Positions 1 through 64,000 of a stretch of 64,000 nucleotides of DNA are shown in pieces. The notes below the pieces were generated by a model. The model was not told where the DNA came from. It saw only the letters and a list, made by a program, of their open reading frames with translations, and did no database searches. A program made the position numbers and the translations under genes. The stretch is from a virus. Taxonomy: Duplodnaviria; Heunggongvirae; Uroviricota; Caudoviricetes. The stretch lies in the IMG/VR virus record IMGVR_UViG_2574180019_000006; one strand, written 5' to 3'. Numbering within the stretch: the first letter of the stretch is position 1; the number at the start of each line of letters is the position of its first letter.

Positions 1-1
1 G

Positions 2-724
2 TGGAAGAGCTGGCAGTTTGTAACTGCCGATTCTCCGTTTGTGCCTACGGCGGAAATTGAAGCTGCTAAGAACGATATGGACCCCAAATCGTTCGCTCAG
101 GAGTACCTGGCCAGCTTTGAGAACATGTCCGGGCGCGTTTACTACCCGTTCGATCGTAACGTGCATGTAAAACCGCTTCAGTTCAACCCTCGGTTGCCTA
201 TATGGGTAGGGCAGGACTTCAACATTGACCCGATGTCTTCAGTAATTTTGCAACCTCAGCCAAATGGTGAGCTATGGGCAATTGATGAATTGGTGCTCTT
301 TTCCTCTAACACGGCAGAAGTTTGTGATGAGCTTGAGAGACGCTTCTGGCGCTGGAAATCACAGGTAACGGTATTTCCAGATCCGGCAGGTGCTTATCGC
401 CAACATGCTCGTGGGGAGTCTGACGTAGACATATTCAAAGAGAAGGGATTCTTACGTGTCGATTATTCGAAAAAGCACCCGCCAATTGCGGATCGTGTTA
501 ATGCTGTTAACCGAATGCTGATGTCCGCATCTGGAGATATCCGGCTGTATATCGATCCGAAGTGCAAGCATTTGATTGATTCACTGGAAAAAGTCATCTA
601 CAAGCCTGGAACACGAGATATGGATAAGACAGGTGGCATTGAGCATAGTGCAGACGCATTGGGCTATCCAGTACATCGTAGGTATCCAGTCAAAAACCGT
701 GTTATTCTTGGTGGTTCTCGATAG
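2..724 (+). CDS. Terminase large subunit, C-terminal part (5' end truncated by window start)
   Basis: Reading frame is open from position 2 with no stop before 724; sits immediately upstream of a portal-like gene, the usual terminase-portal order. Family call is by position and size only. Confidence 0.5.
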   Translation, partial: WKSWQFVTADSPFVPTAEIEAAKNDMDPKSFAQEYLASFENMSGRVYYPFDRNVHVKPLQFNPRLPIWVGQDFNIDPMSSVILQPQPNGELWAIDELVLFSSNTAEVCDELERRFWRWKSQVTVFPDPAGAYRQHARGESDVDIFKEKGFLRVDYSKKHPPIADRVNAVNRMLMSASGDIRLYIDPKCKHLIDSLEKVIYKPGTRDMDKTGGIEHSADALGYPVHRRYPVKNRVILGGSR

Positions 725-750
725 GTAAGTAGTTATCTAAGGTTATTCAA

Positions 751-2325
751 ATGGAATTGAACGACAAACAAATTAAGGATCTGGTGGCGCGACGCCACCC
801 GGAATACGAAAAGAAAAAAGAACATTGGGACTTCCTCGCCAGCACTTACGCTGGCGGGCGTGGTTGGTTTACAGACAATATCTTTCGTTACTTTAAAGAG
901 GGAGATCAGGAGTTTAAGGAGCGAGTTGAACGTGCTTATCGCTTCAACCACACTCGTGAGGTGGTAAACCTCATCAACAAATATCTCTTTAAAGAAGACA
1001 TTCATAGAAATATCGAAGAGGCACCAGAGCAGATCCGCAATTTCTGGAAACGTGCGACTCGCCAGAATGCCTCTATTGACTCATTTATGGCCGCTATTGA
1101 TTTGCAGTCGTCTATTTACGGTCGCATATGGGTTGTTGTCGATAGCACGATGAGTGGTGATGTTGAGTCAGTAGCTGACGAGAAAAAGAAAGATGCTCGC
1201 GCCTACGCCTACTGGATTTCACCTCAGCAAATGCTGGATGTGGCATGGGACGACGACGGGAATATGTTGTGGGCGTTAATTGTGGAAGTCGCTCGTGATG
1301 ACGCAGATCCTTTTACTTCTACAGGTCAGGAATACCAACGTTATCGTCTGTGGGCACAAAACGAGTGGTATCTGTTCCGTGAGGAAGTGAAGAAGGGCGC
1401 TGGTGGAGCAGGTCGCCGTCAGGCAAAAGTTATTTTAGAGGATAGCGGTGAGCATAATCTCGGCGTAGTTCCTGTGTTTCCTGTTGATTGTATTGGAGAA
1501 AGTGAATCACCGTATTTCAGCCCATCGTTGATCGATGATATCGCTTATCTTGATCGTGCGGTTGCAAACTATCTGTCAAACCTTGATGCCATTATTCAGG
1601 ATCAGACATTTAGCCAGTTGGCTATACCGGTACAGTCGCTTTTACCTGGTGATGAAAACCACACTAAAGTGCTTGAAATGGGCACAAAGCGAGTCTTCAC
1701 CTACGATTCTGAAGGTGGAAACCAGCCGTTTTATCTGTCACCAGACCCGAAACAAGCTCAGATGATCATCACTACGATTAAGACGGTGATTAACGAAATC
1801 TACCATTCAGTTGGTGTAGCTGGTGAGCGAACGAAGCAGGACAACGCACAGGGAATCGATAATTCATCTGGTGCCGCAAAAATGTATGACTTCCAGCGTG
1901 TAAATAGCTTGCTTGTCACAAAAGCAGAGCGTCTGGAAAGGGCTGAACGCCAAATCATGCTACTGGTTGCGAAATGGATGGGGGCAGATCTGGACGAAGA
2001 CCACTCTTTAATTGCGTATCCAGAAAGTTTCGATATTCGTGGCCTTACTGATGAATTTTCTGTTGCCGAGAAACTGTCATTACTTCAGGCACCGGACTCT
2101 GTACGTCGTCACCAGATGGAAATGCTTATTGAGAAGATTTTCCCGAACATTACTGAGGCGATGAAAAAGGAATTTGATAAAGATCTCTTGAATTTTCCTC
2201 CAAAAAATGATCTAAATACCCTTGAAAATAAGTCAGTACTTACTTATGATCGTGGTACAGCCCAAGAAAGCGGGCAAGATCAACCCCGAGGGAATGGGGA
2301 CTCATCTACTCAAGAGAACGAGTGA
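751..2325 (+). CDS. Portal protein (putative)
   Basis: 524-aa ORF directly after the terminase fragment and before scaffold and capsid genes; AAGG-type RBS before ATG 751. Confidence 0.55.
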   Translation: MELNDKQIKDLVARRHPEYEKKKEHWDFLASTYAGGRGWFTDNIFRYFKEGDQEFKERVERAYRFNHTREVVNLINKYLFKEDIHRNIEEAPEQIRNFWKRATRQNASIDSFMAAIDLQSSIYGRIWVVVDSTMSGDVESVADEKKKDARAYAYWISPQQMLDVAWDDDGNMLWALIVEVARDDADPFTSTGQEYQRYRLWAQNEWYLFREEVKKGAGGAGRRQAKVILEDSGEHNLGVVPVFPVDCIGESESPYFSPSLIDDIAYLDRAVANYLSNLDAIIQDQTFSQLAIPVQSLLPGDENHTKVLEMGTKRVFTYDSEGGNQPFYLSPDPKQAQMIITTIKTVINEIYHSVGVAGERTKQDNAQGIDNSSGAAKMYDFQRVNSLLVTKAERLERAERQIMLLVAKWMGADLDEDHSLIAYPESFDIRGLTDEFSVAEKLSLLQAPDSVRRHQMEMLIEKIFPNITEAMKKEFDKDLLNFPPKNDLNTLENKSVLTYDRGTAQESGQDQPRGNGDSSTQENE

Positions 2326-2346
2326 TAAGTAACAAAAGGAATTTTT

Positions 2347-3234
2347 ATGAATCTGTGGCAAATGCTTTTGGCCCGTCGTGGTCTGATGGATGTCGCTGAA
2401 GCGCATGAGCGTGGAGGCGCTGGCGGTGTAGCTGCTGATAATGAGCAGAGCACACAAGATCCTGACAAACAGGGTGAACAAAAAGAGCAGCCGAAGGGCG
2501 ATGACGAATACGCTGGCATGACTCAGGAAGAGTTACTGGCCGAACTTCGTAAAACCAAGAAAGCTGGTGCTGAACTGCTGAAGGAGAACATGAAGCGCAA
2601 AGAGAAAGAGCGCACATTGGCCGATCAGCTTGCTCAGTACGGTGATATCGACCCGGCGCGTGCTCGCCAGCTTTTAGAAGCTGAACAGGCCGCAGAAAAT
2701 GCACGTCGTGAGGCGGAGCAAGCTGAACTGGAGCGTCGTGGTGAGTTCGATGCTGTTAAAAAACAGATGATCGAAGCACACCAGGCAGAGCTGGCACAGC
2801 GTGACGAACGTTATACAGCACTGGAAAGTGAAAACGCATCACTGAAATCTCAATTAGTCGAGATGACCGTGGGCGCTTCCTTCAGTAACTCTCTCTTCCT
2901 ACGTGACAAAGTTCTGATGACCCCGGCAAAAGCCCGCGTGATCTACGGTTCTCATTTTGAAGTGGGTGAAGACGGTAGCGTAGTGGGTTATGACAAACCG
3001 GCAGGTCATAAAGAACGAGCTGTTCTGGTTGACGGTGAAGGTAAGCCGTTGCCGTTTGAATCCGCGATTGAACGCATTGTGCGGGCAGATCCGGAAGCTG
3101 ACGCATTGATGCGTAGCGAAGCCAAGCAGGGTGTAGGCTCACATTCCAAATCGACCTACACAATATCCCAACCGAAGAACAAGTCGACTATGGATAAGTT
3201 GGCCTCCGGTCTGGGGAAAATTGGACTTAAGTAA
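2347..3234 (+). CDS. Head scaffolding protein (putative)
   Basis: 295 aa, highly charged and predicted coiled coil (E/A/R/Q-rich), between portal and capsid genes; AAAGGA RBS. Confidence 0.45.
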   Translation: MNLWQMLLARRGLMDVAEAHERGGAGGVAADNEQSTQDPDKQGEQKEQPKGDDEYAGMTQEELLAELRKTKKAGAELLKENMKRKEKERTLADQLAQYGDIDPARARQLLEAEQAAENARREAEQAELERRGEFDAVKKQMIEAHQAELAQRDERYTALESENASLKSQLVEMTVGASFSNSLFLRDKVLMTPAKARVIYGSHFEVGEDGSVVGYDKPAGHKERAVLVDGEGKPLPFESAIERIVRADPEADALMRSEAKQGVGSHSKSTYTISQPKNKSTMDKLASGLGKIGLK

Positions 3235-3259
3235 CATCTAAATCAAAGGGAATTGATAG

Positions 3260-4135
3260 ATGCCATTACTGCGTGAAGAAGCTGAAAAGCTGTCTAACAA
3301 CGAACTCGAACAGGGTGTGATCGAAACCATCATTGATCGCGATGACCTGTTTGCCATCCTGCCTTTTATGAAAATTAATTCAAAGGCATATCTGTACAAC
3401 CGTGAAAAAACGCTGAGCGAAGCTACTTTCATTGATGTGAACGACACCATCACCGAAGGTGCAGCAACCTTCGAAGAGAAAGTTGCGAAGCTGCGCATTC
3501 TGGCTGGCGACGTTGACGTCGACAAATTCCTGGCTACCACTATGGCTGATACCAACAACCAGCTGGCTATCCAGGTTCGTCAGAAAGTCAAAGGTCTGGC
3601 TCGTGCCTTCCGTCGCAATCTGATTGTTGGCGACTCCACCACTAACAACAAAGCCTTCGACGGCATTCCACGCCTGATGCACGCAGATCAGAAGATCGAC
3701 ATTGCAGGTGCATCTATGACTTTCTCCATGTTCGACGAACTGGTCGATGCGGTGAAAGATCTTGGTGCTGACTGCATCATGATGCGTTCTGAGCATCTTC
3801 GCGCATATCGTGCGCTGCTGCGAACTGTAAACGTAGGCCCGTCCGAAATCATGATGGAAAACTTCGGTCGACCAATGCTGTGCCATAACGGCGTTCCGTT
3901 TATCGTAAACGACTTCATTCCGACCGATGCTGGCAAAGCAAGCATCTACTGCCTGCATCTGTCAGAAGAGAACGGCGTTACTGGTCTGTATGGCGGCGAC
4001 AACGCAGGTATCGTTGTTGAAAACATTGGTACTGTACAGAACAAAGATGCAGTACGTACCCGTGTGAAGTGGTACTGCTCTCTGGCGAATAAGCACGATA
4101 AGGCTATCGCTGCACTGACCAATGTAAAAATTTAA
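3260..4135 (+). CDS. Major capsid protein (putative)
   Basis: 291-aa ORF in canonical position after scaffold, followed by a strong rho-independent terminator as expected for a highly expressed capsid gene. Confidence 0.55.
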   Translation: MPLLREEAEKLSNNELEQGVIETIIDRDDLFAILPFMKINSKAYLYNREKTLSEATFIDVNDTITEGAATFEEKVAKLRILAGDVDVDKFLATTMADTNNQLAIQVRQKVKGLARAFRRNLIVGDSTTNNKAFDGIPRLMHADQKIDIAGASMTFSMFDELVDAVKDLGADCIMMRSEHLRAYRALLRTVNVGPSEIMMENFGRPMLCHNGVPFIVNDFIPTDAGKASIYCLHLSEENGVTGLYGGDNAGIVVENIGTVQNKDAVRTRVKWYCSLANKHDKAIAALTNVKI

Positions 4136-4168
4136 TCAGTGTTGTAGATAAGTAATTATCTATGTTTA

Positions 4169-4196
4169 AGGGTGGGCTATACGCCCACCCTTTTTG
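4169..4196 (+). terminator. Rho-independent terminator
   Basis: GC-rich hairpin AGGGTGGGC-tata-CGCCCACCCT followed by TTTTT. Confidence 0.6.
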
Positions 4197-4208
4197 TAGG
4201 AGCAAGAA

Positions 4209-5129
4209 ATGCCAGAACAAAAGATGAAGATTACGGAAGAGGCATTTTCGGATTTTACGGGGCATATGTGCCGCGCCGGATTTACCAATTCTATCTCCGA
4301 TGAACCTTTAACCGAGCGGCAACAAAGTCAGCTATCTGCTTGTTTGCAGGCGGTTCCCTTCTCCCAATCCGTAAACATAACTCCGGCTTCACCATCAGTT
4401 TTGGTTGGGAAAACTGTTCAACTTAGTGCAGGTATTAGTATGGGTAAGAGTGCCAGTTCATTTACCTGGAAGTCAGCCAATGATCAAATTGCAACCGTTA
4501 ACGGCACTGGATTAGTAACTGGCGTAGCCCCAGGCAAAGTAAAAATTACTGCAACTGATCAGGAAACCCAGCTTTCCGCTTCAGTGGAAGTCACCGTAAA
4601 TCCGGTAGCCGTTAAATCCGTAACGGTAACGCCAGACTCAACCTCTGTTGAGAAAGGGAAATCAGTCAGTCTGAAAGCGAATGTTCAGCCGTCAAATGCG
4701 ACGAATAAGGCAGTTACCTGGTCTTCCAAAAATGAAGACAAGGCAACGGTAGACCAGAGCGGGAACGTTACTGGTGTAGAAGTTGGCACTGCGACGATTG
4801 AGATCGTTTCCCAAGATGGCAGCAAAAAGGCAACTGCAACGGTGGAAGTAACTGCGCCTGTTGTGGCTGTTACCGGCGTCGAAATCGACCCAAATAGCAC
4901 AACCGTTGAGGCAAACAAAACTGTTCAGCTGACCGCAAATGTCGAGCCGGCAGGAGCCACAAATAAAACCGTTACTTGGGAATCCAAAAATACCGAGTTT
5001 GCAACGGTGGACAGCGAAACCGGTGTTGTAACTGGTGTTGCGGCTGGTACTGCCACAATCGAGGTTACTACCCAAGATGGTAGCCACAAAGCGACAGCGA
5101 CCGTAGAGGTCACTGCCGCACAGGAATAA
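4209..5129 (+). CDS. Ig-like (Big_2-type) domain protein, probable head decoration protein
   Basis: Three tandem ~80-aa repeats of the pattern TV..GKTVQL.A.V.P..ATNK.VTW.S.N...ATVD..G.VTGV..GTATI typical of bacterial Ig-like group 2 domains. Confidence 0.6.
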   Translation: MPEQKMKITEEAFSDFTGHMCRAGFTNSISDEPLTERQQSQLSACLQAVPFSQSVNITPASPSVLVGKTVQLSAGISMGKSASSFTWKSANDQIATVNGTGLVTGVAPGKVKITATDQETQLSASVEVTVNPVAVKSVTVTPDSTSVEKGKSVSLKANVQPSNATNKAVTWSSKNEDKATVDQSGNVTGVEVGTATIEIVSQDGSKKATATVEVTAPVVAVTGVEIDPNSTTVEANKTVQLTANVEPAGATNKTVTWESKNTEFATVDSETGVVTGVAAGTATIEVTTQDGSHKATATVEVTAAQE

Positions 5130-5173
5130 CCGATATTGGGCGGCGAAAGCCGCCCAAGAGGAGAGAAAGCGTT

Positions 5174-5608
5174 ATGAAACCAGCAAAAATTGTTTTATTA
5201 GAACCGCAATTTTCCGGTTATTCGGGAATGCTGTGTGGCGTTCAGTTCGAGAACGGGGTATCCGTAGCGGAGTTGCCTTTTATCGATCAGCAAAGGATTT
5301 GTGCCTCAATGCGAGCATCAACAGTCGAGGGCAAAAATGTTTCTCCGTCTGCCGCATACAGTGATCGTGGCGAGTTGACCGCAGACCTGATTACCGAGCC
5401 AGCAGCACCTGGCATTGTGCCAATGAAACGTGGGACACCAGATGAACCGGCCAAACAGATCCAGACTTTCACACGAGAAGAGTTGGAGTCAATTGCAGAC
5501 AATGAAGGCATTGCCGGTCTACGTGTGATTGGTAATCAGGTTGGTGTCAAAGCGAAAGGAATTGTCGAGATGATTGAAGGCATCCTGAAAGCACAAGGCG
5601 GTGAGTAA
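5174..5608 (+). CDS. Hypothetical head-module protein
   Basis: 144-aa ORF with RBS GAGGAGAG upstream, within the head gene block. Confidence 0.4.
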   Translation: MKPAKIVLLEPQFSGYSGMLCGVQFENGVSVAELPFIDQQRICASMRASTVEGKNVSPSAAYSDRGELTADLITEPAAPGIVPMKRGTPDEPAKQIQTFTREELESIADNEGIAGLRVIGNQVGVKAKGIVEMIEGILKAQGGE

Positions 5609-6441
5609 TGGCGCAGATCGACTCGTATCGTAGCGGTGAAGCTGTTTCCCTTTCATTTGCCTTCAACGTGCTGGATATCGAATCTGCTACCTACACAGTA
5701 AAGGACAGCACCGGGGCTATTCTCGTTGATGGCGAGCCGCTAGAAATTACCAGCGGTCAAATGTCGATTCCGGTTGTCGTGTCGGCTGAATATAACCAGC
5801 TCTCTGAGAAAGAGCGAGATCTGCGGTACGTCATTGTGAAGGCTGTTGCATCGGGTCTGACGCATGAAGAGCGGCAAATGTATGTTCTGCTGAATAGTTT
5901 TGAACTGTCGATACCAGAACAGTCGTTTGCAACTGTCGCTGATGCTCAAATGCAGGCGATCGATATGCTGAATGGGGACACTTTGCTGTCGGATGGTGAA
6001 GGCTTAATGCGCAAGCGTCTCATTGAGGCTACCAGACGAATTAAAACTTTACCGTTCTCAATCCGCAAAATTCTACGTATCGACTTTGACCGATACGATC
6101 GCCCTCAAAATATGCTGAATGTGTATGACATTCCGTGGGGAGCAGATGGAGCGTACCGGCATGATTTAGTCGATTGGGAAAAGATGACGCAGGAGAAGTT
6201 TGAAGAGTTCCCTGACTACTTCAAAGAAGCGTTGATGCTTGCCGTTGTCAACGAAGCGTGTGAGATCGCAAATGGCAATGATGTAGCCGCAGCACGAGAG
6301 GATGGCATTTTGTCAGAGTCCATCGGTGAAACAACCAACATGTACCGTACCGGTAAAGCTGCAAACGTGCATGTGGCTCGTAGTACCTGGCGCTTGCTGG
6401 TCAGTTACATCAACAACCGTATGATTGTTCGCCGTGCGTAA
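5608..6441 (+). CDS. Hypothetical head/connector-module protein
   Basis: 277-aa ORF whose start overlaps the stop of the previous gene (translational coupling). Confidence 0.4.
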   Translation: MAQIDSYRSGEAVSLSFAFNVLDIESATYTVKDSTGAILVDGEPLEITSGQMSIPVVVSAEYNQLSEKERDLRYVIVKAVASGLTHEERQMYVLLNSFELSIPEQSFATVADAQMQAIDMLNGDTLLSDGEGLMRKRLIEATRRIKTLPFSIRKILRIDFDRYDRPQNMLNVYDIPWGADGAYRHDLVDWEKMTQEKFEEFPDYFKEALMLAVVNEACEIANGNDVAAAREDGILSESIGETTNMYRTGKAANVHVARSTWRLLVSYINNRMIVRRA

Positions 6442-6520
6442 CGCCAGTCGCATTATTTACTTTTGGTCGAAAGGGTTTTTGGCCAGTAATGAGAGCGACC
6501 GACAACAACAGGGAGAGAGC

Positions 6521-6865
6521 ATGAATATTTCATGGCAAACAGAAATTGCGATCTACCGCTTTGGCGCAAAGAACGTTTACGGCGAGGCGCAATTACAATT
6601 CGTCAGGAAGACGAATGTCGGCGTGGTTAAGTTCGAACAGAGTAATGAGAAATCGTCAGTTCGTGCTGATAGCTCTGGTAGTCGTGGTAAGGCGAGTCTG
6701 GAGCTGTTTGATGCTGTGTTAGTTGTCCCTTTAGAAGCGGCTGTACAACTTGATGATGTGCTGATCCTTGAAGGTCAAAAATTAAAGGTGTCCAGTGTTC
6801 ATCGCCGCTGGGGGCTACGAGGAAGACCTGGGCATCTTGAAGTGGGGGCGAATATATGGGTCTGA
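6521..6865 (+). CDS. Hypothetical protein (head-tail joining region)
   Basis: ORF track gives 6425..6865; the internal ATG at 6521 is preceded by GGGAGAG RBS and is preferred as start. Confidence 0.35.
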   Translation: MNISWQTEIAIYRFGAKNVYGEAQLQFVRKTNVGVVKFEQSNEKSSVRADSSGSRGKASLELFDAVLVVPLEAAVQLDDVLILEGQKLKVSSVHRRWGLRGRPGHLEVGANIWV

Positions 6866-7329
6866 AATACGATGCGCATCAGTTCAAACGTGCGGGGAAT
6901 AGACTCAATAACAGCCAGAAAGCATTTAAGCGATATCTTATTCGGGACATGGAAAAGCTGGCGCGTTTGGTTGAGCGTCTCAGCCGTGCAATGGCCCCGC
7001 TGGAAACCGGATCTCTGGAGACAGCCATCTTTGCCAGGGTGATTAAAGAAGGTTATTCAGGGCTGCGCATTGAGCTTTCTGTGTCTGGAGCAAAACCACG
7101 TCAGGGGCATCCGGGCGTAGAAGTCGGTGACTATGCTAAGTACATGGAGCTGGGTAAATACCGACTCGGTTATCTTTCTCGAATGAAGAACGTGACAAAC
7201 CCACCAATTGCCGGTGTTAAACCTCGTGTTGGGCCACACTTTCTGGAAAGAGCGGTGGAAATTAGCGAGAAGCAGTTCTCAGAAGCGATTCTTGAGGCTG
7301 CAAGAAAAGCCGGTTTTACGAGAGGTTAA
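6856..7329 (+). CDS. Hypothetical protein (head-tail joining region)
   Basis: 157-aa ORF overlapping the previous stop. Confidence 0.4.
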   Translation: MGLKYDAHQFKRAGNRLNNSQKAFKRYLIRDMEKLARLVERLSRAMAPLETGSLETAIFARVIKEGYSGLRIELSVSGAKPRQGHPGVEVGDYAKYMELGKYRLGYLSRMKNVTNPPIAGVKPRVGPHFLERAVEISEKQFSEAILEAARKAGFTRG

Positions 7330-7330
7330 T

Positions 7331-7714
7331 GTGTTTATCGAAGCGTTTGCAAGTTTGATGCAGAAGGCAAAGATTGGCACGGTCGGGACTGACATTTTCT
7401 GTCACTACTTGCCTGCCAATGTGAAATCTGGCGTCCTGCTTATTAACCCAAATACCGGTATCAGCATCGATCATGAGCTACAGGGCTTTTATCACGAATC
7501 ATTCACAATCATTGTGCGTGGTTCGTCAATTACTACGACGGTTGAGAAAGCCAATAAAATCATTGAGATGTTTCCAGTAGAGGAAACGGAATCTGGTGGT
7601 GTTTATTTTCGACTTGTACGACCGATGGCGATGCCAATCATTTATCCCAAAAATGATGGGGCATTAATAGAAGCAGGCATTCCTGTTGAATTTGCTGGCT
7701 ATTTATTGAATTAA
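7331..7714 (+). CDS. Hypothetical tail-module protein
   Basis: In-frame GTG at 7331 overlaps the upstream stop and follows RBS GAGAGG; the longer ORF 7208..7714 overlaps the preceding gene. Confidence 0.4.
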   Translation: MFIEAFASLMQKAKIGTVGTDIFCHYLPANVKSGVLLINPNTGISIDHELQGFYHESFTIIVRGSSITTTVEKANKIIEMFPVEETESGGVYFRLVRPMAMPIIYPKNDGALIEAGIPVEFAGYLLN

Positions 7715-7788
7715 CTCAATTGGTAAGTATATACTTACTATTAGCGCAATGAATGCGTAGAATTAACGGAAAAAGGAGTTTTCCATCA

Positions 7789-8535
7789 ATGTCTAATACC
7801 CATGTAAAAAACATCAAACTTGGTGCCTGTAAGGTGTCGTTTGGTGGTGTGGATTTGGGTTACACCAAAGGTGGTGTTCAGGTTGAAATCGCAACCGAAA
7901 CGCTGAAAGTGACCGTAGACCAGCTGGGCCAGACCACGATCTCCGAGCTGATCCAGGGCCGCAACATCACCATTACTGCGCCGCTGGCTGAATCCGTGTT
8001 GAAAAACATGGTCGATCTGATGCCAGGTTCCACGCTGAGTTCTGGCGAAGATACCGTAACCATCACGTCTGCGCAGGGAGTGAACCTGATCGACGTTGCG
8101 AAAGAGTTGGTGCTGACCCCGCAGGATGCGACGGATTATATTCTGACCATCCCTAAAGCAGCAACCGCGGGTAACTTCACCATGACCTACCAGTCTGACG
8201 ACGTTCGCGTGTTCTCAGTTGAGTTTTCCGCTTACCCGGACGACGCTGGCGTGTTGGGGAAAATGAGCCTCCCAAAGCCGGTTGAGAGCGTCACGCTGAC
8301 CCCGTCTTCACCGACCGTAAAAGTGGGCACTAAAGTTCAATTGAGCGCAACCTTCACCCCGGCCGATGCAACCAATAAGACTGGCGTGTGGAGCTCTGAT
8401 GCGACTGATAAAGCGACCGTAGATCAGAACGGACTGGTAACTGGTAAAGCTGTCGGTTCAGCCAATATCACCTTCACAACTAATGACGGTGCCAAGAAGG
8501 CGACCAAAGCCGTCTCTGTAACTGCCGCAAGCTAA
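7789..8535 (+). CDS. Major tail protein with C-terminal Ig-like (Big_2-type) domain
   Basis: ATG 7789 after RBS AAAAGGAG; C-terminal 80 aa repeat the same Ig-like motif as the decoration protein (KVGTKVQLSATFTPADATNK..VWSS..ATVD..G.VTG...G.A.IT); position before chaperone and tape measure genes. Confidence 0.6.
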   Translation: MSNTHVKNIKLGACKVSFGGVDLGYTKGGVQVEIATETLKVTVDQLGQTTISELIQGRNITITAPLAESVLKNMVDLMPGSTLSSGEDTVTITSAQGVNLIDVAKELVLTPQDATDYILTIPKAATAGNFTMTYQSDDVRVFSVEFSAYPDDAGVLGKMSLPKPVESVTLTPSSPTVKVGTKVQLSATFTPADATNKTGVWSSDATDKATVDQNGLVTGKAVGSANITFTTNDGAKKATKAVSVTAAS

Positions 8536-8596
8536 ATTGTGATAACCCAAGAGGCCCATGGATGGGCCTCTGTATGAGTTTAAAAGGATTTAAACC

Positions 8597-8914
8597 ATGA
8601 CCAAATTACTCGATCTCGACTCCATTCTGCCGCCGAAAAAAAGCATCAAATTTGGTGGCAAAGAATATCCCATCGTTGAAATGACCGTCGGCCTCTTTGT
8701 TTCCATCAAGCAGATGGAAGGCAAAGATCTCATGAACATGTCTCCTGTTGAGCAAGTGACAGCTTATGCAGATCTGGTTCGTAAGGTTATCCCTTCAGTA
8801 CCTGACGAAGTTCTTGAAAAACTGACTGTTCCGCAACTCCAGCAGATCTTCACCTTCGCTATGGAAGTGATTGATGAAGAAAACGAAAAAGCGGCTGGCG
8901 AAGGGGCAAAGTAA
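8597..8914 (+). CDS. Tail assembly chaperone (lambda gpG-like)
   Basis: 105-aa acidic ORF between major tail and tape measure genes. Confidence 0.5.
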   Translation: MTKLLDLDSILPPKKSIKFGGKEYPIVEMTVGLFVSIKQMEGKDLMNMSPVEQVTAYADLVRKVIPSVPDEVLEKLTVPQLQQIFTFAMEVIDEENEKAAGEGAK

Positions 8915-9264
8915 TTTCCCGCGATGAATCCGGGACAAGGACCGTCTCAATAGATCTCGGATTCTATTTCAGTCGTGTAGTTGCTCACTACGCCGTGTCG
9001 CCATTAGAGCTACTGAACGTTCCTCTCACGATGTTCTGGATGCTCAGTCGCAATATAGACCGTCTGCGTGCGGAAGAGGATGTCCGCAACTTACAAGTCG
9101 CTCGTGCGTCCCAGGCGGATGGCGAGGCTGTGAAGGCGTTCATGGAGGGTTTGCAACTCAGGATTGGAAGACCAGTCGTAACAGATAAAGTCTACGATCC
9201 AAGCCAGGATAAGGCAGACCCTGACGCCAAAGAGCAACTGATGCAAATATTTGGCAGAGGATGA
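8875..9264 (+). CDS. Tail assembly chaperone -1 frameshift extension (lambda gpT-like ORF)
   Basis: The -1 frame is open from 8875 to 9264, overlapping the 3' end of the G-like ORF across an A-rich run (CGAAAAAG, 8884..8891); conserved G/GT arrangement upstream of tape measure genes. Confidence 0.4.
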
Positions 9265-9271
9265 CAAGGGA

Positions 9272-12200
9272 ATGTCACAAAACGTAGAGTTTATCCTGTC
9301 GCTGGAAGACAAACAGTTTACAGCGTCAATCGATCGTGCGGGGAAACTGCTTACTCGATTTGGTGAGCAGGTAACAAAGCCTGCTCAAAAAATCCAAACC
9401 TTTGAACGCTCTTTGGGTTCGGTCGCCCGTATCATTGGCGTTCTGGAAAGCAAGCTCGATTCTACGGCAGATAAACTACAGGATGTAGCTGCCGGTTTTG
9501 AGCTTGCTTCAGATGCTACGCGTAAAATGCGTGGCAACATCACCAGCCTCAATTCTGGTCTTAAAGCCCTGATTGAGCGCGTCGATACGACAACTTCTTC
9601 AGTAGATAAACTCACCGCGTCATTACGTAAAGTGCAATCAGAGCTAAATGATTTCTCTGATTGGGCGACCTATGCAAGCAAAAGCGCAAGCCGCTTTGGT
9701 ACGGAGGTCAAAGAAGCCTCTGCGTCCGTGAGTGGCATGAATACGCGCCTTAATACCACGACGAAGCGACTCAGTAATTGGGGTGTCACAACGAGTCAGG
9801 CTGCCGAGGGACTGAAAAAGGTTCGTGAGCAGATGGACGAAGTTATCGGACGTCAGCAACTGATTAGCAAGCCGGTACGCGTTCGTACATCTGGAAGTGG
9901 CGATGGTGGTAGCGGGCGGCGTAGCGGCGCTTCTGGCCATAGCGGTAAAAGTAACGAAGGAGGTATGTTCTCTGGCCTTCGTGGCAACATTTTCCTGCTT
10001 GGCGAGATCGGAGATGCAGCCAGAACGGTTACTGACATCATGTTTGGGTGGCAGAAGCCTATTGTTGAAGCTGCGGCCGAAATGGAACGTATGCGGGTGA
10101 TGCTTCGAGGGTTGAATAAGGAGAAGTCCAACCCTGGCCAGGCTGCCGCCGATGACATGAAGTACATCGTAGACATGGCTCAAAATGCGCCGTTCGCGAT
10201 GCAGGCGTTAACAGATTCCTTCGTGAAGTTTCGTTCTGCTGGCTTAGATCCAACCGATGGTTCTCTGAAGGCGCTGGTGGACTCCGTTGCTCGTTTTGGT
10301 GGTGATAGTGAGCTGTTGAAACGTGCGGCTGTGGCCGTTCAGCAGATGTCCGGTAAGGGCGTTGTGTCAATGGAAGAGCTACGTCAGCAATTAGGTGAAG
10401 CCGTTCCTAACGCGATGCAGGCAATGGCAGACGCCGCAGGCATCACTATGGGGGAACTGACTAAAGCCGTTGCCAGCGGTACGGTTGAGGCAAAACAGGC
10501 GTTGTCTCTGATGTTTGTTGGTCTGCGTGCGGAGAATGAGAACGCAGCGAAAGACATGATGCAAACCTACACAGGTGCGCTGGCGCAACTTCAGACGTCA
10601 TTCACGTTATTTGCTGATCGGGTTGGTCAGGCCGGATATCTGGATTCTCTATCGAAGGGGATGAAAGAACTGGCTTCAATCATGAATAGCGCCGAAGGGA
10701 TTTCGTTTGCCAATTCTTTAGGTTCGGGGTTAACAACGGCAATCGATGGGTTGCGTCAGCTTGCTCAATGGTTAGCAAAGAACCAAGAGCTGGTAATTAA
10801 TCTCGGTAAGATCGTGGCCGCGATGGTTGCGTTCAAACTGATGCGAGCAGGGATCATGGGGGTAGTTGGCGCTGGGAGCCAGATGGTTAGCACCTTTGCC
10901 ACGATGGCGACCGCCATACAGACTCCATTTAACCTCGGCGCTACAGCAGTAACTCGATTCAATCGTGCGGCACGTATGGGGCTGGCTCCGATCCCCTCTC
11001 TTATTTTCGCCATCCGTGGGGCGATTACGGGGCTTAAAGGCGCTTTTGCTGGATTAACGGCGTTCATTGCAGCAAACCCTATAGGGGCAGCATTTACAGT
11101 TGCCACAGTAGCTGTTGCTGGCCTAATCACGTACATGACCATGCTCCGCAGCGAAACTTCAAAGGTCGTTGACGAGATTAGGAAAATACCAGAGGCGATG
11201 ACGGCGGCCAAACGTGCACAGATGGCGGAGTATAAAGCGCGTCTTGAGCAACAAATCACGCAAAAGGAACAAGAGTTAAAATCTGGCGAAAAGGTGGTTT
11301 ATGGGCCGGGTATGGCCGGAACTACAGTAAAGATTAATCAGGATGAACGTAAGCGTATAGAAAATGAGCTAAATGACCTTCGTAAGAAACGCGATAAAAC
11401 TACTGGGGCAATTGAACGCGGAGACATTGCCGTAGCCAAACGTCTTGCAAAAGATGCGGCAGAATCACAGATAGAGAAAATACGGGAAGAGAATAGAGAC
11501 TTTGCGGCAACATTCGCTAAAGCTCGTCAAGAGGCTCTGGAGAAGATCCAAAAAATCAATGATGACGATTCACTTTCTGATGACGAAAAGAACAAGCTAT
11601 TGGCACCGTTACGTGAAACGGTAAACAAAAGCTATCTGGAGCCTGCGCAAAAACTGGTTGATTCACTTTCTTCTCGTAAGAATGCGACCGAGAAGCAAAT
11701 TGCGACTCTTAATGATCAGCTTGAAAAAGCCAAAAAGGATGGAAATACCGAGCAGATCCAGAAACTGCAAGGCAGTATTCGTGGTTATCAGGAGCATTTG
11801 GAAGCCGTTGCTCAGGAGCTGACTCAGGCAGAGTTCGAGAGAGATAACGCGGCCAAAACTGGTAAGGGCGTAATGTCAAACCAGGGGACTGTTCTTGGGT
11901 TAGGTACAACTGATAAAGCTGCTCAGAAGGCGTTGGCGCAATATATGCGAAACCAGATGGATTCTGCGACTTATCAGCGTACTTTGCCTGACGGCACTCC
12001 GATGATGGACTTCGAAGGTAAGCCGATTATTGGGCCTAAACAACTCAAGACGCAGCTTAATTTGCAGAAAGCATCCAGTGCCAGCTCTCTGGAGAAAATG
12101 AGCGATGAAGAGCGTGCCGCAGCCATTGCTGCACTGACTAAAGCTCGTGAACAGGATGCAGCAGCTGCCGAGAAAGCAGCCCAACGATCAGCTAACGCCT

Positions 12201-13849
12201 CGCAGCGTGCGGCCAAGAAGGAACAGGCAGCGCAACAGAAACTGGCAGCCGGATACCAGAAGGCTCTGGACAAAGCCGATCAGCTTATGGGGCAAATGGG
12301 TGAAAGCTCTAAGGCTACGGTATCGTTTGATCAGTCTCTTCGTGATACAACGAAATCGCTGACAGATTTGGCTAATGCGGTTCCTAACGAGTTCATCACT
12401 CAAGAGATGATCGACAAGGCGAAAAAACGTCTTGAAGACCTCAAAAATGCGACACCTGAATATCGCGAGATGTTTAATCGCCGCAATGTTGAGCAGATGA
12501 TCTCCACTTGGGCACCGGAGGCGGATTCCATTATTAGTGCTGGCTATACGCCGTCTCGCGAAGAGAAAGTTGCTGATTTCGAAGACACCTACAACCGCAA
12601 TCTCAAAGCGTTGATAGAACTTCGTGATAAGGCGTCTGATCCTAAAGTTGTGGCGCTTTATACAAAGAAAATCAATCAACTGATTGCTGCTGGCAATACC
12701 GCGCTTATTAAAGAGACGGGGACTGCGACGCAGAAGTTGGCACTGGAATACGAAAACCTGGCAGAGCAGATCGAAAGCACCTGGACTGATTTGTTTAGTG
12801 GCTTAACTGATGTCCTGACTGATTTCGTTATTAACGGGAAGATGAGCTTCTCCAGCCTATCTCAGTCCATTTTGAAAGATATCACCAATATGGTCGTGAA
12901 GTCGCAGATCACGCTGCCTCTAATGAACATGTTGGGGATGGGAACCACCGCAGCTGGTAGTTCACAGAGTGGTAATTTGCTGACCGGGGTTGCTTCCGCC
13001 GTTGCCAATCAAGGGGTACGAATGGGCAACACTGTTAACGGCGACAAGTCGGTAGGAGAAGCCACGAAGGAGACGTCCAGTTCGGTAACTGGATTGGGGC
13101 AAACAACACAGCAGACCACCAGCGCAATTGGCACAGCAACAAATGCGATTGGTAGCTGGGTATCGGGGCTATTTGATAGCACCGAAGCCAAAGATGCTGA
13201 GACAAAAGCCGTGAAGGACTCCATCTTCTCGATGCAGAACCTCAGCTCTGTTACCGGCGCGCTGTCTGCCGCGTTTGCAATGCTTGGAGCTAATGCTTCC
13301 GGCTCTGGTAATAAGTGGTTGAGTTTTGGAGCAACGGTTGCATCTGGTCTTGTTTCAGCTTGGGCTGGCGGTGGATTCGATGGATTGATGTCCGGTTCTT
13401 CTGGCTCAACTTCCGGGTTCAACAATCTGACCAGTTCTGCTGCCGATGGCACGAATGGTATTCCTGCAATTCCGAAGTTTGCAAATGGTGGCATATTCGG
13501 AAAAGACGGCGTGATCCCGCTCCGGGCATACCAGAAAGGCGGTATTGCTAACTCGCCTCAATTAGCGTTGTTTGGGGAAGGTTCTATGAATGAGGCGTAT
13601 GTTCCATTGCCTGATGGCCGAACAATCCCTGTAACGCTCAGTACCGATGGTATGAGTGGAGGCGGAAATGTTCTTTCTCCTGTATCAATTGAGATCAACG
13701 TCCATAGTGACGGTAGCACGACAGAATCCGGCGATACAGAAAGCATATGGAACAATGCCGCTCAACGGATGAAAGCAATCGCGCTTGAGACTATCGCTCA
13801 AGAGAAACGCCCTGGCGGATCACTCAACCCAAACACTCAACGTAACTAA
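9272..13849 (+). CDS. Tail tape measure protein
   Basis: About 1,525-aa ORF, coiled-coil rich with Gly/Ser-rich C-terminal part, in canonical position; ATG 9272 preceded by AGAGGA (ORF track start 9251 is a TTG). Confidence 0.8.
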   Translation: MSQNVEFILSLEDKQFTASIDRAGKLLTRFGEQVTKPAQKIQTFERSLGSVARIIGVLESKLDSTADKLQDVAAGFELASDATRKMRGNITSLNSGLKALIERVDTTTSSVDKLTASLRKVQSELNDFSDWATYASKSASRFGTEVKEASASVSGMNTRLNTTTKRLSNWGVTTSQAAEGLKKVREQMDEVIGRQQLISKPVRVRTSGSGDGGSGRRSGASGHSGKSNEGGMFSGLRGNIFLLGEIGDAARTVTDIMFGWQKPIVEAAAEMERMRVMLRGLNKEKSNPGQAAADDMKYIVDMAQNAPFAMQALTDSFVKFRSAGLDPTDGSLKALVDSVARFGGDSELLKRAAVAVQQMSGKGVVSMEELRQQLGEAVPNAMQAMADAAGITMGELTKAVASGTVEAKQALSLMFVGLRAENENAAKDMMQTYTGALAQLQTSFTLFADRVGQAGYLDSLSKGMKELASIMNSAEGISFANSLGSGLTTAIDGLRQLAQWLAKNQELVINLGKIVAAMVAFKLMRAGIMGVVGAGSQMVSTFATMATAIQTPFNLGATAVTRFNRAARMGLAPIPSLIFAIRGAITGLKGAFAGLTAFIAANPIGAAFTVATVAVAGLITYMTMLRSETSKVVDEIRKIPEAMTAAKRAQMAEYKARLEQQITQKEQELKSGEKVVYGPGMAGTTVKINQDERKRIENELNDLRKKRDKTTGAIERGDIAVAKRLAKDAAESQIEKIREENRDFAATFAKARQEALEKIQKINDDDSLSDDEKNKLLAPLRETVNKSYLEPAQKLVDSLSSRKNATEKQIATLNDQLEKAKKDGNTEQIQKLQGSIRGYQEHLEAVAQELTQAEFERDNAAKTGKGVMSNQGTVLGLGTTDKAAQKALAQYMRNQMDSATYQRTLPDGTPMMDFEGKPIIGPKQLKTQLNLQKASSASSLEKMSDEERAAAIAALTKAREQDAAAAEKAAQRSANASQRAAKKEQAAQQKLAAGYQKALDKADQLMGQMGESSKATVSFDQSLRDTTKSLTDLANAVPNEFITQEMIDKAKKRLEDLKNATPEYREMFNRRNVEQMISTWAPEADSIISAGYTPSREEKVADFEDTYNRNLKALIELRDKASDPKVVALYTKKINQLIAAGNTALIKETGTATQKLALEYENLAEQIESTWTDLFSGLTDVLTDFVINGKMSFSSLSQSILKDITNMVVKSQITLPLMNMLGMGTTAAGSSQSGNLLTGVASAVANQGVRMGNTVNGDKSVGEATKETSSSVTGLGQTTQQTTSAIGTATNAIGSWVSGLFDSTEAKDAETKAVKDSIFSMQNLSSVTGALSAAFAMLGANASGSGNKWLSFGATVASGLVSAWAGGGFDGLMSGSSGSTSGFNNLTSSAADGTNGIPAIPKFANGGIFGKDGVIPLRAYQKGGIANSPQLALFGEGSMNEAYVPLPDGRTIPVTLSTDGMSGGGNVLSPVSIEINVHSDGSTTESGDTESIWNNAAQRMKAIALETIAQEKRPGGSLNPNTQRN

Positions 13850-13891
13850 CTATCGACTGCCCCGACCGGGGCGGTCTCACAAGGATGTGAG

Positions 13892-14227
13892 ATGGAAAGA
13901 CAAACGTTTAATTGGTATCCAGATTACGAATCTGAAAAGAGCGTAAAACCGAATGTAACGGTACTTAATTTTGGTGATGACTACGAGCAGCGACAGGCTC
14001 AAGGTCTTAATCGTATTAAAGAAGAATGGTCGTTAACCTTTACCAGATCATACAACGAAATTAATGCAATCGATGACTTCCTGACTGAGCGAGCAGGCGT
14101 TGAGTCGTTCTATTGGGTTAATCCAAGAGGAAAACGGATTGTAGTTGTATGTGACAGTCATACGGTCAAGCGATATCAGGGGTACTGTGTCTTAACTGCT
14201 ACATTCAGACAAGTATTTGAGGCTTAA
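13892..14227 (+). CDS. Minor tail protein (lambda gpM-like)
   Basis: 111 aa, first gene after tape measure, size and position as for lambda M. Confidence 0.5.
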   Translation: MERQTFNWYPDYESEKSVKPNVTVLNFGDDYEQRQAQGLNRIKEEWSLTFTRSYNEINAIDDFLTERAGVESFYWVNPRGKRIVVVCDSHTVKRYQGYCVLTATFRQVFEA

Positions 14228-14309
14228 GCATCTGGATAAGTAAGTACTAATTTACTATCATTGTGGCGTTGACAGGATGTTAGCGCCTACTTATTTCAAG
14301 GATGAAACA

Positions 14310-15008
14310 ATGGGAATTAAAGCTGATATTCAGAGCTTATCTCCCTCTGCACTCATTGAGTTGTTCGTACTGGATATGTCGAACACAACTTCAGGGGGGA
14401 AGCTATTCTTCCACGCCGGAACAAACGAACTGATGCAACCGGTCGTCTGGCAAGGAGTGACATACGAGCCGTGGCCAATCAAAGCATCAGGCTTTGACAA
14501 AACTGGCCAGGGAACGTTGCCACGTCCAAAAATTCAGGTATCGAACTTTGCCGGAACCGTCTCTGCGGAAGTTCAGGCGAACGACGATCTTGTTGGCTGC
14601 CGCATTATTCGCAAGATGACGCTGGCTCGCTTCCTCGATGCCGTTAATTTTAAAGACGGTAATCCAACAGCAGATCCAAACCAACATTTCCCGGATGAAA
14701 TGTGGTTTATCGAACAGAAAACGCTCGAAACTCATCAGGTTGTCGAGTTTGAGTTGTCCAGTGTGTTCGATTTGATGGGGGTGCAACTGCCGTATCGTCA
14801 GATCATTAAAAACACCTGCCCGTGGAAATACCGAGGGCCAGAATGCGGCTATACCGGTCCATATTTCGACAAAAATAACCAGCAGACGTCTATGTCTGGT
14901 GCTGATTACTGCACAAAACGTTATGACGCCTGTAATGCGCGTCGGAATTATTTTGCCAACGGAGTGATCCATTTTGGCGGGTTTATTGGAGCTACGCGAT
15001 ATGGGTAA
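14310..15008 (+). CDS. Minor tail protein (lambda gpL-like)
   Basis: 232 aa from ATG 14310 (RBS AAGGA); Cys-rich C-terminal motif CPWKYRGPECGY...C...Y.AC characteristic of L-family tail tip proteins. Confidence 0.7.
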   Translation: MGIKADIQSLSPSALIELFVLDMSNTTSGGKLFFHAGTNELMQPVVWQGVTYEPWPIKASGFDKTGQGTLPRPKIQVSNFAGTVSAEVQANDDLVGCRIIRKMTLARFLDAVNFKDGNPTADPNQHFPDEMWFIEQKTLETHQVVEFELSSVFDLMGVQLPYRQIIKNTCPWKYRGPECGYTGPYFDKNNQQTSMSGADYCTKRYDACNARRNYFANGVIHFGGFIGATRYG

Positions 15009-15798
15009 TAAAGCAATCCCTGAGCTTGGCTCTGATGTTATGCAGCAAATCTATCTCTGCGCCATAAATCGCTACCCTAATGAAGCGTGTGGCTTTCTGG
15101 TGAGAACTAATGGCGACAAATATCGCTTTATGGAAGCGCGAAATGTTTCGGAGAACCCGCAGAACACTTTTGTAATGCACGTTGACGACATTATGGCGGC
15201 AGAGGATGCGGGTGATGTTATCGCAATCTGGCATTCACATACTGATGAATCAGCAGAAGCATCTGATGCCGATCGTGCAGGCTGTGAAGCGACGGAAGTT
15301 CCGTGGATGATTCTGGCTATTCGCAAGAATGTTGAGGGAGATGCCCCTTTCCATTTTAGCGAGATGAATGTGATCACACCTGATGGTTTCGAAATGCCAT
15401 ACCTGGGTAGACCGTATGTATTTGGCGTATTCGATTGCTGGATGTTGTGTCGGGACTATTTGAAGCGTGAGTTTAACGTCGAACTGAACCCGAACGCACA
15501 CCTGCATATTCCATCGTGGTACACCGGCGATAACGACATTCTCGACCAGAACTACCGAAACGAAGGATTGGTACGGCTTGCGCCTGGAACAGAACCTCAA
15601 CGTGGGGACGTCTTCTTTATCCAATACGGAAAAATGCCTGACCACTGTGCGGTTTATATCGGCGATGGAATGATTCTTCATCACCAGATCGACCGCCTTA
15701 GTTGTCGTGCTTATTACGGCGGGATGTATCAGAAACATACGACGCATCACTTGCGTCACAGAGACTTGCTCAAGGGAGATGAGACGTGTCTGAGTTAG
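15001..15798 (+). CDS. Tail assembly protein (lambda gpK-like; MPN/JAB plus NlpC/P60-like regions)
   Basis: HSHTD...SDAD motif (JAB/MPN-type) followed by Cys...His region (FDCWMLCRDY ... HCAVYIGDGMILHH) typical of K-family proteins; position after L. Confidence 0.7.
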   Translation: MGNKAIPELGSDVMQQIYLCAINRYPNEACGFLVRTNGDKYRFMEARNVSENPQNTFVMHVDDIMAAEDAGDVIAIWHSHTDESAEASDADRAGCEATEVPWMILAIRKNVEGDAPFHFSEMNVITPDGFEMPYLGRPYVFGVFDCWMLCRDYLKREFNVELNPNAHLHIPSWYTGDNDILDQNYRNEGLVRLAPGTEPQRGDVFFIQYGKMPDHCAVYIGDGMILHHQIDRLSCRAYYGGMYQKHTTHHLRHRDLLKGDETCLS

Positions 15799-16379
15799 TT
15801 CATGTGCAGCTTGGCGGCCCTATGGCCAAACATTTTGGCCGCCACTGGCATCTAAAGGTGCGCAATACAAAACAGGCTCTGGATTTAATTGAGGCCAACA
15901 AGCCTGGGTTTAAAGCATGGATGAAGCGCAACATCAAAACCTATGACAGATACCACATCCAGATCACCAATAAACAGGGCCACAAGTGGTCTGTGGACGA
16001 GAGTGAATATCAGATGATGGGGCAGTCTGACAACATAGCCAAAATCCGCATTACCCCTGTTCCGCGAGGAAGCGGCGGTTCTGCTTTTGGGTGGTTTCAG
16101 ACGGTAGTAGGAGCCGCTTTGTTGGTTGTATCGGCGGTAATGATGCCCGCTCTTGCGCCTCTCGGTTTGTCACTGATGATGGGCGGTATAGCGCAAATCA
16201 TATCTCCGCAAGCCACTAACGAAAGTGTGAGGCAGGCGGATAACTCGAACTCTTATTACTTTGATGGACCTCAAAACACAACAAACCAGGGGAACCCTGT
16301 ACAGCTTATCTATGGCGAGGAAATTTTAGTTGGCTCACAGGTCGTGAGTTCTTCTATCACCATCGACCAGCTTATGTAA
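15786..16379 (+). CDS. Tail assembly protein (lambda gpI-like)
   Basis: 197-aa ORF with hydrophobic C-terminal segment, between K-like and J-like genes; GTG start. Confidence 0.6.
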   Translation: MSELVHVQLGGPMAKHFGRHWHLKVRNTKQALDLIEANKPGFKAWMKRNIKTYDRYHIQITNKQGHKWSVDESEYQMMGQSDNIAKIRITPVPRGSGGSAFGWFQTVVGAALLVVSAVMMPALAPLGLSLMMGGIAQIISPQATNESVRQADNSNSYYFDGPQNTTNQGNPVQLIYGEEILVGSQVVSSSITIDQLM

Positions 16380-16396
16380 TCAAGGATTTTTTGGAC

Positions 16397-19300
16397 ATGG
16401 AACAGTTCAAGAAGAAAAAATTACCGCTTCTTATTGCCGGTGCTGGAGGCAAGAAAAGTAAAAGCTCCAGCCGTACCCCGGTTGAAGCTGATGATACTGT
16501 CAATTCTCGTGCTATGGCAGCCATCCTCGACCTTCTTGGCGAGGGGGTTATCGGTGGCCTGGTAAATGGCGCAAAGTCGATCTTCATCGACGATTTACCG
16601 ATCTTGAATGAAGATGGCTCTTCCAACTTCAGCGGTATTACATGGGATTTTCGTGACGGCTCACAAGACCAGACGCCAATGGCTGGTTTTGATTTTGTCG
16701 AAACGCCTAAGTCCGTAAATATTCAGCTTAAAAAAACACACGACGTTACGGTTTCAATCGATAACGATGAAGCTGATCGCGTTCGTGTCATCATGAAATT
16801 CCCCTCTTTACGTAGCGTTGATAAAAGCTCTGGCGATACAAATGGCACTACGGTGAAGTACAAATTCCAGATCGCCAACGGAGACGCAACATTTTCTGAT
16901 GTAGTGGCAGAAGGTGAGAAAAGCGTTGATATCACGCTAACGGCAAAGAAAACCGGCGTGTATTACCGTAGCTATGAGCTGAAACTGCCTAAACCTGGCC
17001 GTGCATACAAGGTTCGGGTGATTCGTCTTACGGATGATAACAGTAGCCAGTACCTCTACAACGATACCTGGGTTGATTCCATCGGTGAGATTGTAGATAC
17101 CCCCATGAACTACCCTAACTCTGCACTTGTTGGCTTAAAGGTCAATTCAGAGCAGTTTGGTAGCACAATGCCTTCCCGTTCGTATTTGGTGCGCGGTATC
17201 AAAATTCGAGTGCCGTCAAACTACAACGAATACACCAATACTTATGTCGGCGTATGGGACGGTACTTTTAAGCTGTTGTCTTCTTCAAACCCTGCGTGGA
17301 TTCTCTACGATTTGCTTACCAATACTCGGTATGGTCTTGGGCAATTTGTGTCGGAATCCATGATTGACCTCGGCCAGCTCTACCAGATTGGTCGATATTG
17401 TGACGAAGAGGTCGATGATGGCTTTGGGGGTAAAGAGAAACGCTTTGCAATCAATACGCAGATCACCAGTCGACAAGACGCATACCGATTAATTCAGGAT
17501 ATTGCCGGTGCATTCCGCGGCATGGTGTTTTGGGCTGGTGGCATGGTTAACATCATGCAGGATAGCCCATCAGATCCGGTAATGATGTTTACCAACTCCA
17601 ACGTCAAAGATGGACTGTTTACCTATAAAGGTTCTGCGCGTAAAGATCGCCCATCCGTTGCGCTCGTAACCTACAACAACAAGGAGGACGGTTATAAGCA
17701 AAACATCGAGTACGTTGAAGATCAGGACGCAATGCGCCGTTATGGTGAGCGTAAAACAGAAGTCGTAGCATTTGGATGTACAAGCCGAGGCCAGGCTCAC
17801 CGAGTTGGTTTGTGGCTTTTGTATACCGCCAGAATGGAGTCGGATGTAATTACATTTACTGCCGGCTTAGACGCCTCATTTCTGATGCCCGGTGAAACCG
17901 TTCTGATTCAGAACAAATATCGTGCAGGTAAACGTAACTCCGGTCGAATTGTGGAGTTTACCAAAAACAGCATCACTCTCGATGCGCCTGTGTCGTTAGC
18001 TAAAAGCGGCAGCTTTATTCGGATATTGAATCAGGAAGGCAAAATCGTTGAACGCGATGTTCTTGAAACTGGCGAAAACATAACAAAGGTTACGTTTTCA
18101 AAAGCCCTGTCGTCAGCGGAAACGCCTGTTTTGAACGGTGTCTGGACAATTACAGAACCAGATCTCGAACCTATGCGCGTTCGCATCGTTAACATCGCAC
18201 AGGGGGAAACGTCGGGTAGCTTTGACATCACCGCTGTTGAGAACAATCCGTCTAAATATGAGGCAATCGACAATGGTGCAACGCTGATCCCGCAGAATAC
18301 GACGGTATTGGACCCAACTTACTCCAAGCCATCTAATCTGCAAATCACTGAAGGGACTTATCTCTCAAGCCCGGGCAACCTGTCAGTAAAACTGACTGCA
18401 ACATGGGAAGGGAAATCTCCAGAGTATTGGATCAGTTGGCGACGTTCTGATGAAAACAATGTATCGAACTGGCAATCGGCGCGTGTAACCGAAGAGCAAT
18501 ACGAAATCGTTAATGTCGCGGAGAATGGACGCTACGACTTCCAGCTGTATGCGGTTTCATTCAACGGTAAAAAAACAGAGATTATCAGTACCGTTTATCA
18601 GGTGTTGGGCACAATGACACCGCCTGATGCCCCAACGTCATTAACGGCCGTTGGAGACTATCGTAATGTGATACTGAATTGGGTTAATCCAGATTCGGTA
18701 GACCTTGATCACATTAATGTTTACGCATCCCAGACCAACAATCTGGATACGGCGAAACTGATCGCAGAGTCTGCAAGCACCACCTTTACACATGCTGGTC
18801 TTGGGGATAGCGAAACGTGGTATTACTGGGTTCGAGCATCGAACAAGCGAGGTATGTTAAGTCCTCCGAACTCAAACTTGGGTACAGAGGCGACAACTCG
18901 CGATGTACTGTCGTTCCTGACTGGCAAAATTACATCTTCCGAGCTTGGTCAGGCTCTGCTTGAAGACATCAACAGCAAAGTCTCTCAAGAAGCAGTTGAC
19001 GAGTTAAATGAGCATATCAACCAGAGCGTCGAATCTTTAGAGGGGGCGGTAAACGACGTTAAGGAAGATATAGCTGAATTAGATAAGCAGTTCAGCGATA
19101 ACCTCGCGGGTTTTGAAATAAAATTCAACGAGCGTAGCGATGCTTTGGAGAACGCACAAACCGAGCTTAAAGGTGAGGTTTCGGCAACGATTGACAAGGT
19201 CAATGAAGCGTTTGAAAAAATTGATGCTACTGATGCTGCAATTGTTGAAATCGAAAACACCGTATCTGAACACGATAAAGCTCTCGCTAATACAGTCGAG

Positions 19301-21121
19301 GCAATAAAGGCTGCAAGAGATGAAGCGGCGGCTCTTATTGCTAAGGAAAGCGAGGCTCGTGTTGAAGGCGATGCTGCAAACGCTAAACAACTGGAAGTGT
19401 TGCAGTCAACGGTAGAGGAAAGTTCCGCAGCCGTTGAAGAAATGAAAAAGACGGTTGCAGAGGTCGATCGTGCCAGTGCAGAACTGACTACGAACATTGA
19501 AGCGTTAGCTAAAACAAATATTGACCTGGCTCTTCGTCAAGATGAAGACCAGCACAAGCAGATGGTCAATAACGCGAAGATCGCAACAACACAGAAAACC
19601 TTTGCTGATGATATGTCTGCAATGGCCACGAAGGTTGAGGAAATTCGCGTAGAAATTGGCGAAGACATTAAGGCCAGTATTCTGGAAGAGTCCACCGCTC
19701 GTGCCGATGGCGATGAAGCGTTGGCAAAGCGTGTCACTCAGCTGCAATCTAAGTTTGAAGGAGATATCAGCGCGGCGATTAGTACAGAACAGGAGGCTCG
19801 TACATCTGCCGATGAAGCTTTGACGAAACAAATAACTCAGCTTGAGTCGAAAGTAAGCAACGATATTGTCGCAGCCATTAAGGAAGAGCAAGAAGCCCGA
19901 GCAACGGAAGATTCGGCTCTGGCAAGCCAGATCACCCAACTTCAGGCAAAAGTTGATGATGATATTTCTGCTGCAATACGCAGTGAGCAGGAGGCCCGAG
20001 CAAGCGGGGACTCTGCGTTAGCCAAACAAATAAACCAGCTTCAGTCAAAGGTTGACGGTGATATATCCGCTGCCATCACTCAGGAGCAGGAGGCCAGAGC
20101 AAGTGCTGACCAGGCGCTCTCACGAGAAATTAACAGCCTGCGAGCACAAACCGGAACTGATATTGCCGCAGCGGTTGCTGTAGAGACAAAAGCAAGGACT
20201 GATGCCGATAGTGCATTGTCTACCCAGATTACGTCTCTTACAGCAAAAGCTAATGATCTCAAGGCGTCTCTTGCCAGAGAAACAACGGCTCGTGCAGATG
20301 GTGATACCGCTTTAACAAAAGAGGTTTCAAGTTTAAAAGCACAGACAGCGAAAGATATTAGTGCGGCCGTTGCAGTTGAAACGCAGGCTCGAACTGATGC
20401 TGACTCGGCGTTGTCGTCTCAGATCACCAAGCTGACCTCTCAATACAAAGAGGATATTAAAGCGGCTGTAGTAACCGAAACGAAAACGCGTACAGAGCAA
20501 GATGCTGCATTGGCGACTCAAATCACAAACTTAGAGTCTCAAACGGCAGCCAACATTTCCGCGGCGGTCACAACTGAAACGACAGCGAGAACGCGGGCAG
20601 ATAATGCTCTGAGTGGGCGAATCGATACTCTGAAAGCAGAGGTGAATGGAAATACCGCGACAATTCAACAGCAGGCAACAGCTATTGCTGATACCAACAA
20701 AAAAGTGTCAACCGCGTGGACGTTGAAAATGGAGACTTCAACGAGCGGAGGGCAGAAGTATGTTGCCGGTATTGCGCTTGGTATTGACACCACTGGGCTA
20801 TCTCAGTTTTTGGTTCAGGCGGACAGGTTTGGTTTGGTCAACTCTGTTAACGGGAAGATCACAACGCCATTTGTTATCGAAAACAGTATCGCCTATATGA
20901 ATGGAGCGTATATCAAGGATGGCACAATCACCAATGCAAAAGTAGGCGATCTGCAATCTACCAATTTTGTTAGCGGTAGATCTGGATGGCGATTCGGCAA
21001 AAATGGAACGCTTGAGATCAACGGTAATAGCGGCGGCAATGGGCGATTGGTTATAAATGGTCAGCGGATTGACGTTTATGACGATAACAACGTCCTACGA
21101 GTAAGAATTGGCCGTCTGTGA
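16397..21121 (+). CDS. Central tail fibre / host specificity protein (lambda gpJ-like)
   Basis: About 1,574 aa; N-terminal region typical of J-family; central part contains ten tandem 33-aa coiled-coil repeats; follows I-like gene. Confidence 0.75.
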   Translation: MEQFKKKKLPLLIAGAGGKKSKSSSRTPVEADDTVNSRAMAAILDLLGEGVIGGLVNGAKSIFIDDLPILNEDGSSNFSGITWDFRDGSQDQTPMAGFDFVETPKSVNIQLKKTHDVTVSIDNDEADRVRVIMKFPSLRSVDKSSGDTNGTTVKYKFQIANGDATFSDVVAEGEKSVDITLTAKKTGVYYRSYELKLPKPGRAYKVRVIRLTDDNSSQYLYNDTWVDSIGEIVDTPMNYPNSALVGLKVNSEQFGSTMPSRSYLVRGIKIRVPSNYNEYTNTYVGVWDGTFKLLSSSNPAWILYDLLTNTRYGLGQFVSESMIDLGQLYQIGRYCDEEVDDGFGGKEKRFAINTQITSRQDAYRLIQDIAGAFRGMVFWAGGMVNIMQDSPSDPVMMFTNSNVKDGLFTYKGSARKDRPSVALVTYNNKEDGYKQNIEYVEDQDAMRRYGERKTEVVAFGCTSRGQAHRVGLWLLYTARMESDVITFTAGLDASFLMPGETVLIQNKYRAGKRNSGRIVEFTKNSITLDAPVSLAKSGSFIRILNQEGKIVERDVLETGENITKVTFSKALSSAETPVLNGVWTITEPDLEPMRVRIVNIAQGETSGSFDITAVENNPSKYEAIDNGATLIPQNTTVLDPTYSKPSNLQITEGTYLSSPGNLSVKLTATWEGKSPEYWISWRRSDENNVSNWQSARVTEEQYEIVNVAENGRYDFQLYAVSFNGKKTEIISTVYQVLGTMTPPDAPTSLTAVGDYRNVILNWVNPDSVDLDHINVYASQTNNLDTAKLIAESASTTFTHAGLGDSETWYYWVRASNKRGMLSPPNSNLGTEATTRDVLSFLTGKITSSELGQALLEDINSKVSQEAVDELNEHINQSVESLEGAVNDVKEDIAELDKQFSDNLAGFEIKFNERSDALENAQTELKGEVSATIDKVNEAFEKIDATDAAIVEIENTVSEHDKALANTVEAIKAARDEAAALIAKESEARVEGDAANAKQLEVLQSTVEESSAAVEEMKKTVAEVDRASAELTTNIEALAKTNIDLALRQDEDQHKQMVNNAKIATTQKTFADDMSAMATKVEEIRVEIGEDIKASILEESTARADGDEALAKRVTQLQSKFEGDISAAISTEQEARTSADEALTKQITQLESKVSNDIVAAIKEEQEARATEDSALASQITQLQAKVDDDISAAIRSEQEARASGDSALAKQINQLQSKVDGDISAAITQEQEARASADQALSREINSLRAQTGTDIAAAVAVETKARTDADSALSTQITSLTAKANDLKASLARETTARADGDTALTKEVSSLKAQTAKDISAAVAVETQARTDADSALSSQITKLTSQYKEDIKAAVVTETKTRTEQDAALATQITNLESQTAANISAAVTTETTARTRADNALSGRIDTLKAEVNGNTATIQQQATAIADTNKKVSTAWTLKMETSTSGGQKYVAGIALGIDTTGLSQFLVQADRFGLVNSVNGKITTPFVIENSIAYMNGAYIKDGTITNAKVGDLQSTNFVSGRSGWRFGKNGTLEINGNSGGNGRLVINGQRIDVYDDNNVLRVRIGRL
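19661..20650 (+). repeat. Ten tandem 99-bp (33-aa) repeats inside the J-like gene
   Basis: Protein repeat DI.AAI..EQEAR...D.AL..QITQL.SKV.. recurs ten times in register; DNA copies are diverged. Confidence 0.6.
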
Positions 21122-21214
21122 TGGTGGAAAAAAAATTTTATATCGGTAAAAATAGGTAGGTATATACTTAATGGCGGGCAAGGATAGCCCGCCAAATCAA
21201 GGAGCATATTCAAC

Positions 21215-24200
21215 ATGTGGTACAGGGAAGGTACTATCACATTTACACAGGGCAGCAATACTCTGGTTGGGGCAGGGACAGCCTGGAACGTAACAGCTAA
21301 TGGTGTGTTGCCGGGGATGATCGTCATTGGCCCCGACAATAAGCTGTATGAGATCAAGCGCGTAACCAGTGATACGAACATTGTTCTCTCAGAACCTTAT
21401 ACCGGCGAAACTCAGTCTGAAGTTCCGTGCCGAATCATTACGACCTATGAAGGCGACTTAACACAGTTTAGCGCGCGCTTTACTGCGCTAATGTCGCGTA
21501 TGTCGGCTGATTCCAAGTCCATACGCAGTTGGTTGACTGCGCTGGATGAGGTGACAATCGAGCGTGAAGACGGTACAGAAGTGACCGTTAAGCCGCTAAT
21601 GCAGATCGTCAACGAGCACAACGAAAACGTTGAGTGGTATAAAAATAACACTGACGCGATTGATGCTGCTGGCGACAAAGCTCGTGAGGCGGCGGCCAGT
21701 GCTGCCGCAGCAGCAAAAAGCGCCAATGCCGCTGGAGAAAAAGCCTCTCAAGCGTCTCAAAGTGCATCCGCTGCGGCATCCTCACAAAGTGCCGCAAGTG
21801 CGAGTGCAACTGCTGCGAAAAAATCTGAAACGAATGCCGCAGCATCACAAAAATCTGCGGCCACTTCTGCATCCACCGCGACCACGAAAGCGTCAGAAGC
21901 TGCCACCTCAGCCCGGGATGCGTCGGCTTCAAAAGTGGCGGCAAAATCATCAGAAACGAGCGCAGCCTCGAGCGCCGGCAGTGCAGCTTCCTCGGCAACG
22001 GCGGCAGGAAATTCCGCGAAGGCCGCAAAAACGTCTGAGACGAATGCGGATAACAGCGCACAGGCGGCAGCAGACTCACAAACTGCATCGGCAAATTCCG
22101 CGACAGCAGCCAAAAAATCAGAAACCAACGCGAAAAATAGTGAGTCAGCAGCAAAGGTCAGCGAAACCAACGCTAAAGCGTCAGAGAACAAGGCGAAAGA
22201 ATATCTCGACAAGGTCGGGGGACTCGTCAGCCCGATGACGCAATACGATTGGCCCGTTGTTACTGGTAATGAGTCTTTTTACATCAAGATCGCGAAACTT
22301 TCCGATCCCGGAAGCAACAATTGCCATGTAACGCTAATGGTTACTAATGCCGGTAACTACGGCTCCACTTACGGAAACATTGACTTTATCGAGATCTCGG
22401 CGCGCGGTCTACCTTCTTCGCTTACTGCTGATAATGTATCCCGTTACCTGAGTATACGCCGTTTAGGGGCAACCGGGCTGACCGATGACAACCAGATGCG
22501 TTACGGCCTGGTTAAAGGTGATGGCTTTATTGAGGTTTGGGCCCTCCAGCGTGCATTTATCAACGGCGCAAAGGTTGCGGTACTGGCGCAGACGGCACGC
22601 ACGGAATTATACATTCCAGACGGATTTGTTAAGCAAACCGCCGCGCCTTCTGGATATGTTGAAGGCAACGTTGTAAGGATTTACGACCAGGTAAACAAGC
22701 CGACTAAAGCAGATTTGGGTCTTTCTAATGCTATGCTTACAGGCGCTTTCGGTCTTGGCGGTAGCGGGATAGCAACAACCGGCAAGATGAGCGATGTAGA
22801 GATCTTAAAAGCTCTGCGTGACAAAGGTGGTCATTTCTGGCGCGGTGATAAGCCGACCGGAAGTACGGCGACCATTTATAGCCACGGTTCTGGTATATTC
22901 TCGCGGTGCGGCGATACGTGGTCAGCGATCAATATCGACTACTCAAGCGGGAATGTTAAGGTATACGCTGGAAATGATAGAGGTCTTGACGGCGGGACTT
23001 TTAAAGTTAATCAGCTATACGGCTCGGCAAACAAGCCGTCGAAATCGGATGTTGGACTTGGCAACGTAACGAACGATGCGCAGGTAAAAAAAACCGGCGA
23101 TACAATGACCGGTGGGCTTACTTTTGCAAACGACTCAATCCTTGCCTGGATTCGGAATACTGACTGGGCGAAGATTGGATTTAAAAATGATGCCGATGGT
23201 GACACTGATTCATACATGTGGTTTGAAACAGGCGACAACGGCAATGAATATTTCAAATGGAGAAGCCGCCAGAGCACCACAACAAAAGACCTGATGAATC
23301 TTAAATGGGATGCTTTGTCTGTTCTTGTTAAAGCCCTTTTCAGCAGTGAAGTAAAAATATCGACAGTCAATGCACTGAGGATTTTTAATTCATCCTTTGG
23401 TGCTATTTTTCGCCGTTCTGAAGAAAGCCTGTATATCATCCCTACACGAGAAAATGAGGGTGAAAATGGAGATATTGGGCCATTAAGGCCATTCAACATC
23501 AACTTAAGAACAGGAGTTGTGTCTGTTGGTCATGGACTAAATGTTACTGGTGGCGTTAATGGTAGTTTGAACGGTAATGCTTCAACAGCTACGAAGTTGC
23601 AGACTGCGCGTACTATTAATGGGGTGTCGTTTGACGGTTCTAAAAACATTGAGCTAACTCCAAGGTCTATAGGAACGATCAACTCAGCAACAATGTCTTT
23701 TAGTGGTGGTGCCGGATGGTTCAAGCTGGCAACTGTAACCATGCCACAGGCCAGTTCCGTGGTTTACATAAGCCTGATTGGTGGTGCAGGGTATAACGTT
23801 GGCTCCCCGCAGCAAGCAGGCATCTCTGAGCTGGTTCTGCGTGCCGGAAATGGAAATCCAAAGGGTATTACTGGTGCATTATGGCGACGGACATCGGTTG
23901 GATTTACTAATTTTGCATGGGTGAATACATCCGGTGATACCTATGACATTTATGTAGAAATAGGTAATTACGCCACAGGTGTTAATATCCAGTGGGATTA
24001 TACAAAGGATGCAACTGTACAAATTCATACATCACCAACTTATACAGCGAATAAACCAACTGGTCTTACTGATGGAACGGTATATGTCATTTACAGTTCG
24101 CACATTAAACCGACCGCCACGGATGTCGGCGCATTACCAATAACCGGAGGAAATCTCAACGGCGGTTTAACGGCTACTGGTGAGATCATTTCAAAATCGG

Positions 24201-25573
24201 CGAATGGTCTGCGCATTGCCTACGGAAACTACGGATTCTTTATCCGAAACGATGGTTCAAACACATACTTCATGTTGACCGATTCGGGTAACAGCCTGGG
24301 AACCTATAATAGGTTAAGGCCGCTTATCATTAACAATGCCAATGGTGCTGTTACGATCGGTAATGGACTCAATGTTACTGGCGGCATCAATGGTAGTTTG
24401 AACGGTAATGCTGCAACTGCAACAAAACTGCAAACAGCACGCACAATAGGCGGCGTGTCATTCGATGGCTCCGCCAATATCAACCTGCCGGGTGTAAACA
24501 TTGCTGGTAACCAGAACACAACCGGTAATGCAGCGACAGCGACCAAGTTACAAACTGCTAGAACTATAAATGGGGTGTCGTTTGATGGTTCTAAAAATAT
24601 TGAGCTAACGGCGGAAGATTTAAATCTTGAGCAAACTGTAGAATTAGCCGCAGGAGCATTGCAGAAAAACCAGAACGGCGCAGATATACCGGGAAAAGAT
24701 ACCTTCACAAAAAATATTGGTGCATGTCGCGCTTTTCACAGTGCTATTAGTACAGGGGCAGGGAACTGGACAACGGCACAATTGATTGAATGGCTGGATT
24801 CTCAAGGGGCATTCAATCACCCATACTGGATGTGCAAATGTTCATGGTCATACGGCAATAATAAAATTATTACCGATACTGGCTGTGGAACTATTCATCT
24901 TGCAGGTTGCGTTATTGAGGTTATGGGTAATAAAGGTGCCATGACCATCCGTGTAACCACCCCGAGCACTTCCAGCGGTGGCGGAACTACTAATGCACAA
25001 TTCACTTATATTAATCATGGTGATGCTTATGCTCCTGGCTGGCGACGAGACTACAACACGAAAAACCAGCAGCCTGCATTTGCTTTAGGGAAAACAGGAG
25101 GCACTGTCGGAAATGATAAAGCTGTTGGCTGGAACTGGAATAGCGGGGTCTATAACGCAAATATTGGTGGCGCAACGACATTAATCCTCCATTTCAATAT
25201 GAGCGAGGGGAGTTGCCCTGCCGTACAGTTCCGTGTGAATTATAAGAACGGCGGTATTTTTTATCGTTCAGCACGTGATGGTTATGGCTTTGAAGCTAAC
25301 TGGTCAGAGTTTTACACCACAACACGCAAACCCTCTGCGGGAGATGTTGGTGCATATACGCAGGCAGAATGTAACTCAAGGTTTATTACAGGTATTCGCC
25401 TTGGCGGTCTGTCATCTGTTCAGACATGGAATGGTCCTGGCTGGTCTGACAGGTCAGGTTATGTCGTTACAGGTTCAGTTAACGGAAACCGTGATGAATT
25501 AATTGATACAACTCAGGCAAGGCCAATTCAGTATTGCATTAATGGAACGTGGTATAACGCGGGGAGTATTTAA
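21215..25573 (+). CDS. Side tail fibre protein
   Basis: 1,452 aa; Ala/Ser/Thr/Lys-rich low-complexity N-terminal region (SETNA quasi-repeats); three copies of the tail-fibre repeat [33 protein letters not shown]; followed by a fibre assembly gene. Confidence 0.7.
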
Positions 25574-25575
25574 TT

Positions 25576-26103
25576 ATGATGCACTTAAAAAATATTACTG
25601 CTGGCAACCCTAAAACAAAAGAGCAATACCAGCTAACGAAACGATTTAACATCAAATGGCTTTATACAGAGGATGGGAAGAACTGGTATGAGGAACAAAA
25701 GAACTTTCAGCCTGATACGTTGAAAATGGTATATGACCACAACGACGTTATTATTTGTATTGAAAAGGATGTTTCAGCAATTAATCCAGAAGGCGCAAGC
25801 GTCGTTGAATTACCTGATATTACAGCAAATCGCCGGGCTGATATTTCGGGTAAATGGATGTTCAAGGACGGAGCTGTGGTTAAACGGATTTATACGGCAG
25901 ACGAGCAACAACAACAGGCCGAATCACAAAAGGCCGCGTTGCTTTCTGAAGCTGAAAGCGTTATTCAGCCACTGGAACGCGCTGTCAGGCTGAATATGGC
26001 GACGGATGAGGAGCGTACACGACTGGAGTCATGGGAACGCTACAGCGTTCTGGTCAACCGTGTGGATACAGCAAAGCCCGAATGGCCACAAAAGCCTGAA
26101 TAA
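25576..26103 (+). CDS. Tail fibre assembly protein (Tfa-like)
   Basis: 175 aa immediately downstream of the tail fibre gene; N-terminal region typical of Tfa chaperones. Confidence 0.7.
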
Positions 26104-26108
26104 AAATT

Positions 26109-26135
26109 AAGGCCCGCTATCGGGCCTTGTCTCAT
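26109..26135 (+). terminator. Probable terminator after tail module
   Basis: Hairpin AAGGCCCG-ctat-CGGGCCTT followed by a weak T-rich tract. Confidence 0.45.
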
Positions 26136-26265
26136 TCATCATATTCAGCAATTGACCAAAAGGGTTGAGGAGCTTGAAACGAAGTTAAATTCACCTAAAG
26201 AATAAACAACTTCAATCGGGGCTGGAGCTAAACCAGCCCCTGCTTAAAAGTATAAGGATATATTT

Positions 26266-26520
26266 ATGAGCTATGGTGCACAGGTTTGGTCGCCATCAAG
26301 ACAGGAGATGGTCAATGCGTTGGCCCCTGTTTATTACCTCGATTATTTTACTCCCTCTGGTTCAGGAAGTAGAACATATGAGGTTGAGGCGGGATTGGGA
26401 ATCGACTATTACATAATGGACGTAACCAATGGAAAATACACAAGTCTTACGGTTTCTGGAAATACCATTTCGTGGTCTGGAGCTAGTGGCAATTTAAACA
26501 TATTGGTTTTTCAAAAATAA
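26266..26520 (+). CDS. Hypothetical protein
   Basis: 84-aa ORF after the tail module. Confidence 0.35.
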   Translation: MSYGAQVWSPSRQEMVNALAPVYYLDYFTPSGSGSRTYEVEAGLGIDYYIMDVTNGKYTSLTVSGNTISWSGASGNLNILVFQK

Positions 26521-27128
26521 TGTACGGAAGCAAGATATATCGATCTGACGGGAAGGTCTGGATGTCTCCTTCTTTGTCTCCTATCGTTTTTCAGAGAAAG
26601 CAGGTTGTTTCTTTGTCTGGCGGGACAGAGTTTAACACCCAAATATCTCCAGATCGTTCACCGATGATTTTTGTTGCCTATTCGAAAGCTGTTTCATTAA
26701 TAGCCAACAGAATAGTGCGTAATAACCAGGTGATTTACAGTTTCGGAGGTCGGGGTAGCGACTCTAGTGCCACGATATACGTATTTTCGAAAGGTATAGC
26801 CAAAAAAGAAACTTGGGGCATGAGTTTTTTCAATGCACAAGGGGAGGAAATCTATAATACGGCAAATATCCCACTTTCATTTACCTTTCTTAATAATACG
26901 GAGTGGAACAGCTCTGGAGGGCATGTTTTTGATTACCCTCCAGCGATAATCCCAACATATGCGAATGTGTCCGCTGTTCCAGTACCGGGCGGAGCCATGA
27001 CAATGGTTTATGGATATGCGGCATATGGAAATACTGTTAGCTCGATATTCGTAAACCAACTTAATGGCGGCCATAGTTTTAGCGTAAATGGCAGAGTACC
27101 GGTAATAAATAGAAATCTGTATAACTGA
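26520..27128 (+). CDS. Hypothetical protein
   Basis: 202-aa ORF whose start overlaps the previous stop. Confidence 0.35.
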   Translation: MYGSKIYRSDGKVWMSPSLSPIVFQRKQVVSLSGGTEFNTQISPDRSPMIFVAYSKAVSLIANRIVRNNQVIYSFGGRGSDSSATIYVFSKGIAKKETWGMSFFNAQGEEIYNTANIPLSFTFLNNTEWNSSGGHVFDYPPAIIPTYANVSAVPVPGGAMTMVYGYAAYGNTVSSIFVNQLNGGHSFSVNGRVPVINRNLYN

Positions 27129-27135
27129 TGAGTAA

Positions 27136-27369
27136 ATGATGAAAAGATTATTTCTAACAATAGCTGTTGTTCTCTCTCTTACTGGCTGCCAGAAATTGCC
27201 GACACCTATATGTTACGGTGAGGCTATCATTGGTGGACAGGAGACAGTCATACCCATATATGCTGTTAAAAAAGTGAACAACTATACCTTATACAAAGCG
27301 GGTAGCATCTATAACTGGCGATGGGTAGGAGTAGGTGCTTTCTCATCAGTCCGTTGCAATGCTGAATGA
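27136..27369 (+). CDS. Small lipoprotein (possible Cor-like superinfection exclusion protein)
   Basis: 77 aa with signal peptide and lipobox LSLTGC; small lipoprotein downstream of tail fibre genes, as for Cor-type proteins (inference from position and size). Confidence 0.4.
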   Translation: MMKRLFLTIAVVLSLTGCQKLPTPICYGEAIIGGQETVIPIYAVKKVNNYTLYKAGSIYNWRWVGVGAFSSVRCNAE

Positions 27370-27438
27370 TAGGTAAGTACACACCTACAACAAAAGGGTG
27401 AAATGTGATATAAATCCGCCATCCCGATTTGACTTTTC

Positions 27439-27774
27439 ATGGAGGAAAACATGTCGAACGAGATGGCGGGCGTTACAACAGAGCAAGTTGAGCGTATTGC
27501 CGCGATCGTTGCTCGGGAGGTTGTTGGCAAATTAGGTAAAGAGCTACGTGAAGAAATTGGCCAGGAGGTCAACGATCAGCTGAAAACCTACTTTGGTGAT
27601 ATGACCCCGGCGCAACATAGTATTCAACACTCCAACCTGGACAAACTCCTTAACCGGTTAGATTCCATCTCAAGTGGGTTCTTTGGCGGCATTGTTTCTA
27701 AAATAACGTCGTTCATTATTACCGCACTGCTTTTGGGGTTAGCCGCGTATGGCGTAAAAAATGGACTGCAATAA
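27439..27774 (+). CDS. Membrane protein, possible holin-like
   Basis: 111 aa with one C-terminal hydrophobic segment (ITSFIITALLLGLAAYGV); first gene of the putative lysis region. Confidence 0.3.
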   Translation: MEENMSNEMAGVTTEQVERIAAIVAREVVGKLGKELREEIGQEVNDQLKTYFGDMTPAQHSIQHSNLDKLLNRLDSISSGFFGGIVSKITSFIITALLLGLAAYGVKNGLQ

Positions 27775-27787
27775 CAGGAGATCAAGG

Positions 27788-28480
27788 ATGAAGACTCCGA
27801 GAGGTATTCGTAATAATAACCCCGGTAATCTTGATAAAGGATCACCGTGGCAAGGTCTGGTTGCGAATCCAGACGAACCGCGCTTTTGCACGTTTAAAGA
27901 CCCTGTTTGGGGGATTCGTGCACTGGCGGTGACTCTAATTACCTACCACGACAAGCGTCGCGCAAAAGACGGCTCAAGTATCGATACCATTCGTGAAGTT
28001 ATTGAACGTTGGGCACCGCCGAATGAAAACAATACTGACGCCTACATTAATGAGGTGTCTAAAGCCGTTGGTGTAACCGCAGACATGATTATCGATCTGC
28101 ATGATTACGACATTCTTCGACCTTTGGTTGAGGCAATCATTCGCCATGAGAATGGGCGAGGTCCGCTAAAAACGCTGAACACCTGGTATGCGGCAGAAGT
28201 TATTGAGGAAGGTCTGCGTCGAGCTGGCGTTGTTAAGCCGGTGAAAACCGTGAAGGCTGTTCCTGTAACTAAAGAAACCGCAGGCGCAACTGTTACAGCA
28301 GGTATTGGTCTGGCGCAGCTGGCCGATGTTATGCCGCAGGTTTCCGCTGCTATGGATAAAGCACAAGGTCATATCTCTAGCGGGGATACAGTACGCATCA
28401 TCTTCGGTATTGCCACTATTGTTGTGGCAGGATTCATTGCCTGGTCGCAGGTAAGAAAACACCAGAAAGGGATGGTCTAA
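27788..28480 (+). CDS. Lysis-region protein, possible cell-wall hydrolase with C-terminal membrane anchor
   Basis: ATG 27788 after RBS CAGGAG; conserved-looking N-terminal motif GIRNNNPGNL; C-terminal TM segment; lies between the holin-like gene and the spanin pair. Enzymatic fold not recognised by eye. Confidence 0.3.
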   Translation: MKTPRGIRNNNPGNLDKGSPWQGLVANPDEPRFCTFKDPVWGIRALAVTLITYHDKRRAKDGSSIDTIREVIERWAPPNENNTDAYINEVSKAVGVTADMIIDLHDYDILRPLVEAIIRHENGRGPLKTLNTWYAAEVIEEGLRRAGVVKPVKTVKAVPVTKETAGATVTAGIGLAQLADVMPQVSAAMDKAQGHISSGDTVRIIFGIATIVVAGFIAWSQVRKHQKGMV

Positions 28481-28481
28481 T

Positions 28482-28733
28482 ATGCTAGGCAGCCTGATGA
28501 CAAAGCTAAAAGTTGCTTTGATTACGCTGGCTGCCGTTCTTTTCGTTCTTGTCGGCGCTTACACGATGGGCGGGAATGCGGCGCGACGAGCAATGGAAGA
28601 GAAGGCAAAACAGGAAGACAGAAAACGACTTCAAAGCACAGTGGAAGTGGTGAATGAGACGAGCAATAAAATACGTCAGAAAGATGCTTCTGCCGTTCAT
28701 CGTGAGTTGTATGATAAGTGGGTGCGTCATTAA
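28482..28733 (+). CDS. Inner-membrane spanin (Rz-like)
   Basis: 83 aa with N-terminal TM helix then charged coiled-coil segment; a lipoprotein ORF overlaps in another frame. Confidence 0.5.
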   Translation: MLGSLMTKLKVALITLAAVLFVLVGAYTMGGNAARRAMEEKAKQEDRKRLQSTVEVVNETSNKIRQKDASAVHRELYDKWVRH

Positions 28734-28869
28734 ACCACAAACCGCCAGCGTATTGTTCTGCGATGGAGCTGGGCCTATCTATATCAGCAATAATGATGTG
28801 ATGACCGAAGAAACCGAACGCCAAATCCTTTTTCACAATACGATGGGAGAGAGAGTTTGCGGTTGGTGA
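28684..28869 (+). CDS. Outer-membrane lipoprotein spanin (Rz1-like)
   Basis: Starts inside the Rz-like gene in a different frame; signal peptide plus lipobox ISGC; 61 aa. Confidence 0.5.
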   Translation: MLLPFIVSCMISGCVIKPQTASVLFCDGAGPIYISNNDVMTEETERQILFHNTMGERVCGW

Positions 28870-28900
28870 TGCGAAGTTCCCCTCACTTGAGGGGAGTACA

Positions 28901-29422
28901 TTATTCTTCGAACAATTTTTCGATAGATTTTGTAGGATAGAACAAAGAACGCTCGTTGTTACCAACCAGCTGGATAAAGTCTAAACTTTTATAAAACGCC
29001 TTGGCTTTGTCATTTAACGCCTCAACGAAAAGTCCATGAATGCCTACAGCAAGAGATGCATTGTACACAACGCGCATTGCATGTGTTACAAGCATTGAGC
29101 CAAATCCTTGACCTTGAAGGGACTTGTCCAAAGCCAGCCTACCCAAAGTAACACTTGGAACATTCCGATAAGGTACCTTCTTTTGCTGGCTTCTTGAAGG
29201 TAAGGACTCCTTTTCAAAGCAGCTACCTGACAAAGTGTAATACCCTAACACTTTTGGTCTGCCTTCTTTCGTGCAAAGCACATAAGCGCGAAGAATTTTT
29301 CCCTCATGCTGCCTTTTTAAGTGGTTGGTTAAAAAGGCATTTAGTGATTCTTCACCGCAATCAAAACCATTCAAATCATAATGTTTCTCTCCAGAGAAAA
29401 TTTCTATCTTTATATTATCCAC
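28901..29422 (-). CDS. GNAT-family acetyltransferase toxin (TacT/KacT-like)
   Basis: 173 aa with GNAT acetyl-CoA-binding motif (LGRLALDKSLQGQGFGSMLV); directly downstream of a DUF1778-type antitoxin on the same strand. Confidence 0.7.
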   Translation of the reverse strand: MDNIKIEIFSGEKHYDLNGFDCGEESLNAFLTNHLKRQHEGKILRAYVLCTKEGRPKVLGYYTLSGSCFEKESLPSRSQQKKVPYRNVPSVTLGRLALDKSLQGQGFGSMLVTHAMRVVYNASLAVGIHGLFVEALNDKAKAFYKSLDFIQLVGNNERSLFYPTKSIEKLFEE

Positions 29423-29429
29423 GAGTAAA

Positions 29430-29699
29430 CTACTCCATGCTTTTCAGACGATCAGCAGCTCGTTTCAGCTTGTCGTTCGGTGCCGGAGGATTGCTTATAG
29501 CGTCCATAACCAGATTCCAGGATTCTTCATTCAGAACTAGTCTACGGTGTTGCTCTATAACTTTCACGGCACGTTCAGATGCACTGCTAACCATAAACTG
29601 AGTAATGCTCTGGTTAGACATTGCGGCAGCTTCCTCGATGATGCTTTTATCGTCATCGGTTAATCTCAAATCGATGCGCTGCTTTTTTAGTGCTGACAT
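29430..29699 (-). CDS. DUF1778-type (RHH) antitoxin (TacA/KacA-like)
   Basis: About 90 aa from the ATG preceded by AGGAGG; sequence MSALKKQRIDLRLTDDDKSIIEEAAA is typical of DUF1778 antitoxins paired with GNAT toxins. Confidence 0.65.
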   Translation of the reverse strand: MSALKKQRIDLRLTDDDKSIIEEAAAMSNQSITQFMVSSASERAVKVIEQHRRLVLNEESWNLVMDAISNPPAPNDKLKRAADRLKSME

Positions 29700-30017
29700 G
29701 TATTCCTCCTGATGGCCGTGATGTAGGAAGGCCATCAATCTCCTCTGTTCAAACTGAGTTTTCGACTCAAAAATTACTTTAAAAGGCTATAGCCCATTAC
29801 GTGTGCATTATCAAATTGTGTACGGCATATCACCGTACTTGTAATATAGATGTCATTGTTACTTTTTTCAACAGACAAATACAAGCTATGTTTGCCAATT
29901 GTTAATCACAACCTACCATTTAACCTTTACACCGCAGCCGTAGGCATTTAGGCTATATCACATATAAGAAAACAAGTTGTTTCAGACGATAATTATATAC
30001 GCAAAGGGAACTCTCCA

Positions 30018-30686
30018 ATGACCAAGATCTTTGTGGTTGGCGGCACAAAGGGCGGGCCTGGCAAATCCACCGTTGCCCAGCAAATTGCCGTTTGCCTGAA
30101 AGTCAAAAAGAAGAAGAAGGTTTATATTACCGATATAGATATTCAGCGCACGACAACGAGCTGGTGTGAAGACCGTCGACAGAACGAAGACCTTGAGCTG
30201 ATTCCTTTTGCATACGTTCAGGATGACATCATTAAGCATCTAAAATCGCTTCAGGGTAGAGCTGAGTTTGTAGTGGTAGATGCTGGTGGCTTCGACTCCG
30301 AAATTCAGCGACAAGCGATGCTGATGGCTGACGTTATCATTATCCCGCTGCGTCCTAAGCGTCGTGATTTGAAATCTTTACGTGACATCGATCCTATTAT
30401 CGACAATGTTCGCAATGTAAACGATAAAGTGAAGGTCCGCGCGGTCATGAACCAGTGCCCGGCTTTGCCATCACAAGTGTCTCGCATTCTGGCGGCTAAA
30501 GAGATTGTTGAGACGTTTGGAATCGAGTCTGCGCCAGTCAATCTATATAACCGCAACGTCTATGATGATGCGGAAGAGTCTGGTCGTTCTATCTTTGAAA
30601 TGACCGGTAGCGAGCGCGACAAAAAGGCGGAAGCCGAGTTTGAAGAATTTGTAGATTATCTGTTGAGTCTGGAGGAAGAAGAATAA
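30018..30686 (+). CDS. parA: ParA-family partition ATPase
   Basis: Deviant Walker A motif GGTKGGPGKST near the N-terminus; 222 aa; followed by a small basic protein. Confidence 0.8.
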   Translation: MTKIFVVGGTKGGPGKSTVAQQIAVCLKVKKKKKVYITDIDIQRTTTSWCEDRRQNEDLELIPFAYVQDDIIKHLKSLQGRAEFVVVDAGGFDSEIQRQAMLMADVIIIPLRPKRRDLKSLRDIDPIIDNVRNVNDKVKVRAVMNQCPALPSQVSRILAAKEIVETFGIESAPVNLYNRNVYDDAEESGRSIFEMTGSERDKKAEAEFEEFVDYLLSLEEEE

Positions 30687-31045
30687 TGTCCATGAAAATG
30701 GGTGACCTAGCAAAGCGCAAAGAGCCTGATGCACCGGCTAAGAACACAACTCCTTTGCGCCAACCAGTCAGACCACAGGGACGCCCGACTCGTGGCAAAG
30801 AGAAAATTAAAAGCCGCACAATGTCACTGGAGGACGAATACTTCGAACTGCTGGAGATGATGAAGTTCATCCCTCGCTTCGAGAAGTTCACTCGTTCTGA
30901 CGTGATTCGAGCAGCCATTTTCCATCTGGCAGAGAAGTCACCGCAGGAAATCGAGGACATCGTGAAATTGAATGAGGCGATCACCGCTGCCGATGTCACG
31001 ATGCGTACCGATGAAATCAAACGAGAGTTGATGAAGAAAGGTTAA
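30686..31045 (+). CDS. Partition protein (ParB/ParG-like centromere-binding protein)
   Basis: 119 aa, basic N-terminus, start overlaps the parA stop; typical small partner of a short ParA. Confidence 0.5.
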   Translation: MSMKMGDLAKRKEPDAPAKNTTPLRQPVRPQGRPTRGKEKIKSRTMSLEDEYFELLEMMKFIPRFEKFTRSDVIRAAIFHLAEKSPQEIEDIVKLNEAITAADVTMRTDEIKRELMKKG

Positions 31046-31050
31046 AAATC

Positions 31051-31081
31051 ATGCATTGGCGCGTACATTGCGCCAATGCAT
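31051..31081 (+). promoter_or_regulatory. Perfect 31-bp palindrome downstream of the partition operon
   Basis: ATGCATTGGCGC-GTACAT-TGCGCCAATGCAT; candidate terminator hairpin or protein-binding site. Confidence 0.35.
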
Positions 31082-31361
31082 AACTACAGTGTCAGCTTTA
31101 TGCCGCGCTAACACTATGTTCAGTCCTAACCACCCCAACCTTCACAAAAGGGCTACCGTAGCTTGGTGGCTTCTTCCTAGATTCTACGTCAGTACTTCAA
31201 AAAGCATAATCAAAGCCTTGATAAATATGCATTCCTTCGAAATTCAGCTTTCACCCATTGGGTGAAAGAAAAGTGCTCAAAAATATGTTAAATTATCAGC
31301 TTTTATGACTCGATATATGGTAAAATAATAGTAAGAAAAGTAGTAAAAAGGGGTTCTAATT

Positions 31362-32624
31362 ATGATTAATAAAATTGATTTCAAAGCTAAGAATCTAACA
31401 TCAAATGCAGGTCTTTTTCTGCTCCTTGAGAATGCAAAAAGCAATGGGATTTTTGATTTTATTGAAAATGACCTCGTATTTGATAATGACTCAACAAATA
31501 AAATCAAGATGAATCATATAAAGACCATGCTCTGCGGTCACTTCATTGGCATTGATAAGTTAGAACGTCTAAAGCTACTTCAAAATGATCCCCTCGTCAA
31601 CGAGTTTGATATTTCCGTAAAAGAACCTGAAACAGTGTCACGGTTTCTAGGAAACTTCAACTTCAAGACAACCCAAATGTTTAGAGACATTAATTTTAAA
31701 GTCTTTAAAAAACTGCTCACTAAAAGTAAATTGACATCCATTACGATTGATATTGATAGTAGTGTAATTAACGTAGAAGGTCATCAAGAAGGTGCGTCAA
31801 AAGGATATAATCCTAAGAAACTGGGAAACCGATGCTACAATATCCAATTTGCATTTTGCGACGAATTAAAAGCATATGTTACCGGATTTGTAAGAAGTGG
31901 CAATACTTACACTGCAAACGGTGCTGCGGAAATGATCAAAGAAATTGTTGCTAACATCAAATCAGACGATTTAGAAATTTTATTTCGAATGGATAGTGGC
32001 TACTTTGATGAAAAAATTATCGAAACGATAGAATCTCTTGGATGCAAATATTTAATTAAAGCCAAAAGTTATTCTACACTCACCTCACAAGCAACGAATT
32101 CATCAATTGTATTCGTTAAAGGAGAAGAAGGTAGAGAAACTACAGAACTGTATACAAAATTAGTTAAATGGGAAAAAGACAGAAGATTTGTCGTATCTCG
32201 CGTACTGAAACCAGAAAAAGAAAGAGCACAATTATCACTTTTAGAAGGTTCCGAATACGACTACTTTTTCTTTGTAACAAATACTACCTTGCTTTCTGAA
32301 AAAGTAGTTATATACTATGAAAAGCGTGGTAATGCTGAAAACTATATCAAAGAAGCCAAATACGACATGGCGGTGGGTCATCTCTTGCTAAAGTCATTTT
32401 GGGCGAATGAAGCCGTGTTTCAAATGATGATGCTTTCATATAACCTATTTTTGTTGTTCAAGTTTGATTCCTTGGACTCTTCAGAATACAGACAGCAAAT
32501 AAAGACCTTTCGTTTGAAGTATGTATTTCTTGCAGCAAAAATAATCAAAACCGCAAGATATGTAATCATGAAGTTGTCGGAAAACTATCCGTACAAGGGA
32601 GTGTATGAAAAATGTCTGGTATAA
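31362..32624 (+). CDS. tnpA: ISEcp1 transposase
   Basis: 420-aa ORF between the ISEcp1 inverted repeats; AT-rich codon usage unlike the backbone. Confidence 0.9.
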   Translation: MINKIDFKAKNLTSNAGLFLLLENAKSNGIFDFIENDLVFDNDSTNKIKMNHIKTMLCGHFIGIDKLERLKLLQNDPLVNEFDISVKEPETVSRFLGNFNFKTTQMFRDINFKVFKKLLTKSKLTSITIDIDSSVINVEGHQEGASKGYNPKKLGNRCYNIQFAFCDELKAYVTGFVRSGNTYTANGAAEMIKEIVANIKSDDLEILFRMDSGYFDEKIIETIESLGCKYLIKAKSYSTLTSQATNSSIVFVKGEEGRETTELYTKLVKWEKDRRFVVSRVLKPEKERAQLSLLEGSEYDYFFFVTNTTLLSEKVVIYYEKRGNAENYIKEAKYDMAVGHLLLKSFWANEAVFQMMMLSYNLFLLFKFDSLDSSEYRQQIKTFRLKYVFLAAKIIKTARYVIMKLSENYPYKGVYEKCLV

Positions 32625-32727
32625 TAAGAATATCATCAATAAAATTGAGTGTTGCTCTGTGGATAACTTGCAGAGTTTATTAAGTATCATTGCAGCAAAG
32701 ATGAAATCAATGATTTATCAAAAATGA

Positions 32728-32757
32728 TTGAAAGGTGGTTGTAAATAATGTTACAAT
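32728..32757 (+). promoter_or_regulatory. ISEcp1 outward promoter driving blaCTX-M
   Basis: TTGAAA (32728..32733), 18-bp spacer, TACAAT (32752..32757) near the right end of ISEcp1, upstream of the 48-bp spacer and the bla start. Confidence 0.6.
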
Positions 32758-32810
32758 GTGTGAGAAGCAGTCTAAATTCTTCGTGAAATAGTGATTTTTG
32801 AAGCTAATAA

Positions 32811-33755
<945 letters not shown>

Positions 33756-33801
33756 TAGCGGAAACGGAATGGGGAAACTCATTCCGTTTTTGTTTATCGC
33801 C

Positions 33802-34134
33802 TTAGACGGCAAAAGTGCTGTCGCCCACCTGCGCTTGCGCATACCAGGCCATAAGCTCCGTGGTTCCTGGTTCTCCTTCCGCTGGAGCCCAGTGCGCATA
33901 GTCATCGGCAGCCACGGGTTGATAGCCACCGTGTTTTACTTCAAAAATTATGCCACCGGTATCCAGCGACAGCACGGCATGCCAGGTTCCTGCGGCCATC
34001 TCCAGCACCGTACAGGTTTCCCCCAATATCGCCCGATGGGTGACGGTACCCCGATCGTCAAAATTCAGCACCACGAAACGACCCCTTAATGGCAACAGTA
34101 GCTCGAAGGTGTGAGGGTGTCGGTGCGGGCGCAC
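33802..34134 (-). pseudogene. Truncated orf477 (WbuC-family cupin) remnant
   Basis: 110-aa minus-strand ORF immediately downstream of blaCTX-M, cut by the end of the transposition unit; standard companion of blaCTX-M-15. Confidence 0.6.
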
Positions 34135-34557
34135 GTAGGTCCCAGGTCATATTCCTTCCGGCGTCCGGCATTTTACCGCCAGACAGCTCGGGATTCGTGA
34201 TATCACCGTTCTTGCAGAATACGGTTAGTATTTAGCCTTATCCAATGATCTCGCGTATACCGATAAATCGTCCATTATTGCATCTCTTTGCTACTGACTA
34301 ATGCGTTCTATTTTACACATAAGTTTTTAATCAATTTAACAGGCTCAAAGTGTAGAGCTTCTGGGCGTCTAAGACGACAAGTTATGCCTGTTTCTGTATA
34401 TATAAATAATAAGTAACTTATTAAATATATACGGAAGCAGGTCTTTTAAAAGACACCACCAGAACAACTCCCTTCCGTTTCCACTTCCAAAAACTGCCAC
34501 CAGTCGCTATCATCCGCTCATTGTGATAAGTAAGTAACTACCTACCAGGTGAGCCAC

Positions 34558-35298
34558 ATGAGCCAAATCTTTTTCGATACCATCGACAACGACCAGTACG
34601 ACTTCATGACAGAGTGGAATACCGCTGTTATGGACAAGTGGGTCGCTGAAAACATTGGTTTGTCGCGCTGTAAAGACGAGGCTGAACTCTTCGAGACGAA
34701 GTGGTTTGATTACCGCGACATGCATCCTCTCATGGCCACCTGTCTTTTTACGGAGGCATACAAACGTCAGTACTCAAATATCATGCTGACGCACGGTCGC
34801 GAACACTTTGAAACAGCTCCGTTCACCACCGGGTTAAAACGCCTGCCTTATCAGGAGTTGTCGACTGCCAATAAAACGTCGCTATGGAAAGCACGCCAGT
34901 TTGCGGATCGCTATTGCTGCTCATACGACTACTTTATCTCCACCGTTCTTTCCGCAGCTGCACGACGGCTGTGGGACAAGCTGCCGCGCCCACAGCATTT
35001 GTGGCAGCCAGAACTGATTGAGATATTTGAAGAGAAATTAGCCAGACGCGCAACAACCCGTCTGGATGACTCTCTGGTTAGCTTTAAGCATATGGGAGAC
35101 ATGCAGTTCAACCCGATTCAGGAAAGCTATTTTGAGTGGATTCTGGAGCGTTTGCGCACCATCCCTCGCAGCAAGCGCATACGCGCAATTTTCTCCGCTA
35201 TCTGGCTAATGGAAATCGTTCCAGAGCGCCTTATTTCCGCCCACTTTCCAGAAGAACTGGAAGAAGCACGGCGGTTTATTGATCCCCTATCTAATTAA
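34558..35298 (+). CDS. Hypothetical protein (first gene of replication block)
   Basis: ATG 34558 preceded by AGGTGAG; ORF track start 34549 is a GTG. Confidence 0.4.
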   Translation: MSQIFFDTIDNDQYDFMTEWNTAVMDKWVAENIGLSRCKDEAELFETKWFDYRDMHPLMATCLFTEAYKRQYSNIMLTHGREHFETAPFTTGLKRLPYQELSTANKTSLWKARQFADRYCCSYDYFISTVLSAAARRLWDKLPRPQHLWQPELIEIFEEKLARRATTRLDDSLVSFKHMGDMQFNPIQESYFEWILERLRTIPRSKRIRAIFSAIWLMEIVPERLISAHFPEELEEARRFIDPLSN

Positions 35299-35341
35299 CT
35301 AATACTAGAAAACAATTTGTTTAAAAAACAAAGGAAAGCAC

Positions 35342-36682
35342 ATGACCGAACTTTGCCATACAGGACGCGGGCTGTCCGAAGAGTTTGATGAAGATTTCCA
35401 GAACAGACTGACGGCATATTTTTGTCGTGATCACGAGTTTCTTACTCGTGCGGGAGATCTGGTTGTGCCTAGCCAGTTTGCCAATGCGGCCAATGCCATA
35501 TTGGTTAATATGGTTTCGGGCTATTACCGTATGTACAAGAGCGCGCCCTCTTCATCTGCAATTCTGGATATGCTTAAGCGTGCGAAACGCGATAAGACTA
35601 TCCGTGAGGAACTATTCGCCGATGTTGTTGCTGCGTTTAAGCGCATTCTTGCAGAAAAATTGTCTGATACCTCGTACATGGTTGACCAGGTATCCACATT
35701 CGCAAAAAGTGTAGCGTTTGATGATGCTCTGATTAAAGCTGCTGAACTGAAAGAGAAGGGCGACTTTCAGGGGGCGATGGCAATCATGGCCAAGGTTCAG
35801 CAGATAGGCTCGAACGAAGCGACCGGAATCTATGACTACTACACCTCCGCAAGTGAGCGATTGAAAGCGCGTGAATATGAGGCTTCAGAGGAGTATGTAC
35901 CAAACAGTATTACAACTGGACTCCCTCTTCTCGATAGGTTGCTGTACCAAAAAGGCTGGGCAAAGCGCGAAATGGTGCTCTTCATGGGGTTCGCTAAATC
36001 CGGTAAATCGACCGCAATGGGTGAGTTTTCCATAAACGCAACGCTTGCTGGCTACAATGTTCTGTATCTCTCGCTGGAGGTTCACACCACCATTTTATCC
36101 GACCGTTTTGATGCAAGATTGTCGGAGACAGAAATGTCCAAGCTGGTGGAACGGCGCGATGAGGTTCATCGTAAGTTGGCAGAGTTGGGAGCCACGAAGG
36201 GGATTGGTAGTTTGTGGGTGGTTGAGCGTCCGTCAGGAAGTATGTCACCGGCAGATCTGGACCGTATGCTTAACAGCATGAAAGCCAACGGCATGGTACC
36301 TGACATGGTTGTTGTCGACTACGCAGATTTGATGCGTGCCAGTTATGACCTTCGTGATGATCGCGCCAACATTCGTAGTATCTACACCGATTTACGTGCT
36401 CTTTATGACAAGCATAACGTTGCTGGGATCACGGCATCGCAGACAAACCGTGAAGGTGGCGCGTCAGAAGTTGCCACAATGATGCACGCTGCCGACAACA
36501 TCGAAAAAGTACGTATTGCTGACCTGGTAATAACGATCAACAAAACCGAAGAAGAAGAAGCGAAAGGAGAGGCTCGTCTCTACTTTGCCGGTTCACGTAA
36601 CCAGCAGGGAGGGATCAGCATTCGCGTTAAACAAAACCTCGAACAAATGCGCTTCATTGAGCGAATCTTAGACGTTACCTAA
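35342..36682 (+). CDS. DnaB-like replicative helicase
   Basis: Walker A GFAKSGKST and RecA-like core (VVVDYADLM ... ITASQTNREG) in the C-terminal half; 446 aa. Confidence 0.65.
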   Translation: MTELCHTGRGLSEEFDEDFQNRLTAYFCRDHEFLTRAGDLVVPSQFANAANAILVNMVSGYYRMYKSAPSSSAILDMLKRAKRDKTIREELFADVVAAFKRILAEKLSDTSYMVDQVSTFAKSVAFDDALIKAAELKEKGDFQGAMAIMAKVQQIGSNEATGIYDYYTSASERLKAREYEASEEYVPNSITTGLPLLDRLLYQKGWAKREMVLFMGFAKSGKSTAMGEFSINATLAGYNVLYLSLEVHTTILSDRFDARLSETEMSKLVERRDEVHRKLAELGATKGIGSLWVVERPSGSMSPADLDRMLNSMKANGMVPDMVVVDYADLMRASYDLRDDRANIRSIYTDLRALYDKHNVAGITASQTNREGGASEVATMMHAADNIEKVRIADLVITINKTEEEEAKGEARLYFAGSRNQQGGISIRVKQNLEQMRFIERILDVT

Positions 36683-36763
36683 AAAATAAGCGTGGAGAAC
36701 ACCTCCACGCTTGATTCATTGGTGAAACAACTTTTCTTTTGCCAAACCACAAAAGAAAAACAC

Positions 36764-37942
36764 ATGAGCCTTTATGTTATATCAACATTTAGGTTGGTCA
36801 CAATATTGCCTGTTAAAAGTGGAATTATCGTGAGCGAGCTGAAAGAGCTAATTACCGAATTAGATTTTGAACAATGGTTGGATACTGAAGGTATCGTTTA
36901 TCGACGTGGAGGCGTGAGTACTCGCGGTCGTGAAGTGAATATCAAGGAGTGTCCGGTATGTGGCAGCTCCAACTGGAAGGTATATTTCAATCTGACCAGT
37001 GGCGTCGGTAAATGCTTCGCTGGTGATCATCCCGAAGAGATTCAGTTCAATAAGCTGGTCTTCCTCAAGCACTACAGCGGCAAATCACGACGACAGTTCG
37101 AGGAATATGTGCAGAACGCCCTTCTTTCCCAGGGGTGGGCACCAAAGAAAGAAGAGCTAGTGCTTGCAAGCACAGTCGAGTTAGAGGGGCCAGTTGCACT
37201 CCCTCGTCATTACGAGCTTCCTATAGATGGTCGTCTTCCAGACTATCTGGTTGAACGAAACATATCGCCTGAAATGGCAAAGTATTTTGACCTACGATAC
37301 TGCGTCGAAGGCAAGCACGCCTATGTAGATCCGTATACAGATCAGGTTAAAGGACAGATATTCGATATGCGAATACTGATACCGGTTTACGATCTGGATG
37401 GGGTAATGAAGACATTTCAGGGACGAGACATTACCGGTACAGCAGAACGCCGCTACCTCTTTCCTATGCAACTTCCAGCTTCAGGTAAGTTTCTCTACAA
37501 CGGCCATAATGCAGTCGGCAAACAGACTGTAGTTGTCTGTGAGGGGGCGTTCGATGTTATGGGGGTTAAACGAGCTATTTTTGACGAAGAAACATTACGT
37601 GATTACGTGGAACCAATAGGAACGTTCGGGATGCATCTATCTGGTAACACCACTCAGGATGCAGAAGATCAGTTAGGCGCGTTCCTGACGCTCAAGGCGC
37701 GTGGATTACGTAATGTGATCATGATGTGGGATAGTGAAAAGCAAGCTATACGCAACACGATGGCCGCAGCCAGGCGACTGACCAGTATTGGTCTTAATGT
37801 CAAAGTGGCGTGTTTGGGCGAGGAAGGACTCGACCCGGGCGATGCAACGCCAGAGCAAATCATCAAAGCCTATTATCGGGCAAAACCGTATACCAAGCAG
37901 TTGGAGTTACAAAGCAAGGTTTTGGGCATTAAGGCTCTATGA
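36764..37942 (+). CDS. DNA primase (zinc-ribbon plus TOPRIM-like)
   Basis: Zinc-binding motif CPVCGSSNW...CFAGDH followed by TOPRIM-like acidic motifs (VVCEGAFD, MWDSE); ATG 36764 carries the conserved leader AAAGAAAAACACATG, preferred over the upstream GTG at 36692. Confidence 0.6.
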   Translation: MSLYVISTFRLVTILPVKSGIIVSELKELITELDFEQWLDTEGIVYRRGGVSTRGREVNIKECPVCGSSNWKVYFNLTSGVGKCFAGDHPEEIQFNKLVFLKHYSGKSRRQFEEYVQNALLSQGWAPKKEELVLASTVELEGPVALPRHYELPIDGRLPDYLVERNISPEMAKYFDLRYCVEGKHAYVDPYTDQVKGQIFDMRILIPVYDLDGVMKTFQGRDITGTAERRYLFPMQLPASGKFLYNGHNAVGKQTVVVCEGAFDVMGVKRAIFDEETLRDYVEPIGTFGMHLSGNTTQDAEDQLGAFLTLKARGLRNVIMMWDSEKQAIRNTMAAARRLTSIGLNVKVACLGEEGLDPGDATPEQIIKAYYRAKPYTKQLELQSKVLGIKAL

Positions 37943-38020
37943 TAACTATCACCTTTAAAATAAGTAGATGATTACTTATCTTTCTGTGAGAATACTTTCA
38001 TCTGTTAGCTAGGAGTTGGT

Positions 38021-38797
38021 ATGAAAGACGAAATTCAGAAATTAGCCTGCGACATCATTGATAAAACTGGTTTAGAAATCAGCGAGAGCAATCGGCTAGA
38101 CATCATTGAAAAAGCCGTAAAAACAGCAATGGATCATATCGCCACTCGTTTGGTCGAGATCCCGCTACCGGGGCTACCTTATCTGAAGGTTAAGTTACAC
38201 GTATGGGGTGAACCTTCTTGTGCACGACGTTCTGCATTAGTTGTTTTTATTAGCAAAGAAAACCCGCTCAGTCTTAAAGTGCAGGTTGGAGCATGGCTTG
38301 ATGGCAGAGTGATCTACACAAATACCGTTTTTTGTCTTTCAAACGACGAAACTATTGAAGCGGCCATTCAAGAAGCAGTTCTAGCAATGCGCAGCAGCGG
38401 TTTGATGAAGAATAACTACGAAGAGTACTTGCGTTCGATAAGTGGTGAAAAGACATTATCTCTGAAAGCAGATTTCGTTACCCCGAAAAATCTGTTGGAA
38501 GTCTTGCTTAATAAAGGGGCTAATGATGCCGTAAATGTAATCAGAGAGAGTGAGTATGCGTCTCTTTGCGACATGTGCAAAAGCCAGTTGGATCTGGTGC
38601 ATATCGTTATTGATGCTGGGAAGGCATGTGATGGCGTAATGGCGGAGTTTGCTGGGAAGATGGTCAGGATTGCTAATGAATTACCGATGATAGAGCAAGA
38701 GGCTAAATCATACGCCACCAATCATGTCACAGAGCTTCTTGTCCCCTATCGCTTAGAAAGCGATCAGCGCAAGATGATTAGCTGGGGAAGTTGGTAA
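38021..38797 (+). CDS. Hypothetical protein
   Basis: 258-aa ORF with AGGAG RBS. Confidence 0.4.
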   Translation: MKDEIQKLACDIIDKTGLEISESNRLDIIEKAVKTAMDHIATRLVEIPLPGLPYLKVKLHVWGEPSCARRSALVVFISKENPLSLKVQVGAWLDGRVIYTNTVFCLSNDETIEAAIQEAVLAMRSSGLMKNNYEEYLRSISGEKTLSLKADFVTPKNLLEVLLNKGANDAVNVIRESEYASLCDMCKSQLDLVHIVIDAGKACDGVMAEFAGKMVRIANELPMIEQEAKSYATNHVTELLVPYRLESDQRKMISWGSW

Positions 38798-38852
38798 GCT
38801 CTCAGTGTGTCGTTTTTTACGCAAATAATGATAGGTAAGCACAAGATTATTT

Positions 38853-39335
38853 TTGGCGGTAATTGTGAAAGCTGATTTGTCAAAAATCCCCTCTATTTCA
38901 GGAAATAATGGTTATTCACTTCGTTGTGAGGAAGTAAAGATAAACGGTGAGTCGGCATATTGCAGCTACTCCGTTTGCCAGCACACCATTCTTGCCTTCA
39001 AAGAAAACCGTCTTCCTCGAACTTCATTCCAGTCGTGCGCAACCGCTATCAAAGCAGGCAAATGCAAGGCGTTAAAAATGATGGTTGAAGAGATTCGTAA
39101 AGGAGAATCTCTGTATTTCGAAGATATGACCGCGCTCATTAAGGAGGTTGAAGAACGGAATAAACAAGCCAGAACTTTAAAACGAAAACGTGACAGTGTA
39201 ACGATTAATAGCATGGTTAAGAAGAGCACCACATCACAAACAGCGATCACTGACGTGTATGCGGCGTTGCTTGAAGAAACAACAAAAGAAACACATGGGC
39301 AAATCGATCAACATATGGAGGTAAAACAACAATGA
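38853..39335 (+). CDS. Hypothetical protein
   Basis: 160-aa ORF with TTG start in the ORF track; true start uncertain. Confidence 0.3.
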   Translation: MAVIVKADLSKIPSISGNNGYSLRCEEVKINGESAYCSYSVCQHTILAFKENRLPRTSFQSCATAIKAGKCKALKMMVEEIRKGESLYFEDMTALIKEVEERNKQARTLKRKRDSVTINSMVKKSTTSQTAITDVYAALLEETTKETHGQIDQHMEVKQQ

Positions 39336-40654
39336 AAAAGTTGATCGCACTTAAACATAAGCTGGACGAAATGAAAGCTATGGGAACCAATGCAAAAAAA
39401 GAGGCATTGGCCAACATGGATGACTTTGAACAAAGCATGGTTTCATTGATGCTCAACCCTTTCATCCGTTTTGGGGTAAAGAAATACAAAGTGGCAGAGC
39501 CGCTTAGTGAGTCCATCCCAAGTGACGAAAAAGCCATTGATGTACTGAATAAGCTGGCCTCTCGCGAGCTAACGGGGAACGCAGCAATAACAGCTGTTGA
39601 GTCTATCGTGGCGTCAATGTGCGCCGATGGGCAGGACGTGTTCCGTCGTTTCCTCTTAAAAGACCCGAAAGCAGGTGTTGGGATTAGCCTATGCAACAAG
39701 GTTTTTGAAAATCCCATTCCGAAATTCGAGGTGCAGCTGGCGTCACCGTATAAAGAAAAAGGCGACAAATACCCCTTCAAGCCAAATCCTAAAGCAAAAT
39801 GGCCGATGATTGGCAGTCTTAAGCTCGATGGTTTGCGAGTAATTTGCGAGGTTATTGTTGACGAGGAAGAGGTTAACTTCCTTTCTCGTACTGGTAATCC
39901 AATCACGTCTCTCGATCACCTAAAGCCAGCAATGCTCGAATTAGGCAAACTTTCAGGCCACAAACACATCTTCTTCGATGGTGAAGGAACTGCCGGTTCA
40001 TTTAACCAGTCCGTATCTGCATTGCGCAAAAAGAACGTGCAGGCAATTGGCGCTATTTATCATGTTTTCGACTTCTTCCTACCGGAATGGCGAGCACAGG
40101 CTAAATCCAAAGAGTATGCAAAGACAGGTATGAAGCTGAAAGAGCGCCTGGCTATTCTCGTGGCGTTGTTCAAAAACGATCGCAGTGAAGGCTACACACA
40201 AGACATTCACCTGCATCCGTTCTATATCATCCATAGCCACGAAGACTTCATCGAACGCTTCATGAAACGCCTGGACGATAACGAAGAAGGGGAGATGGGC
40301 AAAGATCCGAACTCTGTTTACGAGTTTAAACGTACCCGCAGCTGGTGGAAGTTAAAAGACGAAGATTCAGAAGATGGTGAAATTATCGACTTTGAGCCGG
40401 GCGACCCGGACTCTGGTTTTGCCAACACACTTGGAAAAATTGTTATTCGTCTTGAAAACGGCGTCATCGTTCGTGCGAGCGGCATTAAGCATAAATATCT
40501 GGATGAGATCTGGAACAACAAAGAGAAGTACCGTGGTCGTATTGTCGAGGTTCATTGTCACGAGAAAACACCGGACGGCAGCTTACGCCACCCACGACTG
40601 AAATGGCCGCGTTGCTTACGCGATACAGAAGATCGAATCGGAGATAAAGAATGA
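39332..40654 (+). CDS. ATP-dependent DNA ligase
   Basis: Adenylation motif I KLDGLRV (lysine nucleophile) plus downstream nucleotidyltransferase motifs (FDGE, EGEMGK-like); 440 aa. Confidence 0.7.
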   Translation: MKKLIALKHKLDEMKAMGTNAKKEALANMDDFEQSMVSLMLNPFIRFGVKKYKVAEPLSESIPSDEKAIDVLNKLASRELTGNAAITAVESIVASMCADGQDVFRRFLLKDPKAGVGISLCNKVFENPIPKFEVQLASPYKEKGDKYPFKPNPKAKWPMIGSLKLDGLRVICEVIVDEEEVNFLSRTGNPITSLDHLKPAMLELGKLSGHKHIFFDGEGTAGSFNQSVSALRKKNVQAIGAIYHVFDFFLPEWRAQAKSKEYAKTGMKLKERLAILVALFKNDRSEGYTQDIHLHPFYIIHSHEDFIERFMKRLDDNEEGEMGKDPNSVYEFKRTRSWWKLKDEDSEDGEIIDFEPGDPDSGFANTLGKIVIRLENGVIVRASGIKHKYLDEIWNNKEKYRGRIVEVHCHEKTPDGSLRHPRLKWPRCLRDTEDRIGDKE

Positions 40655-40830
40655 TGCTCGGCTGGATGATTGCATTTTTAGCAGTTGGTTTTTTCATAGG
40701 TATTGTGGTGATGTCCAGTTGCATCAATGACTACATTAAAAGCGGTGTTATAGAAAGACGCGGTCGTATTTATCGCATTGTAGAAATAACCAACACCCTG
40801 AAGGAGATTAAGGATGATCGTATTAAGTAA
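40651..40830 (+). CDS. Small membrane protein (59 aa), paralog A
   Basis: Not in the ORF track (below size cut-off); translated by hand: MMLGWMIAFLAVGFFIGIVVMSSC...GRIYRIVEITN; start overlaps ligase stop (ATGA). Confidence 0.35.
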   Translation: MMLGWMIAFLAVGFFIGIVVMSSCINDYIKSGVIERRGRIYRIVEITNTLKEIKDDRIK

Positions 40831-41029
40831 ACGGGAGAAGGAAACGCTTCATGAAATCAGTAAGTGGCCGGAGTTCCCTGAGTACTGGAAGCCTAAAACG
40901 CGAGCTAAGTTAGAGCGTTTAGGGTTGGTTGCAAACGTTTCTGAAACGTGGTGTTCGGCCAACTACCAGTTAACTGATAAAGGGAAAGTATTGCTACAGC
41001 AATTAGTAGAATCAGGAGCGTTAAAATGA
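40814..41029 (+). CDS. Hypothetical protein
   Basis: 71-aa ORF overlapping its neighbours on both sides. Confidence 0.35.
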   Translation: MIVLSKREKETLHEISKWPEFPEYWKPKTRAKLERLGLVANVSETWCSANYQLTDKGKVLLQQLVESGALK

Positions 41030-41178
41030 TTCCATACATCTCATTAGCTTTTATGGGTGGCTTCCTTATCGGCTTCGGCATCTGTCGTGATTTAATTAAG
41101 CAGGAACTTAAAACCAAAACACTGTGCATCGGAAAGCGTGTGTATCGGGTAGTTCATGAAACAAAGGTGAAAAAATGA
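41026..41178 (+). CDS. Small membrane protein (50 aa), paralog B
   Basis: Translated by hand: MIPYISLAFMGGFLIGFGICRD...GKRVYRVVHETK; RBS AGGAG; shares a TM segment and basic GRR.YR.VE.T tail with paralog A. Confidence 0.35.
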   Translation: MIPYISLAFMGGFLIGFGICRDLIKQELKTKTLCIGKRVYRVVHETKVKK

Positions 41179-41465
41179 GCAATTTAACTTCTTGGGAATG
41201 GTGGTTGGCCACCTATTTCTTAGCGGCCGGAGTCGCATTCGCCTTTTACGTAGGTCAGTTAGTCGTAAAACTGTTGCTGATTAAATTTGCTAGTCATAAA
41301 CGTATCGATGATGGTCTGTGGCGTCTTGGCACCCTGGTGGAAACTCGCTACGGGCAACTTAAGGAGAACGAAACCATTACTATCCAAGCGAAACGATTCA
41401 CTGCCACCATTACAAGAACACCTAGTCGTAGAGTGGCCTTGATCAAAAAAGTCACAACCGAATAA
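41175..41465 (+). CDS. Membrane protein, hypothetical
   Basis: 96 aa with N-terminal TM helix; start overlaps previous stop. Confidence 0.4.
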   Translation: MSNLTSWEWWLATYFLAAGVAFAFYVGQLVVKLLLIKFASHKRIDDGLWRLGTLVETRYGQLKENETITIQAKRFTATITRTPSRRVALIKKVTTE

Positions 41466-42241
41466 AAACATATTGATAAGTATTTACTTACTTATCTTTT
41501 GTGTATAAGATGACTTTGTTTTCGTTGAGACGCGACTGTTTGAACTTAAATACAAGTGCAAACGAAGAAGTCTATCTGGCAGTAGCCTAATAAGCCAAAC
41601 ACCAGCGAGGTCAGTTTCCAGCCTCGTTACCGAAATGGGACACACTGAGCGAGTGTGATTGCAGAACGCAGGAGGGAACATGAATGTTCCCTCCGATGAA
41701 GTAACAGAATGGGCGGTTGGTATATTTTCAACTCCATATGACTCCCGGATTCTTAGCCACTGACCGCCCATCCTGTTACGTCATTTTGTTCAATTATGTC
41801 GTTTATACTGGGTTAAAAAGCGGCGACGTAGCCCGGCTGGTATGGTTAGCCAGCACACAACGTTGAGGCCATTACATTTTTATCAATTCTAAGGTTCTAT
41901 TCACAGAGATACCGGCGAGCGTTGATATGTAACATGTTGGGCAAACATTCAATCGGAGTAGTGGCCTCAACGTTGTGAAGACAGGATTGTTGTGTAGGTT
42001 TAACCACTGTTGCCATTGGTGCCTGTTTTCACAACAAATGATTCCATACATCACATTGTATAAATTACAAAGTAGGTGCTGTCCTCAGAAACATCATCTA
42101 CTTAAAGATTTAGCCTTCTATTGAGCGAAGTCGAAAACGTCTGGCACTAACGAAAAGTGCAAGTAGCGGTGCGTTTCCTGGCAGAAACTAACACCGCCGC
42201 GATTGGCACTGTTGAGTAATAAATACTGTCAGTGCTGAATT

Positions 42242-42316
42242 GATGGTGTAGCTCAGCGGTAGAGCAGTTGGCTGTTAACCAACTGGTCGGTGGTTCGAAT
42301 CCACCCACCATCGCCA
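42242..42316 (+). tRNA. tRNA-Asn (anticodon GTT)
   Basis: Complete cloverleaf folded by hand: 7-bp acceptor GATGGTG/CACCATC, D-stem GCTC/GAGC, anticodon stem GTTGG/CCAAC with loop CTGTTAA, T-arm GGTGG-TTCGAAT-CCACC, encoded CCA. Confidence 0.85.
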
Positions 42317-42318
42317 AT

Positions 42319-42394
42319 GCCGGTTTAGCTCAGTTGGTAGAGCGCCTGCCTTGTAAGCAGGATGTCAGCGGTTCGATCCCGTTAACCGGCACCA
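42319..42394 (+). tRNA. tRNA-Thr (anticodon TGT)
   Basis: Cloverleaf: acceptor GCCGGTT/AACCGGC, D-arm GCTC-AGTTGGTA-GAGC, anticodon stem CCTGC/GCAGG with loop CTTGTAA, T-loop TTCGATC, encoded CCA; 2 nt after tRNA-Asn. Confidence 0.85.
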
Positions 42395-42714
42395 ACACAA
42401 CAGGTAAGAGCATTGGGCGAATCGGCGATACTGACCCACAAGGCCGTAAATCGATAGAGTCAGACCAGTGCTCTTACCGTTGTGAGGAAGTGCAGCTCTT
42501 TGAAGCAACCAGAAGATAAGCATCTGGCTTCACAACACAACGATAAGATCATTACGGTTAATCGTCGTTCATGTGCACAATGACTGGTCGAAAGGTAGTG
42601 ATCTTACCGTTGTGATGAATGCACAGGCTGATGTGCCGCAACTACAGTAGTGCGCGCTTTGCGGGGCTTGCTACAACCCTGTGTCGGAGTTCAGCACCGA
42701 CCATCACAATAGCT

Positions 42715-42801
42715 GGAGAGTAGGGAGCATGGTGCTCAAGCGGTCTTGAAAACCGTCCCATTGCGCAAGCGATGATGGTTCGATTCCATTACTCTCCGCC
42801 A
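42715..42801 (+). tRNA. Probable type II tRNA-Ser (anticodon TGA) with long variable arm
   Basis: Acceptor GGAGAGT/ACTCTCC, anticodon stem GCGGT/ACCGT with loop CTTGAAA, long variable region, T-loop TTCGATT, encoded CCA; D-arm is atypical so the call is tentative. Confidence 0.45.
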
Positions 42802-42956
42802 GACACAGCGTTGAGCGGTTTGGCCTTTTAATCAACTCGATTAAGACTCCGCTAACATAAACCAGACCGCTCAACGCTGTGATAGACAATTACGGCAGAC
42901 GTTCTTAACCATAGCTTGCTAACATCCTAGCAACACTTTTTTCAGCGCAAAATCCA

Positions 42957-42978
42957 AAGGGGCTTCGGCCCCTTTTTT
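42957..42978 (+). terminator. Rho-independent terminator closing the tRNA island
   Basis: GGGGC-ttcg-GCCCC followed by TTTTTT; lies 3 bp from the stop of the convergent minus-strand gene. Confidence 0.7.
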
Positions 42979-42980
42979 GG

Positions 42981-43871
42981 TTACTGATTATCTAGGTATG
43001 CTGTTAACTCATTTTTAATGATCAGTGAATATTCTAAAATCTCACCTAGTAAATACTCTGCTTTTTTAAAATGCCACCCCATAGAGCCTAATTTTTCTGA
43101 AGGTCTTTCTAACAACATTATAATATCGCTGTCTTGCTCTTTGGCAATGTATTGTCTTATTTCTCTCTCCCAATTATTTCTTGTCTTTCCACTTATTGAT
43201 GATTCATCCAAAACTTTGTTTATAAACTTTTCCGTGTCGGCGAACTTTCCTGCATTATGCACAATTGTATGTCTTAGCAACTCAATTAGAGTGATCTCGA
43301 AACGATAGTTTTTACCTATCTTGTTATTTATTTCTACGTCTCTGAAATTGGGTAATTTTCTTCTAAATACTTTCAGGAATGTTTTTAGTGATTTATTTTT
43401 TATCGCCTCGTAATAGGTTTCCATAGCTCCATTTTTATCAATCTGAACCTTTGGAAATTCACTAGGTGACCAAAAATGGTAATGTATGCTCACTGTATGG
43501 GCATATATTTTCTTAATATAATCTTCAAACAATTCAAAAGCTTCAGTTATAACCCATTGATATTGTTTGTTTTTTAACGCTTCGCATAATTTTATCTTCT
43601 CTGAGATATCTATTGTGCTATGCCCAATTCCAAATGTTGAACCTGTATATGGATTTGAGCATGTATGGTTTGTTAACGTTGTCCCGCATGTTATTGGGGG
43701 GGTATTATTAGCATCTAGAGTTTGTGCGTTTTCAAGTGTATGCTTAAATCGCTTTATGTTGTCTTTCGTTGTAACATTTATATGACCTAACAAGTCACAA
43801 CGCAAAATTATTTCGTTTCTTAATTCAGTGAATATGTTTTCAACAAAAGAACCTAGCGGGTTTTCAATCAT
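42981..43871 (-). CDS. Low-GC orphan protein, HEPN-like (possible abortive-infection/defence protein)
   Basis: 296-aa minus-strand ORF, markedly AT-rich versus neighbours; contains an Rx4H motif (LLRHTIVHNAG) of the kind found in HEPN/Abi-type RNases. Family assignment is tentative. Confidence 0.4.
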   Translation of the reverse strand: MIENPLGSFVENIFTELRNEIILRCDLLGHINVTTKDNIKRFKHTLENAQTLDANNTPPITCGTTLTNHTCSNPYTGSTFGIGHSTIDISEKIKLCEALKNKQYQWVITEAFELFEDYIKKIYAHTVSIHYHFWSPSEFPKVQIDKNGAMETYYEAIKNKSLKTFLKVFRRKLPNFRDVEINNKIGKNYRFEITLIELLRHTIVHNAGKFADTEKFINKVLDESSISGKTRNNWEREIRQYIAKEQDSDIIMLLERPSEKLGSMGWHFKKAEYLLGEILEYSLIIKNELTAYLDNQ

Positions 43872-44046
43872 CTAAACCTCAACGAAAATCTTACCTATAA
43901 GACAGTCCTTAATGTAATCTATTTTCTCCACTACTTCAAATTACCTCACAATCTACCGATAGGTGACTACCTACTTACATACAAAGTTGATTTATAGTAT
44001 AGTCCCTCTGTTGCGTATTAGTATTTTTAAAGGCATTTGTTAAGTT

Positions 44047-44292
44047 ATGACGATCACTATCTACGGACGAGATAACTGCTCATACTGCAAACGTGCGGTC
44101 GAGCTGGCGAAGCAACTAAAGGGACATGGCTACGGTGATTATGAGTACATCGACATCACCACTGCCGGTATCGACAAGGAAAAACTAAGTGAAATTGTTG
44201 GTAAACCGGTAGAGACTATCCCCCAGGTGCTGATCGATGGCCAGCCGATTGGCGGATACACAGAACTGGCTGCATACGTCAGCACCCTCTGA
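44047..44292 (+). CDS. Glutaredoxin/NrdH-like redoxin
   Basis: 81 aa with active site CSYC in a thioredoxin-fold context (TIYGRDNCSYCKRA ... IPQVLIDGQPIGGY). Confidence 0.8.
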   Translation: MTITIYGRDNCSYCKRAVELAKQLKGHGYGDYEYIDITTAGIDKEKLSEIVGKPVETIPQVLIDGQPIGGYTELAAYVSTL

Positions 44293-44298
44293 TTTTAA

Positions 44299-44321
44299 CG
44301 GCTCACAGGAGCCGTTTTTAT
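44299..44321 (+). terminator. Rho-independent terminator
   Basis: ACGGCTC-acag-GAGCCGT followed by TTTTT. Confidence 0.6.
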
Positions 44322-44502
44322 TCCCACCAAACTCACTCCCATTTCCCTTAAAATTCAAAAAACAACGTCAAAATGATTCCATACCTACTATGTATGGAAT
44401 CATTGCTGAAAATGAGTTACTTTTACTCTTGATCCTATAAGAATCTATGCCTAATATACTGTTTACTTATACAGTACATCGGCGTAACTCGGTGATTGTC
44501 AT

Positions 44503-45606
44503 ATGAAAAATAGCTTTGACAGAGCACGCGCTGCGGAGAACACCTCAAAAGAGGCGATAGAGTATCTCGAAAGAGCATCTCAAATGCAGGCCGTTATGAT
44601 CTCGCAGGTTAGCAATGACATGAGATTCTCGGACGCATTCATGTTATTCACTCGCTTATCTCTGCTGATAACCAGACGTCGGCCAGAGATCGCTGTTCAT
44701 TGTATTTTGATACATGTTTTGCCGCACATTGCCGATGTAAAAGTAAGTGACATTAATAGGTTCATGGTGAACCAACTGGTCAACCCACTAATACTGGATG
44801 GCAAAATTGTTATGGGCCGCCGCGTTTTCTCTCTGATGAAGCAGTTCCTTAGCTGGTGCGCCTTCCAGGGGATGATAGACGTGTCACCGTTAAACGATAT
44901 GTCACTTAACAAAGTTGCCGGTGGCGCAAAGCCCACACCTCGCGAGCGGAAGCTGACCGACGCAGAGGTATGGGTGTTCTGGAATATATGGGACTACTTC
45001 AATGTGTGCGCTGGTACAAAATGGGCGGCCAGGCTGTGTCTTGTATCAGCAAGACGACCTGACGAAGTACTGCGGGCTAAAAAAAGTGAGTTCAATCTTA
45101 AGCGTGGAGTTTGGAATCAAGGCAAGAGAAACAAGTCAGCACGTGAGCATTCGCTGCCTTTAAGCACATTAATGCGCACATGTATTGAAGAGTTGTTCGA
45201 ATACGGTAAAGGCAGCCAGTGGCTCGTGCCTTCGAATAAAAAAATCGGGAAAGACCTTCCTATGTCTAAAGTGGCAATAGCCCAGGCATTACGTCGTATT
45301 CTGGAACGACCAGAACTGATGGAGCTTGAGCCATTTACACCCCGAGACTTGCGCCGTACTGCGCGTAGTTACTTCCCAGCTTTAGGCATAAGCCAGGAGG
45401 TATCACGCAAAATCATGAACCACAGTCTTGAGGGGATAGATCGAGTCTACGACCGGCACGATTATATGGACGAGATGCGAGACGCCTTAGAAAGTTTCTC
45501 GACGTACATCGCATCAATCGTAGAGCAACCGGATTTAGACGAAATTGACCACAAATTCAAGGGAGATCGTCTATCAACAGAGCTTATTCGTGTAAATTTT
45601 TCATAG
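44503..45606 (+). CDS. Tyrosine recombinase/integrase
   Basis: C-terminal catalytic-domain signatures of phage integrases (ARRPDEV, PRDLRRTARS, VYDRHDY); true start codon uncertain. Confidence 0.7.
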   Translation: MKNSFDRARAAENTSKEAIEYLERASQMQAVMISQVSNDMRFSDAFMLFTRLSLLITRRRPEIAVHCILIHVLPHIADVKVSDINRFMVNQLVNPLILDGKIVMGRRVFSLMKQFLSWCAFQGMIDVSPLNDMSLNKVAGGAKPTPRERKLTDAEVWVFWNIWDYFNVCAGTKWAARLCLVSARRPDEVLRAKKSEFNLKRGVWNQGKRNKSAREHSLPLSTLMRTCIEELFEYGKGSQWLVPSNKKIGKDLPMSKVAIAQALRRILERPELMELEPFTPRDLRRTARSYFPALGISQEVSRKIMNHSLEGIDRVYDRHDYMDEMRDALESFSTYIASIVEQPDLDEIDHKFKGDRLSTELIRVNFS

Positions 45607-45987
45607 AGACTTTATGGCCTCAACAACCTTTTGTGATGCGCCTTTCTCTTTACCGAATCGCTCGTTATATGCAGCAAGAACCTGTTTTTCGTCCTCGTTA
45701 AGAGGAGCGGTGCCTTCTTTGTATAAAAATGCTGCGAGTTCAGGTTGGCGTTCTTCCAGCACCATCATCATAAGACGACTTGGCTCAATACCCAGCGCCA
45801 GCGCCAACGGACGAACCTTATCGATAGGCAAAGGAATTTTGCCACTTTTAATTAAAGAAAGGTTGTTGGCATTTTTATAACCAATAAGTCTGGCTATTTG
45901 GGCCTGACTCATAGGTGAGGATTCAATCAGCCCTGCGATAAAAGCAGCATAGCGACTTTCTATAAATTCAATCTTGTTGTCAGACAT
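45601..45987 (-). CDS. XRE-family helix-turn-helix transcriptional regulator (candidate phage repressor)
   Basis: 128 aa; HTH segment SQAQIARLIGYKNANNLSLIKSGK; divergent from downstream genes; an imperfect palindrome GGTAAGTGCTTACC lies in its upstream region. Confidence 0.6.
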   Translation of the reverse strand: MSDNKIEFIESRYAAFIAGLIESSPMSQAQIARLIGYKNANNLSLIKSGKIPLPIDKVRPLALALGIEPSRLMMMVLEERQPELAAFLYKEGTAPLNEDEKQVLAAYNERFGKEKGASQKVVEAIKSL

Positions 45988-46237
45988 TGTTACAACCTTT
46001 GCGCGTTCAATTCTCTCTGGTAAGTGCTTACCGATATTACATCAAAGGTTAGGGTTGTAAAGCTATTATCATTTTTTCGATAGGCACTTAAAAGACCGGT
46101 TAAAGGCCATTGCACGGAGAAAAATTAGCCCAAAACAGGTAAGAAAATTAACTTGCATATGATATGAATGTATTCAGTATTGATATAAATTTTAGTAGTA
46201 TTCCTTACCATAGTATAAGTTAGAATGGATTGATTGA

Positions 46238-46450
46238 ATGAACACCACTATTTCCAGCCTAATCGCTCTTGAGATCGGACACGTACAGAAATTAGCTGAT
46301 GAGTGTGTAGCTGACATCCTCACCGATCTACCGAATGAGCAGATTCAGGTTGGTGTGAATGACACAACTGGCTTTATATTCGAACTTAACAACAAACGCT
46401 TCACGCTTCTCAATATCGGCTCCGGGTCTTTAGCCGTCAGAATCTGTTAA
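46238..46450 (+). CDS. Hypothetical protein
   Basis: 70-aa ORF followed by an inverted repeat CTGCGCGAA...TTCGCGCAG. Confidence 0.3.
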   Translation: MNTTISSLIALEIGHVQKLADECVADILTDLPNEQIQVGVNDTTGFIFELNNKRFTLLNIGSGSLAVRIC

Positions 46451-46548
46451 CCCCTCTTCTCCCTGCGCGAATGGCTTAGTTCCCTGTTCGCGCAGTGCTA
46501 CATTAAACACACTAGTAAATAATTTGTTTTCATAACAAAGGATTAGCC

Positions 46549-48657
46549 ATGTCTAAAAAACGTTCCATCAAAGAGGTTCAGGACTTCCGTGACAGTGTAA
46601 AACGAGTAGTCGCTCTCCTTTCAGGTAAAAACATCCCTGTTGCAGAACGAGGGGACGACGCTTATGTACGCTATAACGATGATGGAGAGCCAATTCTCGT
46701 AAACATCCCATCAATCCCGGATAACGCAACACCGGCATTGATGAATGCTGTGCGCGGATTTCTCGATCATGAGGTTGCTCACATTTTGTTTACCGATATT
46801 CGTGTGTCCAACAAAATGAGAGAAAAAGGACGCGTTCCTTCCTGGTCGCTATGGAATGCCTTAGAAGACGTGTTCATCGAGCGAAAAATGGGTCAGGTCT
46901 TTAACGGAACAAGACGTAATCTGATGGCAACTCAGCGCCTTATAATCGAAAAAGTCTTTAAACCAAAGGCTTCAGAGGCTATTGCTTATTGTGGCAAAGA
47001 TCAGCGCGCGCTTTTTCTAAACTTCTTTCTCTGTCCGGTTGTAAGAGCCTGGGATGGCCAAGCACCGTTCGTAGATTTCATGGATGAACATTGGCCTGTC
47101 ATTGAGAAACCAATTTCATTATTAAAAGAACATGGTATCGATGTGGCCGTGCGTAACATGTCTTGCACCGAGGATTGTGTAAAGGTGGCTGCGACCATAG
47201 CTAAGATCCTCAAAGACACTGAAAGTGAAAGCAAAGGTAAGGAGTCAGCTCCGGGAAAAACTTCCGATCCTTCAGACGCTGACCAGACGGATGCCTCTGG
47301 AGAAAACAATGAAGACAACGAAGATCATGAGACTCCCTCAGTGTTAGATAATCACAAATCTATCAAATCAGAATCACATAGTAAGTACAAACATGATAAT
47401 AACAACAGTGATGATTCAGATAATTCTGAATCATCAGAAACAATATTCGATGATACAGAAAATGATAAAGAGGTATCAGATTCTGATGCTTCTGATAACG
47501 CGGCGTCAGAATCATTAACCGCTGACCACGAAAAAAGAAAAACGACAGAAGACGGCTCTTCAGATATCCCAACTCCGTCAAAAATGAGTCTGGAAGAGGC
47601 TTTAGAGGAGCTGGATAGCATAGAAGATGAAGTCGGAGGCATGACAGAAGATGCTCTATCCGAAACGATTAAAAGCGAGTTAACAGAAAGCTCGAAAAGC
47701 GAATACAGGCCATACAATCGCTCATACGACTTCATCGGCTCGATTGATCAGGCAGAAGCCCATATCAAACGGCTTATTAAAACATTCTCCGATATTGATT
47801 TGGGAGGATATCCAATCAGCCGCTATCGCATCGTTCCTGAAGGCAACCAGCTCTTCGACAAATATATTGAAAAGCATCTTTCGTCAGGTGTTTCGTCGAC
47901 GCTGGCAAAAGACCTGGAGCGAGCAATAGCAAGCAGAAACAGAGTTCAGTTTATACCGGGCCAGCGTCGGGGGCGCATTCATGGTTCTAGTATCTACAGA
48001 TTAGCAATGAATGATGCTCGCGTGTTTCGTAAAAAAGAAGAATCTAAAGCCGTTAACGCCTGTGTTCAACAAGTGATTGATTTATCAGGTTCAATGAGTG
48101 GTATAACGATTAAACTGGCTCTTGCAAGTGCATATACCATCGCCGATGCCCTTGATCGAATAAATGTTCCCAACATTATCACCGGCTTCACTACATTTGG
48201 TAGTCATATGGCGGCAGGAGAACTTAAGGCTGTCAAGTATGAGTTCTCTCGCTTTGAATCTTTAATGCTACCTATCATCAAAAATTGGAATGAAAAGGTA
48301 AATTCTCGCGAAGTTCGCTCACGTATGGGGTGCGTAGGCTACACATTCCCACTTCTTAATAACGTGGATGGTGAAAGCATAGCCAGCCTTGCATCGTTAT
48401 TTTCCGGTCGCATGGAGGACAGGAAGATCATGCTTGTTCTGAGTGATGGCGCGCCGTGGGCTGTTGGGAGAGGTTTTGACGCTCATTTGCGTTCAGTTGC
48501 GAAGCAAATTGAAACGCAGACTGATATTGATTTGCTGGCAATTGGCATCATGACTGACGCACCGGAGAGATTTTACTCAAATCATGCCCTGGTAACGAGC
48601 GTTGATAGTCTTGGTTCATCTGTAGTTACTGAACTATCTCGTATCATTTTAAAGTGA
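46549..48657 (+). CDS. vWA-domain protein (CobT-like) with acidic disordered linker
   Basis: C-terminal von Willebrand A domain with MIDAS-like DLSGSMSG; central 250-aa Asp/Glu/Ser-rich low-complexity segment; partner AAA+ ATPase gene follows. Confidence 0.6.
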   Translation: MSKKRSIKEVQDFRDSVKRVVALLSGKNIPVAERGDDAYVRYNDDGEPILVNIPSIPDNATPALMNAVRGFLDHEVAHILFTDIRVSNKMREKGRVPSWSLWNALEDVFIERKMGQVFNGTRRNLMATQRLIIEKVFKPKASEAIAYCGKDQRALFLNFFLCPVVRAWDGQAPFVDFMDEHWPVIEKPISLLKEHGIDVAVRNMSCTEDCVKVAATIAKILKDTESESKGKESAPGKTSDPSDADQTDASGENNEDNEDHETPSVLDNHKSIKSESHSKYKHDNNNSDDSDNSESSETIFDDTENDKEVSDSDASDNAASESLTADHEKRKTTEDGSSDIPTPSKMSLEEALEELDSIEDEVGGMTEDALSETIKSELTESSKSEYRPYNRSYDFIGSIDQAEAHIKRLIKTFSDIDLGGYPISRYRIVPEGNQLFDKYIEKHLSSGVSSTLAKDLERAIASRNRVQFIPGQRRGRIHGSSIYRLAMNDARVFRKKEESKAVNACVQQVIDLSGSMSGITIKLALASAYTIADALDRINVPNIITGFTTFGSHMAAGELKAVKYEFSRFESLMLPIIKNWNEKVNSREVRSRMGCVGYTFPLLNNVDGESIASLASLFSGRMEDRKIMLVLSDGAPWAVGRGFDAHLRSVAKQIETQTDIDLLAIGIMTDAPERFYSNHALVTSVDSLGSSVVTELSRIILK

Positions 48658-48752
48658 ACAAAACAGCCTTTACGATAAGTAACCACTTACGATATATAAT
48701 GATATATTTATATAAGAAGTTGAACGCTCATTAGAGAACAAAGGAAAAACGC

Positions 48753-49988
48753 ATGACGACTACTGCACTGCAAAATGAAAAAAATCCTTCTGATTACCTT
48801 GTTTGCAAGTGGTGCGGCAAATCATTTCACTATTTTAAGTCCCATGTAGCCAATGGTAATTGCGAGGGCATTCCTGAGTCAGTAAAAGATGCCGATCCTG
48901 ACACCGTACTGAAAATGTACACAACGCAGTTTCCAGATGAACCAACGCTATCGAAAAAGGCACTTGATGCAATTCAAGCTAAACGTGCCGAGCAAAAAAG
49001 CGAAATGGCCAAATCTTCTGGCTTGACCAGTAGCCCTGGCTACACAGGCACAGTTGAGTACAAGACAGATCTGGTCGCAGCTCACGAACTGCTAAACGTA
49101 ACAGTGGAAGAACTCGGAACAAAACGTGGGACGCCGCTCATGGTTAGCGTTAACGTCAATACGCCGTATCCAGAGTTCGTTCCAGAAGTGAAGAAGGGCT
49201 ACGTATATGGCGACTTCGAACTGATCAAAGATATTTTCATGATGCTTGAACTTGGCATACCTGGCTATTTGTGGGGTCATGCAGGAACAGGCAAATCGTC
49301 ATTGCCTACACAGCTATGTGCTTTGCTCAATCGTCCGTTGATCCGTGCCCAACATACAGCATCAATGGAAGAGGCACATGTTACGGGGCAAATTCTGGCG
49401 CGTGATGGCTCTACGTATTTCGAACCTGGCTTGCTTGCGCTCGCAATGAAGCATGGCTGGGTTTACCTCGCGGATGAATACGACTTTGCGTTTCCACAAA
49501 TTCTTGGCGTGTATCAGCCAGTGCTGGAAGGTGAAGCGTTGGTCATCAAAGAGGCAACTCCAGAATGGCGTCGCATTACTCCGCATGAACGGTTTGCTTT
49601 CATTGGCACTGGCAACACGAACGGATCTGGTGATGAAACCGGCTTGTACCAGGGTACAAACATCCAGAACGCCGCGAACTTTTCGCGTTTTGGCATCGTT
49701 TCGAATGTGAAATACATGAGCAAAGACGCAGAGATCAACATGTTGACAAATGCAGGCATCGTGGATGAATACGCTGAAAAGATGGTTAAGTTTGCCGGTA
49801 TCGTTCGCGATGGATACGAAGAACACCTCATTAGTCAGCCAATTGGCCCTCGTGAACTTTTGTTGTCGGCCAAGATTGGAATGATGCGAGGCGACTTTGT
49901 GACAGGTATTGAGCGTTCTTTCATTAACAAACTCCCTTCAGCTTCTGCACAAGCGGCTCGTGAAGTTGTTCAAAAAATATTTGGTTAA
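48753..49988 (+). CDS. AAA+ ATPase (MoxR/CobS-like) with N-terminal Cys-rich segment
   Basis: Walker A GHAGTGKSS, Walker B VYLADEYDF; N-terminal CKWCG...C motif; paired with the upstream vWA protein. Confidence 0.65.
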   Translation: MTTTALQNEKNPSDYLVCKWCGKSFHYFKSHVANGNCEGIPESVKDADPDTVLKMYTTQFPDEPTLSKKALDAIQAKRAEQKSEMAKSSGLTSSPGYTGTVEYKTDLVAAHELLNVTVEELGTKRGTPLMVSVNVNTPYPEFVPEVKKGYVYGDFELIKDIFMMLELGIPGYLWGHAGTGKSSLPTQLCALLNRPLIRAQHTASMEEAHVTGQILARDGSTYFEPGLLALAMKHGWVYLADEYDFAFPQILGVYQPVLEGEALVIKEATPEWRRITPHERFAFIGTGNTNGSGDETGLYQGTNIQNAANFSRFGIVSNVKYMSKDAEINMLTNAGIVDEYAEKMVKFAGIVRDGYEEHLISQPIGPRELLLSAKIGMMRGDFVTGIERSFINKLPSASAQAAREVVQKIFG

Positions 49989-49990
49989 TC

Positions 49991-50194
49991 GTGCGTAAAG
50001 GATGTTTCGGCTCTCTTATCGCTGCTTCTGAAACTGGTAAGGCTTGTCTGGTGTGTCCAGACAAGCCCGATTGTCACCAATCAGCAAAAGAAGTTGCGAT
50101 TTCGATGCATGGGAAGTTCGTAGGCTTCCCCAATGACAAAATCAAAAAAACCAGAAAGGTAAAAACACATGAAGGCACTGATGGTTCGAACTGA
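49991..50194 (+). CDS. Small Cys-rich hypothetical protein
   Basis: 67-aa ORF with C..C...C..C-like spacing; overlaps the start of the downstream polymerase gene. Confidence 0.25.
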   Translation: MRKGCFGSLIAASETGKACLVCPDKPDCHQSAKEVAISMHGKFVGFPNDKIKKTRKVKTHEGTDGSN

Positions 50195-52532
50195 CTTCTC
50201 ACTTGGGGAGTCGGCTCTAAAAGCAGAAAACGCGGTGAAGATTGCCAGAGAAGCTGGCTACACCGCTGTAATTTCAGCAGATAGCATGAATATTGCGAGC
50301 GTTATTCCACTACAACGTGCCGCTGGTGACGACATGGCGGTTATTTGTGGTGTGAAACTAAACATTGTTGATGATCCCACATACGAGCACCGGGCTAAAC
50401 TTGCTAAAGAATCTATGAGATGTATGGAATCATTAGAGCGAGGACGTAACTACTCGTTTACCGCTCTAATTAAAAATGAGAAAGGATATCGCGACATCTG
50501 CGAACTAATGACGGCGGCCAACACACGAGAACAGTTCTACTTTGTACCGCGTCTCTCGCTCGAACAGTTGGTTTCTACATATGCCAAAGGCAACATCATC
50601 CTGCTTACTTCCGACATCGGTAGCGTGTTCCAACGCAACGATTTTGCAAAAATCATAAGCACACTGATTACAGCGGGTGGAAAAGACAACTTCTATAGTG
50701 TGGTTTATCCGCACCCTACCCCATTCTACGACCAGATTAACGTCCGGGCGATGAAAGTCGCCAGCGCATTGAAAATAGAGCCAGTGGCGTTCTATCCCGC
50801 TTATTACGAATCGATCGACGATGCAGACATTAAAGACATTGCGCACATGGTTACGAACAACATCAAAATCGACCAGCCGCATCGTCTGCGTATCCCCCAC
50901 CAGCGAGATAACGCCGTCAATGGTCGCCGCCATCTCCTTGAGGCGCTTAAAGCCTTCTCCGTTCGCATGGATGTGCCGGTAACAGCTGCAATGGCCTCAA
51001 CAACGCAGGATACCATTATCGATGCCTGCACATGGCGCTGGCATGAATTGCCGCCAGCACTGCCAAAGATGGCAGACGACGAGCCTGCAACGCTGATGAA
51101 ACTGGCTGTTGCAGGGCTGCGTAAACGTCTTACCACAAAAGAGTTTGGCTACACACCACCTGCTTCTGAGAACAGGGTTTATGTTGAGCGGCTAAAGTAC
51201 GAAATGGACACGCTGACTCGCCTGGGATTCTGTGGTTACTTCCTGATGGTGCGCGATCTGATGAATCATAGTCGTGAAACTGGCATTCCCGTTGGGCCTG
51301 GTCGTGGTTCCTCTGCCGGTTCTCTGGTGGCGTGGTGCATAGGCATAACCAACGTCGACCCAATCCGTCACGGTCTTCTGTTTGAGCGTTTCATCAACCC
51401 TGAGCGTCTCGACTTGCCGGATGCGGACTTGGACTTCAGCCAGGCACGTCGCCATGAGGTGATCGAGTATCTGAATGAACGCTACGGCGAAGATTACGTT
51501 GCAGGCATTCCGAACTTCACCTACCTGGGCGCAGCCTCTGCACTACGTGATACCGCTCGTATTTATGGTGTGGAGTCCGCAGATATGGCGGTATCAAAAG
51601 AACTGAAGAACGTCGAGGATGATAGCCTTCCATTGGAAGAGCTGCGCGAACAACTGGCAAGTCTCGACAAATACGCAACAAAATATCCTGATGCATTCAA
51701 TGCAGCCTGCAAGTTACAAAGCCTTATGCGTGGCTTTGGTAGACATGCGGCAGGGATGATCGTAGCAGGTGTTCCTCTGACAGAACGTACACCGGTTGAG
51801 CGCCGTGGTGACGCGCGTTGTATCGCATTTGACAAGCGTTACTGCGAGGCTATGGGCCTAATTAAGCTGGACGTGCTTGGCCTGGCAACTCTCGATTTGC
51901 TCGATAGTGCAAAACGCTACATAAAAGAGAACACAGGTGAAGATATCAATCTCGACGCTATCCCACTGGACGATCGCAAGGTTCTGGATGGGTTCGCTGC
52001 AGGGTACACGCAGGGCGTATTCCAGCTGGAGTCCGGCCCCATGCGTAAGTTGCTTAAAGATCTGGGCGGTGGCATCGAGCCAATGAGCTTCAAGACCGTT
52101 GTCGCCACGACCGCACTCTTCCGACCAGGCCCGATTCAATCCGGCATGTTGGACGACTATGTCTCCGTGGCCAAAGGCTTCATGGCTCCACATTCCTTAC
52201 ACCCTATGCTGGACGACATCTCTCGCGACACAAACGGTGTTCTGATTTATCAGGAACAGATCATGGCTGCTACGCGAATCTTGGCGGGGTTCTCAATGGC
52301 GGAAGCAGACTCGGTCAGGAAAGCGATCGGGAAAAAAGATATGGAGAAAATGAAATCCATTGGCGGCGACTTCATTAAGCGAGCGGAGGAAGGCTGTGTG
52401 ACAGTGTCACTGGATGACGGTTCTACGAGAAAAATCCATAAAGCAGCACGCCTACTTTGTGCTGATGGTGAGCGTCGCACTTATGCCGAAGCAATGGCAA
52501 TAAATGCCGACATAACGAGCTTCGATATTTGA
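50169..52532 (+). CDS. DNA polymerase III alpha-like (DnaE family), N-terminal fragment
   Basis: 787 aa; polymerase core motifs (GPGRGSSAGSLVAWCIGIT, LDVLGL, FRPGPIQSG, IYQEQIM); ends with a 45-aa non-homologous tail before the stop. Confidence 0.75.
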   Translation: MKALMVRTDFSLGESALKAENAVKIAREAGYTAVISADSMNIASVIPLQRAAGDDMAVICGVKLNIVDDPTYEHRAKLAKESMRCMESLERGRNYSFTALIKNEKGYRDICELMTAANTREQFYFVPRLSLEQLVSTYAKGNIILLTSDIGSVFQRNDFAKIISTLITAGGKDNFYSVVYPHPTPFYDQINVRAMKVASALKIEPVAFYPAYYESIDDADIKDIAHMVTNNIKIDQPHRLRIPHQRDNAVNGRRHLLEALKAFSVRMDVPVTAAMASTTQDTIIDACTWRWHELPPALPKMADDEPATLMKLAVAGLRKRLTTKEFGYTPPASENRVYVERLKYEMDTLTRLGFCGYFLMVRDLMNHSRETGIPVGPGRGSSAGSLVAWCIGITNVDPIRHGLLFERFINPERLDLPDADLDFSQARRHEVIEYLNERYGEDYVAGIPNFTYLGAASALRDTARIYGVESADMAVSKELKNVEDDSLPLEELREQLASLDKYATKYPDAFNAACKLQSLMRGFGRHAAGMIVAGVPLTERTPVERRGDARCIAFDKRYCEAMGLIKLDVLGLATLDLLDSAKRYIKENTGEDINLDAIPLDDRKVLDGFAAGYTQGVFQLESGPMRKLLKDLGGGIEPMSFKTVVATTALFRPGPIQSGMLDDYVSVAKGFMAPHSLHPMLDDISRDTNGVLIYQEQIMAATRILAGFSMAEADSVRKAIGKKDMEKMKSIGGDFIKRAEEGCVTVSLDDGSTRKIHKAARLLCADGERRTYAEAMAINADITSFDI

Positions 52533-52580
52533 GAATTAATTTATAAGATAAGAAAACAATTTGTTTAGTGAGTCTTAGAA

Positions 52581-53315
52581 ATGCCGAGTACGAAGTACAA
52601 AATCACAGAAGAATGGTTACGTCAGCGTTACATGGTTGACCTGATGAGAAAAGAAGACATTGCCGCCGAAGCTGGTTGCAGCAAGGCAAATATTGACCGC
52701 TTATTAGCCAAATGGGGGATCAGGCGCGGAAACGCGCGGATCTCCGCTACCCCAGCCTGGAATCGTGGCAAAAACAAAAATAATGACGAACGTATGAAGC
52801 GACTCTCCGAAGCCCGGACTGGCACTGGCAACCCTATGTATGGGAAAACCTCGTGGAATGCCGGTCTGCGTGCTGATATCGATGAGCGAGTGGCCACCGT
52901 TTCGAAAAAGCTAACCGGCAGAACAATCCGCGCGGAGACGAAGGAAAAGCTGGCGGCTGCCAAACGCGGAAAGATCGGAGAAGAAGCGAACAACTACAAA
53001 GGTGGCATCATCGTAAAAACCAACGGCTACATGATGCAGCTGGTTGGTAACAATGGAGTTTCGCAATACGAATACGTTCATCGGTTGATAGCGAAAGAAC
53101 GTCTCGGTCGGGAGCTACGTGACGATGAACATGTCCACCATATTAACCGCGATACGGTAGATAACGCCCCTGGGAATCTGGTGGCACTTCCAGAAGACGC
53201 CCACATTCGCCTGCATAGCGAAATGCGTGAAAAGGTATGGAGCTGGGAGCGCCAGCGGGACTGGCTGGCCTCCAATGGGTATGAGTTCGTGAAGATTGAT
53301 GAGGTGACTGAATGA
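52581..53315 (+). CDS. HNH homing endonuclease
   Basis: 244 aa; HNH motif EHVHHINRDTVDNAPGNLVALPEDAHIRLH and NUMOD-like repeats; inserted between the two halves of the polymerase gene. Confidence 0.7.
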   Translation: MPSTKYKITEEWLRQRYMVDLMRKEDIAAEAGCSKANIDRLLAKWGIRRGNARISATPAWNRGKNKNNDERMKRLSEARTGTGNPMYGKTSWNAGLRADIDERVATVSKKLTGRTIRAETKEKLAAAKRGKIGEEANNYKGGIIVKTNGYMMQLVGNNGVSQYEYVHRLIAKERLGRELRDDEHVHHINRDTVDNAPGNLVALPEDAHIRLHSEMREKVWSWERQRDWLASNGYEFVKIDEVTE

Positions 53316-54481
53316 AAATTACCAGTGTAGTTGAAGAGAGCAATGGCCTGACGCACGAACGAGCCGAAGAAATCTGGAATATGTTTGAGAAATCCGGCGC
53401 GTATGCCTTCAACAAATCACACTCTGTTGCTTACTCCTTAATCAGTTATCAATCTATGTGGTTGAAAACTCATTATCCCGCGGAGTTCTTCGCTGCTGCT
53501 CTCACTATTCTTGGCGAAGATAAACACCAGGGGCTGGTTAAAGATGCGCTGACCTATGGTATTCGCGTATTGCCACCAGACGTTAACGTGTCATCTAACC
53601 GAATCGAGATCCGCACGCTTGAAGATGGCAGCCAGGTGCTGTATGCGCCCTTCTCTGCTGTGAAAGGGTGTTCTGAGAATGGCTGCCAAGCCATCATGAG
53701 AGCGCGAGAAAAAGTTGGCGGCAAATTCGAGTCACTGGCGCAATTCGAAGAAGCTGTCGAGAAACGTGCCTGTAATAGTCGAGTGCACGAATCACTGCAA
53801 AAAGTAGGTGCGTTTGCATCCATCGAGCCAGGTAGTCTGCCAGCAACTGATCCAGAGCGTCTCCGCGACCAGGCTGAATTGATGGGAAACCTTGTCATAG
53901 ACGCAGTTAAAGCCTCACGTCCGTTTGAGATGAACCCCAAACGTTCGGCTGAGATTAACGTGCTCATGACACGGATGGCGGCTGAAATGGGATTAGGTGA
54001 TGAACTAATCCGCCCTAGCATTGGCATTAAGCCGAAAATCATGATCATTATGGACAATGCAAACGGCAATGATGCTCGAACCGGTTACTTTATGGAGAAC
54101 GGATACGACGATTTTAAGGCCAAGCTGTTGACGGCTGGGGATTTGCGCATGGGCGATCTCTATGTCACAGGCGTTTGCAAAAAGGTGAAAGACAAAGAAA
54201 AGGACTACACCAAAGACGAGATCGGCCAGTTCACCGACTTTATGCGTGAAGAGATCAATCTGGTGCGCCCGACCTATGTGCTGACGTGTGGTAGCCGGGC
54301 AACGGCATTGTTTAACAACAAAAACAAGCCATCCGATTTGGTCGGCAGGAAGGAGTATCTTCCAGACCTTGACGTTACTGTCTTTTACGGGTTTAACCCC
54401 AACATTCTTTACTTCAGACCTGAAGAGGGAGAACGACTAGAAGCGATATTAGCCGACGTAGCAGAAACTATTAAGTCGTGA
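53312..54481 (+). CDS. DNA polymerase III alpha-like (DnaE family), C-terminal fragment
   Basis: 389 aa; begins near the conserved AYAFNKSHS...YQ..WLK.HYPAEF motif that directly follows the region where the N-terminal fragment stops. Confidence 0.7.
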   Translation: MKITSVVEESNGLTHERAEEIWNMFEKSGAYAFNKSHSVAYSLISYQSMWLKTHYPAEFFAAALTILGEDKHQGLVKDALTYGIRVLPPDVNVSSNRIEIRTLEDGSQVLYAPFSAVKGCSENGCQAIMRAREKVGGKFESLAQFEEAVEKRACNSRVHESLQKVGAFASIEPGSLPATDPERLRDQAELMGNLVIDAVKASRPFEMNPKRSAEINVLMTRMAAEMGLGDELIRPSIGIKPKIMIIMDNANGNDARTGYFMENGYDDFKAKLLTAGDLRMGDLYVTGVCKKVKDKEKDYTKDEIGQFTDFMREEINLVRPTYVLTCGSRATALFNNKNKPSDLVGRKEYLPDLDVTVFYGFNPNILYFRPEEGERLEAILADVAETIKS

Positions 54482-54606
54482 TCCAATAAACATGGCCTCT
54501 ATGGCCATGTTTTCTCTTATCCCCTCATATCCCCTATCCTCGAACTCCTTGCCTTATCATCACAATGATATAATCAATATAAGATGATAAGTAAAAAGGA
54601 AAGCAC

Positions 54607-55038
54607 ATGATCACCGATATTTACGAGAAAATAATGTCTGATCTCGAGTTTGACCGAGACAATCTGGAGGAAGTCTGGCGTAGACAACCCCGCCTTTTAA
54701 TGGAGTATGGCTCAAAACTCGCTCATGCAGAAAGAAGTGTCGCAGAGGCAAAACTTAACCTTGAAGCTGTTGAAGCAAAGCTATACGACACAGAGCGTAA
54801 GAACTTGAGTATGAACGGCATTAAGTTCAACGAATCTGTACTGGACGCTAAGGTTAAAACAAACCCACAGTATCTGTCTAAAAGGCAGAAGTTGGATGAA
54901 GCACGGCACATCGCAGACATATACAAACATGCTGTCGCCGCCTTTTCGCATCGCCGAGACATGATCGTTCAGGCGTCAAAGATGGCCATCGTTGAATTAG
55001 AGCGATTAGGCTCTGAACGCTTTATTACTCCCCGTTGA
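54607..55038 (+). CDS. Hypothetical coiled-coil protein
   Basis: 143-aa ORF carrying the conserved leader AAAGGAAAGCACATG. Confidence 0.4.
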   Translation: MITDIYEKIMSDLEFDRDNLEEVWRRQPRLLMEYGSKLAHAERSVAEAKLNLEAVEAKLYDTERKNLSMNGIKFNESVLDAKVKTNPQYLSKRQKLDEARHIADIYKHAVAAFSHRRDMIVQASKMAIVELERLGSERFITPR

Positions 55039-55155
55039 TTTTTGATAGATAATAAGTAAGTACTGATCTATCATTTAACAGCTCGAAAGAGCCACGAATG
55101 AACGAAAGCCCAACGCGCATAGCGCCATCGGCCAAATCACAACAAGGAGAAACAC

Positions 55156-56184
55156 ATGTCTAAGACATTACTTGATTTGCTTAACAAAACTCGTGAAGAC
55201 ATTGCCGCCAAACGTGGTAACAACGTTGATCTGACTCGCTTAAAAGACGGCGTCAACTATATCCGCATCTTCCCGAATAAAGACGACCCAAACGGTAAGT
55301 TCTTCCAGACTTTCGGTATGCACTACGTTAAGTATCAGAACGAGGAAGGTAAAGAAGCAACCAACGCTTATATTTGTGAGCAACATACTCACGGTCGCGC
55401 TTGTCAGCTATGCGAAATGGTGATGGAAGGTCGCGCTCGTCACAAGGGTAACAAAGCAATGGAAGAACGCATCGGTCAAATGCGTGCCACTCCTCGCTAC
55501 CTGGTCAACGGCATTCTTTCTGCTCGTGAGGATTTCGCAGATGCTGAGAAATGCCAGTTAATCGAGCTGCCGTCTACTGTATTCGATGATATCTGCAAAG
55601 CAATCACCGAAGACATCGCTGATGATATCGGCAATCCACTGAGCAAAGAGGAAGGCTACGCATTCCTGATTAAACGTACTGGCTCTGGTCGCGATACCAA
55701 ATATGACGTCTCGCCTAAGCGTAAAGTCTACAAAGGCGATATCGAAGATAAATTCTGGAATACCCAGCATGATCTGATCGCATACGCAAATCAGGCTGAT
55801 GAAACTCGTCTTCTGTCGACAGTTCGCACTATGGGTCGTCTGATTGGCATCGCTGCACCAACTGCCGCAGCATCTGCACCAGCAATTTCCTCAACCGCGA
55901 AAACATCGGCTGCGGCACTACCTGGATTTGGCTCTGTCACTGGTCATACGGAGGGTGCGACTGCTGTAGCTACCGCTCATACCCCAGCTTCTGAACCAAC
56001 CAGTCTGGTTGATGAAGAAATCCTCCGTGCCGTTGAAACTGAATTTAAACCAGAAGCAAGTCCCGCTGCCGTTGCAGTATCAGTCAAAGAGTCTGAAGCA
56101 GTCGCAGCGACATCTGTAGCAGCCGCATCTGCGACGGAAGATGAAGGTCTGGATGACCTACTGAGAGAGCTGGACTCTCTGTAA
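55156..56184 (+). CDS. Single-stranded DNA-binding protein-like (gp32-type, putative)
   Basis: Cys/His cluster CEQHTHGRACQLC, Ala/Ser-rich linker and acidic C-terminal tail EDEGLDDLLRELDSL; in replication module. Family call tentative. Confidence 0.4.
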   Translation: MSKTLLDLLNKTREDIAAKRGNNVDLTRLKDGVNYIRIFPNKDDPNGKFFQTFGMHYVKYQNEEGKEATNAYICEQHTHGRACQLCEMVMEGRARHKGNKAMEERIGQMRATPRYLVNGILSAREDFADAEKCQLIELPSTVFDDICKAITEDIADDIGNPLSKEEGYAFLIKRTGSGRDTKYDVSPKRKVYKGDIEDKFWNTQHDLIAYANQADETRLLSTVRTMGRLIGIAAPTAAASAPAISSTAKTSAAALPGFGSVTGHTEGATAVATAHTPASEPTSLVDEEILRAVETEFKPEASPAAVAVSVKESEAVAATSVAAASATEDEGLDDLLRELDSL

Positions 56185-56200
56185 TCCCATTACGTGACCA

Positions 56201-56230
56201 GTAAGGCGTCTACGGACGCCTTACTTTTTG
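56201..56230 (+). terminator. Rho-independent terminator
   Basis: GTAAGGCGTC-tacg-GACGCCTTAC followed by TTTTT. Confidence 0.7.
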
Positions 56231-56244
56231 GAAGGAATGTACCG

Positions 56245-57189
56245 GTGAATTATCTCTTCGTAGATGGCAATAGCCTGGGTTATTACCACCAGCAATCTGA
56301 CAAATTGCACAACGGCGAAATGGAAGTACAGGCTGCTTTCGGCTTTGTTAAGAACGTCCGTCGTTATGCCTCCATCCTCCATGCCCGACCTATGATTCTT
56401 TGGGATGGATTTAGTGACAAGCGTCGCGACTTTTACCCGGACTACAAAGCAAATCGCGACGACGATCCTGATATGAAAAAGATGAAGGAAGGCTTTGCTA
56501 TCCAGAAGCCATACATCCTCAAAATGATGACCGCGCTTGGAGTTACCCAACTCATTGCAAAAGATGCAGAAGCGGATGATCTGGCCGGGCTGCTGGTAGC
56601 CAGCATTGCACCGCAGCCAATCGTTGAACACATCTATCTGTTAACAGGCGATAGCGACTGGCTTCAGTTAGTTCGCGAAAACGTAAGCTGGGTAAGCCTG
56701 CGCGAAGACGCCAAAAACAAGCAGGTTAATTTTGAGCAATTTGCGGAACTGACAGGATTCGCTACTCCTCGCGCATTTTTGGAAGCAAAAGCATTACAAG
56801 GCGATAAATCGGACAACATTAGCGGTGTTGGTGGCATTGGTGCTGGCGGTGCGAAAGAGCTGCTGCATGAATGGGGAAGTGTCGCAACGATGGTACGCGG
56901 CATCAACGACGGCTCAATCGTGGTTGACAAAGGACGCCATAAGACCGCCTTCAACAAACTAGCGAAGAATGCCTTCAACGAGAAAACAGGCTGTCGAATG
57001 CTCGAAGCGTTCAAGAGAAACATCACGCTAATGAACCTGATTGAGACGAAGTTTCCGCCTACCGAAATCGAAACAATCAAAGGCAATCGTGACGTGAAAG
57101 CATTCGAGCAACTGTGCTACGAGCTGAATTTCCGTTCGTTCCTTGAAGACCTTGAAGTGTTTGTTCTTCCATTCGAAAGGTATTGCTAA
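56245..57189 (+). CDS. 5'-3' exonuclease / flap endonuclease (FEN family)
   Basis: GTG 56245 after RBS GGAAGGA and downstream of the terminator; motifs LFVDGNSL, TGDSDWLQL and H3TH-like region GDKSDNISGVGGIG. Confidence 0.7.
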   Translation: MNYLFVDGNSLGYYHQQSDKLHNGEMEVQAAFGFVKNVRRYASILHARPMILWDGFSDKRRDFYPDYKANRDDDPDMKKMKEGFAIQKPYILKMMTALGVTQLIAKDAEADDLAGLLVASIAPQPIVEHIYLLTGDSDWLQLVRENVSWVSLREDAKNKQVNFEQFAELTGFATPRAFLEAKALQGDKSDNISGVGGIGAGGAKELLHEWGSVATMVRGINDGSIVVDKGRHKTAFNKLAKNAFNEKTGCRMLEAFKRNITLMNLIETKFPPTEIETIKGNRDVKAFEQLCYELNFRSFLEDLEVFVLPFERYC

Positions 57190-57455
57190 TGCTTAAATCG
57201 ATTATTAATGGCGCTACAACCACCCCTGCCCAACTGGCAAAAGAGATTGTCTTTTATCACGGTGAGTACGCTGTCATCGCACTGCCGTCAATTCTAGGCG
57301 CTGCCGGAATGAAAGCGACAGATCGCGAGTTTGGATTAGTCAGCGAGCAGGTCGTAAAAATCCTCGCTCGTGTATCCAGACTCCTTAACCACGATGCGAT
57401 TGTATTCGACGAATCCGCCGCTTTAAAACGAATCAACGAAACAAAAGGAGCCTGA
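57183..57455 (+). CDS. Hypothetical protein
   Basis: 90-aa ORF overlapping the FEN stop. Confidence 0.35.
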   Translation: MLMLKSIINGATTTPAQLAKEIVFYHGEYAVIALPSILGAAGMKATDREFGLVSEQVVKILARVSRLLNHDAIVFDESAALKRINETKGA

Positions 57456-57457
57456 TC

Positions 57458-58531
57458 ATGGCAAAAGGAAAATCCGCACTGGCACTTGCTCTGAAAAAGA
57501 AAATCGGTAGCAACGACGAAATTCAGAAAGTAACTCATTGGATTGATACAGGCTTTCCACCGTTAAACAAAGCTATTTCTGGTCGTTACGATGGCGGCTT
57601 CCCATGTGGTCGTATCGTCGAAGTATTCGGTCCTCCAAGTGCAGGGAAAACGTTCCTTGCAACAGCAGCGATGATCTCCGCTCAAAAACAAGATGGTCTG
57701 GCGGTATTCCTCGATCATGAAAACAGTTTTGACGTTGGCCTGGCTGTAGCCAATGGCCTGAACGCAGATGAGGATGACGGTCAGTGGGTATACAAGCAGC
57801 CTGATACCTTCGAAGACTCTGTAGAGTTGATCGGCACAATTCTTAAATTGGTACGTGATGAAGAGCTTATTCCTGAATCAGCACCTATCTGTATCGTGGC
57901 TGACTCACTTGCGTCTATGGTTCCGAACTCCAAAGCCGAGAAGTTCGAAAAGATGGCTGAAGGCACTGCCAAAGACAAAGATCAGCTAAACATGAACGAC
58001 AATACGGCACTGGCTCGTGCGACAAGTGCGAACTTCCCTACTCTGGCTTTGTGGGCACGCAAATACAACGCCTGCATCATCTTCTTGAATCAGGTTCGCA
58101 CAAAAATCGGTGTAATGTTTGGCGACCCTACTACGTCGCCAGGTGGAGATTCACCGAAGTTCTACGCTTCTGTACGTATCCGTCTTGGTGCATCGGTGAT
58201 GAAGGATGGTAAAGAGAAGATCGGCCAGGACGTAGGCGCAGAATGCATCAAAAACAAAGTTGCACCACCGTATGGCAAATGCACCTGGAAATTCTACTTC
58301 GATCCTACTCGTGGCCTCGACGTTATCGAATCGCTCGTCGAGTACATGCTGGAAGAAGGATACCTGCCAAAGAACGCCAGCGGGCGAGTTGAAATTGGTG
58401 ACAAGAAATACACCAAATCGCAGATCGTCGAGATGTATCGGGAGAAGCCACTGGCTGAAATCATTGCGGCTTTGCAGGCAATCGACGACCGAAGAGCAAA
58501 AGACAACCCCACCGAGTCAGTAGAAGAGTAA
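57458..58531 (+). CDS. RecA-family recombination ATPase
   Basis: Walker A GPPSAGKTF and RecA-like core (VFLDHENSFD, IVADSLASM); 357 aa; RBS AAAGGAG. Confidence 0.65.
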   Translation: MAKGKSALALALKKKIGSNDEIQKVTHWIDTGFPPLNKAISGRYDGGFPCGRIVEVFGPPSAGKTFLATAAMISAQKQDGLAVFLDHENSFDVGLAVANGLNADEDDGQWVYKQPDTFEDSVELIGTILKLVRDEELIPESAPICIVADSLASMVPNSKAEKFEKMAEGTAKDKDQLNMNDNTALARATSANFPTLALWARKYNACIIFLNQVRTKIGVMFGDPTTSPGGDSPKFYASVRIRLGASVMKDGKEKIGQDVGAECIKNKVAPPYGKCTWKFYFDPTRGLDVIESLVEYMLEEGYLPKNASGRVEIGDKKYTKSQIVEMYREKPLAEIIAALQAIDDRRAKDNPTESVEE

Positions 58532-58535
58532 ACAC

Positions 58536-58561
58536 AAGGCGTCCACAGGACGCCTTTTTTA
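58536..58561 (+). terminator. Rho-independent terminator
   Basis: AAGGCGTCC-aca-GGACGCCTT followed by TTTTTT. Confidence 0.7.
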
Positions 58562-58623
58562 TCTCTTGAAAATATATAAGTACTTACTTATTATTTTCGC
58601 ATAACAACCACATAGGAAAACAC

Positions 58624-58824
58624 ATGATCAAAATCTATCTATTGGCAGTAGCCACAGGCGTTTCAGTGGCTCTCATCTACGGTTTACTGGTTCCGTCGCT
58701 GATTTCTACCAAGAGTGATTTAGCCGTCATGTTTGGAGTTATCGTTGGTTTTGGTGCTCCTGTAATCGGTCTTATTGCTGGTCGTAAGTTTATCAACTCA
58801 TTAATCAAAGCAAAGGGGAAATAA
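58624..58824 (+). CDS. Small membrane protein
   Basis: 66 aa with two hydrophobic segments; immediately upstream of the SPFH gene. Confidence 0.4.
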   Translation: MIKIYLLAVATGVSVALIYGLLVPSLISTKSDLAVMFGVIVGFGAPVIGLIAGRKFINSLIKAKGK

Positions 58825-58827
58825 GTA

Positions 58828-59658
58828 ATGAAGAAAGGTTTACTTGCAGTTGCTCTGGCGGCTATTTGCACAATGGGTCTTACTGGCTGTGATCGCGTGG
58901 AGCCTGGATACGTTGGCATCAAAGTAAACAAATTAGGTGAAGACAAAGGGATCGGTGAAGTGGTTGGCGTTGGTCGCCAATGGACAGGTCTTAACACCGA
59001 ACTTTACGTATTCCCGACCTTCAAACAAATGAAGACCTACGACGAACCGTTCACATTCCAGATGAGTGACGGTACTGCTATTGGTCACAAAATTGGCGTT
59101 GCGTATCTGGTTAATCGTGACAAGGTAACGACGGTGTTCCAGACCTATCGCAAAGGCGTAGACGATATCACCGAATCAGATCTGCGTCAGAAAATTGCCG
59201 ACTCTCTAAACCGTTTGGCCAGCCGTATGACCACTGACTCATTTATCGACGGTGGTAAGGCGCAATTGCTGGACAACGCACTGAAAGATATTCAGAAAGA
59301 GATGTCTCCGGTTGGTATTGAGGTACTGAGCCTGTCATGGGTTGGAAAGCCTGATTACCCAAAAACCGTCATTGAATCTATCAACGCCAAAGTAACGGCT
59401 AACCAGCGTACTCTGCAACGTCAGCAGGAAGTTGAACAACGTAAAGCTGAGGCGAATATGCTACGTGAACAGGCTAATGGTGAAGCTGATGCTATCCGTG
59501 CTCGTGCGCAAGCAGAAGCAGACGCCATTCGTCTGCGCGGTGAAGCTCTGCGTCAAAACCCGAACGTTATGGAACTGGAAGCCATCAATAAATGGAATGG
59601 CCAGTTACCGCAGTACATGACTCAAGGGGCTAACACTCCTTTCATTACAGTGAAATAA
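58828..59658 (+). CDS. SPFH/band-7 domain lipoprotein
   Basis: Signal peptide with lipobox LTGC; central SPFH-like region and C-terminal charged coiled coil (QRKAEANMLREQANGEADAIRARAQAEADAIRLRGEA). Confidence 0.6.
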   Translation: MKKGLLAVALAAICTMGLTGCDRVEPGYVGIKVNKLGEDKGIGEVVGVGRQWTGLNTELYVFPTFKQMKTYDEPFTFQMSDGTAIGHKIGVAYLVNRDKVTTVFQTYRKGVDDITESDLRQKIADSLNRLASRMTTDSFIDGGKAQLLDNALKDIQKEMSPVGIEVLSLSWVGKPDYPKTVIESINAKVTANQRTLQRQQEVEQRKAEANMLREQANGEADAIRARAQAEADAIRLRGEALRQNPNVMELEAINKWNGQLPQYMTQGANTPFITVK

Positions 59659-59674
59659 CTCCCCTAAAAAGTTC

Positions 59675-59700
59675 AGGCGTCCAGTTGGACGCCTTTTTTA
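59675..59700 (+). terminator. Rho-independent terminator
   Basis: AGGCGTCC-agtt-GGACGCCT followed by TTTTTT. Confidence 0.7.
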
Positions 59701-59749
59701 TCGCAATTATCTTATTAAGAAAATAATTTGTTTAAAAGGATAAGAAAAC

Positions 59750-60175
59750 ATGACAGCTATTAAGAAACTCTACGATGCCGCAAACGTGGCTCTGGATGTT
59801 ATTGATGATGAAGCAGCAAAAGGCTTTCCTGAACCTGATTGGGCGCATCAGCTACGAAACGCTATCGCAGAAATGACCCCACCAGATCCAACCCCCGAGG
59901 AGACAGACTGGCAGCGATTCATCCGTATGTACGCTCAGGAAATAGGTCCAACGCCAACGGCAGAGCAGGCAATGCTGCTGAAATACTTCAAAGAGGCGGG
60001 AGAGGATTTACCAATTGATGACTCAGCATATTGGTTCCACTGCGCATGGCGTAAGTATGACGTGATATTCACACAAGGCATGGGAAGCAAAGATATGGTT
60101 GTGTGGCATCTACTCCATATAGACACAGCCGTTGACAGAGTTATTGAACAGTTTTTCCCTAAACAAGAAGATTGA
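59750..60175 (+). CDS. Hypothetical protein
   Basis: 141-aa ORF preceded by the AGAAAATAATTTGTTTA motif. Confidence 0.4.
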   Translation: MTAIKKLYDAANVALDVIDDEAAKGFPEPDWAHQLRNAIAEMTPPDPTPEETDWQRFIRMYAQEIGPTPTAEQAMLLKYFKEAGEDLPIDDSAYWFHCAWRKYDVIFTQGMGSKDMVVWHLLHIDTAVDRVIEQFFPKQED

Positions 60176-60230
60176 TCGCCTATTCATAACTAACAAAATA
60201 AGTAAACACTAACCACAAAAGGAAAAACAC

Positions 60231-60506
60231 ATGAGAGTTTTAGTTCGAATCGTTACCAGCACTGTCTATGACGTGTTTCCGCTTTTTATGGTCAAAGTCG
60301 ATGGCCTTAACGATGAAGAAACTGACGCGCTGATCCAGCGTACTCTTGTTGAATATACAGGTCATGACGCTGATTCAGTGATGGTTGATGACGATGGTGT
60401 TTGTTGGCATAACGGCAACTGTTGGTACGTAGAAGAGACTCAACAAATCAGTAATGAAGATGCTGAACATCTTGAGCGTATTTTAAGCATCAGCACTTTT
60501 GAGTGA
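60231..60506 (+). CDS. Hypothetical protein
   Basis: 91-aa ORF with conserved leader AAAGGAAAAACACATG. Confidence 0.4.
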   Translation: MRVLVRIVTSTVYDVFPLFMVKVDGLNDEETDALIQRTLVEYTGHDADSVMVDDDGVCWHNGNCWYVEETQQISNEDAEHLERILSISTFE

Positions 60507-60545
60507 GTTTACAGTAAAGTTTATATAAGTTAGTATCTACCTATC

Positions 60546-60725
60546 ATGAAGATTTTTATTGAATACTTGTTACTCATCGTTTCAATAGCTTTTGTCATCG
60601 ACTGCATTTTCACTGGTGTCATTCGTAAAGTCTTTTCCCCGGTGCACGACGTAGTCATAAACGCTTTGGCTATCGTGCTCGTATTTAATTCAGCATTTGA
60701 TGTAATCAAAGAGGTGGCAGCATGA
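60546..60725 (+). CDS. Small membrane protein (59 aa)
   Basis: Not in the ORF track; translated by hand (MKIFIEYLLLIVSIAFVIDCIFTGV...); two hydrophobic segments. Confidence 0.3.
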   Translation: MKIFIEYLLLIVSIAFVIDCIFTGVIRKVFSPVHDVVINALAIVLVFNSAFDVIKEVAA

Positions 60726-61057
60726 AGACCATTCCATTCGCGCTGTTGTTTCTTTCTTCGATCGTTGTGGCCGACACCACTGTTTATCAGTGTGAAATGT
60801 CTGTAGCCGACGTTAAGAATGGCGCTCTTACCGACGTCATAAAAGCACCATATGGAGCGATGGTCGTAGACAGCGGCGACCAGTTCTATGTTGTGCGTGA
60901 CGATCGAGTGTTGTCATCCCCATATCTCACAAATCGTAATGGCAAATTAACCGGCGTCGGAGAAGACCACTTCGTATACAACAAATACAAGGGCTTCTAT
61001 GGCGTTCACGCTTCTCAGCAAAGCTACCTTTTCGATGACTGCAAGGAGGTTGGGTAA
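60722..61057 (+). CDS. Secreted hypothetical protein
   Basis: 111 aa with N-terminal signal peptide (MKTIPFALLFLSSIVVA). Confidence 0.4.
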   Translation: MKTIPFALLFLSSIVVADTTVYQCEMSVADVKNGALTDVIKAPYGAMVVDSGDQFYVVRDDRVLSSPYLTNRNGKLTGVGEDHFVYNKYKGFYGVHASQQSYLFDDCKEVG

Positions 61058-61269
61058 TGGCATTAACACTGGCAGGTCTGGAAATCGAGAAAACAAGCGG
61101 CTACTGGCGTGCTAAGGGTTTCAAGCAGCCTGGCATTCTTGAGCGTCTGGAACGTGAAGATGGGTATATCGTCCACCAGCGGCGTGAATGGCGTATGTAC
61201 GATCCAGAAACAGGAAAACTGACTACAAAAGCCGGAACACTTTGGGGTCTGTTAAAGAAAATACACTAA
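61057..61269 (+). CDS. Hypothetical protein
   Basis: 70-aa ORF overlapping the previous stop. Confidence 0.35.
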   Translation: MALTLAGLEIEKTSGYWRAKGFKQPGILERLEREDGYIVHQRREWRMYDPETGKLTTKAGTLWGLLKKIH

Positions 61270-61315
61270 ATGCAAACTGACTGCGGCACGTTCCGCAGTC
61301 ATATTTCATAGTCGT

Positions 61316-61851
61316 CACCGCTGACAGCATACACAATCAACTACCGCTGATAGCATATCGAGAGTCTATCTCACCGCTCACAGCATACTTTACTCGATTT
61401 TTTACCGCTGACAGCATACTTAAGAAATTGCATGAATAATGTGTCCCGGTATGGGTATAACCAGAACAAAATTACCGCTGGCAGCATACGAATGTCTGAC
61501 ATATACCATTAATTACCGCTGATAGCATATCCAAACAAAAATTCCTCAATAAAACACCGCTGACAGCATACGTTCTATCAGGGAGTAGCAGGCAATAAAT
61601 GCCTTTCACTACAAGCAATCAGCGCAATAGCAATAGAATGTTAGTGAGCGCAAACCTATATGGAATGCACTCTTCGAGGTTAGTAACCACTGGGGAGGTA
61701 TGACAGAGCATTGAGTGGTGATAGATGATTTACCGCTCACAGCATACGTTCATCTCACTATACCGCTGGTAGCATATCTTTAACCGTTCACAGCATACTT
61801 TTCAGAAAAATAGCCGCTGATAGCATACATTTCACCGCTGACAGCATATCA
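61316..61851 (+). repeat. Iteron array downstream of repA (12 copies of a 19-bp repeat, consensus TTACCGCTGACAGCATAC)
   Basis: Twelve direct repeats in two blocks (61316..61572 and 61730..61851) at 22-41 bp centre-to-centre spacing with variable spacers. Confidence 0.8.
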
Positions 61852-62943
61852 AAGCAGTTTGAGACTATTGGAAAGGATCTCAATCATCTTGATATTTTCA
61901 GGCGTCAAATTCTGCGAAAGTTCGGTTATCTTGTTGATAATGTTCTGTTTGGCATCAATTTCCCCAGCTTTCTCATCTGGTTTTTTGGGTTCGATGTCTT
62001 CAGGTTTTGGCGGTGCGACTTTGAGTTTTGGATTGCGGCTGTGAATCTGGATATAGATCGACCGCCCACGCTTAATCTCGCTGTATTCGAGATAGCCCAA
62101 ATCTTGGAGAGCTTTTAAGCCGTTACGTATAGTCTGATTCTGCGAGCTGACATTCCTGCTACTCAAATTGAGTCGCGCACGCAATCGAGCAAGCGATACC
62201 GGCGCAGGCTTGGTTGGAAGACTTTCGATGAAGGTGTACAGAGCCTGTGCTGTTTCTTTGCGTGGTAGCTTATTGATAACCTTTAACTGCAAAAGAACCT
62301 TATGGTCAAAGCGATATAGTTCGGCCAGCTTCGGTTCTGCATAGAACACCACCGTATCTTTCTGCTCGTTGTAGTCCACGCTATTGATGAGGTGCACCAT
62401 CAGAAGCGAGATCTTGTTAGAGCCGTCGACGTTCTTTTCTTCATACGTTCTCTGGAAAGACAGAGTTGTACGCATGATCTTCAAAAGACTGTTTGTAAGC
62501 CGGTCGCGGAGTGTTTTGCGGATCTGTGACGATGGATAGCCACAAAACTTAGCAAATTTCGTGATGCTTAACTCGACACGACCGTTAGGTTCGCCGTATT
62601 CTGCCAGCGAACGCACAACGCCCACCCACGTTTTGAAATCATGATCCATGTCGAGACGAGGACCGGTTATCTTGATATCGGAATAGCCTTCAGAACGGGC
62701 TACTTCGAGCTGGACAAGCTCCTTTGAAGCATCGATCTCATTTGGCTTGTTACGTTTACTGTATTTTGTTCCCTTAAGCGTGGGGACGAACAACCCCAGT
62801 CGCATCAACGCAATTGGTTGGACTGTATTGTTGCTATTAGGGACAAGTTCCCCTGTGTACAATTCAAGGGAACCTTCTTCAAAGTTGTCGATGTTATCTT
62901 CTACTTCTTTGTTATTTTTACCTTTTTTATTTTTTGTGGACAT
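61849..62943 (-). CDS. repA: Iteron-binding replication initiator (RepA-like)
   Basis: Minus-strand ORF flanked on both sides by the same iterons; start set at the ATG at 62943 (MSTKNKKGKNN...), giving 364 aa; the ORF-track start at 63063 would run into the upstream iterons. Confidence 0.65.
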   Translation of the reverse strand: MSTKNKKGKNNKEVEDNIDNFEEGSLELYTGELVPNSNNTVQPIALMRLGLFVPTLKGTKYSKRNKPNEIDASKELVQLEVARSEGYSDIKITGPRLDMDHDFKTWVGVVRSLAEYGEPNGRVELSITKFAKFCGYPSSQIRKTLRDRLTNSLLKIMRTTLSFQRTYEEKNVDGSNKISLLMVHLINSVDYNEQKDTVVFYAEPKLAELYRFDHKVLLQLKVINKLPRKETAQALYTFIESLPTKPAPVSLARLRARLNLSSRNVSSQNQTIRNGLKALQDLGYLEYSEIKRGRSIYIQIHSRNPKLKVAPPKPEDIEPKKPDEKAGEIDAKQNIINKITELSQNLTPENIKMIEILSNSLKLL

Positions 62944-62961
62944 GTGGACACCTTTGTCATT

Positions 62962-63066
62962 CAACCGCTGACAGCATACTTGATTTGCCGCTGACAGAAT
63001 ACCAAAAACAGTTGGCAGCATACGGTGAACCGCTGACAGACTATCAATTACCGCTGACAGCATACA
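62962..63066 (+). repeat. Origin iterons upstream of repA (about five copies)
   Basis: CAACCGCTGACAGCATACT, TGCCGCTGACAGAATACC, partial GTTGGCAGCATACGG, GAACCGCTGACAGACTATC, TTACCGCTGACAGCATACA. Confidence 0.75.
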
Positions 63067-63105
63067 TGAACATGACTTCAGACCAGTCGTGGCGCGGGTT
63101 ACAGC

Positions 63106-63178
63106 GATCGGGGATCTTATTTGATCTATATAAGGATCTATCTATGGATCTCTTTATTAGGATCTATCCTGTGGATAT
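63106..63178 (+). promoter_or_regulatory. Replication origin core: GATC cluster plus DnaA box
   Basis: Six GATC sites within 60 bp of AT-rich sequence, followed by TGTGGATAT (8 of 9 match to the DnaA box consensus, reverse orientation), adjacent to the origin iterons. Confidence 0.55.
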
Positions 63179-63264
63179 GTGAATAATTAAAACAGGCATT
63201 TACTACCTTCGGCGCACCTGGTGGGTTATCGTTGCCTCGGCTAACAATCACAGAAAAATGACAT

Positions 63265-63909
63265 ATGGATCTAAAACGCACGCGCTGGGTTCGTCGTCTT
63301 GAAGACGGCTCCTACACTATCGAATCAAATTCCAACCTGAATAAGCAGAAGTTGCTTTGTGACATCTGCGGTATAGCGGCGAAGTGCCCGATCTACGAAA
63401 CCAGAATTAAACTTGATAAGGCTGGTGTGAATTTTCATTTAAACAGTTGCATCAGGTACGTTCCATTACTCGCATTTCGTAAACCGATCATCGGATTGGA
63501 TGCCCCCTACTTCAACACACTCCGTTCAGGTGTGACGTGGCGAGATCGTTTATCACCAGACAAGCTGATTTGCCTCGTATCCGCAGACACAGGGAAAATC
63601 ATCCGTTTTGGGAAAGTAGACAAGGTTTACTCAGGCCCAGTAGACGAAATGTTGCGGAAACACAGCCGGTTTAATCATCTCTGTATGGGTGGTGAGAAAA
63701 TCGAGAAGGTAGAAGAAGTGATCCGCAAATCCTACGGACACTTTCTGACCAAAGATAGCCTGCTCACCGCAATCTACATCAGACATGTAAAACGTGAGTT
63801 CGACCTCGAATACCACAGCGAAGAAGAGCTTAACCTTGTTGACCCACGTCCAAAAGCTGGCGTCATAAGCATAAACGCAGCGCGTAAAAAGCCCACTGAC
63901 GCGCTGTAA
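63265..63909 (+). CDS. Hypothetical protein
   Basis: 214-aa ORF downstream of the origin region. Confidence 0.4.
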   Translation: MDLKRTRWVRRLEDGSYTIESNSNLNKQKLLCDICGIAAKCPIYETRIKLDKAGVNFHLNSCIRYVPLLAFRKPIIGLDAPYFNTLRSGVTWRDRLSPDKLICLVSADTGKIIRFGKVDKVYSGPVDEMLRKHSRFNHLCMGGEKIEKVEEVIRKSYGHFLTKDSLLTAIYIRHVKREFDLEYHSEEELNLVDPRPKAGVISINAARKKPTDAL

Positions 63910-64000
63910 CCCTCCAGATCGTATATTGGCGTAGATAGAATCTACGCCTCCTCAAAATAGCTCTCATAGCGTTCTACAGTGATCCTGTCTTATTTTTAGT

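What the first reader, a model, noticed from the sequence alone, without database searches (positions are those of the whole stretch)
35308..59737. Second recurrent upstream motif AGAAAAYAATTTGTTTA at three operon starts
The near-palindromic 17-mer occurs at 35308..35327 (before the helicase gene), 52551..52568 (before the HNH endonuclease gene) and 59718..59737 (before the gene at 59750), each 15-30 bp upstream of the start codon and in two cases right after a terminator. It is distinct from the GATAAGTA palindrome and may mark a different promoter class or regulator site.
Basis: seen in the sequence. Interest (0 to 1): 0.45.

Follow-up and report, generated by a model that had tools for sequence, protein, structure and literature searches.

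The report
Dispersed palindromic operator of SSU5-like phage-plasmids
A 17-base near-palindrome sits just upstream of five genes in this window and of about 17 genes in every related SSU5-type phage-plasmid, and it is most likely the DNA docking site of one still-unidentified regulator that controls the element's replication, partition and early genes together.

Summary
AGAAAAYAATTTGTTTA occurs exactly at 35307, 52551 and 59718. Two-mismatch copies lie at 29967 (before parA) and 46514 (before the cobT-like gene). That is 5 sites against 0.06 expected, and all five are intergenic. The window is an SSU5/pHCM2-type phage-plasmid, 98% identical to E. coli phage Cyrano. Cyrano and Salmonella phage SSU5 each carry 18-20 copies, kept at orthologous positions while the flanks diverge. 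The core is a 6+1+6 palindrome, AAACAA-n-TTGTTT, with a free centre base and a conserved AGA flank. Most copies lie between a -10-like hexamer and the Shine-Dalgarno sequence. Some lie inverted over the -35 region, behind a terminator, where they are conserved as an island. An RNA hairpin is negligible (-0.7 kcal/mol) and shows no compensatory changes. Best reading (about 0.55): a dispersed DNA operator for a dimeric regulator. This resembles the P1 C1 or RK2 KorB systems, and the binder is unknown. Main rival (about 0.2): an mRNA operator for the element's conserved FljA-like protein, which I find to be a tandem Hfq fold. Only one of the two claimed terminators is confirmed. It is a new member of a known kind, of moderate interest.

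The parts
29967..29983 (+). Motif copy AGAAAACAAGTTGTTTC, 34 nt before the parA start (30018).
   Evidence: 2 mismatches to the 17-mer; perfect 13-bp palindrome. It is identical in SSU5 together with 40/40 upstream bases. It is kept as AGAAAACATCTTGTTTT before parA in a Klebsiella relative whose flanks differ.
35307..35323 (+). Motif copy AGAAAACAATTTGTTTA, 18 nt before the DnaB-like helicase start (35342) and 8 nt after the stop codon of ORF 34549-35298.
   Evidence: In 33 distinct upstream variants from IMG/VR the motif columns are invariant or nearly so (at least 90%), except the centre base, while the flanks vary.
46514..46530 (+). Degenerate motif copy AGTAAATAATTTGTTTT, 18 nt before the cobT-like gene (46549). 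It is preceded by an extended -10-like TGcTACATT at 46496-46504.
   Evidence: The SSU5 orthologue is a consensus copy, AGAAAACAAATTGTTTA. Pfam CobT/CobT_C. The -10 assignment is my reading of the sequence.
52551..52567 (+). Motif copy AGAAAACAATTTGTTTA, 13 nt before the NUMOD3-HNH endonuclease gene (52581-53315). It lies inside the insertion that splits dnaE.
   Evidence: It is conserved in the Cronobacter copy of the insertion, with substitutions on both sides. No promoter or terminator was found by the scan.
59718..59734 (+). Motif copy AGAAAATAATTTGTTTA, 15 nt before the DUF7238 gene (59750-60175).
   Evidence: Cyrano has AGAAAACAATTTGTTTA at the same place, and SSU5 has AGAAAACAAATTGGTTA.
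59675..59694 (+). Intrinsic terminator hairpin AGGCGTCCAGTTGGACGCCT plus a T run, 23 nt upstream of the motif. Its 3' arm supplies a -35-like TTGGAC (59685-59690).
   Evidence: 8 pairs, 6 G-C. The -35 reading is inference.
30686..31045 (+). Small basic protein encoded directly after parA (ParG-like position). It is a candidate DNA binder of the motif, which would make this an autoregulated par operon. This is speculative.
   Evidence: The segments SRTMSxEDE and FTRSDVIRAAI are invariant across homologues down to 48% identity. It is expressed in the Cyrano lysogen (CYRAN_29, 89 against a background of 9.8). There is no Pfam, PHROG-function or PDB match, and the structure model is of low confidence.

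Best explanation
The 17-mer is a dispersed DNA operator. One dimeric, sequence-specific DNA-binding regulator encoded by the phage-plasmid recognises AGAAAACAA-n-TTGTTTA on double-stranded DNA. The sites overlap either the transcription start or early transcribed region (the common 'O1' position, between the -10 and the Shine-Dalgarno sequence) or the -35 region (the inverted 'O2' position). Bound there, the regulator blocks RNA polymerase. In this way it co-regulates about 17 transcription units: parA, the helicase-primase operon, the cobT-dnaE operon, the HNH gene, nrdB, terS and a cluster of small early genes. The logic is that of the P1 C1 or RK2 KorB global regulons.

Shown here:
- The motif exists.
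- It is over-represented and confined to intergenic DNA.
- It has palindromic anatomy with a free centre base.
- It is deeply conserved at orthologous sites, including a non-transcribed O2 island.

Inferred:
- That a protein binds it on DNA.
- That the effect is repression.
- The promoter assignments.

The identity of the binder is unknown. The candidates are the ParG-like protein at 30686-31045 or another small conserved protein.
For: (1) Over-representation:
- 5 sites against 0.06 expected in the window.
- The core AAACAnnnTGTTT occurs 11 and 14 times in Cyrano and SSU5, against 0.17 expected.
- There are 18-20 sites per genome, 14/18 and 16/20 of them intergenic even with a generous ORF definition (P = 1e-10 and 4e-13).

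(2) Symmetry:
- Positions 4-9 mirror positions 11-16 with equal conservation.
- The centre base is free: A 11, C 8, G 12, T 8.

(3) No RNA structure:
- The hairpin is worth at most -0.7 kcal/mol.
- Among 39 distinct variants there are 0 compensatory changes, and pairing is 90.3% against 90.9% in shuffles.
- Each arm is therefore kept for its sequence, as for a protein dimer on DNA.

(4) Inverted O2 copies:
- They end in TTGTTTTCT exactly 16 nt before a -10 hexamer at three independent loci.
- At one locus the copy lies after a canonical terminator and before the -10.
- There it is invariant except for the centre base (T/C/A/A) across Cyrano, L091, L089 and L092, while the adjacent spacer diverges.

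(5) Operator-like spacing:
- Tandem copies lie 23-25 bp apart upstream of terS and in a second region.
- O2 and O1 lie 51 bp apart.

(6) Variable register:
- The distance to the -10-like hexamer varies from 0-1 to 11 nt.
- This argues against a core promoter element.
- At the helicase and HNH sites it would also place the transcription start inside the motif.

(7) Expression:
- Motif-preceded genes are at background in the Cyrano lysogen RNA-seq: values 5.7-25.5 against a median of 9.8.
- The exception is parA at 50.
- Source: PMC9928086 S1 table.
Against: - No binder is identified.
- The only annotated repressors fail a conservation test. The CYRAN_45 homologue (window 45601-45987) is absent from SSU5 and has its own GGTAAG..CTTACC palindromes. 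SSU5_116 is absent from Cyrano.
- The sigma-70 consensus scan finds no -35/-10 promoter directly upstream of any of the five window sites (its one + strand hit ends 47 nt before the parA site), nor at the relatives' small-gene sites. The promoters are therefore my reading of extended -10 elements.
- Three sites (helicase, HNH, nrdB) are intercistronic, where an RNA-level operator would be at least as natural.
- All O1 copies are on the sense strand next to the ribosome-binding site.
- The motif is asymmetric in its flanks (AGA on one side only), which a simple symmetric dimer does not explain.
- Nearly all phage genes are silent in the lysogen, so the RNA-seq agreement is weak evidence.
Confidence: 0.55

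Rival explanations
1. The motif is an RNA operator. In the 5' untranslated region, AGAAAACAAnUUGUUUA is bound by the element's own FljA-family protein (CYRAN_114 / SSU5_121, encoded outside this window). That protein represses translation and destabilises the mRNAs of about 15 early and replication genes. The model is Salmonella FljA acting on fliC mRNA, or T4 RegA acting on early mRNAs.
For: - A full-length Pfam PF03614 (FljA) protein, E = 1e-80, is encoded by Cyrano and SSU5.
- It is present in all 12 SSU5-like phage records, including 6 Klebsiella records. Klebsiella pneumoniae is non-flagellate (my knowledge), so flagellin is probably not the target there.
- Its model (pLDDT 82) is two tandem helix + 5-strand units, and its top PDB matches are all Hfq (probability 1.0, rmsd 1.2-1.5 A). 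It is thus an RNA-binding fold rather than a recognisable DNA-binding one.
- The literature describes FljA as a translational repressor that binds the fliC mRNA operator.
- O1 copies are all on the sense strand, 10-34 nt before the start codon, including at intercistronic positions without a detectable promoter.
- The Salmonella fliC leader shares CAAGUUGU with the motif at a similar distance from the Shine-Dalgarno sequence.
Against: - The inverted O2 copies lie behind terminators and upstream of the -10, 60-90 nt from the next start codon, yet they are conserved with the same free-centre signature.
- Palindromy is unexplained, because the hairpin is unstable and shows no covariation.
- The E. 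coli fliC leader, also an FljA target, has only CAA..UUG in common.
- The FljA-like protein diverges to 53% identity while the motif is unchanged.
- There is no motif copy at the FljA-like gene itself.
- At the helicase and HNH sites a -10-like hexamer abuts the motif, so a transcript from it would lack the conserved AGAAA.
Confidence: 0.2
2. The motif is a cis-acting A/U-rich translational enhancer or ribosome standby site in the mRNA leader, like the T7 gene 10 leader, with no dedicated regulator.
For: - The T7 gene 10 leader contains AGAAATAATTTTGTTTA, 2 edits from the motif. It lies just upstream of the Shine-Dalgarno sequence of a very highly translated gene and is the only such match in T7.
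- The motif is A/U-rich, on the sense strand and adjacent to the ribosome-binding site.
Against: - 13% of shuffled T7 genomes give such a match.
- The two non-A/U positions of the motif (C7 and G13) are about as strongly conserved as the A/T positions (38/39 and 36/39), whereas an A/U-richness requirement would not keep them.
- Inverted O2 copies, tandem copies before a hairpin upstream of terS, and strict palindromy are unexplained.
- The T7 'epsilon' sequence UUAACUUUA is absent.
Confidence: 0.08
3. The motif is part of a special promoter class. It would be a start-site-proximal element read by RNA polymerase together with a phage-encoded activator or sigma-like factor, in the way the T4 late or middle promoter elements work.
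For: - In the small-gene cluster the motif is embedded in a roughly 45-nt conserved module: TGnGATAAT - wAaCaCCAAcA - motif.
- The -35 hexamers are poor, so an accessory factor is plausible.
Against: - The register relative to the -10-like hexamer is not fixed (0-1, 4-9 or 11 nt).
- The same motif occurs inverted at -35.
- No RNA polymerase, sigma or known activator family was seen in the annotations or scans made. Not every ORF was scanned.
Confidence: 0.07

Closest known systems
Bacteriophage P1 C1 repressor and its dispersed 17-bp operators (my knowledge of the P1 literature)
   Same: - Both are plasmid prophages.
- A single 17-bp motif is scattered over more than ten operon starts across a genome of about 100 kb.
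- One target is the operon of a DnaB-type helicase (ban in P1; 35342 here).
- The sites overlap promoters.
   Different: - P1 operators are asymmetric (ATTGCTCTAATAAATTT, from memory), whereas this motif is a 6+1+6 palindrome of unrelated sequence.
- No C1 homologue was looked for or seen.
- The binder here is unknown, and binding is not demonstrated.
KorB-OB global regulon of IncP plasmid RK2 (and the omega protein of pSM19035) (my knowledge)
   Same: - A 13-bp 6+1+6 palindrome with a non-symmetric centre base.
- About a dozen copies spread over a plasmid.
- Some copies are centred near -39 of promoters.
- One copy lies at the partition operon's own promoter, so a partition protein could double as a global repressor.
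   Different: - The sequences differ (OB is TTTAGCSGCTAAA).
- Most copies here lie at about +5 to +21, not upstream.
- The ParB_N genes of the element (CYRAN_119/120) are at background in the lysogen.
- The ParG-like candidate has no demonstrated fold or DNA binding.
Lambdoid CI/Cro operators
   Same: - 17-bp two-fold symmetric sites with a non-contacted A/T-rich centre.
- Tandem copies 23-25 bp apart.
- Positions over the -35 or the start site.
   Different: - The sites are not clustered in one immunity region but spread over the genome.
- No conserved helix-turn-helix repressor has been assigned.
Salmonella FljA-fliC mRNA operator; T4 RegA regulon
   Same: - The element encodes a bona fide FljA-family protein.
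- The motif lies in leaders just 5' of the Shine-Dalgarno sequence of many replication and early genes, as RegA targets do.
   Different: - The evidence here favours DNA-level recognition (O2 copies, palindromy without RNA structure).
- Similarity to the fliC leaders is limited to an 8-nt core in Salmonella and is less in E. coli.
T7 gene 10 leader (g10-L) translational enhancer
   Same: AGAAATAATTTTGTTTA lies immediately upstream of the ribosome-binding site, 2 edits from the motif.
   Different: - It is a single copy in T7.
- The match is not significant on its own (13% of shuffles).
- The epsilon element is absent here.

Membership tests
Sigma-70 promoter (-35/-10) at the window sites | TTGACA, 16-18 nt, TATAAT, with at least 9 of 12 matches, placed so that the motif is at or just after the start site | tested here: not met
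   No such hit directly upstream of any of the five sites. The only + strand hit is TTGCCA-16-TACCAT at 29892-29919, which ends 47 nt before site 29967. The scan reports one - strand match over the 59718 motif (59734-59706). There are also no coincident hits in the relatives' small-gene cluster. Extended -10 elements (TGn + GATAAT/GAAAAT/TACATT) are visible by eye, but the tool does not score them.
   Met at 59675-59694. Not met before 35307 or 52551.
Dispersed phage-plasmid operator (P1 C1 type) | One motif in many copies, at operon starts across the genome, depleted from coding sequence | tested here: met
   5 copies in the window and 18-20 in Cyrano and SSU5. Intergenic enrichment P = 6e-6 to 4e-13.
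Dispersed phage-plasmid operator (P1 C1 type) | Sequence matching the C1 operator consensus, and a C1-family repressor | tested here: not met
   The motif bears no resemblance to ATTGCTCTAATAAATTT (consensus from memory). A C1 homologue was not searched for.
Dispersed phage-plasmid operator (any) | A protein that binds the site and represses transcription | not testable with these tools
   Needs EMSA or footprinting and reporter assays. Only indirect support is available: motif genes are at background in the lysogen RNA-seq.
KorB OB-type operator | 13-bp palindrome TTTAGCSGCTAAA bound by a ParB-family protein that is expressed in the plasmid state | tested here: not met
   The 6+1+6 form is the same but the sequence differs. 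The ParB_N genes CYRAN_119/120 read 5.0 and 9.5 against a background of 9.8 in the lysogen.
Structured RNA element / Rfam family | Stable fold, compensatory base changes, or a match to a curated family | tested here: not met
   Hairpin dG is -0.7 kcal/mol or weaker. There are 0 compensatory pairs in 39 variants and pairing does not exceed shuffles. Rfam finds only two tRNAs in the window.
FljA-type mRNA operator | An FljA-family RNA-binding protein encoded by the same element | tested here: met
   PF03614, E = 1e-80. Present in all 12 SSU5-like phage records. Tandem Hfq-like fold. The gene lies outside this window.
FljA-type mRNA operator | All functional copies lie in transcribed leaders on the sense strand and resemble the fliC operator | tested here: inconclusive
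   O1 copies fit. O2 copies (inverted, after a terminator, before the -10) do not. The resemblance to fliC leaders is an 8-nt core in Salmonella and weaker in E. coli. The paper that maps the operator was not available.
T7 g10-L translational enhancer | A/U-rich leader with the epsilon sequence UUAACUUUA next to the Shine-Dalgarno sequence | tested here: not met
   The upstream part is similar (2 edits), but 13% of shuffles match and epsilon is absent from the five window leaders.
LexA (SOS) box | CTGT-N8-ACAG | tested here: not met
   The motif lacks CTGT/ACAG. A genuine SOS box was seen elsewhere, in SSU5.

The most novel reading that the evidence does not exclude
The motif is the shared mRNA operator of a phage-plasmid 'RegA-like' regulon. 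The binder would be a tandem-Hfq-fold FljA homologue, a core gene of all SSU5/pHCM2-type elements, including those in Klebsiella hosts. It would bind AGAAAACAAnUUGUUUA in about 15 leaders and post-transcriptionally silence replication and early genes during plasmid carriage. This would give FljA-family proteins a function beyond flagellar phase variation. It would also reveal a phage-encoded Sm-like global translational repressor.
Probability: 0.2. Interest if true: 0.75.

Novelty: new member of a known kind. Interest (0 to 1): 0.45.

Why it matters
SSU5/pHCM2-type phage-plasmids are common in E. coli, Salmonella Typhi, Klebsiella, Enterobacter and Cronobacter. They can carry resistance genes, and this window carries ISEcp1-blaCTX-M. 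Their lysis-lysogeny and copy-number control is essentially uncharacterised. I found no paper containing the core sequence, and the accessible literature names only a 'putative repressor' that SSU5 itself lacks.

A single conserved 17-mer at about 17 gene starts defines the regulon of a master regulator. It also gives a direct handle for finding that regulator, by DNA or RNA pull-down with the 17-mer, and for predicting which genes switch together. If the binder turns out to be the partition protein or the FljA-like Hfq-fold protein, the finding would be considerably more interesting than a routine operator.

Tried and rejected
- **Stable RNA hairpin or riboswitch-like element.** Rejected: dG is -0.7 kcal/mol or weaker, there is no covariation, and there is no Rfam hit.
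- **CYRAN_45-type HTH repressor (window 45601-45987) as binder.** Rejected: it is absent from SSU5, which keeps the motif, and its own divergent region carries different palindromes, GGTAAGTGCTTACC.
- **SSU5_116 'repressor-like' protein as binder.** Rejected: there is no homologue in Cyrano, the window, L091 or L089.
- **CYRAN_98 'LexA-like' protein as binder.** Set aside: it has only an S24 peptidase domain and no DNA-binding domain, so it is UmuD/HumD-like.
- **Co-variation of the motif with a regulator in distant relatives.** This led nowhere. Relatives whose FljA-like protein is only 53-57% identical still carry the identical motif.
- **Reading the papers that map the FljA operator, and a 2026 preprint on a pHCM2-like phage-plasmid.** Neither is held.
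- **Structure of the ParG-like protein.** The model has low confidence (pLDDT 63) and there is no PDB sequence hit, so the ribbon-helix-helix assignment remains a guess.
- **Minus-strand small RNAs starting at O2 copies.** Considered and dropped: there is no consistent promoter or terminator orientation.
- **Host factor sites (IHF, ArcA, PhoP, KdgR, LexA, RNase E).** Compared from memory; none fits.

Full report
**Observation**

The 17-mer is real. AGAAAAYAATTTGTTTA matches exactly at 35307-35323, 52551-52567 and 59718-59734 on the + strand. Allowing two mismatches adds 29967-29983 (AGAAAACAAGTTGTTTC) and 46514-46530 (AGTAAATAATTTGTTTT). That gives 5 matches against 0.06 expected, and no shuffle reaches 5. 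With three mismatches there are 8 matches against 0.76 expected.

All five sites are intergenic, although about 91% of the window lies in ORFs (P = 6e-6). Each lies 13-34 nt upstream of a start codon:
- parA (30018)
- DnaB-like helicase (35342)
- cobT-like gene (46549)
- NUMOD3-HNH endonuclease (52581)
- a DUF7238 gene (59750)

These assignments rest. None is found before 35307 or 52551.

**What the window is**

The window is an SSU5/pHCM2-type phage-plasmid. It is 98% identical to Escherichia phage Cyrano (pLF82) and CMS-2020a, and about 81% identical to Salmonella phage SSU5. I assembled the complete Cyrano and SSU5 genomes from annotated records.

**Anatomy**

The core is a 6+1+6 palindrome, AAACAA-n-TTGTTT. 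In 39 sites from Cyrano and SSU5, positions 4-9 and their mirror positions 11-16 are conserved to the same degree (35-39 of 39). The centre base is free (A 11, C 8, G 12, T 8). A 5' AGA flank is conserved, but its mirror image is not. The element is therefore a two-fold symmetric core with one extended half, AGAAAACAA.

**Distribution and conservation**

Cyrano has 18 merged sites and SSU5 has 20 with up to 2 mismatches. The core pattern AAACAnnnTGTTT occurs 11 and 14 times against 0.17 expected. Outside the window's region, the downstream genes include:
- terS, with two copies 25 bp apart followed by a hairpin
- nrdB
- a TerB-domain gene
- a run of small hypothetical genes at Cyrano 93-98.5 kb

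All four window sites that have an SSU5 orthologue keep the motif there, while the flanks fall to 42-72% identity. In 33 distinct helicase-upstream variants from IMG/VR the motif columns are invariant or nearly so (at least 90%), apart from the centre base. A Klebsiella relative keeps AGAAAACATCTTGTTTT before parA in otherwise diverged sequence. Relatives whose FljA-like protein is only 53-57% identical carry the same motif in the same arrangement.

**Promoter context**

In the small-gene cluster each copy is part of a paralogous module: cTTTTnnGCCTTwT - N8-9 - TGnGATAAT (or GAAAAT, TATTAT) - about 11 nt (wAaCaCCAAcA) - motif - Shine-Dalgarno - ATG. I read this as an extended -10 promoter with the motif at roughly +5 to +21. 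That reading is an inference. The consensus -35/-10 scan does not report these promoters. It also reports no promoter directly upstream of any of the five window sites; its one + strand hit (29892-29919) ends 47 nt before the parA site.

In the window, -10-like hexamers lie 0-1 nt (helicase, HNH), 4 nt (59718) and 9 nt (cobT-like) before the motif. The register is therefore not fixed.

A second class of copy ('O2') is inverted. Its TTGTTTTCT end lies exactly 16 nt before the -10 hexamer at three independent loci. At one promoter O2 and O1 coexist, 51 bp apart.

**DNA or RNA?**

Four results favour recognition on DNA.
1. The palindrome cannot form a meaningful RNA hairpin (dG -0.7 kcal/mol or weaker). 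Among 39 distinct variants there is no compensatory change, and pairing (90.3%) does not exceed shuffles (90.9%). Each arm is thus conserved for its sequence.
2. The O2 copy at Cyrano 97189 lies after a canonical terminator and before the -10. It is identical in four diverged genomes except for the centre base (T/C/A/A), while the neighbouring spacer diverges. The same selection signature therefore appears in DNA that is probably not transcribed.
3. The motif occurs in both orientations, with the extended half always facing the promoter core.
4. The tandem spacing of 23-25 bp and the positions over the -35 or the start site are classical operator geometry.

Against this, all O1 copies are on the sense strand next to the ribosome-binding site. 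Three of them (helicase, HNH, nrdB) are intercistronic.

**Candidate binders**

*Annotated repressors.* The annotated HTH repressor (window 45601-45987; CYRAN_45) is absent from SSU5. Its divergent region has different palindromes. SSU5_116 is absent from Cyrano.

*FljA-like protein.* A conserved gene outside the window (CYRAN_114 / SSU5_121) is a full-length FljA-family protein (PF03614, E = 1e-80). It is present in all 12 SSU5-like phage records, including six Klebsiella records. Klebsiella pneumoniae is non-flagellate (my knowledge), so flagellin is unlikely to be its target there. Its alignment and model show two tandem helix + five-strand units (pLDDT 82). All top PDB matches are Hfq. FljA is described as a translational repressor that binds fliC mRNA.

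This makes an RNA-operator regulon a serious rival. However, the fliC leaders share only CAAGUUGU (Salmonella) or CAA..UUG (E. coli) with the motif. The O2 copies and the palindromy also remain unexplained under this model.

*ParG-like protein.* On the DNA side, the small basic protein encoded after parA (30686-31045) has invariant SRTMSxEDE and FTRSDVIRAAI segments across homologues down to 48% identity. It is expressed in the lysogen, and its operon carries a motif copy. It would fit the model of KorB or omega, a partition protein that doubles as a global repressor. Its fold could not be confirmed.

**Expression**

In the Cyrano lysogen RNA-seq (PMC9928086, S1 table), genes preceded by the motif read 5.7-25.5 against a background median of 9.8. 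The exception is parA at 50, followed by CYRAN_29 at 89 and CYRAN_30 at 55. This agrees with repression in the plasmid state. It is weak evidence, because most phage genes are silent.

**Other comparisons**

The T7 gene 10 leader contains AGAAATAATTTTGTTTA, 2 edits from the motif, and it is the only such site in T7. However, 13% of shuffled T7 genomes give a match. The conserved C and G of the motif also argue against a mere A/U-rich enhancer. No paper holds the core sequence. Rfam finds only two tRNAs in the window.

**Verdict**

It is most likely a dispersed DNA operator of an unidentified dimeric regulator (about 0.55). An mRNA operator for the FljA-like Hfq-fold protein is the main rival (about 0.2). 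It is a new member of a known kind, a global operator of a plasmid prophage. It is of moderate interest as it stands and of higher interest if the binder proves to be the partition protein or the FljA homologue.

Noticed in passing
window 50169-54481: The dnaE (DNA polymerase III alpha) gene is split into an N part (50169-52532, 787 aa) and a C part (53312-54481, 389 aa) by a free-standing NUMOD3-HNH homing-endonuclease gene (52581-53315). The parts are colinear with residues 1-781 and 785-1166 of the intact Cyrano protein. The same insertion is found in at least 25 E. coli, Enterobacter and Cronobacter plasmids. The insertion carries its own copy of the motif.
   Followed up: yes
window 31362-34230: There is a resistance insertion between the partition operon and the helicase operon. 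It consists of an IS1380-family (ISEcp1-like) transposase (31362-32624), blaCTX-M (about 32880-33755; NCBIfam score 627, cut-off 570), then WbuC and Tn3 fragments near 34000-34229. This phage-plasmid is therefore an ESBL carrier.
   Followed up: partly
L002:46781-47302 (-), Cyrano CYRAN_114; outside the window: An FljA-family 'flagellin repressor' homologue is a core gene of SSU5-like phage-plasmids, including those of Klebsiella. Its predicted structure is two tandem Hfq-like (Sm) domains. The Hfq-like fold of this family may not have been described, but I did not check the literature for it.
   Followed up: yes
window 46016-46034 and about 41470-41500; Cyrano 105100-105135: A different family of palindromes (GGTAAGTGCTTACC; GATAAGTAAGTAAATACTTATC; AAGTAAGTGACTACTT) lies in the divergent region next to the HTH repressor gene (45601-45987) and at other intergenic places.
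   Followed up: no
L004:38011-38026 (SSU5 88011-88026): A near-consensus LexA box, CTGTTTATATATACAG, lies just upstream of SSU5_103, in a region with four motif copies. It could explain the SOS (ciprofloxacin) induction reported for Cyrano, through a LexA-controlled antirepressor.
   Followed up: no
Cyrano 54-116 (L005), SSU5 53-115 (L003), L091:4060-4160: Upstream of the small terminase gene there are two motif copies 23-25 bp apart, followed by a G+C-rich hairpin (AGAGCGCatggacGCGCTCT + GTGTGTTTT) and then the start codon. The positions of the two copies have shifted between lineages, but the pair is kept. It looks like a regulated leader-terminator of the late operon.
   Followed up: partly
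window 31085-31400: Three copies of TCAGCTTT and an inverted AAAGCT lie downstream of the ParG-like gene. They are a possible partition (centromere) site, which, if real, would argue that the ParG-like protein has a target other than the 17-mer.
   Followed up: no

What the first reader, a model, noticed from the sequence alone, without database searches (positions are those of the whole stretch)
40651..41465. Tandem cluster of small membrane proteins including two paralogs missed by the ORF track
Hand translation reveals two sub-60-aa ORFs (40651..40830 and 41026..41178) with the same architecture: an N-terminal TM helix then a basic tail G(R/K)R(I/V)YR(I/V)VE.T. They interleave with overlapping ORFs and are followed by another small TM protein (41175..41465). 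Small membrane peptides in phages often act in exclusion, lysis timing or host takeover.
Basis: seen in the sequence. Interest (0 to 1): 0.45.

Follow-up and report, generated by a model that had tools for sequence, protein, structure and literature searches.

The report
Small membrane-protein genes after phage ligase
Four real, conserved small genes sit at the end of the DNA-replication operon of an SSU5-like phage-plasmid: two old paralogous single-pass membrane peptides, a third unrelated membrane protein and a small soluble protein; they are already annotated as hypotheticals, their function is unknown, and a more unusual tmRNA-like RNA lies just downstream.

Summary
The window is an E. 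coli SSU5-like phage-plasmid. Downstream of its DNA ligase lie four overlapping, translationally coupled genes: orf1 (40651/40654-40830), orf2 (40814-41029), orf3 (41026-41178) and orf4 (41175-41465). All four are under purifying selection (dN/dS 0.06-0.21) and occur in hundreds of plasmids, including pHCM2 and pMT1. RefSeq and PHROGs already list them as hypotheticals; "missed" only reflects a 60-aa cut-off.

orf1 and orf3 are true paralogues. The profile comparison gives E 4e-6, and no column shuffle of 400 reaches its score. Both share GxxxG in the TM helix and an invariant R-[IV]-Y-R-[IV]-V tail motif, and intermediate sequences exist. orf4 is an unrelated bitopic protein. orf2 is soluble and weakly winged-helix-like.

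Predicted topology is N-out/C-in. The genes are silent in a lysogen, like the ligase, and lie away from the lysis cassette. This argues against exclusion or lysis timing. It favours an accessory lytic-phase module acting at the cytoplasmic membrane face; its partner is unknown. orf1 is often deleted.

Interest is low to moderate. A conserved ~355-nt structured RNA (41517-41871) carrying a tmRNA-like tag frame (ANEEVYLAVA**) deserves its own follow-up.

The parts
39332..40654 (+). ATP-dependent DNA ligase, the upstream gene of the same operon (context). Its stop codon overlaps the orf1 start (ATGATG).
   Evidence: ORF. Annotated as DNA ligase in Cyrano, SSU5 and RefSeq plasmids. PF01068 on the orthologues.
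40651..40830 (+). orf1: a 59-aa protein (58 aa from the second ATG at 40654, the start used by PGAP and SSU5). It is a single-pass membrane protein with TM about residues 3-22 containing GxxxG. Its cytoplasmic tail carries the invariant RRGRIYRI motif. It is a paralogue of orf3. GGAG lies at 40640-40643.
   Evidence: phrog_4381, E 1e-39; dN/dS 0.06-0.15; TM helix pLDDT about 90.
40814..41029 (+). orf2: a 71-aa soluble protein that overlaps orf1 by 17 nt. AAGGAG lies at 40801-40806. Its C-terminal half is weakly winged-helix-like.
   Evidence: phrog_4054, E 1e-45; no hydrophobic segment. All 9 orthologues give sub-threshold HTH_45 hits, best E 0.0035. Weak hits to the wHTH parts of PA1607, Csa3 and SSO5209.
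41026..41178 (+). orf3: a 50-aa single-pass membrane protein with an ATGA overlap with the orf2 stop. TM about residues 4-20 contains GxxxG. Its cytoplasmic tail carries the invariant GKRVYRVVHE motif. It is a paralogue of orf1 and the most widely retained of the four genes.
   Evidence: phrog_6302, E 1e-36; dN/dS 0.16-0.21.
41175..41465 (+). orf4: a 96-aa single-pass membrane protein with an ATGA overlap with the orf3 stop. The model shows a long helix (residues 6-61, the TM helix plus a cytoplasmic extension) followed by a beta-hairpin (67-71 and 76-80). It is unrelated to orf1 and orf3. It carries the propagated label 'C-type natriuretic protein'.
   Evidence: phrog_4507, E 2e-58; dN/dS 0.08-0.10; AF2 mean pLDDT 63.9.
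41475..41496 (+). AT-rich hairpin (GAUAAGUA..UACUUAUC) followed by CUUUUGUG. It is a possible weak terminator of the operon. It overlaps the promoter-like site of the downstream RNA.
   Evidence: -11.6 kcal/mol, z -2.98. The sequence is conserved.

Best explanation
Shown:
- Positions 40651-41465 form the 3' end of the lytic DNA-replication operon (helicase, primase, ligase) of an SSU5-like phage-plasmid.
- They encode four genuine small proteins whose start and stop codons overlap, so they are made together with the ligase.
- Orf1 and Orf3 are ancient paralogues of one very narrow family, with only 22 cluster representatives among 1.8 billion proteins.
- Each paralogue has one N-terminal TM helix with a GxxxG motif and a roughly 30-residue basic tail whose core R-[IV]-Y-R-[IV]-V is invariant.
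- Orf4 is a third, unrelated single-pass protein. Orf2 is soluble.

Inferred:
- All three membrane proteins insert N-out/C-in, so almost all of their mass faces the cytoplasm.
- Their TM helices pack against each other (GxxxG) into a small inner-membrane complex during lytic growth.
- The invariant basic tails, perhaps together with the winged-helix-like Orf2, hold a cytoplasmic partner at the membrane.
- My preferred partner is the replicating phage DNA or replisome, the same principle as phi29 p16.7. I put that specific step at only about 0.2-0.25.
- The module is accessory. orf1 in particular is often lost without loss of the element.
For: Real genes: dN/dS is 0.06-0.21 against SSU5, pHCM2, pMT1 and Klebsiella orthologues, with synonymous sites saturated. 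Matches are full length in 478-670 PLSDB plasmids per gene. All four genes are present in 55 of 82 distinct ligase-anchored loci.

Operon and coupling: ATGA or 17-nt overlaps and Shine-Dalgarno sites precede every start. No terminator-like site separates the genes; the only + strand hit inside the cluster (41200-41213) lies within the orf4 coding sequence, and the scan found fewer sites than shuffles give. The position directly after the ligase, with overlapping stop and start, is kept even in the most divergent relatives L013 and L015 (ligase 70-74% identical).

Paralogy: plus intermediates such as P0130 (orf3-type MIPYI N-terminus with an orf1-type RRRVYRVVEIT tail) and P0125. Both paralogues are kept in the divergent L015.

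Topology: there are no charged residues before the TM segment, and the net charge after it is +3 to +8. The TM helix is modelled with pLDDT about 90.

Lytic-phase expression: in the LF82(Cyrano) lysogen, CYRAN_36-39 have values of about 5-8 with a floor of 4.99. This equals the ligase and compares with 151-7084 for lysogen-expressed genes (moron list).

Accessory nature: orf1 is deleted exactly between 16-nt near-repeats in ESBL242 and in 11 of 82 loci. It is found in 139 Escherichia plasmids against 218 for orf3. It carries an in-frame TM deletion in L011.
Against: - There is no direct evidence of translation, membrane insertion, complex formation or any phenotype.
- The cytoplasmic tail of Orf1 is modelled with low confidence (pLDDT 54-59) and as a helix, so its fold is unknown. 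The Orf4 model is also weak (63.9).
- No sequence similarity to any solved structure or characterised family was found, so the partner is a guess.
- L012 keeps orf3 and orf4 although only a remnant of the ligase (a partial tblastn match) and no orf1 or orf2 are left, so the module does not strictly need the ligase.
- Topology rests only on the positive-inside rule. The hydrophobicity of the orf3 and orf4 segments is marginal on the Hessa scale (+0.5 and +0.8 kcal/mol).
- The RNA-seq values come from one strain in non-inducing conditions.
Confidence: 0.5

Rival explanations
1. Host takeover through in-membrane inhibition. The small TM proteins bind a host inner-membrane protein through helix-helix contacts and block it early in lytic growth. 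Candidate targets are divisome components (as with SPO1 gp56 or Caulobacter SidA, from general knowledge), a transporter, or a membrane protease.
For: GxxxG is conserved in both paralogues. The genes follow the lytic replication genes in expression. The region after the ligase carries other early or counter-defence genes in relatives: Lar and NinH in L013, Tad2-like and Acb2/Tad1 in L015. The genes are dispensable.
Against: The most conserved part is the cytoplasmic tail motif, not the TM helix, whose residues other than the two glycines vary freely. No similarity to any known inhibitor was found.
Confidence: 0.2
2. Superinfection exclusion or defence proteins that are expressed from the resident plasmid prophage and block incoming phage DNA.
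For: Small phage membrane proteins often do this (general knowledge: T4 Imm, P22 Sie). An AbiH gene lies nearby in one Klebsiella plasmid.
Against: Expression is at the RNA-seq floor in a lysogen and the genes are not among the listed morons. Only about 3 residues are predicted outside the cytoplasm. The orf1, orf3 and orf4 proteins have no PADLOC hit; orf2 has only weak matches to the winged-helix end of CARF-type proteins. The genes are embedded in, and coupled to, the replication operon.
Confidence: 0.07
3. Lysis control: Orf4, or Orf1 and Orf3, act as holin, antiholin or lysis-timing factors.
For: orf4 gives a weak hit to a holin PHROG (phrog_2359, E 0.027, 27 residues of the TM region). 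The proteins are small, have one TM helix and a charged C-terminus.
Against: A complete holin-endolysin-Rz-Rz1 cassette lies elsewhere (CYRAN_22-25, 26.7-28.2 kb, against 37.4 kb for the ligase end). The hit covers only hydrophobic residues. The genes travel with replication genes in every relative.
Confidence: 0.05
4. Membrane-active toxic peptides of a plasmid addiction (type I toxin-like) system.
For: The peptides are about 50 aa with an N-terminal TM helix, and the host element is rich in toxin-antitoxin pairs (KacT, RelE, HicA).
Against: No Hok/Gef or other toxin family hit at E<=1. They are translationally coupled inside a long operon rather than being a stand-alone, antisense-controlled gene. 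They are silent in the plasmid state, when addiction would be needed.
Confidence: 0.03
5. Chance ORFs or decaying remnants without function.
For: Short ORFs are abundant in the region, and orf1 is often lost.
Against: Third-codon-position bias and dN/dS of 0.06-0.21 hold across lineages with saturated synonymous change. The reading frames are intact in most of the 82 distinct loci, with conserved ribosome-binding sites and overlaps.
Confidence: 0.02

Closest known systems
PHROG families phrog_4381 (orf1), phrog_4054 (orf2), phrog_6302 (orf3), phrog_4507 (orf4); SSU5_045-048; the RefSeq WP_ hypothetical proteins of pHCM2, pMT1 and Klebsiella/E. coli phage-plasmids
   Same: Full-length matches at E 1e-36 to 2e-58. 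Same gene order after the ligase.
   Different: Nothing differs: the window genes are members. All are of unknown function. orf1 and orf3 sit in separate PHROGs although they are paralogues.
Bacillus phage phi29 p16.7, a membrane-anchored organiser of phage DNA replication (from general knowledge)
   Same: A small early protein encoded with replication functions. It has an N-terminal TM anchor with the rest in the cytoplasm, and it is non-essential but auxiliary. This is the principle I propose for how the module works.
   Different: p16.7 is about 130 aa with a coiled coil and a dimeric DNA-binding domain. No sequence similarity was detected: profile searches of the PDB returned nothing relevant. 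The host is Gram-positive. DNA binding by the tails studied here is untested.
Small bitopic division or host-function inhibitors (SPO1 gp56, Caulobacter SidA; from general knowledge)
   Same: Very small single-pass inner-membrane proteins made early, acting through contacts in or at the membrane.
   Different: No homology. Here the conserved element is a cytoplasmic basic motif rather than the TM or periplasmic part.
Hok/Gef and other type I membrane toxins
   Same: About 50 aa with an N-terminal TM helix, carried on plasmids.
   Different: No Pfam match. Opposite predicted orientation, with the C-terminus in the cytoplasm. Operon-embedded and translationally coupled.
Holins and antiholins
   Same: Small, TM-containing, with a charged C-terminus. 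orf4 gives a weak PHROG holin hit.
   Different: Not next to an endolysin; the true lysis cassette is elsewhere.

Membership tests
PHROGs 4381 / 4054 / 6302 / 4507 (SSU5-like hypothetical proteins) | Full-length profile match | tested here: met
   E 1.1e-39, 1.1e-45, 1.4e-36 and 1.8e-58, each covering the whole profile.
orf1/orf3 paralogue family (defined here) | One N-terminal TM helix with G12xxxG16 and the motif R38-[IV]-Y40-R41-[IV]-[IV] at a fixed distance | tested here: met
   The joint alignment is ungapped, and R38, Y40 and R41 are invariant in 32 sequences. hhalign E 4e-6. Shuffle controls.
orf1/orf3 paralogue family (defined here) | Does orf4 also belong? | tested here: not met
   hhalign probability 2.3% and 0.5%.
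Hok/Gef type I toxins | Match to the Hok_Gef profile | tested here: not met
   No such family among Pfam hits at E<=1.
Hok/Gef type I toxins | Antisense RNA control and a stand-alone locus | tested here: not met
   Stop-start overlaps within a multi-gene operon. An antisense RNA was not searched for experimentally.
Holin / antiholin | Encoded in a lysis cassette next to an endolysin | tested here: not met
   Holin, endolysin, Rz and Rz1 are CYRAN_22-25, about 9-10 kb upstream and separated by partition, toxin-antitoxin and replication genes.
Holin / antiholin | Profile similarity to a holin family | tested here: inconclusive
   orf4 against phrog_2359: E 0.027 over 27 hydrophobic residues only.
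Superinfection exclusion proteins (Imm/Sie type) | Expressed from the resident prophage | tested here: not met
   CYRAN_37-39 lie at the floor of the LF82 lysogen RNA-seq and are absent from the moron list. This is one strain under non-inducing conditions.
phi29 p16.7-like membrane replication organisers | N-terminal TM anchor, cytoplasmic remainder, encoded with early or replication genes | tested here: met
   Topology is predicted, not measured.
phi29 p16.7-like membrane replication organisers | Sequence or structural relatedness of the cytoplasmic domain; DNA binding | tested here: not met
   There were no PDB sequence matches for the profiles. The models were too uncertain for a fold search. 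DNA binding is not testable with these tools. Hence 'works like', not 'member of'.
Winged-helix DNA-binding proteins (orf2) | Profile match above the curated threshold | tested here: inconclusive
   HTH_45 is hit by 9 of 9 orthologues but with best E 0.0035 and 12.5 bits against a cut-off of 25.5.
tmRNA (for the neighbouring RNA at 41517-41871) | Tag reading frame without a start codon that ends in hydrophobic Ala-rich residues and a double stop | tested here: met
   GCA AAC GAA GAA GTC TAT CTG GCA GTA GCC TAA TAA at 41558-41593. Substitutions in the YLAVA part are synonymous only across lineages. Upstream indels break any longer ORF.
tmRNA (for the neighbouring RNA at 41517-41871) | tRNA-like domain (G3-U70 acceptor stem, T-arm, CCA) and a match to a tmRNA model | tested here: not met
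   ARAGORN calls no tmRNA. Rfam tmRNA families reach only 13-17 bits, covering the tag region alone, against gathering scores of 47-84. No canonical acceptor or T-arm was found by inspection.

The most novel reading that the evidence does not exclude
Orf1, Orf3 and Orf4, with Orf2 as a soluble adaptor, form a dedicated inner-membrane docking complex. It is produced by translational coupling with the phage ligase and anchors the lytic replisome or replicating DNA of SSU5-like phage-plasmids. That would make it a Gram-negative counterpart of the phi29 p16.7/p1 system, built from an unrelated and previously unrecognised protein family.
Probability: 0.15. Interest if true: 0.55.

Novelty: new member of a known kind. 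Interest (0 to 1): 0.3.

Why it matters
SSU5-like phage-plasmids are common in clinical Enterobacterales (E. coli, Klebsiella, S. Typhi pHCM2, Y. pestis pMT1) and spread resistance genes, yet most of their early genes are uncharacterised.

This work shows that the four genes are a conserved, translationally coupled tail of the replication operon. It shows that two of them are old paralogues with an invariant cytoplasmic motif. Together these give a concrete, testable entry point (topology, partners, deletion phenotype), but no new principle by themselves.

The practical gains are:
- corrected annotation: the orf1 start, orf1 missing in the Cyrano record, and the meaningless 'C-type natriuretic protein' label on orf4;
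- a pointer to the adjacent tmRNA-like RNA, which could matter more.

Tried and rejected
- Pfam, NCBIfam and PADLOC scans of all four proteins gave nothing above threshold.
- PDB profile searches for orf1/3, orf2 and orf4 gave only chance-level hits.
- AlphaFold2 models were too uncertain outside the TM helices (mean pLDDT 71.4 for orf1, 63.9 for orf4). I therefore did not run fold searches, whose matches would have been meaningless.
- I tested whether orf4 is a third paralogue because of its K-R-F-T-A-T-I hairpin; this was rejected.
- An exhaustive HMMER search with the joint orf1/orf3 profile found no members outside small proteins of this family. The two contexts I checked are SSU5-like contigs.
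- I looked for peptides of the pMT1 orthologues in a Y. pestis small-protein proteomics supplement and found none.
- I looked for published sRNAs on pMT1 that might equal the neighbouring RNA. sR082 and sR083 map elsewhere on pMT1.
- Literature searches for 'C-type natriuretic protein' with phage, for the tag peptides, and for tmRNA in SSU5, pHCM2 or pMT1 found nothing relevant.
- The genome-contig scan with the ligase returned only 2 loci.
Full report
**What the window is.** The 3 kb around the finding are 98-100% identical to E. coli phage-plasmids (p4_0.2, phage Cyrano of strain LF82) and 74-79% identical to Salmonella phage SSU5. The same stretch occurs in 752 PLSDB plasmids of Klebsiella, Escherichia, Enterobacter, Salmonella (pHCM2), Yersinia pestis (pMT1), Citrobacter and Cronobacter. 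The finding lies at the end of a rightward operon of helicase, primase, two hypotheticals and an ATP-dependent DNA ligase (39332-40654). It lies upstream of a tRNA-Asn/Thr/Ser cluster.

**The observation.**
- orf1 is 40651-40830. PGAP and the SSU5 record start it at the second ATG, 40654, and in the SSU5 group the preceding codon is not ATG.
- orf2 is 40814-41029, orf3 is 41026-41178 and orf4 is 41175-41465.
- The ligase stop overlaps the orf1 start (ATGATG). orf2 overlaps orf1 by 17 nt. orf3 and orf4 each start with an ATGA overlap.
- Each start is preceded by a GGAG-type site.
- This is the signature of translational coupling, so the four genes are expressed as a tail of the ligase message. 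A weak AT-rich hairpin followed by a U-run sits just after orf4.

**Are they genes?** ORFs of this size are common by chance: 43 ORFs of at least 25 aa overlap this 3-kb stretch. The test is therefore conservation.
- Against SSU5, pHCM2, pMT1, Citrobacter and Klebsiella orthologues, substitutions concentrate at third codon positions.
- dN/dS is 0.06-0.15 for orf1, 0.16-0.21 for orf3 and 0.08-0.10 for orf4.
- For orf2, dN is 0.22-0.29 with synonymous sites saturated.
- tblastn finds near-full-length copies in 478 (orf1), 635 (orf2), 670 (orf3) and 641 (orf4) plasmid records.
- They are not new to databases. SSU5_045-048, RefSeq WP_ entries and PHROGs 4381, 4054, 6302 and 4507 cover them, all with unknown function.
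- The Cyrano record lacks orf1.
- The label 'C-type natriuretic protein' on orf4 has no support in Pfam or NCBIfam.

**Paralogy of orf1 and orf3.**
- BLASTP of the two window proteins gives E 3e-5.
- I collected each family (52 and 30 clusters, all from contigs typical of about 100-112-kb phage-plasmids). In both, the most conserved block is the same motif at the same position: RRGRIYRI in orf1 and GKRVYRVVHE in orf3, residues 35-45. Both also keep G12 and G16 in the TM helix.
- The joint alignment needs no gap.
- hhalign gives 87% probability and E 4e-6 over 48 columns.
- In my control, none of 200 full column shuffles (z 8.3) reached the real score. None of 200 shuffles that keep the TM-then-tail layout did either (z 5.4; the best shuffle, 28.1, came close to 28.5).
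- orf4, also a small TM protein, scores 0.5-2.3% against both, so a TM segment alone does not produce the signal.
- An exhaustive HMMER search of 1.84 billion representatives with the joint profile found only 22 clusters.
- Among them are intermediates such as P0130 (orf3-type N-terminus MIPYI, orf1-type tail RRRVYRVVEIT) and P0125.
- The duplication is old. The divergent metagenomic relative L015 (ligase about 70% identical) keeps orf1-like, orf2-like, orf3-like and orf4-like genes in the same order with the same overlaps. L013 has a single family member directly after the ligase, followed by an orf4-like gene.

**Anatomy of the proteins.**
- orf1, orf3 and orf4 each have one hydrophobic segment starting at residue 4-10. 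No charged residue precedes it in orf1 and orf3, and orf4 has one acidic residue. The net positive charge after it is +3, +7 and +8.
- By the positive-inside rule they should insert N-out/C-in. That leaves about 3 residues (orf1, orf3) or about 9 residues (orf4) outside and the conserved tails in the cytoplasm. This is an inference; no dedicated topology predictor was available.
- AlphaFold2 models the orf1 TM helix with pLDDT about 90, but the tail only at 54-59.
- The orf4 model has a long helix (residues 6-61) and a beta-hairpin (67-80) at mean pLDDT 63.9.
- orf2 has no hydrophobic segment. It gives consistent but sub-threshold winged-helix hits: HTH_45 in 9 of 9 orthologues with best E 0.0035, and the wHTH parts of PA1607, Csa3 and SSO5209.

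**When are they expressed?** The LF82 study (PMC9928086) re-analysed RNA-seq of the Cyrano lysogen.
- In its S1 table, CYRAN_36 (ligase) to CYRAN_39 (orf4) have values of about 5-8, with 4.99 as the apparent floor.
- Genes expressed in the lysogen reach 151 to 7084.
- None of the cluster genes is in the moron list.
- The cluster thus behaves like the lytic replication genes, not like lysogenic-conversion or exclusion genes.
- I found no direct evidence of translation. The Y. pestis small-protein proteomics supplement holds no peptide of the pMT1 orthologues, as would be expected for silent lytic genes.

**Dispensability and modularity.** Among 82 distinct ligase-anchored loci, the gene patterns were as follows.

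| Pattern | Loci |
|---|---|
| All four genes present | 55 |
| Only orf1 missing | 11 |
| orf3 truncated and orf4 replaced (Klebsiella) | 6 |

- In plasmid ESBL242 the orf1 deletion is exact. It lies between the near-repeats GGAGATAAAGAATGAT and GGAGATTAAGGATGAT that precede the orf1 and orf2 starts, and it restores a ligase-orf2 overlap.
- L011 carries an in-frame deletion of just the orf1 TM helix.
- L012 keeps orf3 and orf4 with only a remnant of the ligase and without orf1 and orf2.
- Escherichia plasmids with orf1 number 139, against 218 with orf3.
- The genes are therefore accessory, and orf3 plus orf4 look like the more persistent pair.

**Mechanism.** Three points follow from the evidence.
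- The proteins are made with the ligase in lytic growth.
- They sit in the inner membrane facing the cytoplasm.
- Selection acts mainly on a short basic cytoplasmic motif and on two glycines spaced as in helix-packing motifs.

The best-supported reading is a small membrane-anchored complex that holds a cytoplasmic partner at the membrane.
- I favour the replicating DNA or replisome as partner because of the invariant linkage to the replication operon. This is the principle of phi29 p16.7, but I put that step at only 0.2-0.25.
- In-membrane inhibition of a host protein is the main rival (0.2).
- Lysis control is disfavoured because a complete holin-endolysin-Rz-Rz1 cassette lies about 9-10 kb away.
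- Exclusion is disfavoured by the silence in lysogens and by the lack of periplasmic mass.
- A type I toxin role is disfavoured by the operon context and by the absence of any family hit.

**Novelty and score.** The genes are known as hypotheticals. The paralogy, the motif, the predicted orientation, the coupling to the ligase and the loss pattern are new details, but they are not surprising for a phage early region. I rate this as a new member of a known kind (small bitopic phage membrane proteins), with interest 0.3.

**Side finding that may deserve more attention than the cluster.** The 775-nt 'non-coding' gap between orf4 and tRNA-Asn holds a block (about 41517-41871) that is far better conserved than the flanking genes.
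- It is present in 80 of the 82 loci.
- A conserved promoter-like site precedes it: TTTACT at 41483-41488, a 17-nt spacer, and TAAGAT at 41506-41511.
- Conservation stops abruptly after ...GAGGCCA at 41871.
- RNAalifold predicts a highly structured RNA. Its 5' and 3' ends pair (GUUGAGACG with CGUUGAGGC, with consistent G-C/G-U and U-G/U-A changes). It has a 25-bp hairpin and a variable hairpin with compensatory changes.
- At 41558-41593 it carries GCA AAC GAA GAA GTC TAT CTG GCA GTA GCC TAA TAA, which reads ANEEVYLAVA**. From memory, the E. coli ssrA tag is ANDENYALAA**.
- Other lineages have ANEDTYLAVA, ANEDAYLAVA, ANDNQYLAVA, ANENQYLAVAL and, in the divergent L015, ANDDVVLMAA.
- Within YLAVA all substitutions are synonymous (TAT/TAC, CTG/CTA, GCC/GCT/GCA).
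- Indels of 1-2 nt upstream exclude a conventional ORF.
- Only this tag region aligns to Rfam tmRNA models, at 13-17 bits and far below threshold. ARAGORN calls nothing, RefSeq annotates nothing there, and I could not find a canonical tRNA-like domain.
- In L013 a tRNA with anticodon CTA, and in L015 a T-arm/acceptor-like piece, are inserted at the same point of the scaffold.
- I found no paper that mentions these tags.
- Whether this is a divergent tmRNA, a tmRNA mimic or something else remains open.

Noticed in passing
window 41517-41871 (+); tag frame 41558-41593; promoter-like -35 at 41483-41488 and -10 at 41506-41511: An unannotated, highly conserved and structured RNA of about 355 nt lies between orf4 and tRNA-Asn. 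It carries a tmRNA-like tag reading frame (ANEEVYLAVA**). Other lineages have ANEDTYLAVA, ANDNQYLAVA and ANDDVVLMAA, with only synonymous changes in the YLAVA part and no conserved start codon. It is present in 80 of 82 related loci and is better conserved than the neighbouring genes. No canonical tRNA-like domain was found. ARAGORN makes no call, Rfam tmRNA models reach only 13-17 bits on the tag region, RefSeq annotates nothing there, and no paper mentions the tags.
   Followed up: partly
L013 9810-9885; L015 7218-7252: In divergent relatives, tRNA-type elements are inserted into the same point of that RNA scaffold, just before its long hairpin. L013 has a tRNA with anticodon CTA, which is amber-suppressor-like and which ARAGORN labels 'Pyl'. 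L015 has a T-arm plus acceptor-like fragment (GCGGGTTCGATTCCCGC GTCACTCTCCCA).
   Followed up: partly
window 40640-40656 and 40803-40819; L004 1530-1575: 16-nt near-repeats (GGAGATAAAGAATGAT and GGAGATTAAGGATGAT) precede the orf1 and orf2 starts. Recombination between them removes orf1 exactly and re-creates a ligase-orf2 overlap. This is seen in ESBL242 and in 11 of 82 loci.
   Followed up: yes
L011 1839-1952; L010 2214-2781: Two Klebsiella variants differ from the window. pKPN20-2 has an in-frame deletion of just the orf1 TM helix, between ATGCTCGG and ATGCTCAG repeats. In several plasmids orf3 is truncated after its TM helix, and orf4 is replaced by an unrelated 138-aa protein with a C-terminal hydrophobic segment; an orf4 remnant lies downstream.
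   Followed up: partly
downstream of orf4 in related loci: L005 2896-3801, L009 2428 onward, L008 3571 onward, L015 9594-10381, L013 7962-8636: The stretch after orf4 and the RNA is a cargo hot spot. It holds caf1R (F1 capsule) in pMT1, an ars operon that truncates orf4 in a Citrobacter plasmid, AbiH in a Klebsiella plasmid, Tad2-like and Acb2/Tad1-like anti-defence genes in L015, and NinH and Lar in L013.
   Followed up: no
window 41175-41465: The product name 'C-type natriuretic protein' attached to orf4 in many GenBank and RefSeq records has no support from Pfam, NCBIfam or PHROGs. It appears to be a propagated misannotation.
   Followed up: yes
window 42242-42801; Cyrano CYRAN_40 (L001 6069-6281, minus strand): CYRAN_40 is listed as a lysogen-expressed 'moron' in the LF82 study. 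It is a minus-strand ORF that overlaps tRNA-Thr and tRNA-Ser. Its RNA-seq signal (about 151) may simply be tRNA reads.
   Followed up: no
window 38500-42900: The consensus scan found no sigma-70-like promoter, where shuffles give 7.1 +/- 2.5. This fits a long operon and/or non-canonical promoters such as the TTTACT-17-TAAGAT site.
   Followed up: no

Follow-up and report, generated by a model that had tools for sequence, protein, structure and literature searches.

The island at 41483-42975, on the plus strand of the window (the whole stretch of DNA analysed, 64,000 nt, belonging to an SSU5/pHCM2-type phage-plasmid), is best read as one operon of non-coding RNAs, in which a tmRNA-derived RNA and three tRNAs would be transcribed together with long hairpins of a single family, designated here R1, that would act as punctuation. 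We consider this reading slightly more probable than its opposite (about 0.55). The tmRNA-derived module at 41518-41660, located in the tmRNA-like 5' third of the island, is its most unusual content. An earlier note on this DNA had described a 1.5-kb region without protein genes but rich in structured RNAs, and both points are borne out, the only overlapping ORFs being short (at most 95 aa); all the elements that it listed are present and above chance, with small corrections to details and coordinates. It missed that the repeats form one family, that P1-type and lambdoid phages have the island in common with this DNA, and that the island begins with a piece derived from tmRNA.

A promoter-like site and a terminator enclose the elements, all of which are on the same strand (Table 1). 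The promoter-like site has 8 of 12 consensus matches in our own scan, scores below the threshold of a consensus promoter tool and has a -10 hexamer ending 6 nt before GTTTTCGT; the same arrangement is present in all SSU5-type relatives, and Felix O1-type relatives carry TTGACA-17-TATAGT at an equal distance. The operator-like palindrome is likewise kept in the SSU5-type relatives and may have a regulatory role. Transcription would start near 41518 from a repressor-type promoter and would stop at the terminator. The neighbouring proteins (an ATP-dependent DNA ligase, a glutaredoxin, an integrase and a 296-aa ORF, the latter with no Pfam or PADLOC match) show no functional link to the island; the integrase, a tyrosine integrase encoded 1.6 kb downstream and the only recombinase nearby, matches the generic phage-integrase family.

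Table 1. Features of the island and its borders, in coordinates of the window.
Feature	Position	Strand	Description
Operator-like palindrome	41475..41496	not assigned	GATAAGTA-N6-TACTTATC; overlaps the -35 region; read from the sequence
Promoter-like site	41483..41511	+	-35 TTTACT (41483-41488), 17-nt spacer, -10 TAAGAT (41506-41511)
5' arm of module	41518..41541	+	blocks GUUUUCGUUG (41518-41527), GCGAC (41532-41536), UGUUU (41537-41541)
Start-less tag frame	41558..41593	+	GCA AAC GAA GAA GTC TAT CTG GCA GTA GCC, then TAA TAA (ANEEVYLAVA and two stops)
H-type pseudoknot	41605..41640	+	stem 1 GCGAGG/CCUCGU; loop UCCA pairs with downstream UGGG
Hairpin CACACU/AGUGUG, then GAUU	41641..41660	+	in relatives, stem A of a second pseudoknot
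Short hairpin	41671..41694	+	11-bp arms, 2-nt centre GA; folding z = -5.6
Long hairpin E0	41695..41785	+	22-27-bp arms; folding z = -6.0
R1 hairpin E1	41856..41977	+	122 nt, 82-nt apical insert; R1 68.3 bits on + vs 37.2 on -
Weaker hairpin GUUGUGAAGACAGG/CCUGUUUUCACAAC	41972..42035	+	5' arm shared with the 3' arm of E1; z = -3.05, 2/200 shuffles as stable
tRNA-Asn (GUU)	42242..42316	+	ARAGORN; Rfam 75.5 bits
tRNA-Thr (UGU)	42319..42394	+	ARAGORN; Rfam 73.1 bits
R1 hairpin E2 and conserved tail AGGAAGUGCAGC	42396..42496	+	stem 42396-42484; R1 74.5 bits on + vs 37.8 on -
R1 hairpin E3 and tail AUGAAUGCACAG	42536..42626	+	stem 42536-42614; R1 65.7 bits on + vs 37.5 on -
Atypical tRNA-Ser (UGA)	42715..42801	+	ARAGORN; Rfam match to tRNA-Sec model only, 44.6 bits vs threshold 47
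R1 hairpin E4	42804..42881	+	ends CACAGC/GCUGUG; R1 55.8 bits on + vs 34.5 on -; folding z = -9.7
Intrinsic terminator-like hairpin, then T-run	42956..42975	+	end of unit

Among 233 copies of the module, a sample much of which was collected with patterns fixing parts of the tag frame, this frame occurs in 43 nucleotide and 22 peptide variants with a codon-like pattern of substitution. The 22 peptides fit A-N-[DE]-[DEN]-x-[YFMV]-[LM]-[AVMI]-[AV]-A-stop over a fixed length of 10 codons, all of them ending in [LM][AVMIQ][AV]A and a stop; the stop is often doubled, all four GCN codons are used at the last position, and the Ala-rich hydrophobic end resembles a degron, as it does in tmRNA. The tag copy of Cba120 differs from the other ANDNTF copy by four synonymous changes and nothing else, and in loci picked independently of the frame the latter is intact in 78 out of 79. 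Upstream of the frame an A occupies position -4 in 8/8 sequence contexts and a U position -5 in 7/8; the A matches A86 of tmRNA, which is essential, the upstream U85 also having a role (PMC2481249). A conventional small ORF of 26 aa can be drawn in the window from an in-frame ATG at 41510, a reading that was rejected because most relatives have in-frame stops 4-7 codons upstream of the frame and no start codon between.

H-type pseudoknots follow the frame, as they do in tmRNA; in the module there are two, supported by covariation: both-side changes affect 65 cells where 20.9 are expected, and none of 500 shuffles reaches 65. In the first of them both-side changes affect 4/4 pairs of stem 2 and 3/6 pairs of stem 1 (alignment A4); in the hairpin corresponding to the second (helix 3 of A4) pairing reaches 97% and 2 pairs have changed on both sides, and the other stem of this second pseudoknot is weak in the window. 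No equivalent of tmRNA pseudoknot 1 was identified in the module.

The module goes undetected by blastn, by ARAGORN at default settings and by Rfam at the gathering score: blastn against host ssrA, in both directions, returned short words only, and ARAGORN picks up the tag only once its thresholds are reduced to 70-80%. The 64-kb window gave neither a tmRNA-like nor an extra tRNA-like match, and the other 45.7 kb of a plasmid with a 98.8% identical island yielded no tRNA-like domain either. Several candidates for such a domain were discarded. Those called by ARAGORN at the 70-80% thresholds are mutually inconsistent and in part borrowed from real tRNAs; odd adjacent 'tRNAs' at two loci (L165 and L204) are not conserved; the three tRNAs of the island, on inspection, all lack G3.U70; and for a two-piece (permuted) tmRNA the permuted Rfam models give 17-24 bits against gathering scores of 47-84, with no acceptor piece found.

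The 5' arm of the module would descend from an antisense copy of tmRNA nt 68-106, a segment that runs from the 3' strand of pseudoknot 1 through the resume codon to tag codons 2-6; in this window the arm is partly decayed. In most relatives the arm is the reverse complement of nt 68-106 of the E. coli tmRNA, local alignments scoring 29-44 in 8 lineages with 0/300 shuffles reaching these values; the arm of the window scores 18, which 42/300 shuffles reach, and only blocks of it remain, the longest duplex with tmRNA being 10 bp (9 Watson-Crick pairs and one G.U) and the longest unbroken Watson-Crick run 8. Pairing of the arm with host tmRNA beats pairing with the sense part of its own module in 39/43 arms. 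The core GUUUUCGU was a requirement of the searches that yielded most modules, so that the constancy of this core does not count as independent evidence. In relatives, a sigma-70 promoter puts the start 0-5 nt before the antisense block, and in P1 a 'dicF-like region' lies just upstream in the same operon. A simple seed of 8-11 nt directed against tag codons 3-6 was also considered and is equalled by 2/20000 shuffles for E. coli, but does not co-vary with the Salmonella and Yersinia tags: the 8-nt core has one mismatch to Salmonella ANDETYALAA and little pairing with Yersinia ANDSQYESAALAA, and the module is unchanged in pHCM2 and pFra despite the difference between these tags. The extended-arm result replaced this reading. 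Pantoea alvi, with GUUUUCAUC, is a candidate test case for co-variation of the arm with host ssrA.

Bacteria rescue stalled ribosomes mainly by trans-translation, on which several phages are known to depend. With the module, phages may be able to disturb the tag added to stalled proteins, or to rewrite it. A first product of the operon would be a tmRNA-derived RNA of ~150 nt with a start-less, translated-looking frame, an upstream A and two pseudoknots, and with no tRNA-like domain. In relatives with an intact arm this RNA would most likely anneal to host tmRNA and mask its tag template, and it may also offer a template of its own; since the arm is partly decayed in this window, only a weaker interaction with tmRNA is to be expected here. 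We put forward, tentatively and as no better than a possibility, that the two activities are combined in a template swap. The arm would anneal over the host resume codon and first tag codons, silencing the host template and tethering the phage RNA to the alanyl-tRNA-like domain of the host and to SmpB; the ribosome would then resume on the phage frame, which resists the arm, so that a hybrid two-piece tmRNA working in trans would add a tag chosen by the phage, with the R1 hairpins releasing the module RNA and the tRNAs from one precursor. Pairing of the arm with host tmRNA beats pairing with the sense part of its own module in 39/43 arms.

The same arm, whose antisense relation to tmRNA nt 68-106 is clear in most lineages, and the lack of an available tRNA-like domain could also mean that the module acts purely as an antisense inhibitor or as a sponge, directed at host tmRNA or at a tmRNA-binding factor, its tag frame being a leftover that is never translated. 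Phage interference with trans-translation has a precedent in mycobacteriophage DS6A, to which Hudson et al. (PMC4131195) ascribe a TLD-only sequence, noting strong inhibition of tmRNA by a similar molecule and suggesting that a molecule of the DS6A kind inhibits tmRNA. A pure inhibitor nevertheless fits poorly with a frame that stays intact with codon-like substitutions, a fixed 10-codon length and an Ala-rich hydrophobic end, with the A kept at -4, and with the SSU5 lineage, where the arm has decayed yet the frame and pseudoknots are kept; we regard it as rather unlikely.

The remainder of the island consists of tRNAs and hairpins. Both tRNAs that had been called clear (Asn and Thr) are confirmed by ARAGORN and Rfam, and the probable tRNA-Ser is called by ARAGORN as an atypical tRNA with a sub-threshold Rfam match. 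Tallying with the earlier suspicion of novel small or structured RNAs, the long hairpins have no match to any Rfam family in the Infernal/Rfam scan that had been proposed as a check, and constitute a covarying plus-strand RNA family. The four long inverted repeats, which the earlier note had rightly recognized but treated as two pairs, one of related repeats and one of paralogous elements, are paralogues sharing a 20-bp basal stem CACARC...GYTGTG. The two repeats that it gave 16-bp arms (E1 and E4) are real, with coordinates 1 nt off and arms of really 20 nt, 95% complementary; the two paralogous elements (E2 and E3) start 10-15 nt earlier than described and have terminal stems of 20-21 bp instead of roughly 14 bp. 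The alleged perfect 24-nt palindrome at 41672-41695 is a genuine hairpin, interrupted by a 2-nt centre and located at 41671-41694; at this place SSU5-type relatives keep a hairpin with different sequences, e.g. AUAGGGCAUG/CAUGCCCUAU and GGUAGGGCAUCUGG/CCAGUGCCCUUACC.

Within the 64-kb window, R1 model matches are confined to the island, with 55.8-74.5 bits on the plus strand against 34-38 bits on the minus strand, and the pattern CACARC-N50-80-GYTGTGA has 5 matches, every one of them inside the island, against 0.31 expected. Folding z-scores of the long hairpins range from -4.8 to -9.7, with 0/200 shuffles as stable. The alignment of 24 members over the 20-pair stem has 96.2% of cells paired and 12/20 pairs changed on both sides, and covariation, another check that had been suggested, is strong: the score is 0.517 against 0.187 in shuffles, of which 0/500 reach 0.517, and falls to 0.07-0.12 when the partners are slid. 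In R1 stems G.U pairs number 36 and A.C pairs 5, so that the wobble pairs fit the plus strand only; this strand bias and the covariation show that R1 folds as RNA. The stem ends covary as well, E4-type members having a compensatory AGC/GCT in place of AAC/GTT, and a tail RUGAAUGC is conserved 3' of the stems. A fifth long hairpin, E0, absent from the earlier note, is undetected by the R1 model at E <= 1; from arm similarity only, we infer that it is a divergent relative of R1, so that the four clear copies of the family would be accompanied by one or two divergent ones. The significance of the weaker hairpin at 41972-42035 is uncertain.

We interpret the R1 hairpins as, most likely, RNA processing or punctuation signals; processing signals had been among the suggestions of the earlier note, and a plausible one. 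Our grounds are the positions of the 20-22-bp stems, which sit immediately 3' of tRNA CCA ends and, in relatives, immediately 5' of the tmRNA-like RNA. E2 begins 1 nt after the CCA of tRNA-Thr and E4 2 nt after that of tRNA-Ser; among 253 R1-like hairpins in the loci, 84 have a tRNA within 400 nt upstream, and for 55 of these 84 the first nucleotide falls at -2, +1 or +2 relative to the CCA end, for none at 3-5 nt; and in relatives the R1 3' arm ends 1-5 nt before the tmRNA-like module. It counts against this reading that the majority of the hairpins (169/253) have no tRNA within 400 nt upstream. The stems would be endonuclease sites that free the mature RNAs, with RNase III as the first candidate and RNase P as the second, and the variable apical inserts would be either passengers or additional small RNAs. 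With 20 pairs, 96% paired in the 24 members, the stems have the size that RNase III needs (about two helical turns, at least 20 bp mostly Watson-Crick). Conservation of the basal sequence and of the tail RUGAAUGC, on the other hand, points to a specific recognition rather than to that of generic double-stranded RNA.

It had been proposed that the hairpins may be degenerate tRNAs, and they do sit within a tRNA cluster and are of tRNA-like size. They could then be relics of tRNA genes, or else decoys occupying tRNA-binding enzymes or anticodon nucleases; T-loop-like apical motifs in some relatives (GGGTTCGAATCCC in P1, GGCGGTTCGACTCCGC in a lambdoid prophage, and GGGTTCATATCCC) and small hairpins with a 5-bp stem and a 7-nt loop ahead of some copies point the same way. 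That proposal finds no support in this window, where neither ARAGORN at default settings nor Rfam to E = 10 detects a tRNA in the hairpins, the conserved covarying part is a 20-bp stem without a cloverleaf, the apical parts differ between paralogues with no T-loop among them, and a 3' CCA is missing; we deem it very improbable. Other known RNAs were set aside as well. The only Y RNA match (YrlA, RF02553) has 23.8 bits against a gathering score of 69 and covers two real tRNAs, not the hairpins; C4 RNA (to E <= 10) and self-cleaving ribozyme families have no Rfam match in the hairpins; and retron, anti-CRISPR and hammerhead were dismissed on reading the sequence alone.

Another reading has the hairpins working as DNA, as attC-like or MITE-like recombination sites shuffling tRNA cassettes between phages. 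They resemble integron attC sites: an imperfect inverted repeat of 60-125 nt with conserved AAC...GTT ends, a structure-conserved, covarying stem and a variable centre, placed after each 'cassette'. Island content is modular and common to unrelated phage types, tRNA sets vary between relatives, Cyrano lacks exactly E2 and E3, one relative (L012) fuses tRNA-Thr to E3 at the CACAAC motif, and the tyrosine integrase lies 1.6 kb away. Against this, the AAC/GTT ends are not invariant and covary to AGC/GCT, the G.T pairs are biased to the transcribed strand (36 vs 5), and tRNAs are also gained or lost with no hairpin involved, as with the tRNA-Tyr found between Asn and Thr in relatives with spacers of 4-5 nt. 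R1 also occurs away from any cassette boundary, an IntI could not be identified, the integrase nearby is a generic phage one and P1-type phages have the hairpins without it, and no target-site duplications were seen. The attC and MITE readings were rejected on the covarying ends and the strand bias, and we find it hard to credit such a role.

A further possibility is that the stems are scaffolds of the pri-miRNA kind, the functional products being diverse small RNAs cut from the variable apical inserts. R1 stems of at least 20 bp are conserved while the inserts are hypervariable (10-80 nt) and different between paralogues, and E1 orthologues, in which the stem is retained with both-side changes at 3 pairs, also keep insert motifs such as ACATGTTGGG and AATCGG. 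The inserts are, however, far less constrained than the stems: that of the Klebsiella E1 is ~20 nt shorter, no consensus inner structure is predicted among E1 orthologues, and one member of 48 nt is nearly insert-free. We judge this clearly unlikely, and processing or punctuation remains our preferred reading of R1.

The module is present in hundreds of enterobacterial phage records, being unannotated in those listed, and occurs in P1, HK620, Felix O1-like, Kuttervirus, N4-like and SSU5-type elements; the R1 family is also found in P1, P7, D6, HK620 and one N4-like phage. Full-text literature searches returned no description of either, and the module is apparently an undescribed tmRNA-derived piece. 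Two RNA families without Rfam match have thus gone unannotated in the phage and phage-plasmid records examined, the well-studied P1 included, and the P1 ORFs plp and upl would be artefacts overlying RNA hairpins. A conserved RNA combining an anti-tmRNA half with a tmRNA-template half, and lacking a tRNA-like domain, would be new. If this RNA acts as proposed, viruses would be taking over or re-tagging ribosome rescue, and the assumption that a tag template needs to be joined covalently or structurally to its own tRNA-like domain would be called into question; testable predictions of the readings given here are specific C-terminal tags (ANEEVYLAVA in this window, ANDDLMMVAA in P1), RNA-RNA binding and nuclease-dependent processing.

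Comparison with known systems helps to place both families. The rRNA operons, T7 early RNA and the DicF 3' end contain RNase III processing stems, which R1 resembles in having stems of at least 20 bp flanking RNAs of a polycistronic precursor; it differs in its conserved CACARC/GYUGUG and tail RUGAAUGC, not expected for RNase III, and in its large variable apical inserts, and R1 cleavage is a prediction only. The T4 tRNA cluster yields stable RNAs (species 1 and 2), and the P1 C4 antisense RNA is processed by RNase P; by analogy, the hairpins may be other non-tRNA structured RNAs that share transcription or processing with the tRNA machinery, the T4 RNAs being likened by description only and C4 having no Rfam match in the hairpins, as noted above. 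The module, for its part, recalls 5'-seed trans-acting antisense sRNAs of enterobacteria and their phages such as DicF, since in relatives it begins next to its antisense block, but its putative target is a stable non-coding RNA (tmRNA) and not an mRNA, the complementarity is long (~35 nt in blocks) and the same molecule holds a sense copy of the target's template. With tmRNA (SsrA) itself it shares a start-less 10-codon frame beginning GCA AAC GA., with an Ala-rich degron-like end and stop(s), an A-rich stretch ahead of it in which positions -5 and -4 are U and A, and H-type pseudoknots after the frame; it differs from tmRNA in lacking acceptor stem, T-arm and CCA, in having two pseudoknots only within ~150 nt and in a 5' end that is antisense to tmRNA. 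Among RefSeq viruses and plasmids, a survey found ssrA in mycobacteriophages only, and outside that set it also names Bacillus phage G and DS6A (Hudson et al., PMC4131195). Like the module, these are phage-borne tmRNA derivatives, but they have the tRNA-like domain, and DS6A little else, whereas the module is their mirror image: template and pseudoknots without the domain.

The long hairpins that an earlier reading of the sequence had noticed in the island are real folds (z-scores of -4.8 to -9.7, with 0 of 200 shuffles equally stable), and the two "16-bp" inverted repeats and two "paralogous elements" described there form a single family, here termed R1, with copies E1 to E4 in the window. 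The repeats (E1, E4) are present, with arms of 20 nt and corrected coordinates (see table); the paralogous elements (E2, E3) also exist, but start 10-15 nt earlier than proposed and have stems of 20-21 bp. The supposedly perfect 24-nt palindrome likewise forms a hairpin (41671-41694, 11-nt arms, 2-nt centre) but is not perfect. The pattern CACARC-N50-80-GYTGTGA gave 5 matches against 0.31 expected, every one within the island, and an R1 covariance model run on the 64-kb window retrieved four copies, all of them in the island.

The alignment of 24 distinct R1 members defines a basal stem of 20 pairs (YRYARC(A)GNURAG...CUYAMCGYUGYG), usually followed on the 3' side by a tail resembling RUGAAUGC, and a hypervariable apical insert of 10-80 nt. 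Paired bases occupy 96.2% of the stem cells in this alignment, and the covariation in related elements that had been suggested as a check was found: 12/20 pairs have changed on both sides, the covariation score being 0.517 versus 0.187 in shuffles (reached by 0/500) and 0.07-0.12 when partners were slid. The covariance model scored the copies at 55.8-74.5 bits on the + strand versus 34-38 bits on the - strand, and the stems hold 36 G.U against 5 A.C pairs; therefore, the selected form is the + strand RNA. Members also occur in HK620 (50.5 bits) and the N4-like phage EC1-UPM (40.7 bits). These comparative data establish R1 as a family of + strand RNA hairpins. The plainly modular island could also suggest attC-like or MITE-like DNA sites, a reading made very improbable by the covarying hairpin ends and the strand-specific wobble pairs. 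The hairpins lack a cloverleaf, contrary to the first suggestion of degenerate tRNAs, and T-loop motifs are limited to some relatives, so that tRNA relics or decoys are highly unlikely; the companion suggestion of novel small RNAs holds in the sense of structured RNA, since R1 matches no Rfam family. A scaffold for excised small RNAs is unlikely, the apical inserts being weakly constrained.

Coordinates of features in and around the island (window positions)
Feature	Position	Details
Palindrome GATAAGTA-N6-TACTTATC	41475-41496	overlaps -35 of the promoter-like site; kept in SSU5-type relatives
Promoter-like site		TTTACT - 17 nt - TAAGAT; ends 6 nt upstream of 41518; overlapped by palindrome
tmRNA-like module	41518-41660	
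Tag frame	41558-41593	GCA AAC GAA GAA GTC TAT CTG GCA GTA GCC TAA TAA = ANEEVYLAVA-stop-stop
E0	41695-41785	arms resemble R1; below detection by R1 covariance model
E1	41856-41977	R1 hairpin
tRNA-Asn	42242-42316	ARAGORN; Rfam support
tRNA-Thr	42319-42394	ARAGORN; Rfam support
E2	from 42396	R1 hairpin
E3	from 42536	R1 hairpin
tRNA-Ser(UGA), atypical	42715-42801	ARAGORN; Rfam only via tRNA-Sec model
E4	42804-42881	R1 hairpin
Terminator	42956-42975	

The three tRNAs first noticed, Asn and Thr as clear and Ser as probable, were all recovered. No match to tRNA-Ser(UGA) was obtained with the Rfam tRNA model; its best match was tRNA-Sec (44.6 bits, just under the threshold of 47). The acceptor stem has 9 bp and the D stem 6 bp, and in the D6 record tRNAscan-SE failed to assign an amino acid to this tRNA. 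The tRNA set is modular (L010-L012, L014, L015, L020, L021), many relatives having tRNA-Tyr between Asn and Thr; Arg(UCU) replaces Asn in one P1-like plasmid, and phage Cyrano exactly lacks E2 plus E3. E2 starts 1 nt past the CCA of tRNA-Thr and E4 2 nt past that of tRNA-Ser. When all loci are counted, 84 hairpins have a tRNA no more than 400 nt upstream, and 55 of these begin at position -2, +1 or +2; in lambdoid and N4-like relatives the R1 3' arm stops 1-5 nt upstream of the tmRNA-like RNA. As far as can be judged from sequence, the whole island would be transcribed as one precursor, and cutting of the R1 stems would free both the tRNAs and the module RNA. Of the candidate nucleases, RNase III comes first, because R1 stems reach at least 20 bp, and RNase P second, because the cut would fall directly after CCA. 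The P1 ORFs plp and upl (L001 1629-2198) overlie R1 hairpins on the strand opposite trnT, and the P7 and D6 annotations are empty at this position; both are probably not genes.

The window belongs to an SSU5/pHCM2-type phage-plasmid of E. coli, and the pLAO7 island is 98.8% identical to the one in it. The 5' neighbours of the window island are an ATP-dependent DNA ligase plus four small ORFs; a 296-aa ORF on the opposite strand, glutaredoxin and a tyrosine integrase lie on the 3' side. The upstream palindrome could be a repressor operator. Relatives differ in tRNA content and hairpin count, and in P1, P7 and D6 the C1-controlled ban operon carries a tRNA-Asn/tRNA-Thr-plus-hairpin segment ~86-88% identical to that of the window. 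The 3' flank is a cargo hot spot (42981-43871, - strand; same slot in L008, L009, L017, L005, L010): in the window it holds the 296-aa ORF, which had no match in Pfam or PADLOC, in Klebsiella relatives AbiH, in Y. pestis pFra caf1R and the F1 capsule operon, and in others PhoH, Gp49, IS3 or an integrase. Outside its island, pLAO7 (L236) encodes metG (methionyl-tRNA synthetase), a type I restriction-modification system, and TciA and DUF3927 homologues, both also in the P1 ban operon. Sub-threshold matches to the STnc100 sRNA family (33-43 bits; gathering score 47) lie directly 5' of tciA/terB in P1, P7 and D6, after the last R1 hairpin.

The tmRNA-like module comprises a 5' arm, a start-less tag frame and two pseudoknots. 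Relatives have in-frame stops 4-7 codons upstream of the frame and no intervening start codon. Among 233 copies, with module-bearing loci drawn from three pattern scans of which two fixed parts of the tag frame, the frame takes 43 forms at the nucleotide level and encodes 22 peptides, each matching A-N-[DE]-[DEN]-x-[YFMV]-[LM]-[AVMI]-[AV]-A-stop; 78 of 79 loci chosen by a 23-mer outside the frame have exactly 10 codons and a stop. The sole broken frame, in the SSU5-type L068, has lost the first stop and reads ANENQYLAVAL-stop. Codon 10 is GCN with all four bases used, codon 8 includes GCA, GCT, GCC and GCG, and the Cba120 frame (GCT AAT GAT AAC ACG TTC) differs only synonymously from another ANDNTF copy. 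Upstream, A occupies -4 in 8/8 contexts and U occupies -5 in 7/8, corresponding to tmRNA A86 and U85, which set the reading frame (PMC2481249). The two H-type pseudoknots 3' of the frame are supported by covariation (65 cells changed on both sides versus 20.9 in shuffles, reached by 0/500), including 4/4 pairs of stem 2 of the first. The aligned copies thus identify a tmRNA-derived tag frame constrained at the peptide level and followed by two pseudoknots. Elsewhere in the island, GUCGAAAACGUC (42131-42142) includes the 7-nt word CGAAAAC, which recurs in the tag template of E. coli tmRNA and is complementary to the 5' block of the module itself, and a second, decayed copy of the module is hinted at by a repeat of 80% identity (41547-41561/42148-42162).

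In most lineages the module opens with ~37 nt that read as the reverse complement of nt 68-106 of E. coli tmRNA, as in UAGUUUUCGUC-AGAGUUG-GCGAC-UUUGCGGGUUUUUA (perfect antisense, UAGUUUUCGUC-GUUU-GCGAC-UAUUUUUUGCGGCUUUUUA), spanning the pseudoknot 1 3' strand, the A-run, the resume codon and tag codons 2-6. Alignment scores of 29-44, reached by 0/300 shuffles in 8 lineages, demonstrate this antisense arm in the relatives at the sequence level; canonical promoters in three lineages would start transcription 0-5 nt upstream of it. In the window the arm is decayed, with the blocks GUUUUCG and GCGAC and a U-run left of it (score 18, reached by 42/300 shuffles). In a comparison with host tmRNAs of three species, the arm core did not co-vary with the Salmonella (ANDETYALAA) or Yersinia (ANDSQYESAALAA) tag; the module is nevertheless present in pHCM2 and pFra. 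Pairing is stronger to host tmRNA than to the module's own sense part in 39/43 modules (means 30.9 vs 14.8), and the phage template would therefore escape its own arm. Where the arm is intact, the module RNA would probably pair with host tmRNA and block the host template; it can be speculated that the ribosome then reads the phage-encoded frame. An inhibitor of tmRNA and nothing else would be consistent with the antisense arm, but it is doubtful in view of the conserved tag frame.

A 401-nt HK620-type query that covers the module together with two hairpins of R1 type had matches in 718 phage records; in Felixounavirus, Kuttervirus and N4-like phages it is the module proper that matches. The matched records include HK620 (interval from pR' to the holin gene), Klebsiella phages, and P1 and SSU5 types, and in the records listed the region is unannotated or a "hypothetical protein". 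Large non-coding regions surround the module in EC1-UPM (L113 ~2900-3330) and Cba120 (L112 ~2250-2900), with several units of a T-arm, a 7-nt acceptor strand and CCA or ACA; ARAGORN called none of these as a tRNA, and they could be minimal tRNA-like RNAs. We found no description of R1 or the module in the literature. An exhaustive survey confined ssrA in RefSeq viruses and plasmids to mycobacteriophages, adding beyond RefSeq Bacillus phage G and DS6A, the latter with the tRNA-like domain only (PMC4131195). ARAGORN gives the module tag only at thresholds lowered to 70-80%, with inconsistent domains, and no tRNA-like domain for the module was found in the window or the remaining 45.7 kb of pLAO7. 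Because this fourth defining feature is absent, the module is not to be filed as a tmRNA, with which it nevertheless has the three others in common, its tag ANEEVYLAVA standing beside ANDENYALAA (followed by two stops) of E. coli SsrA.
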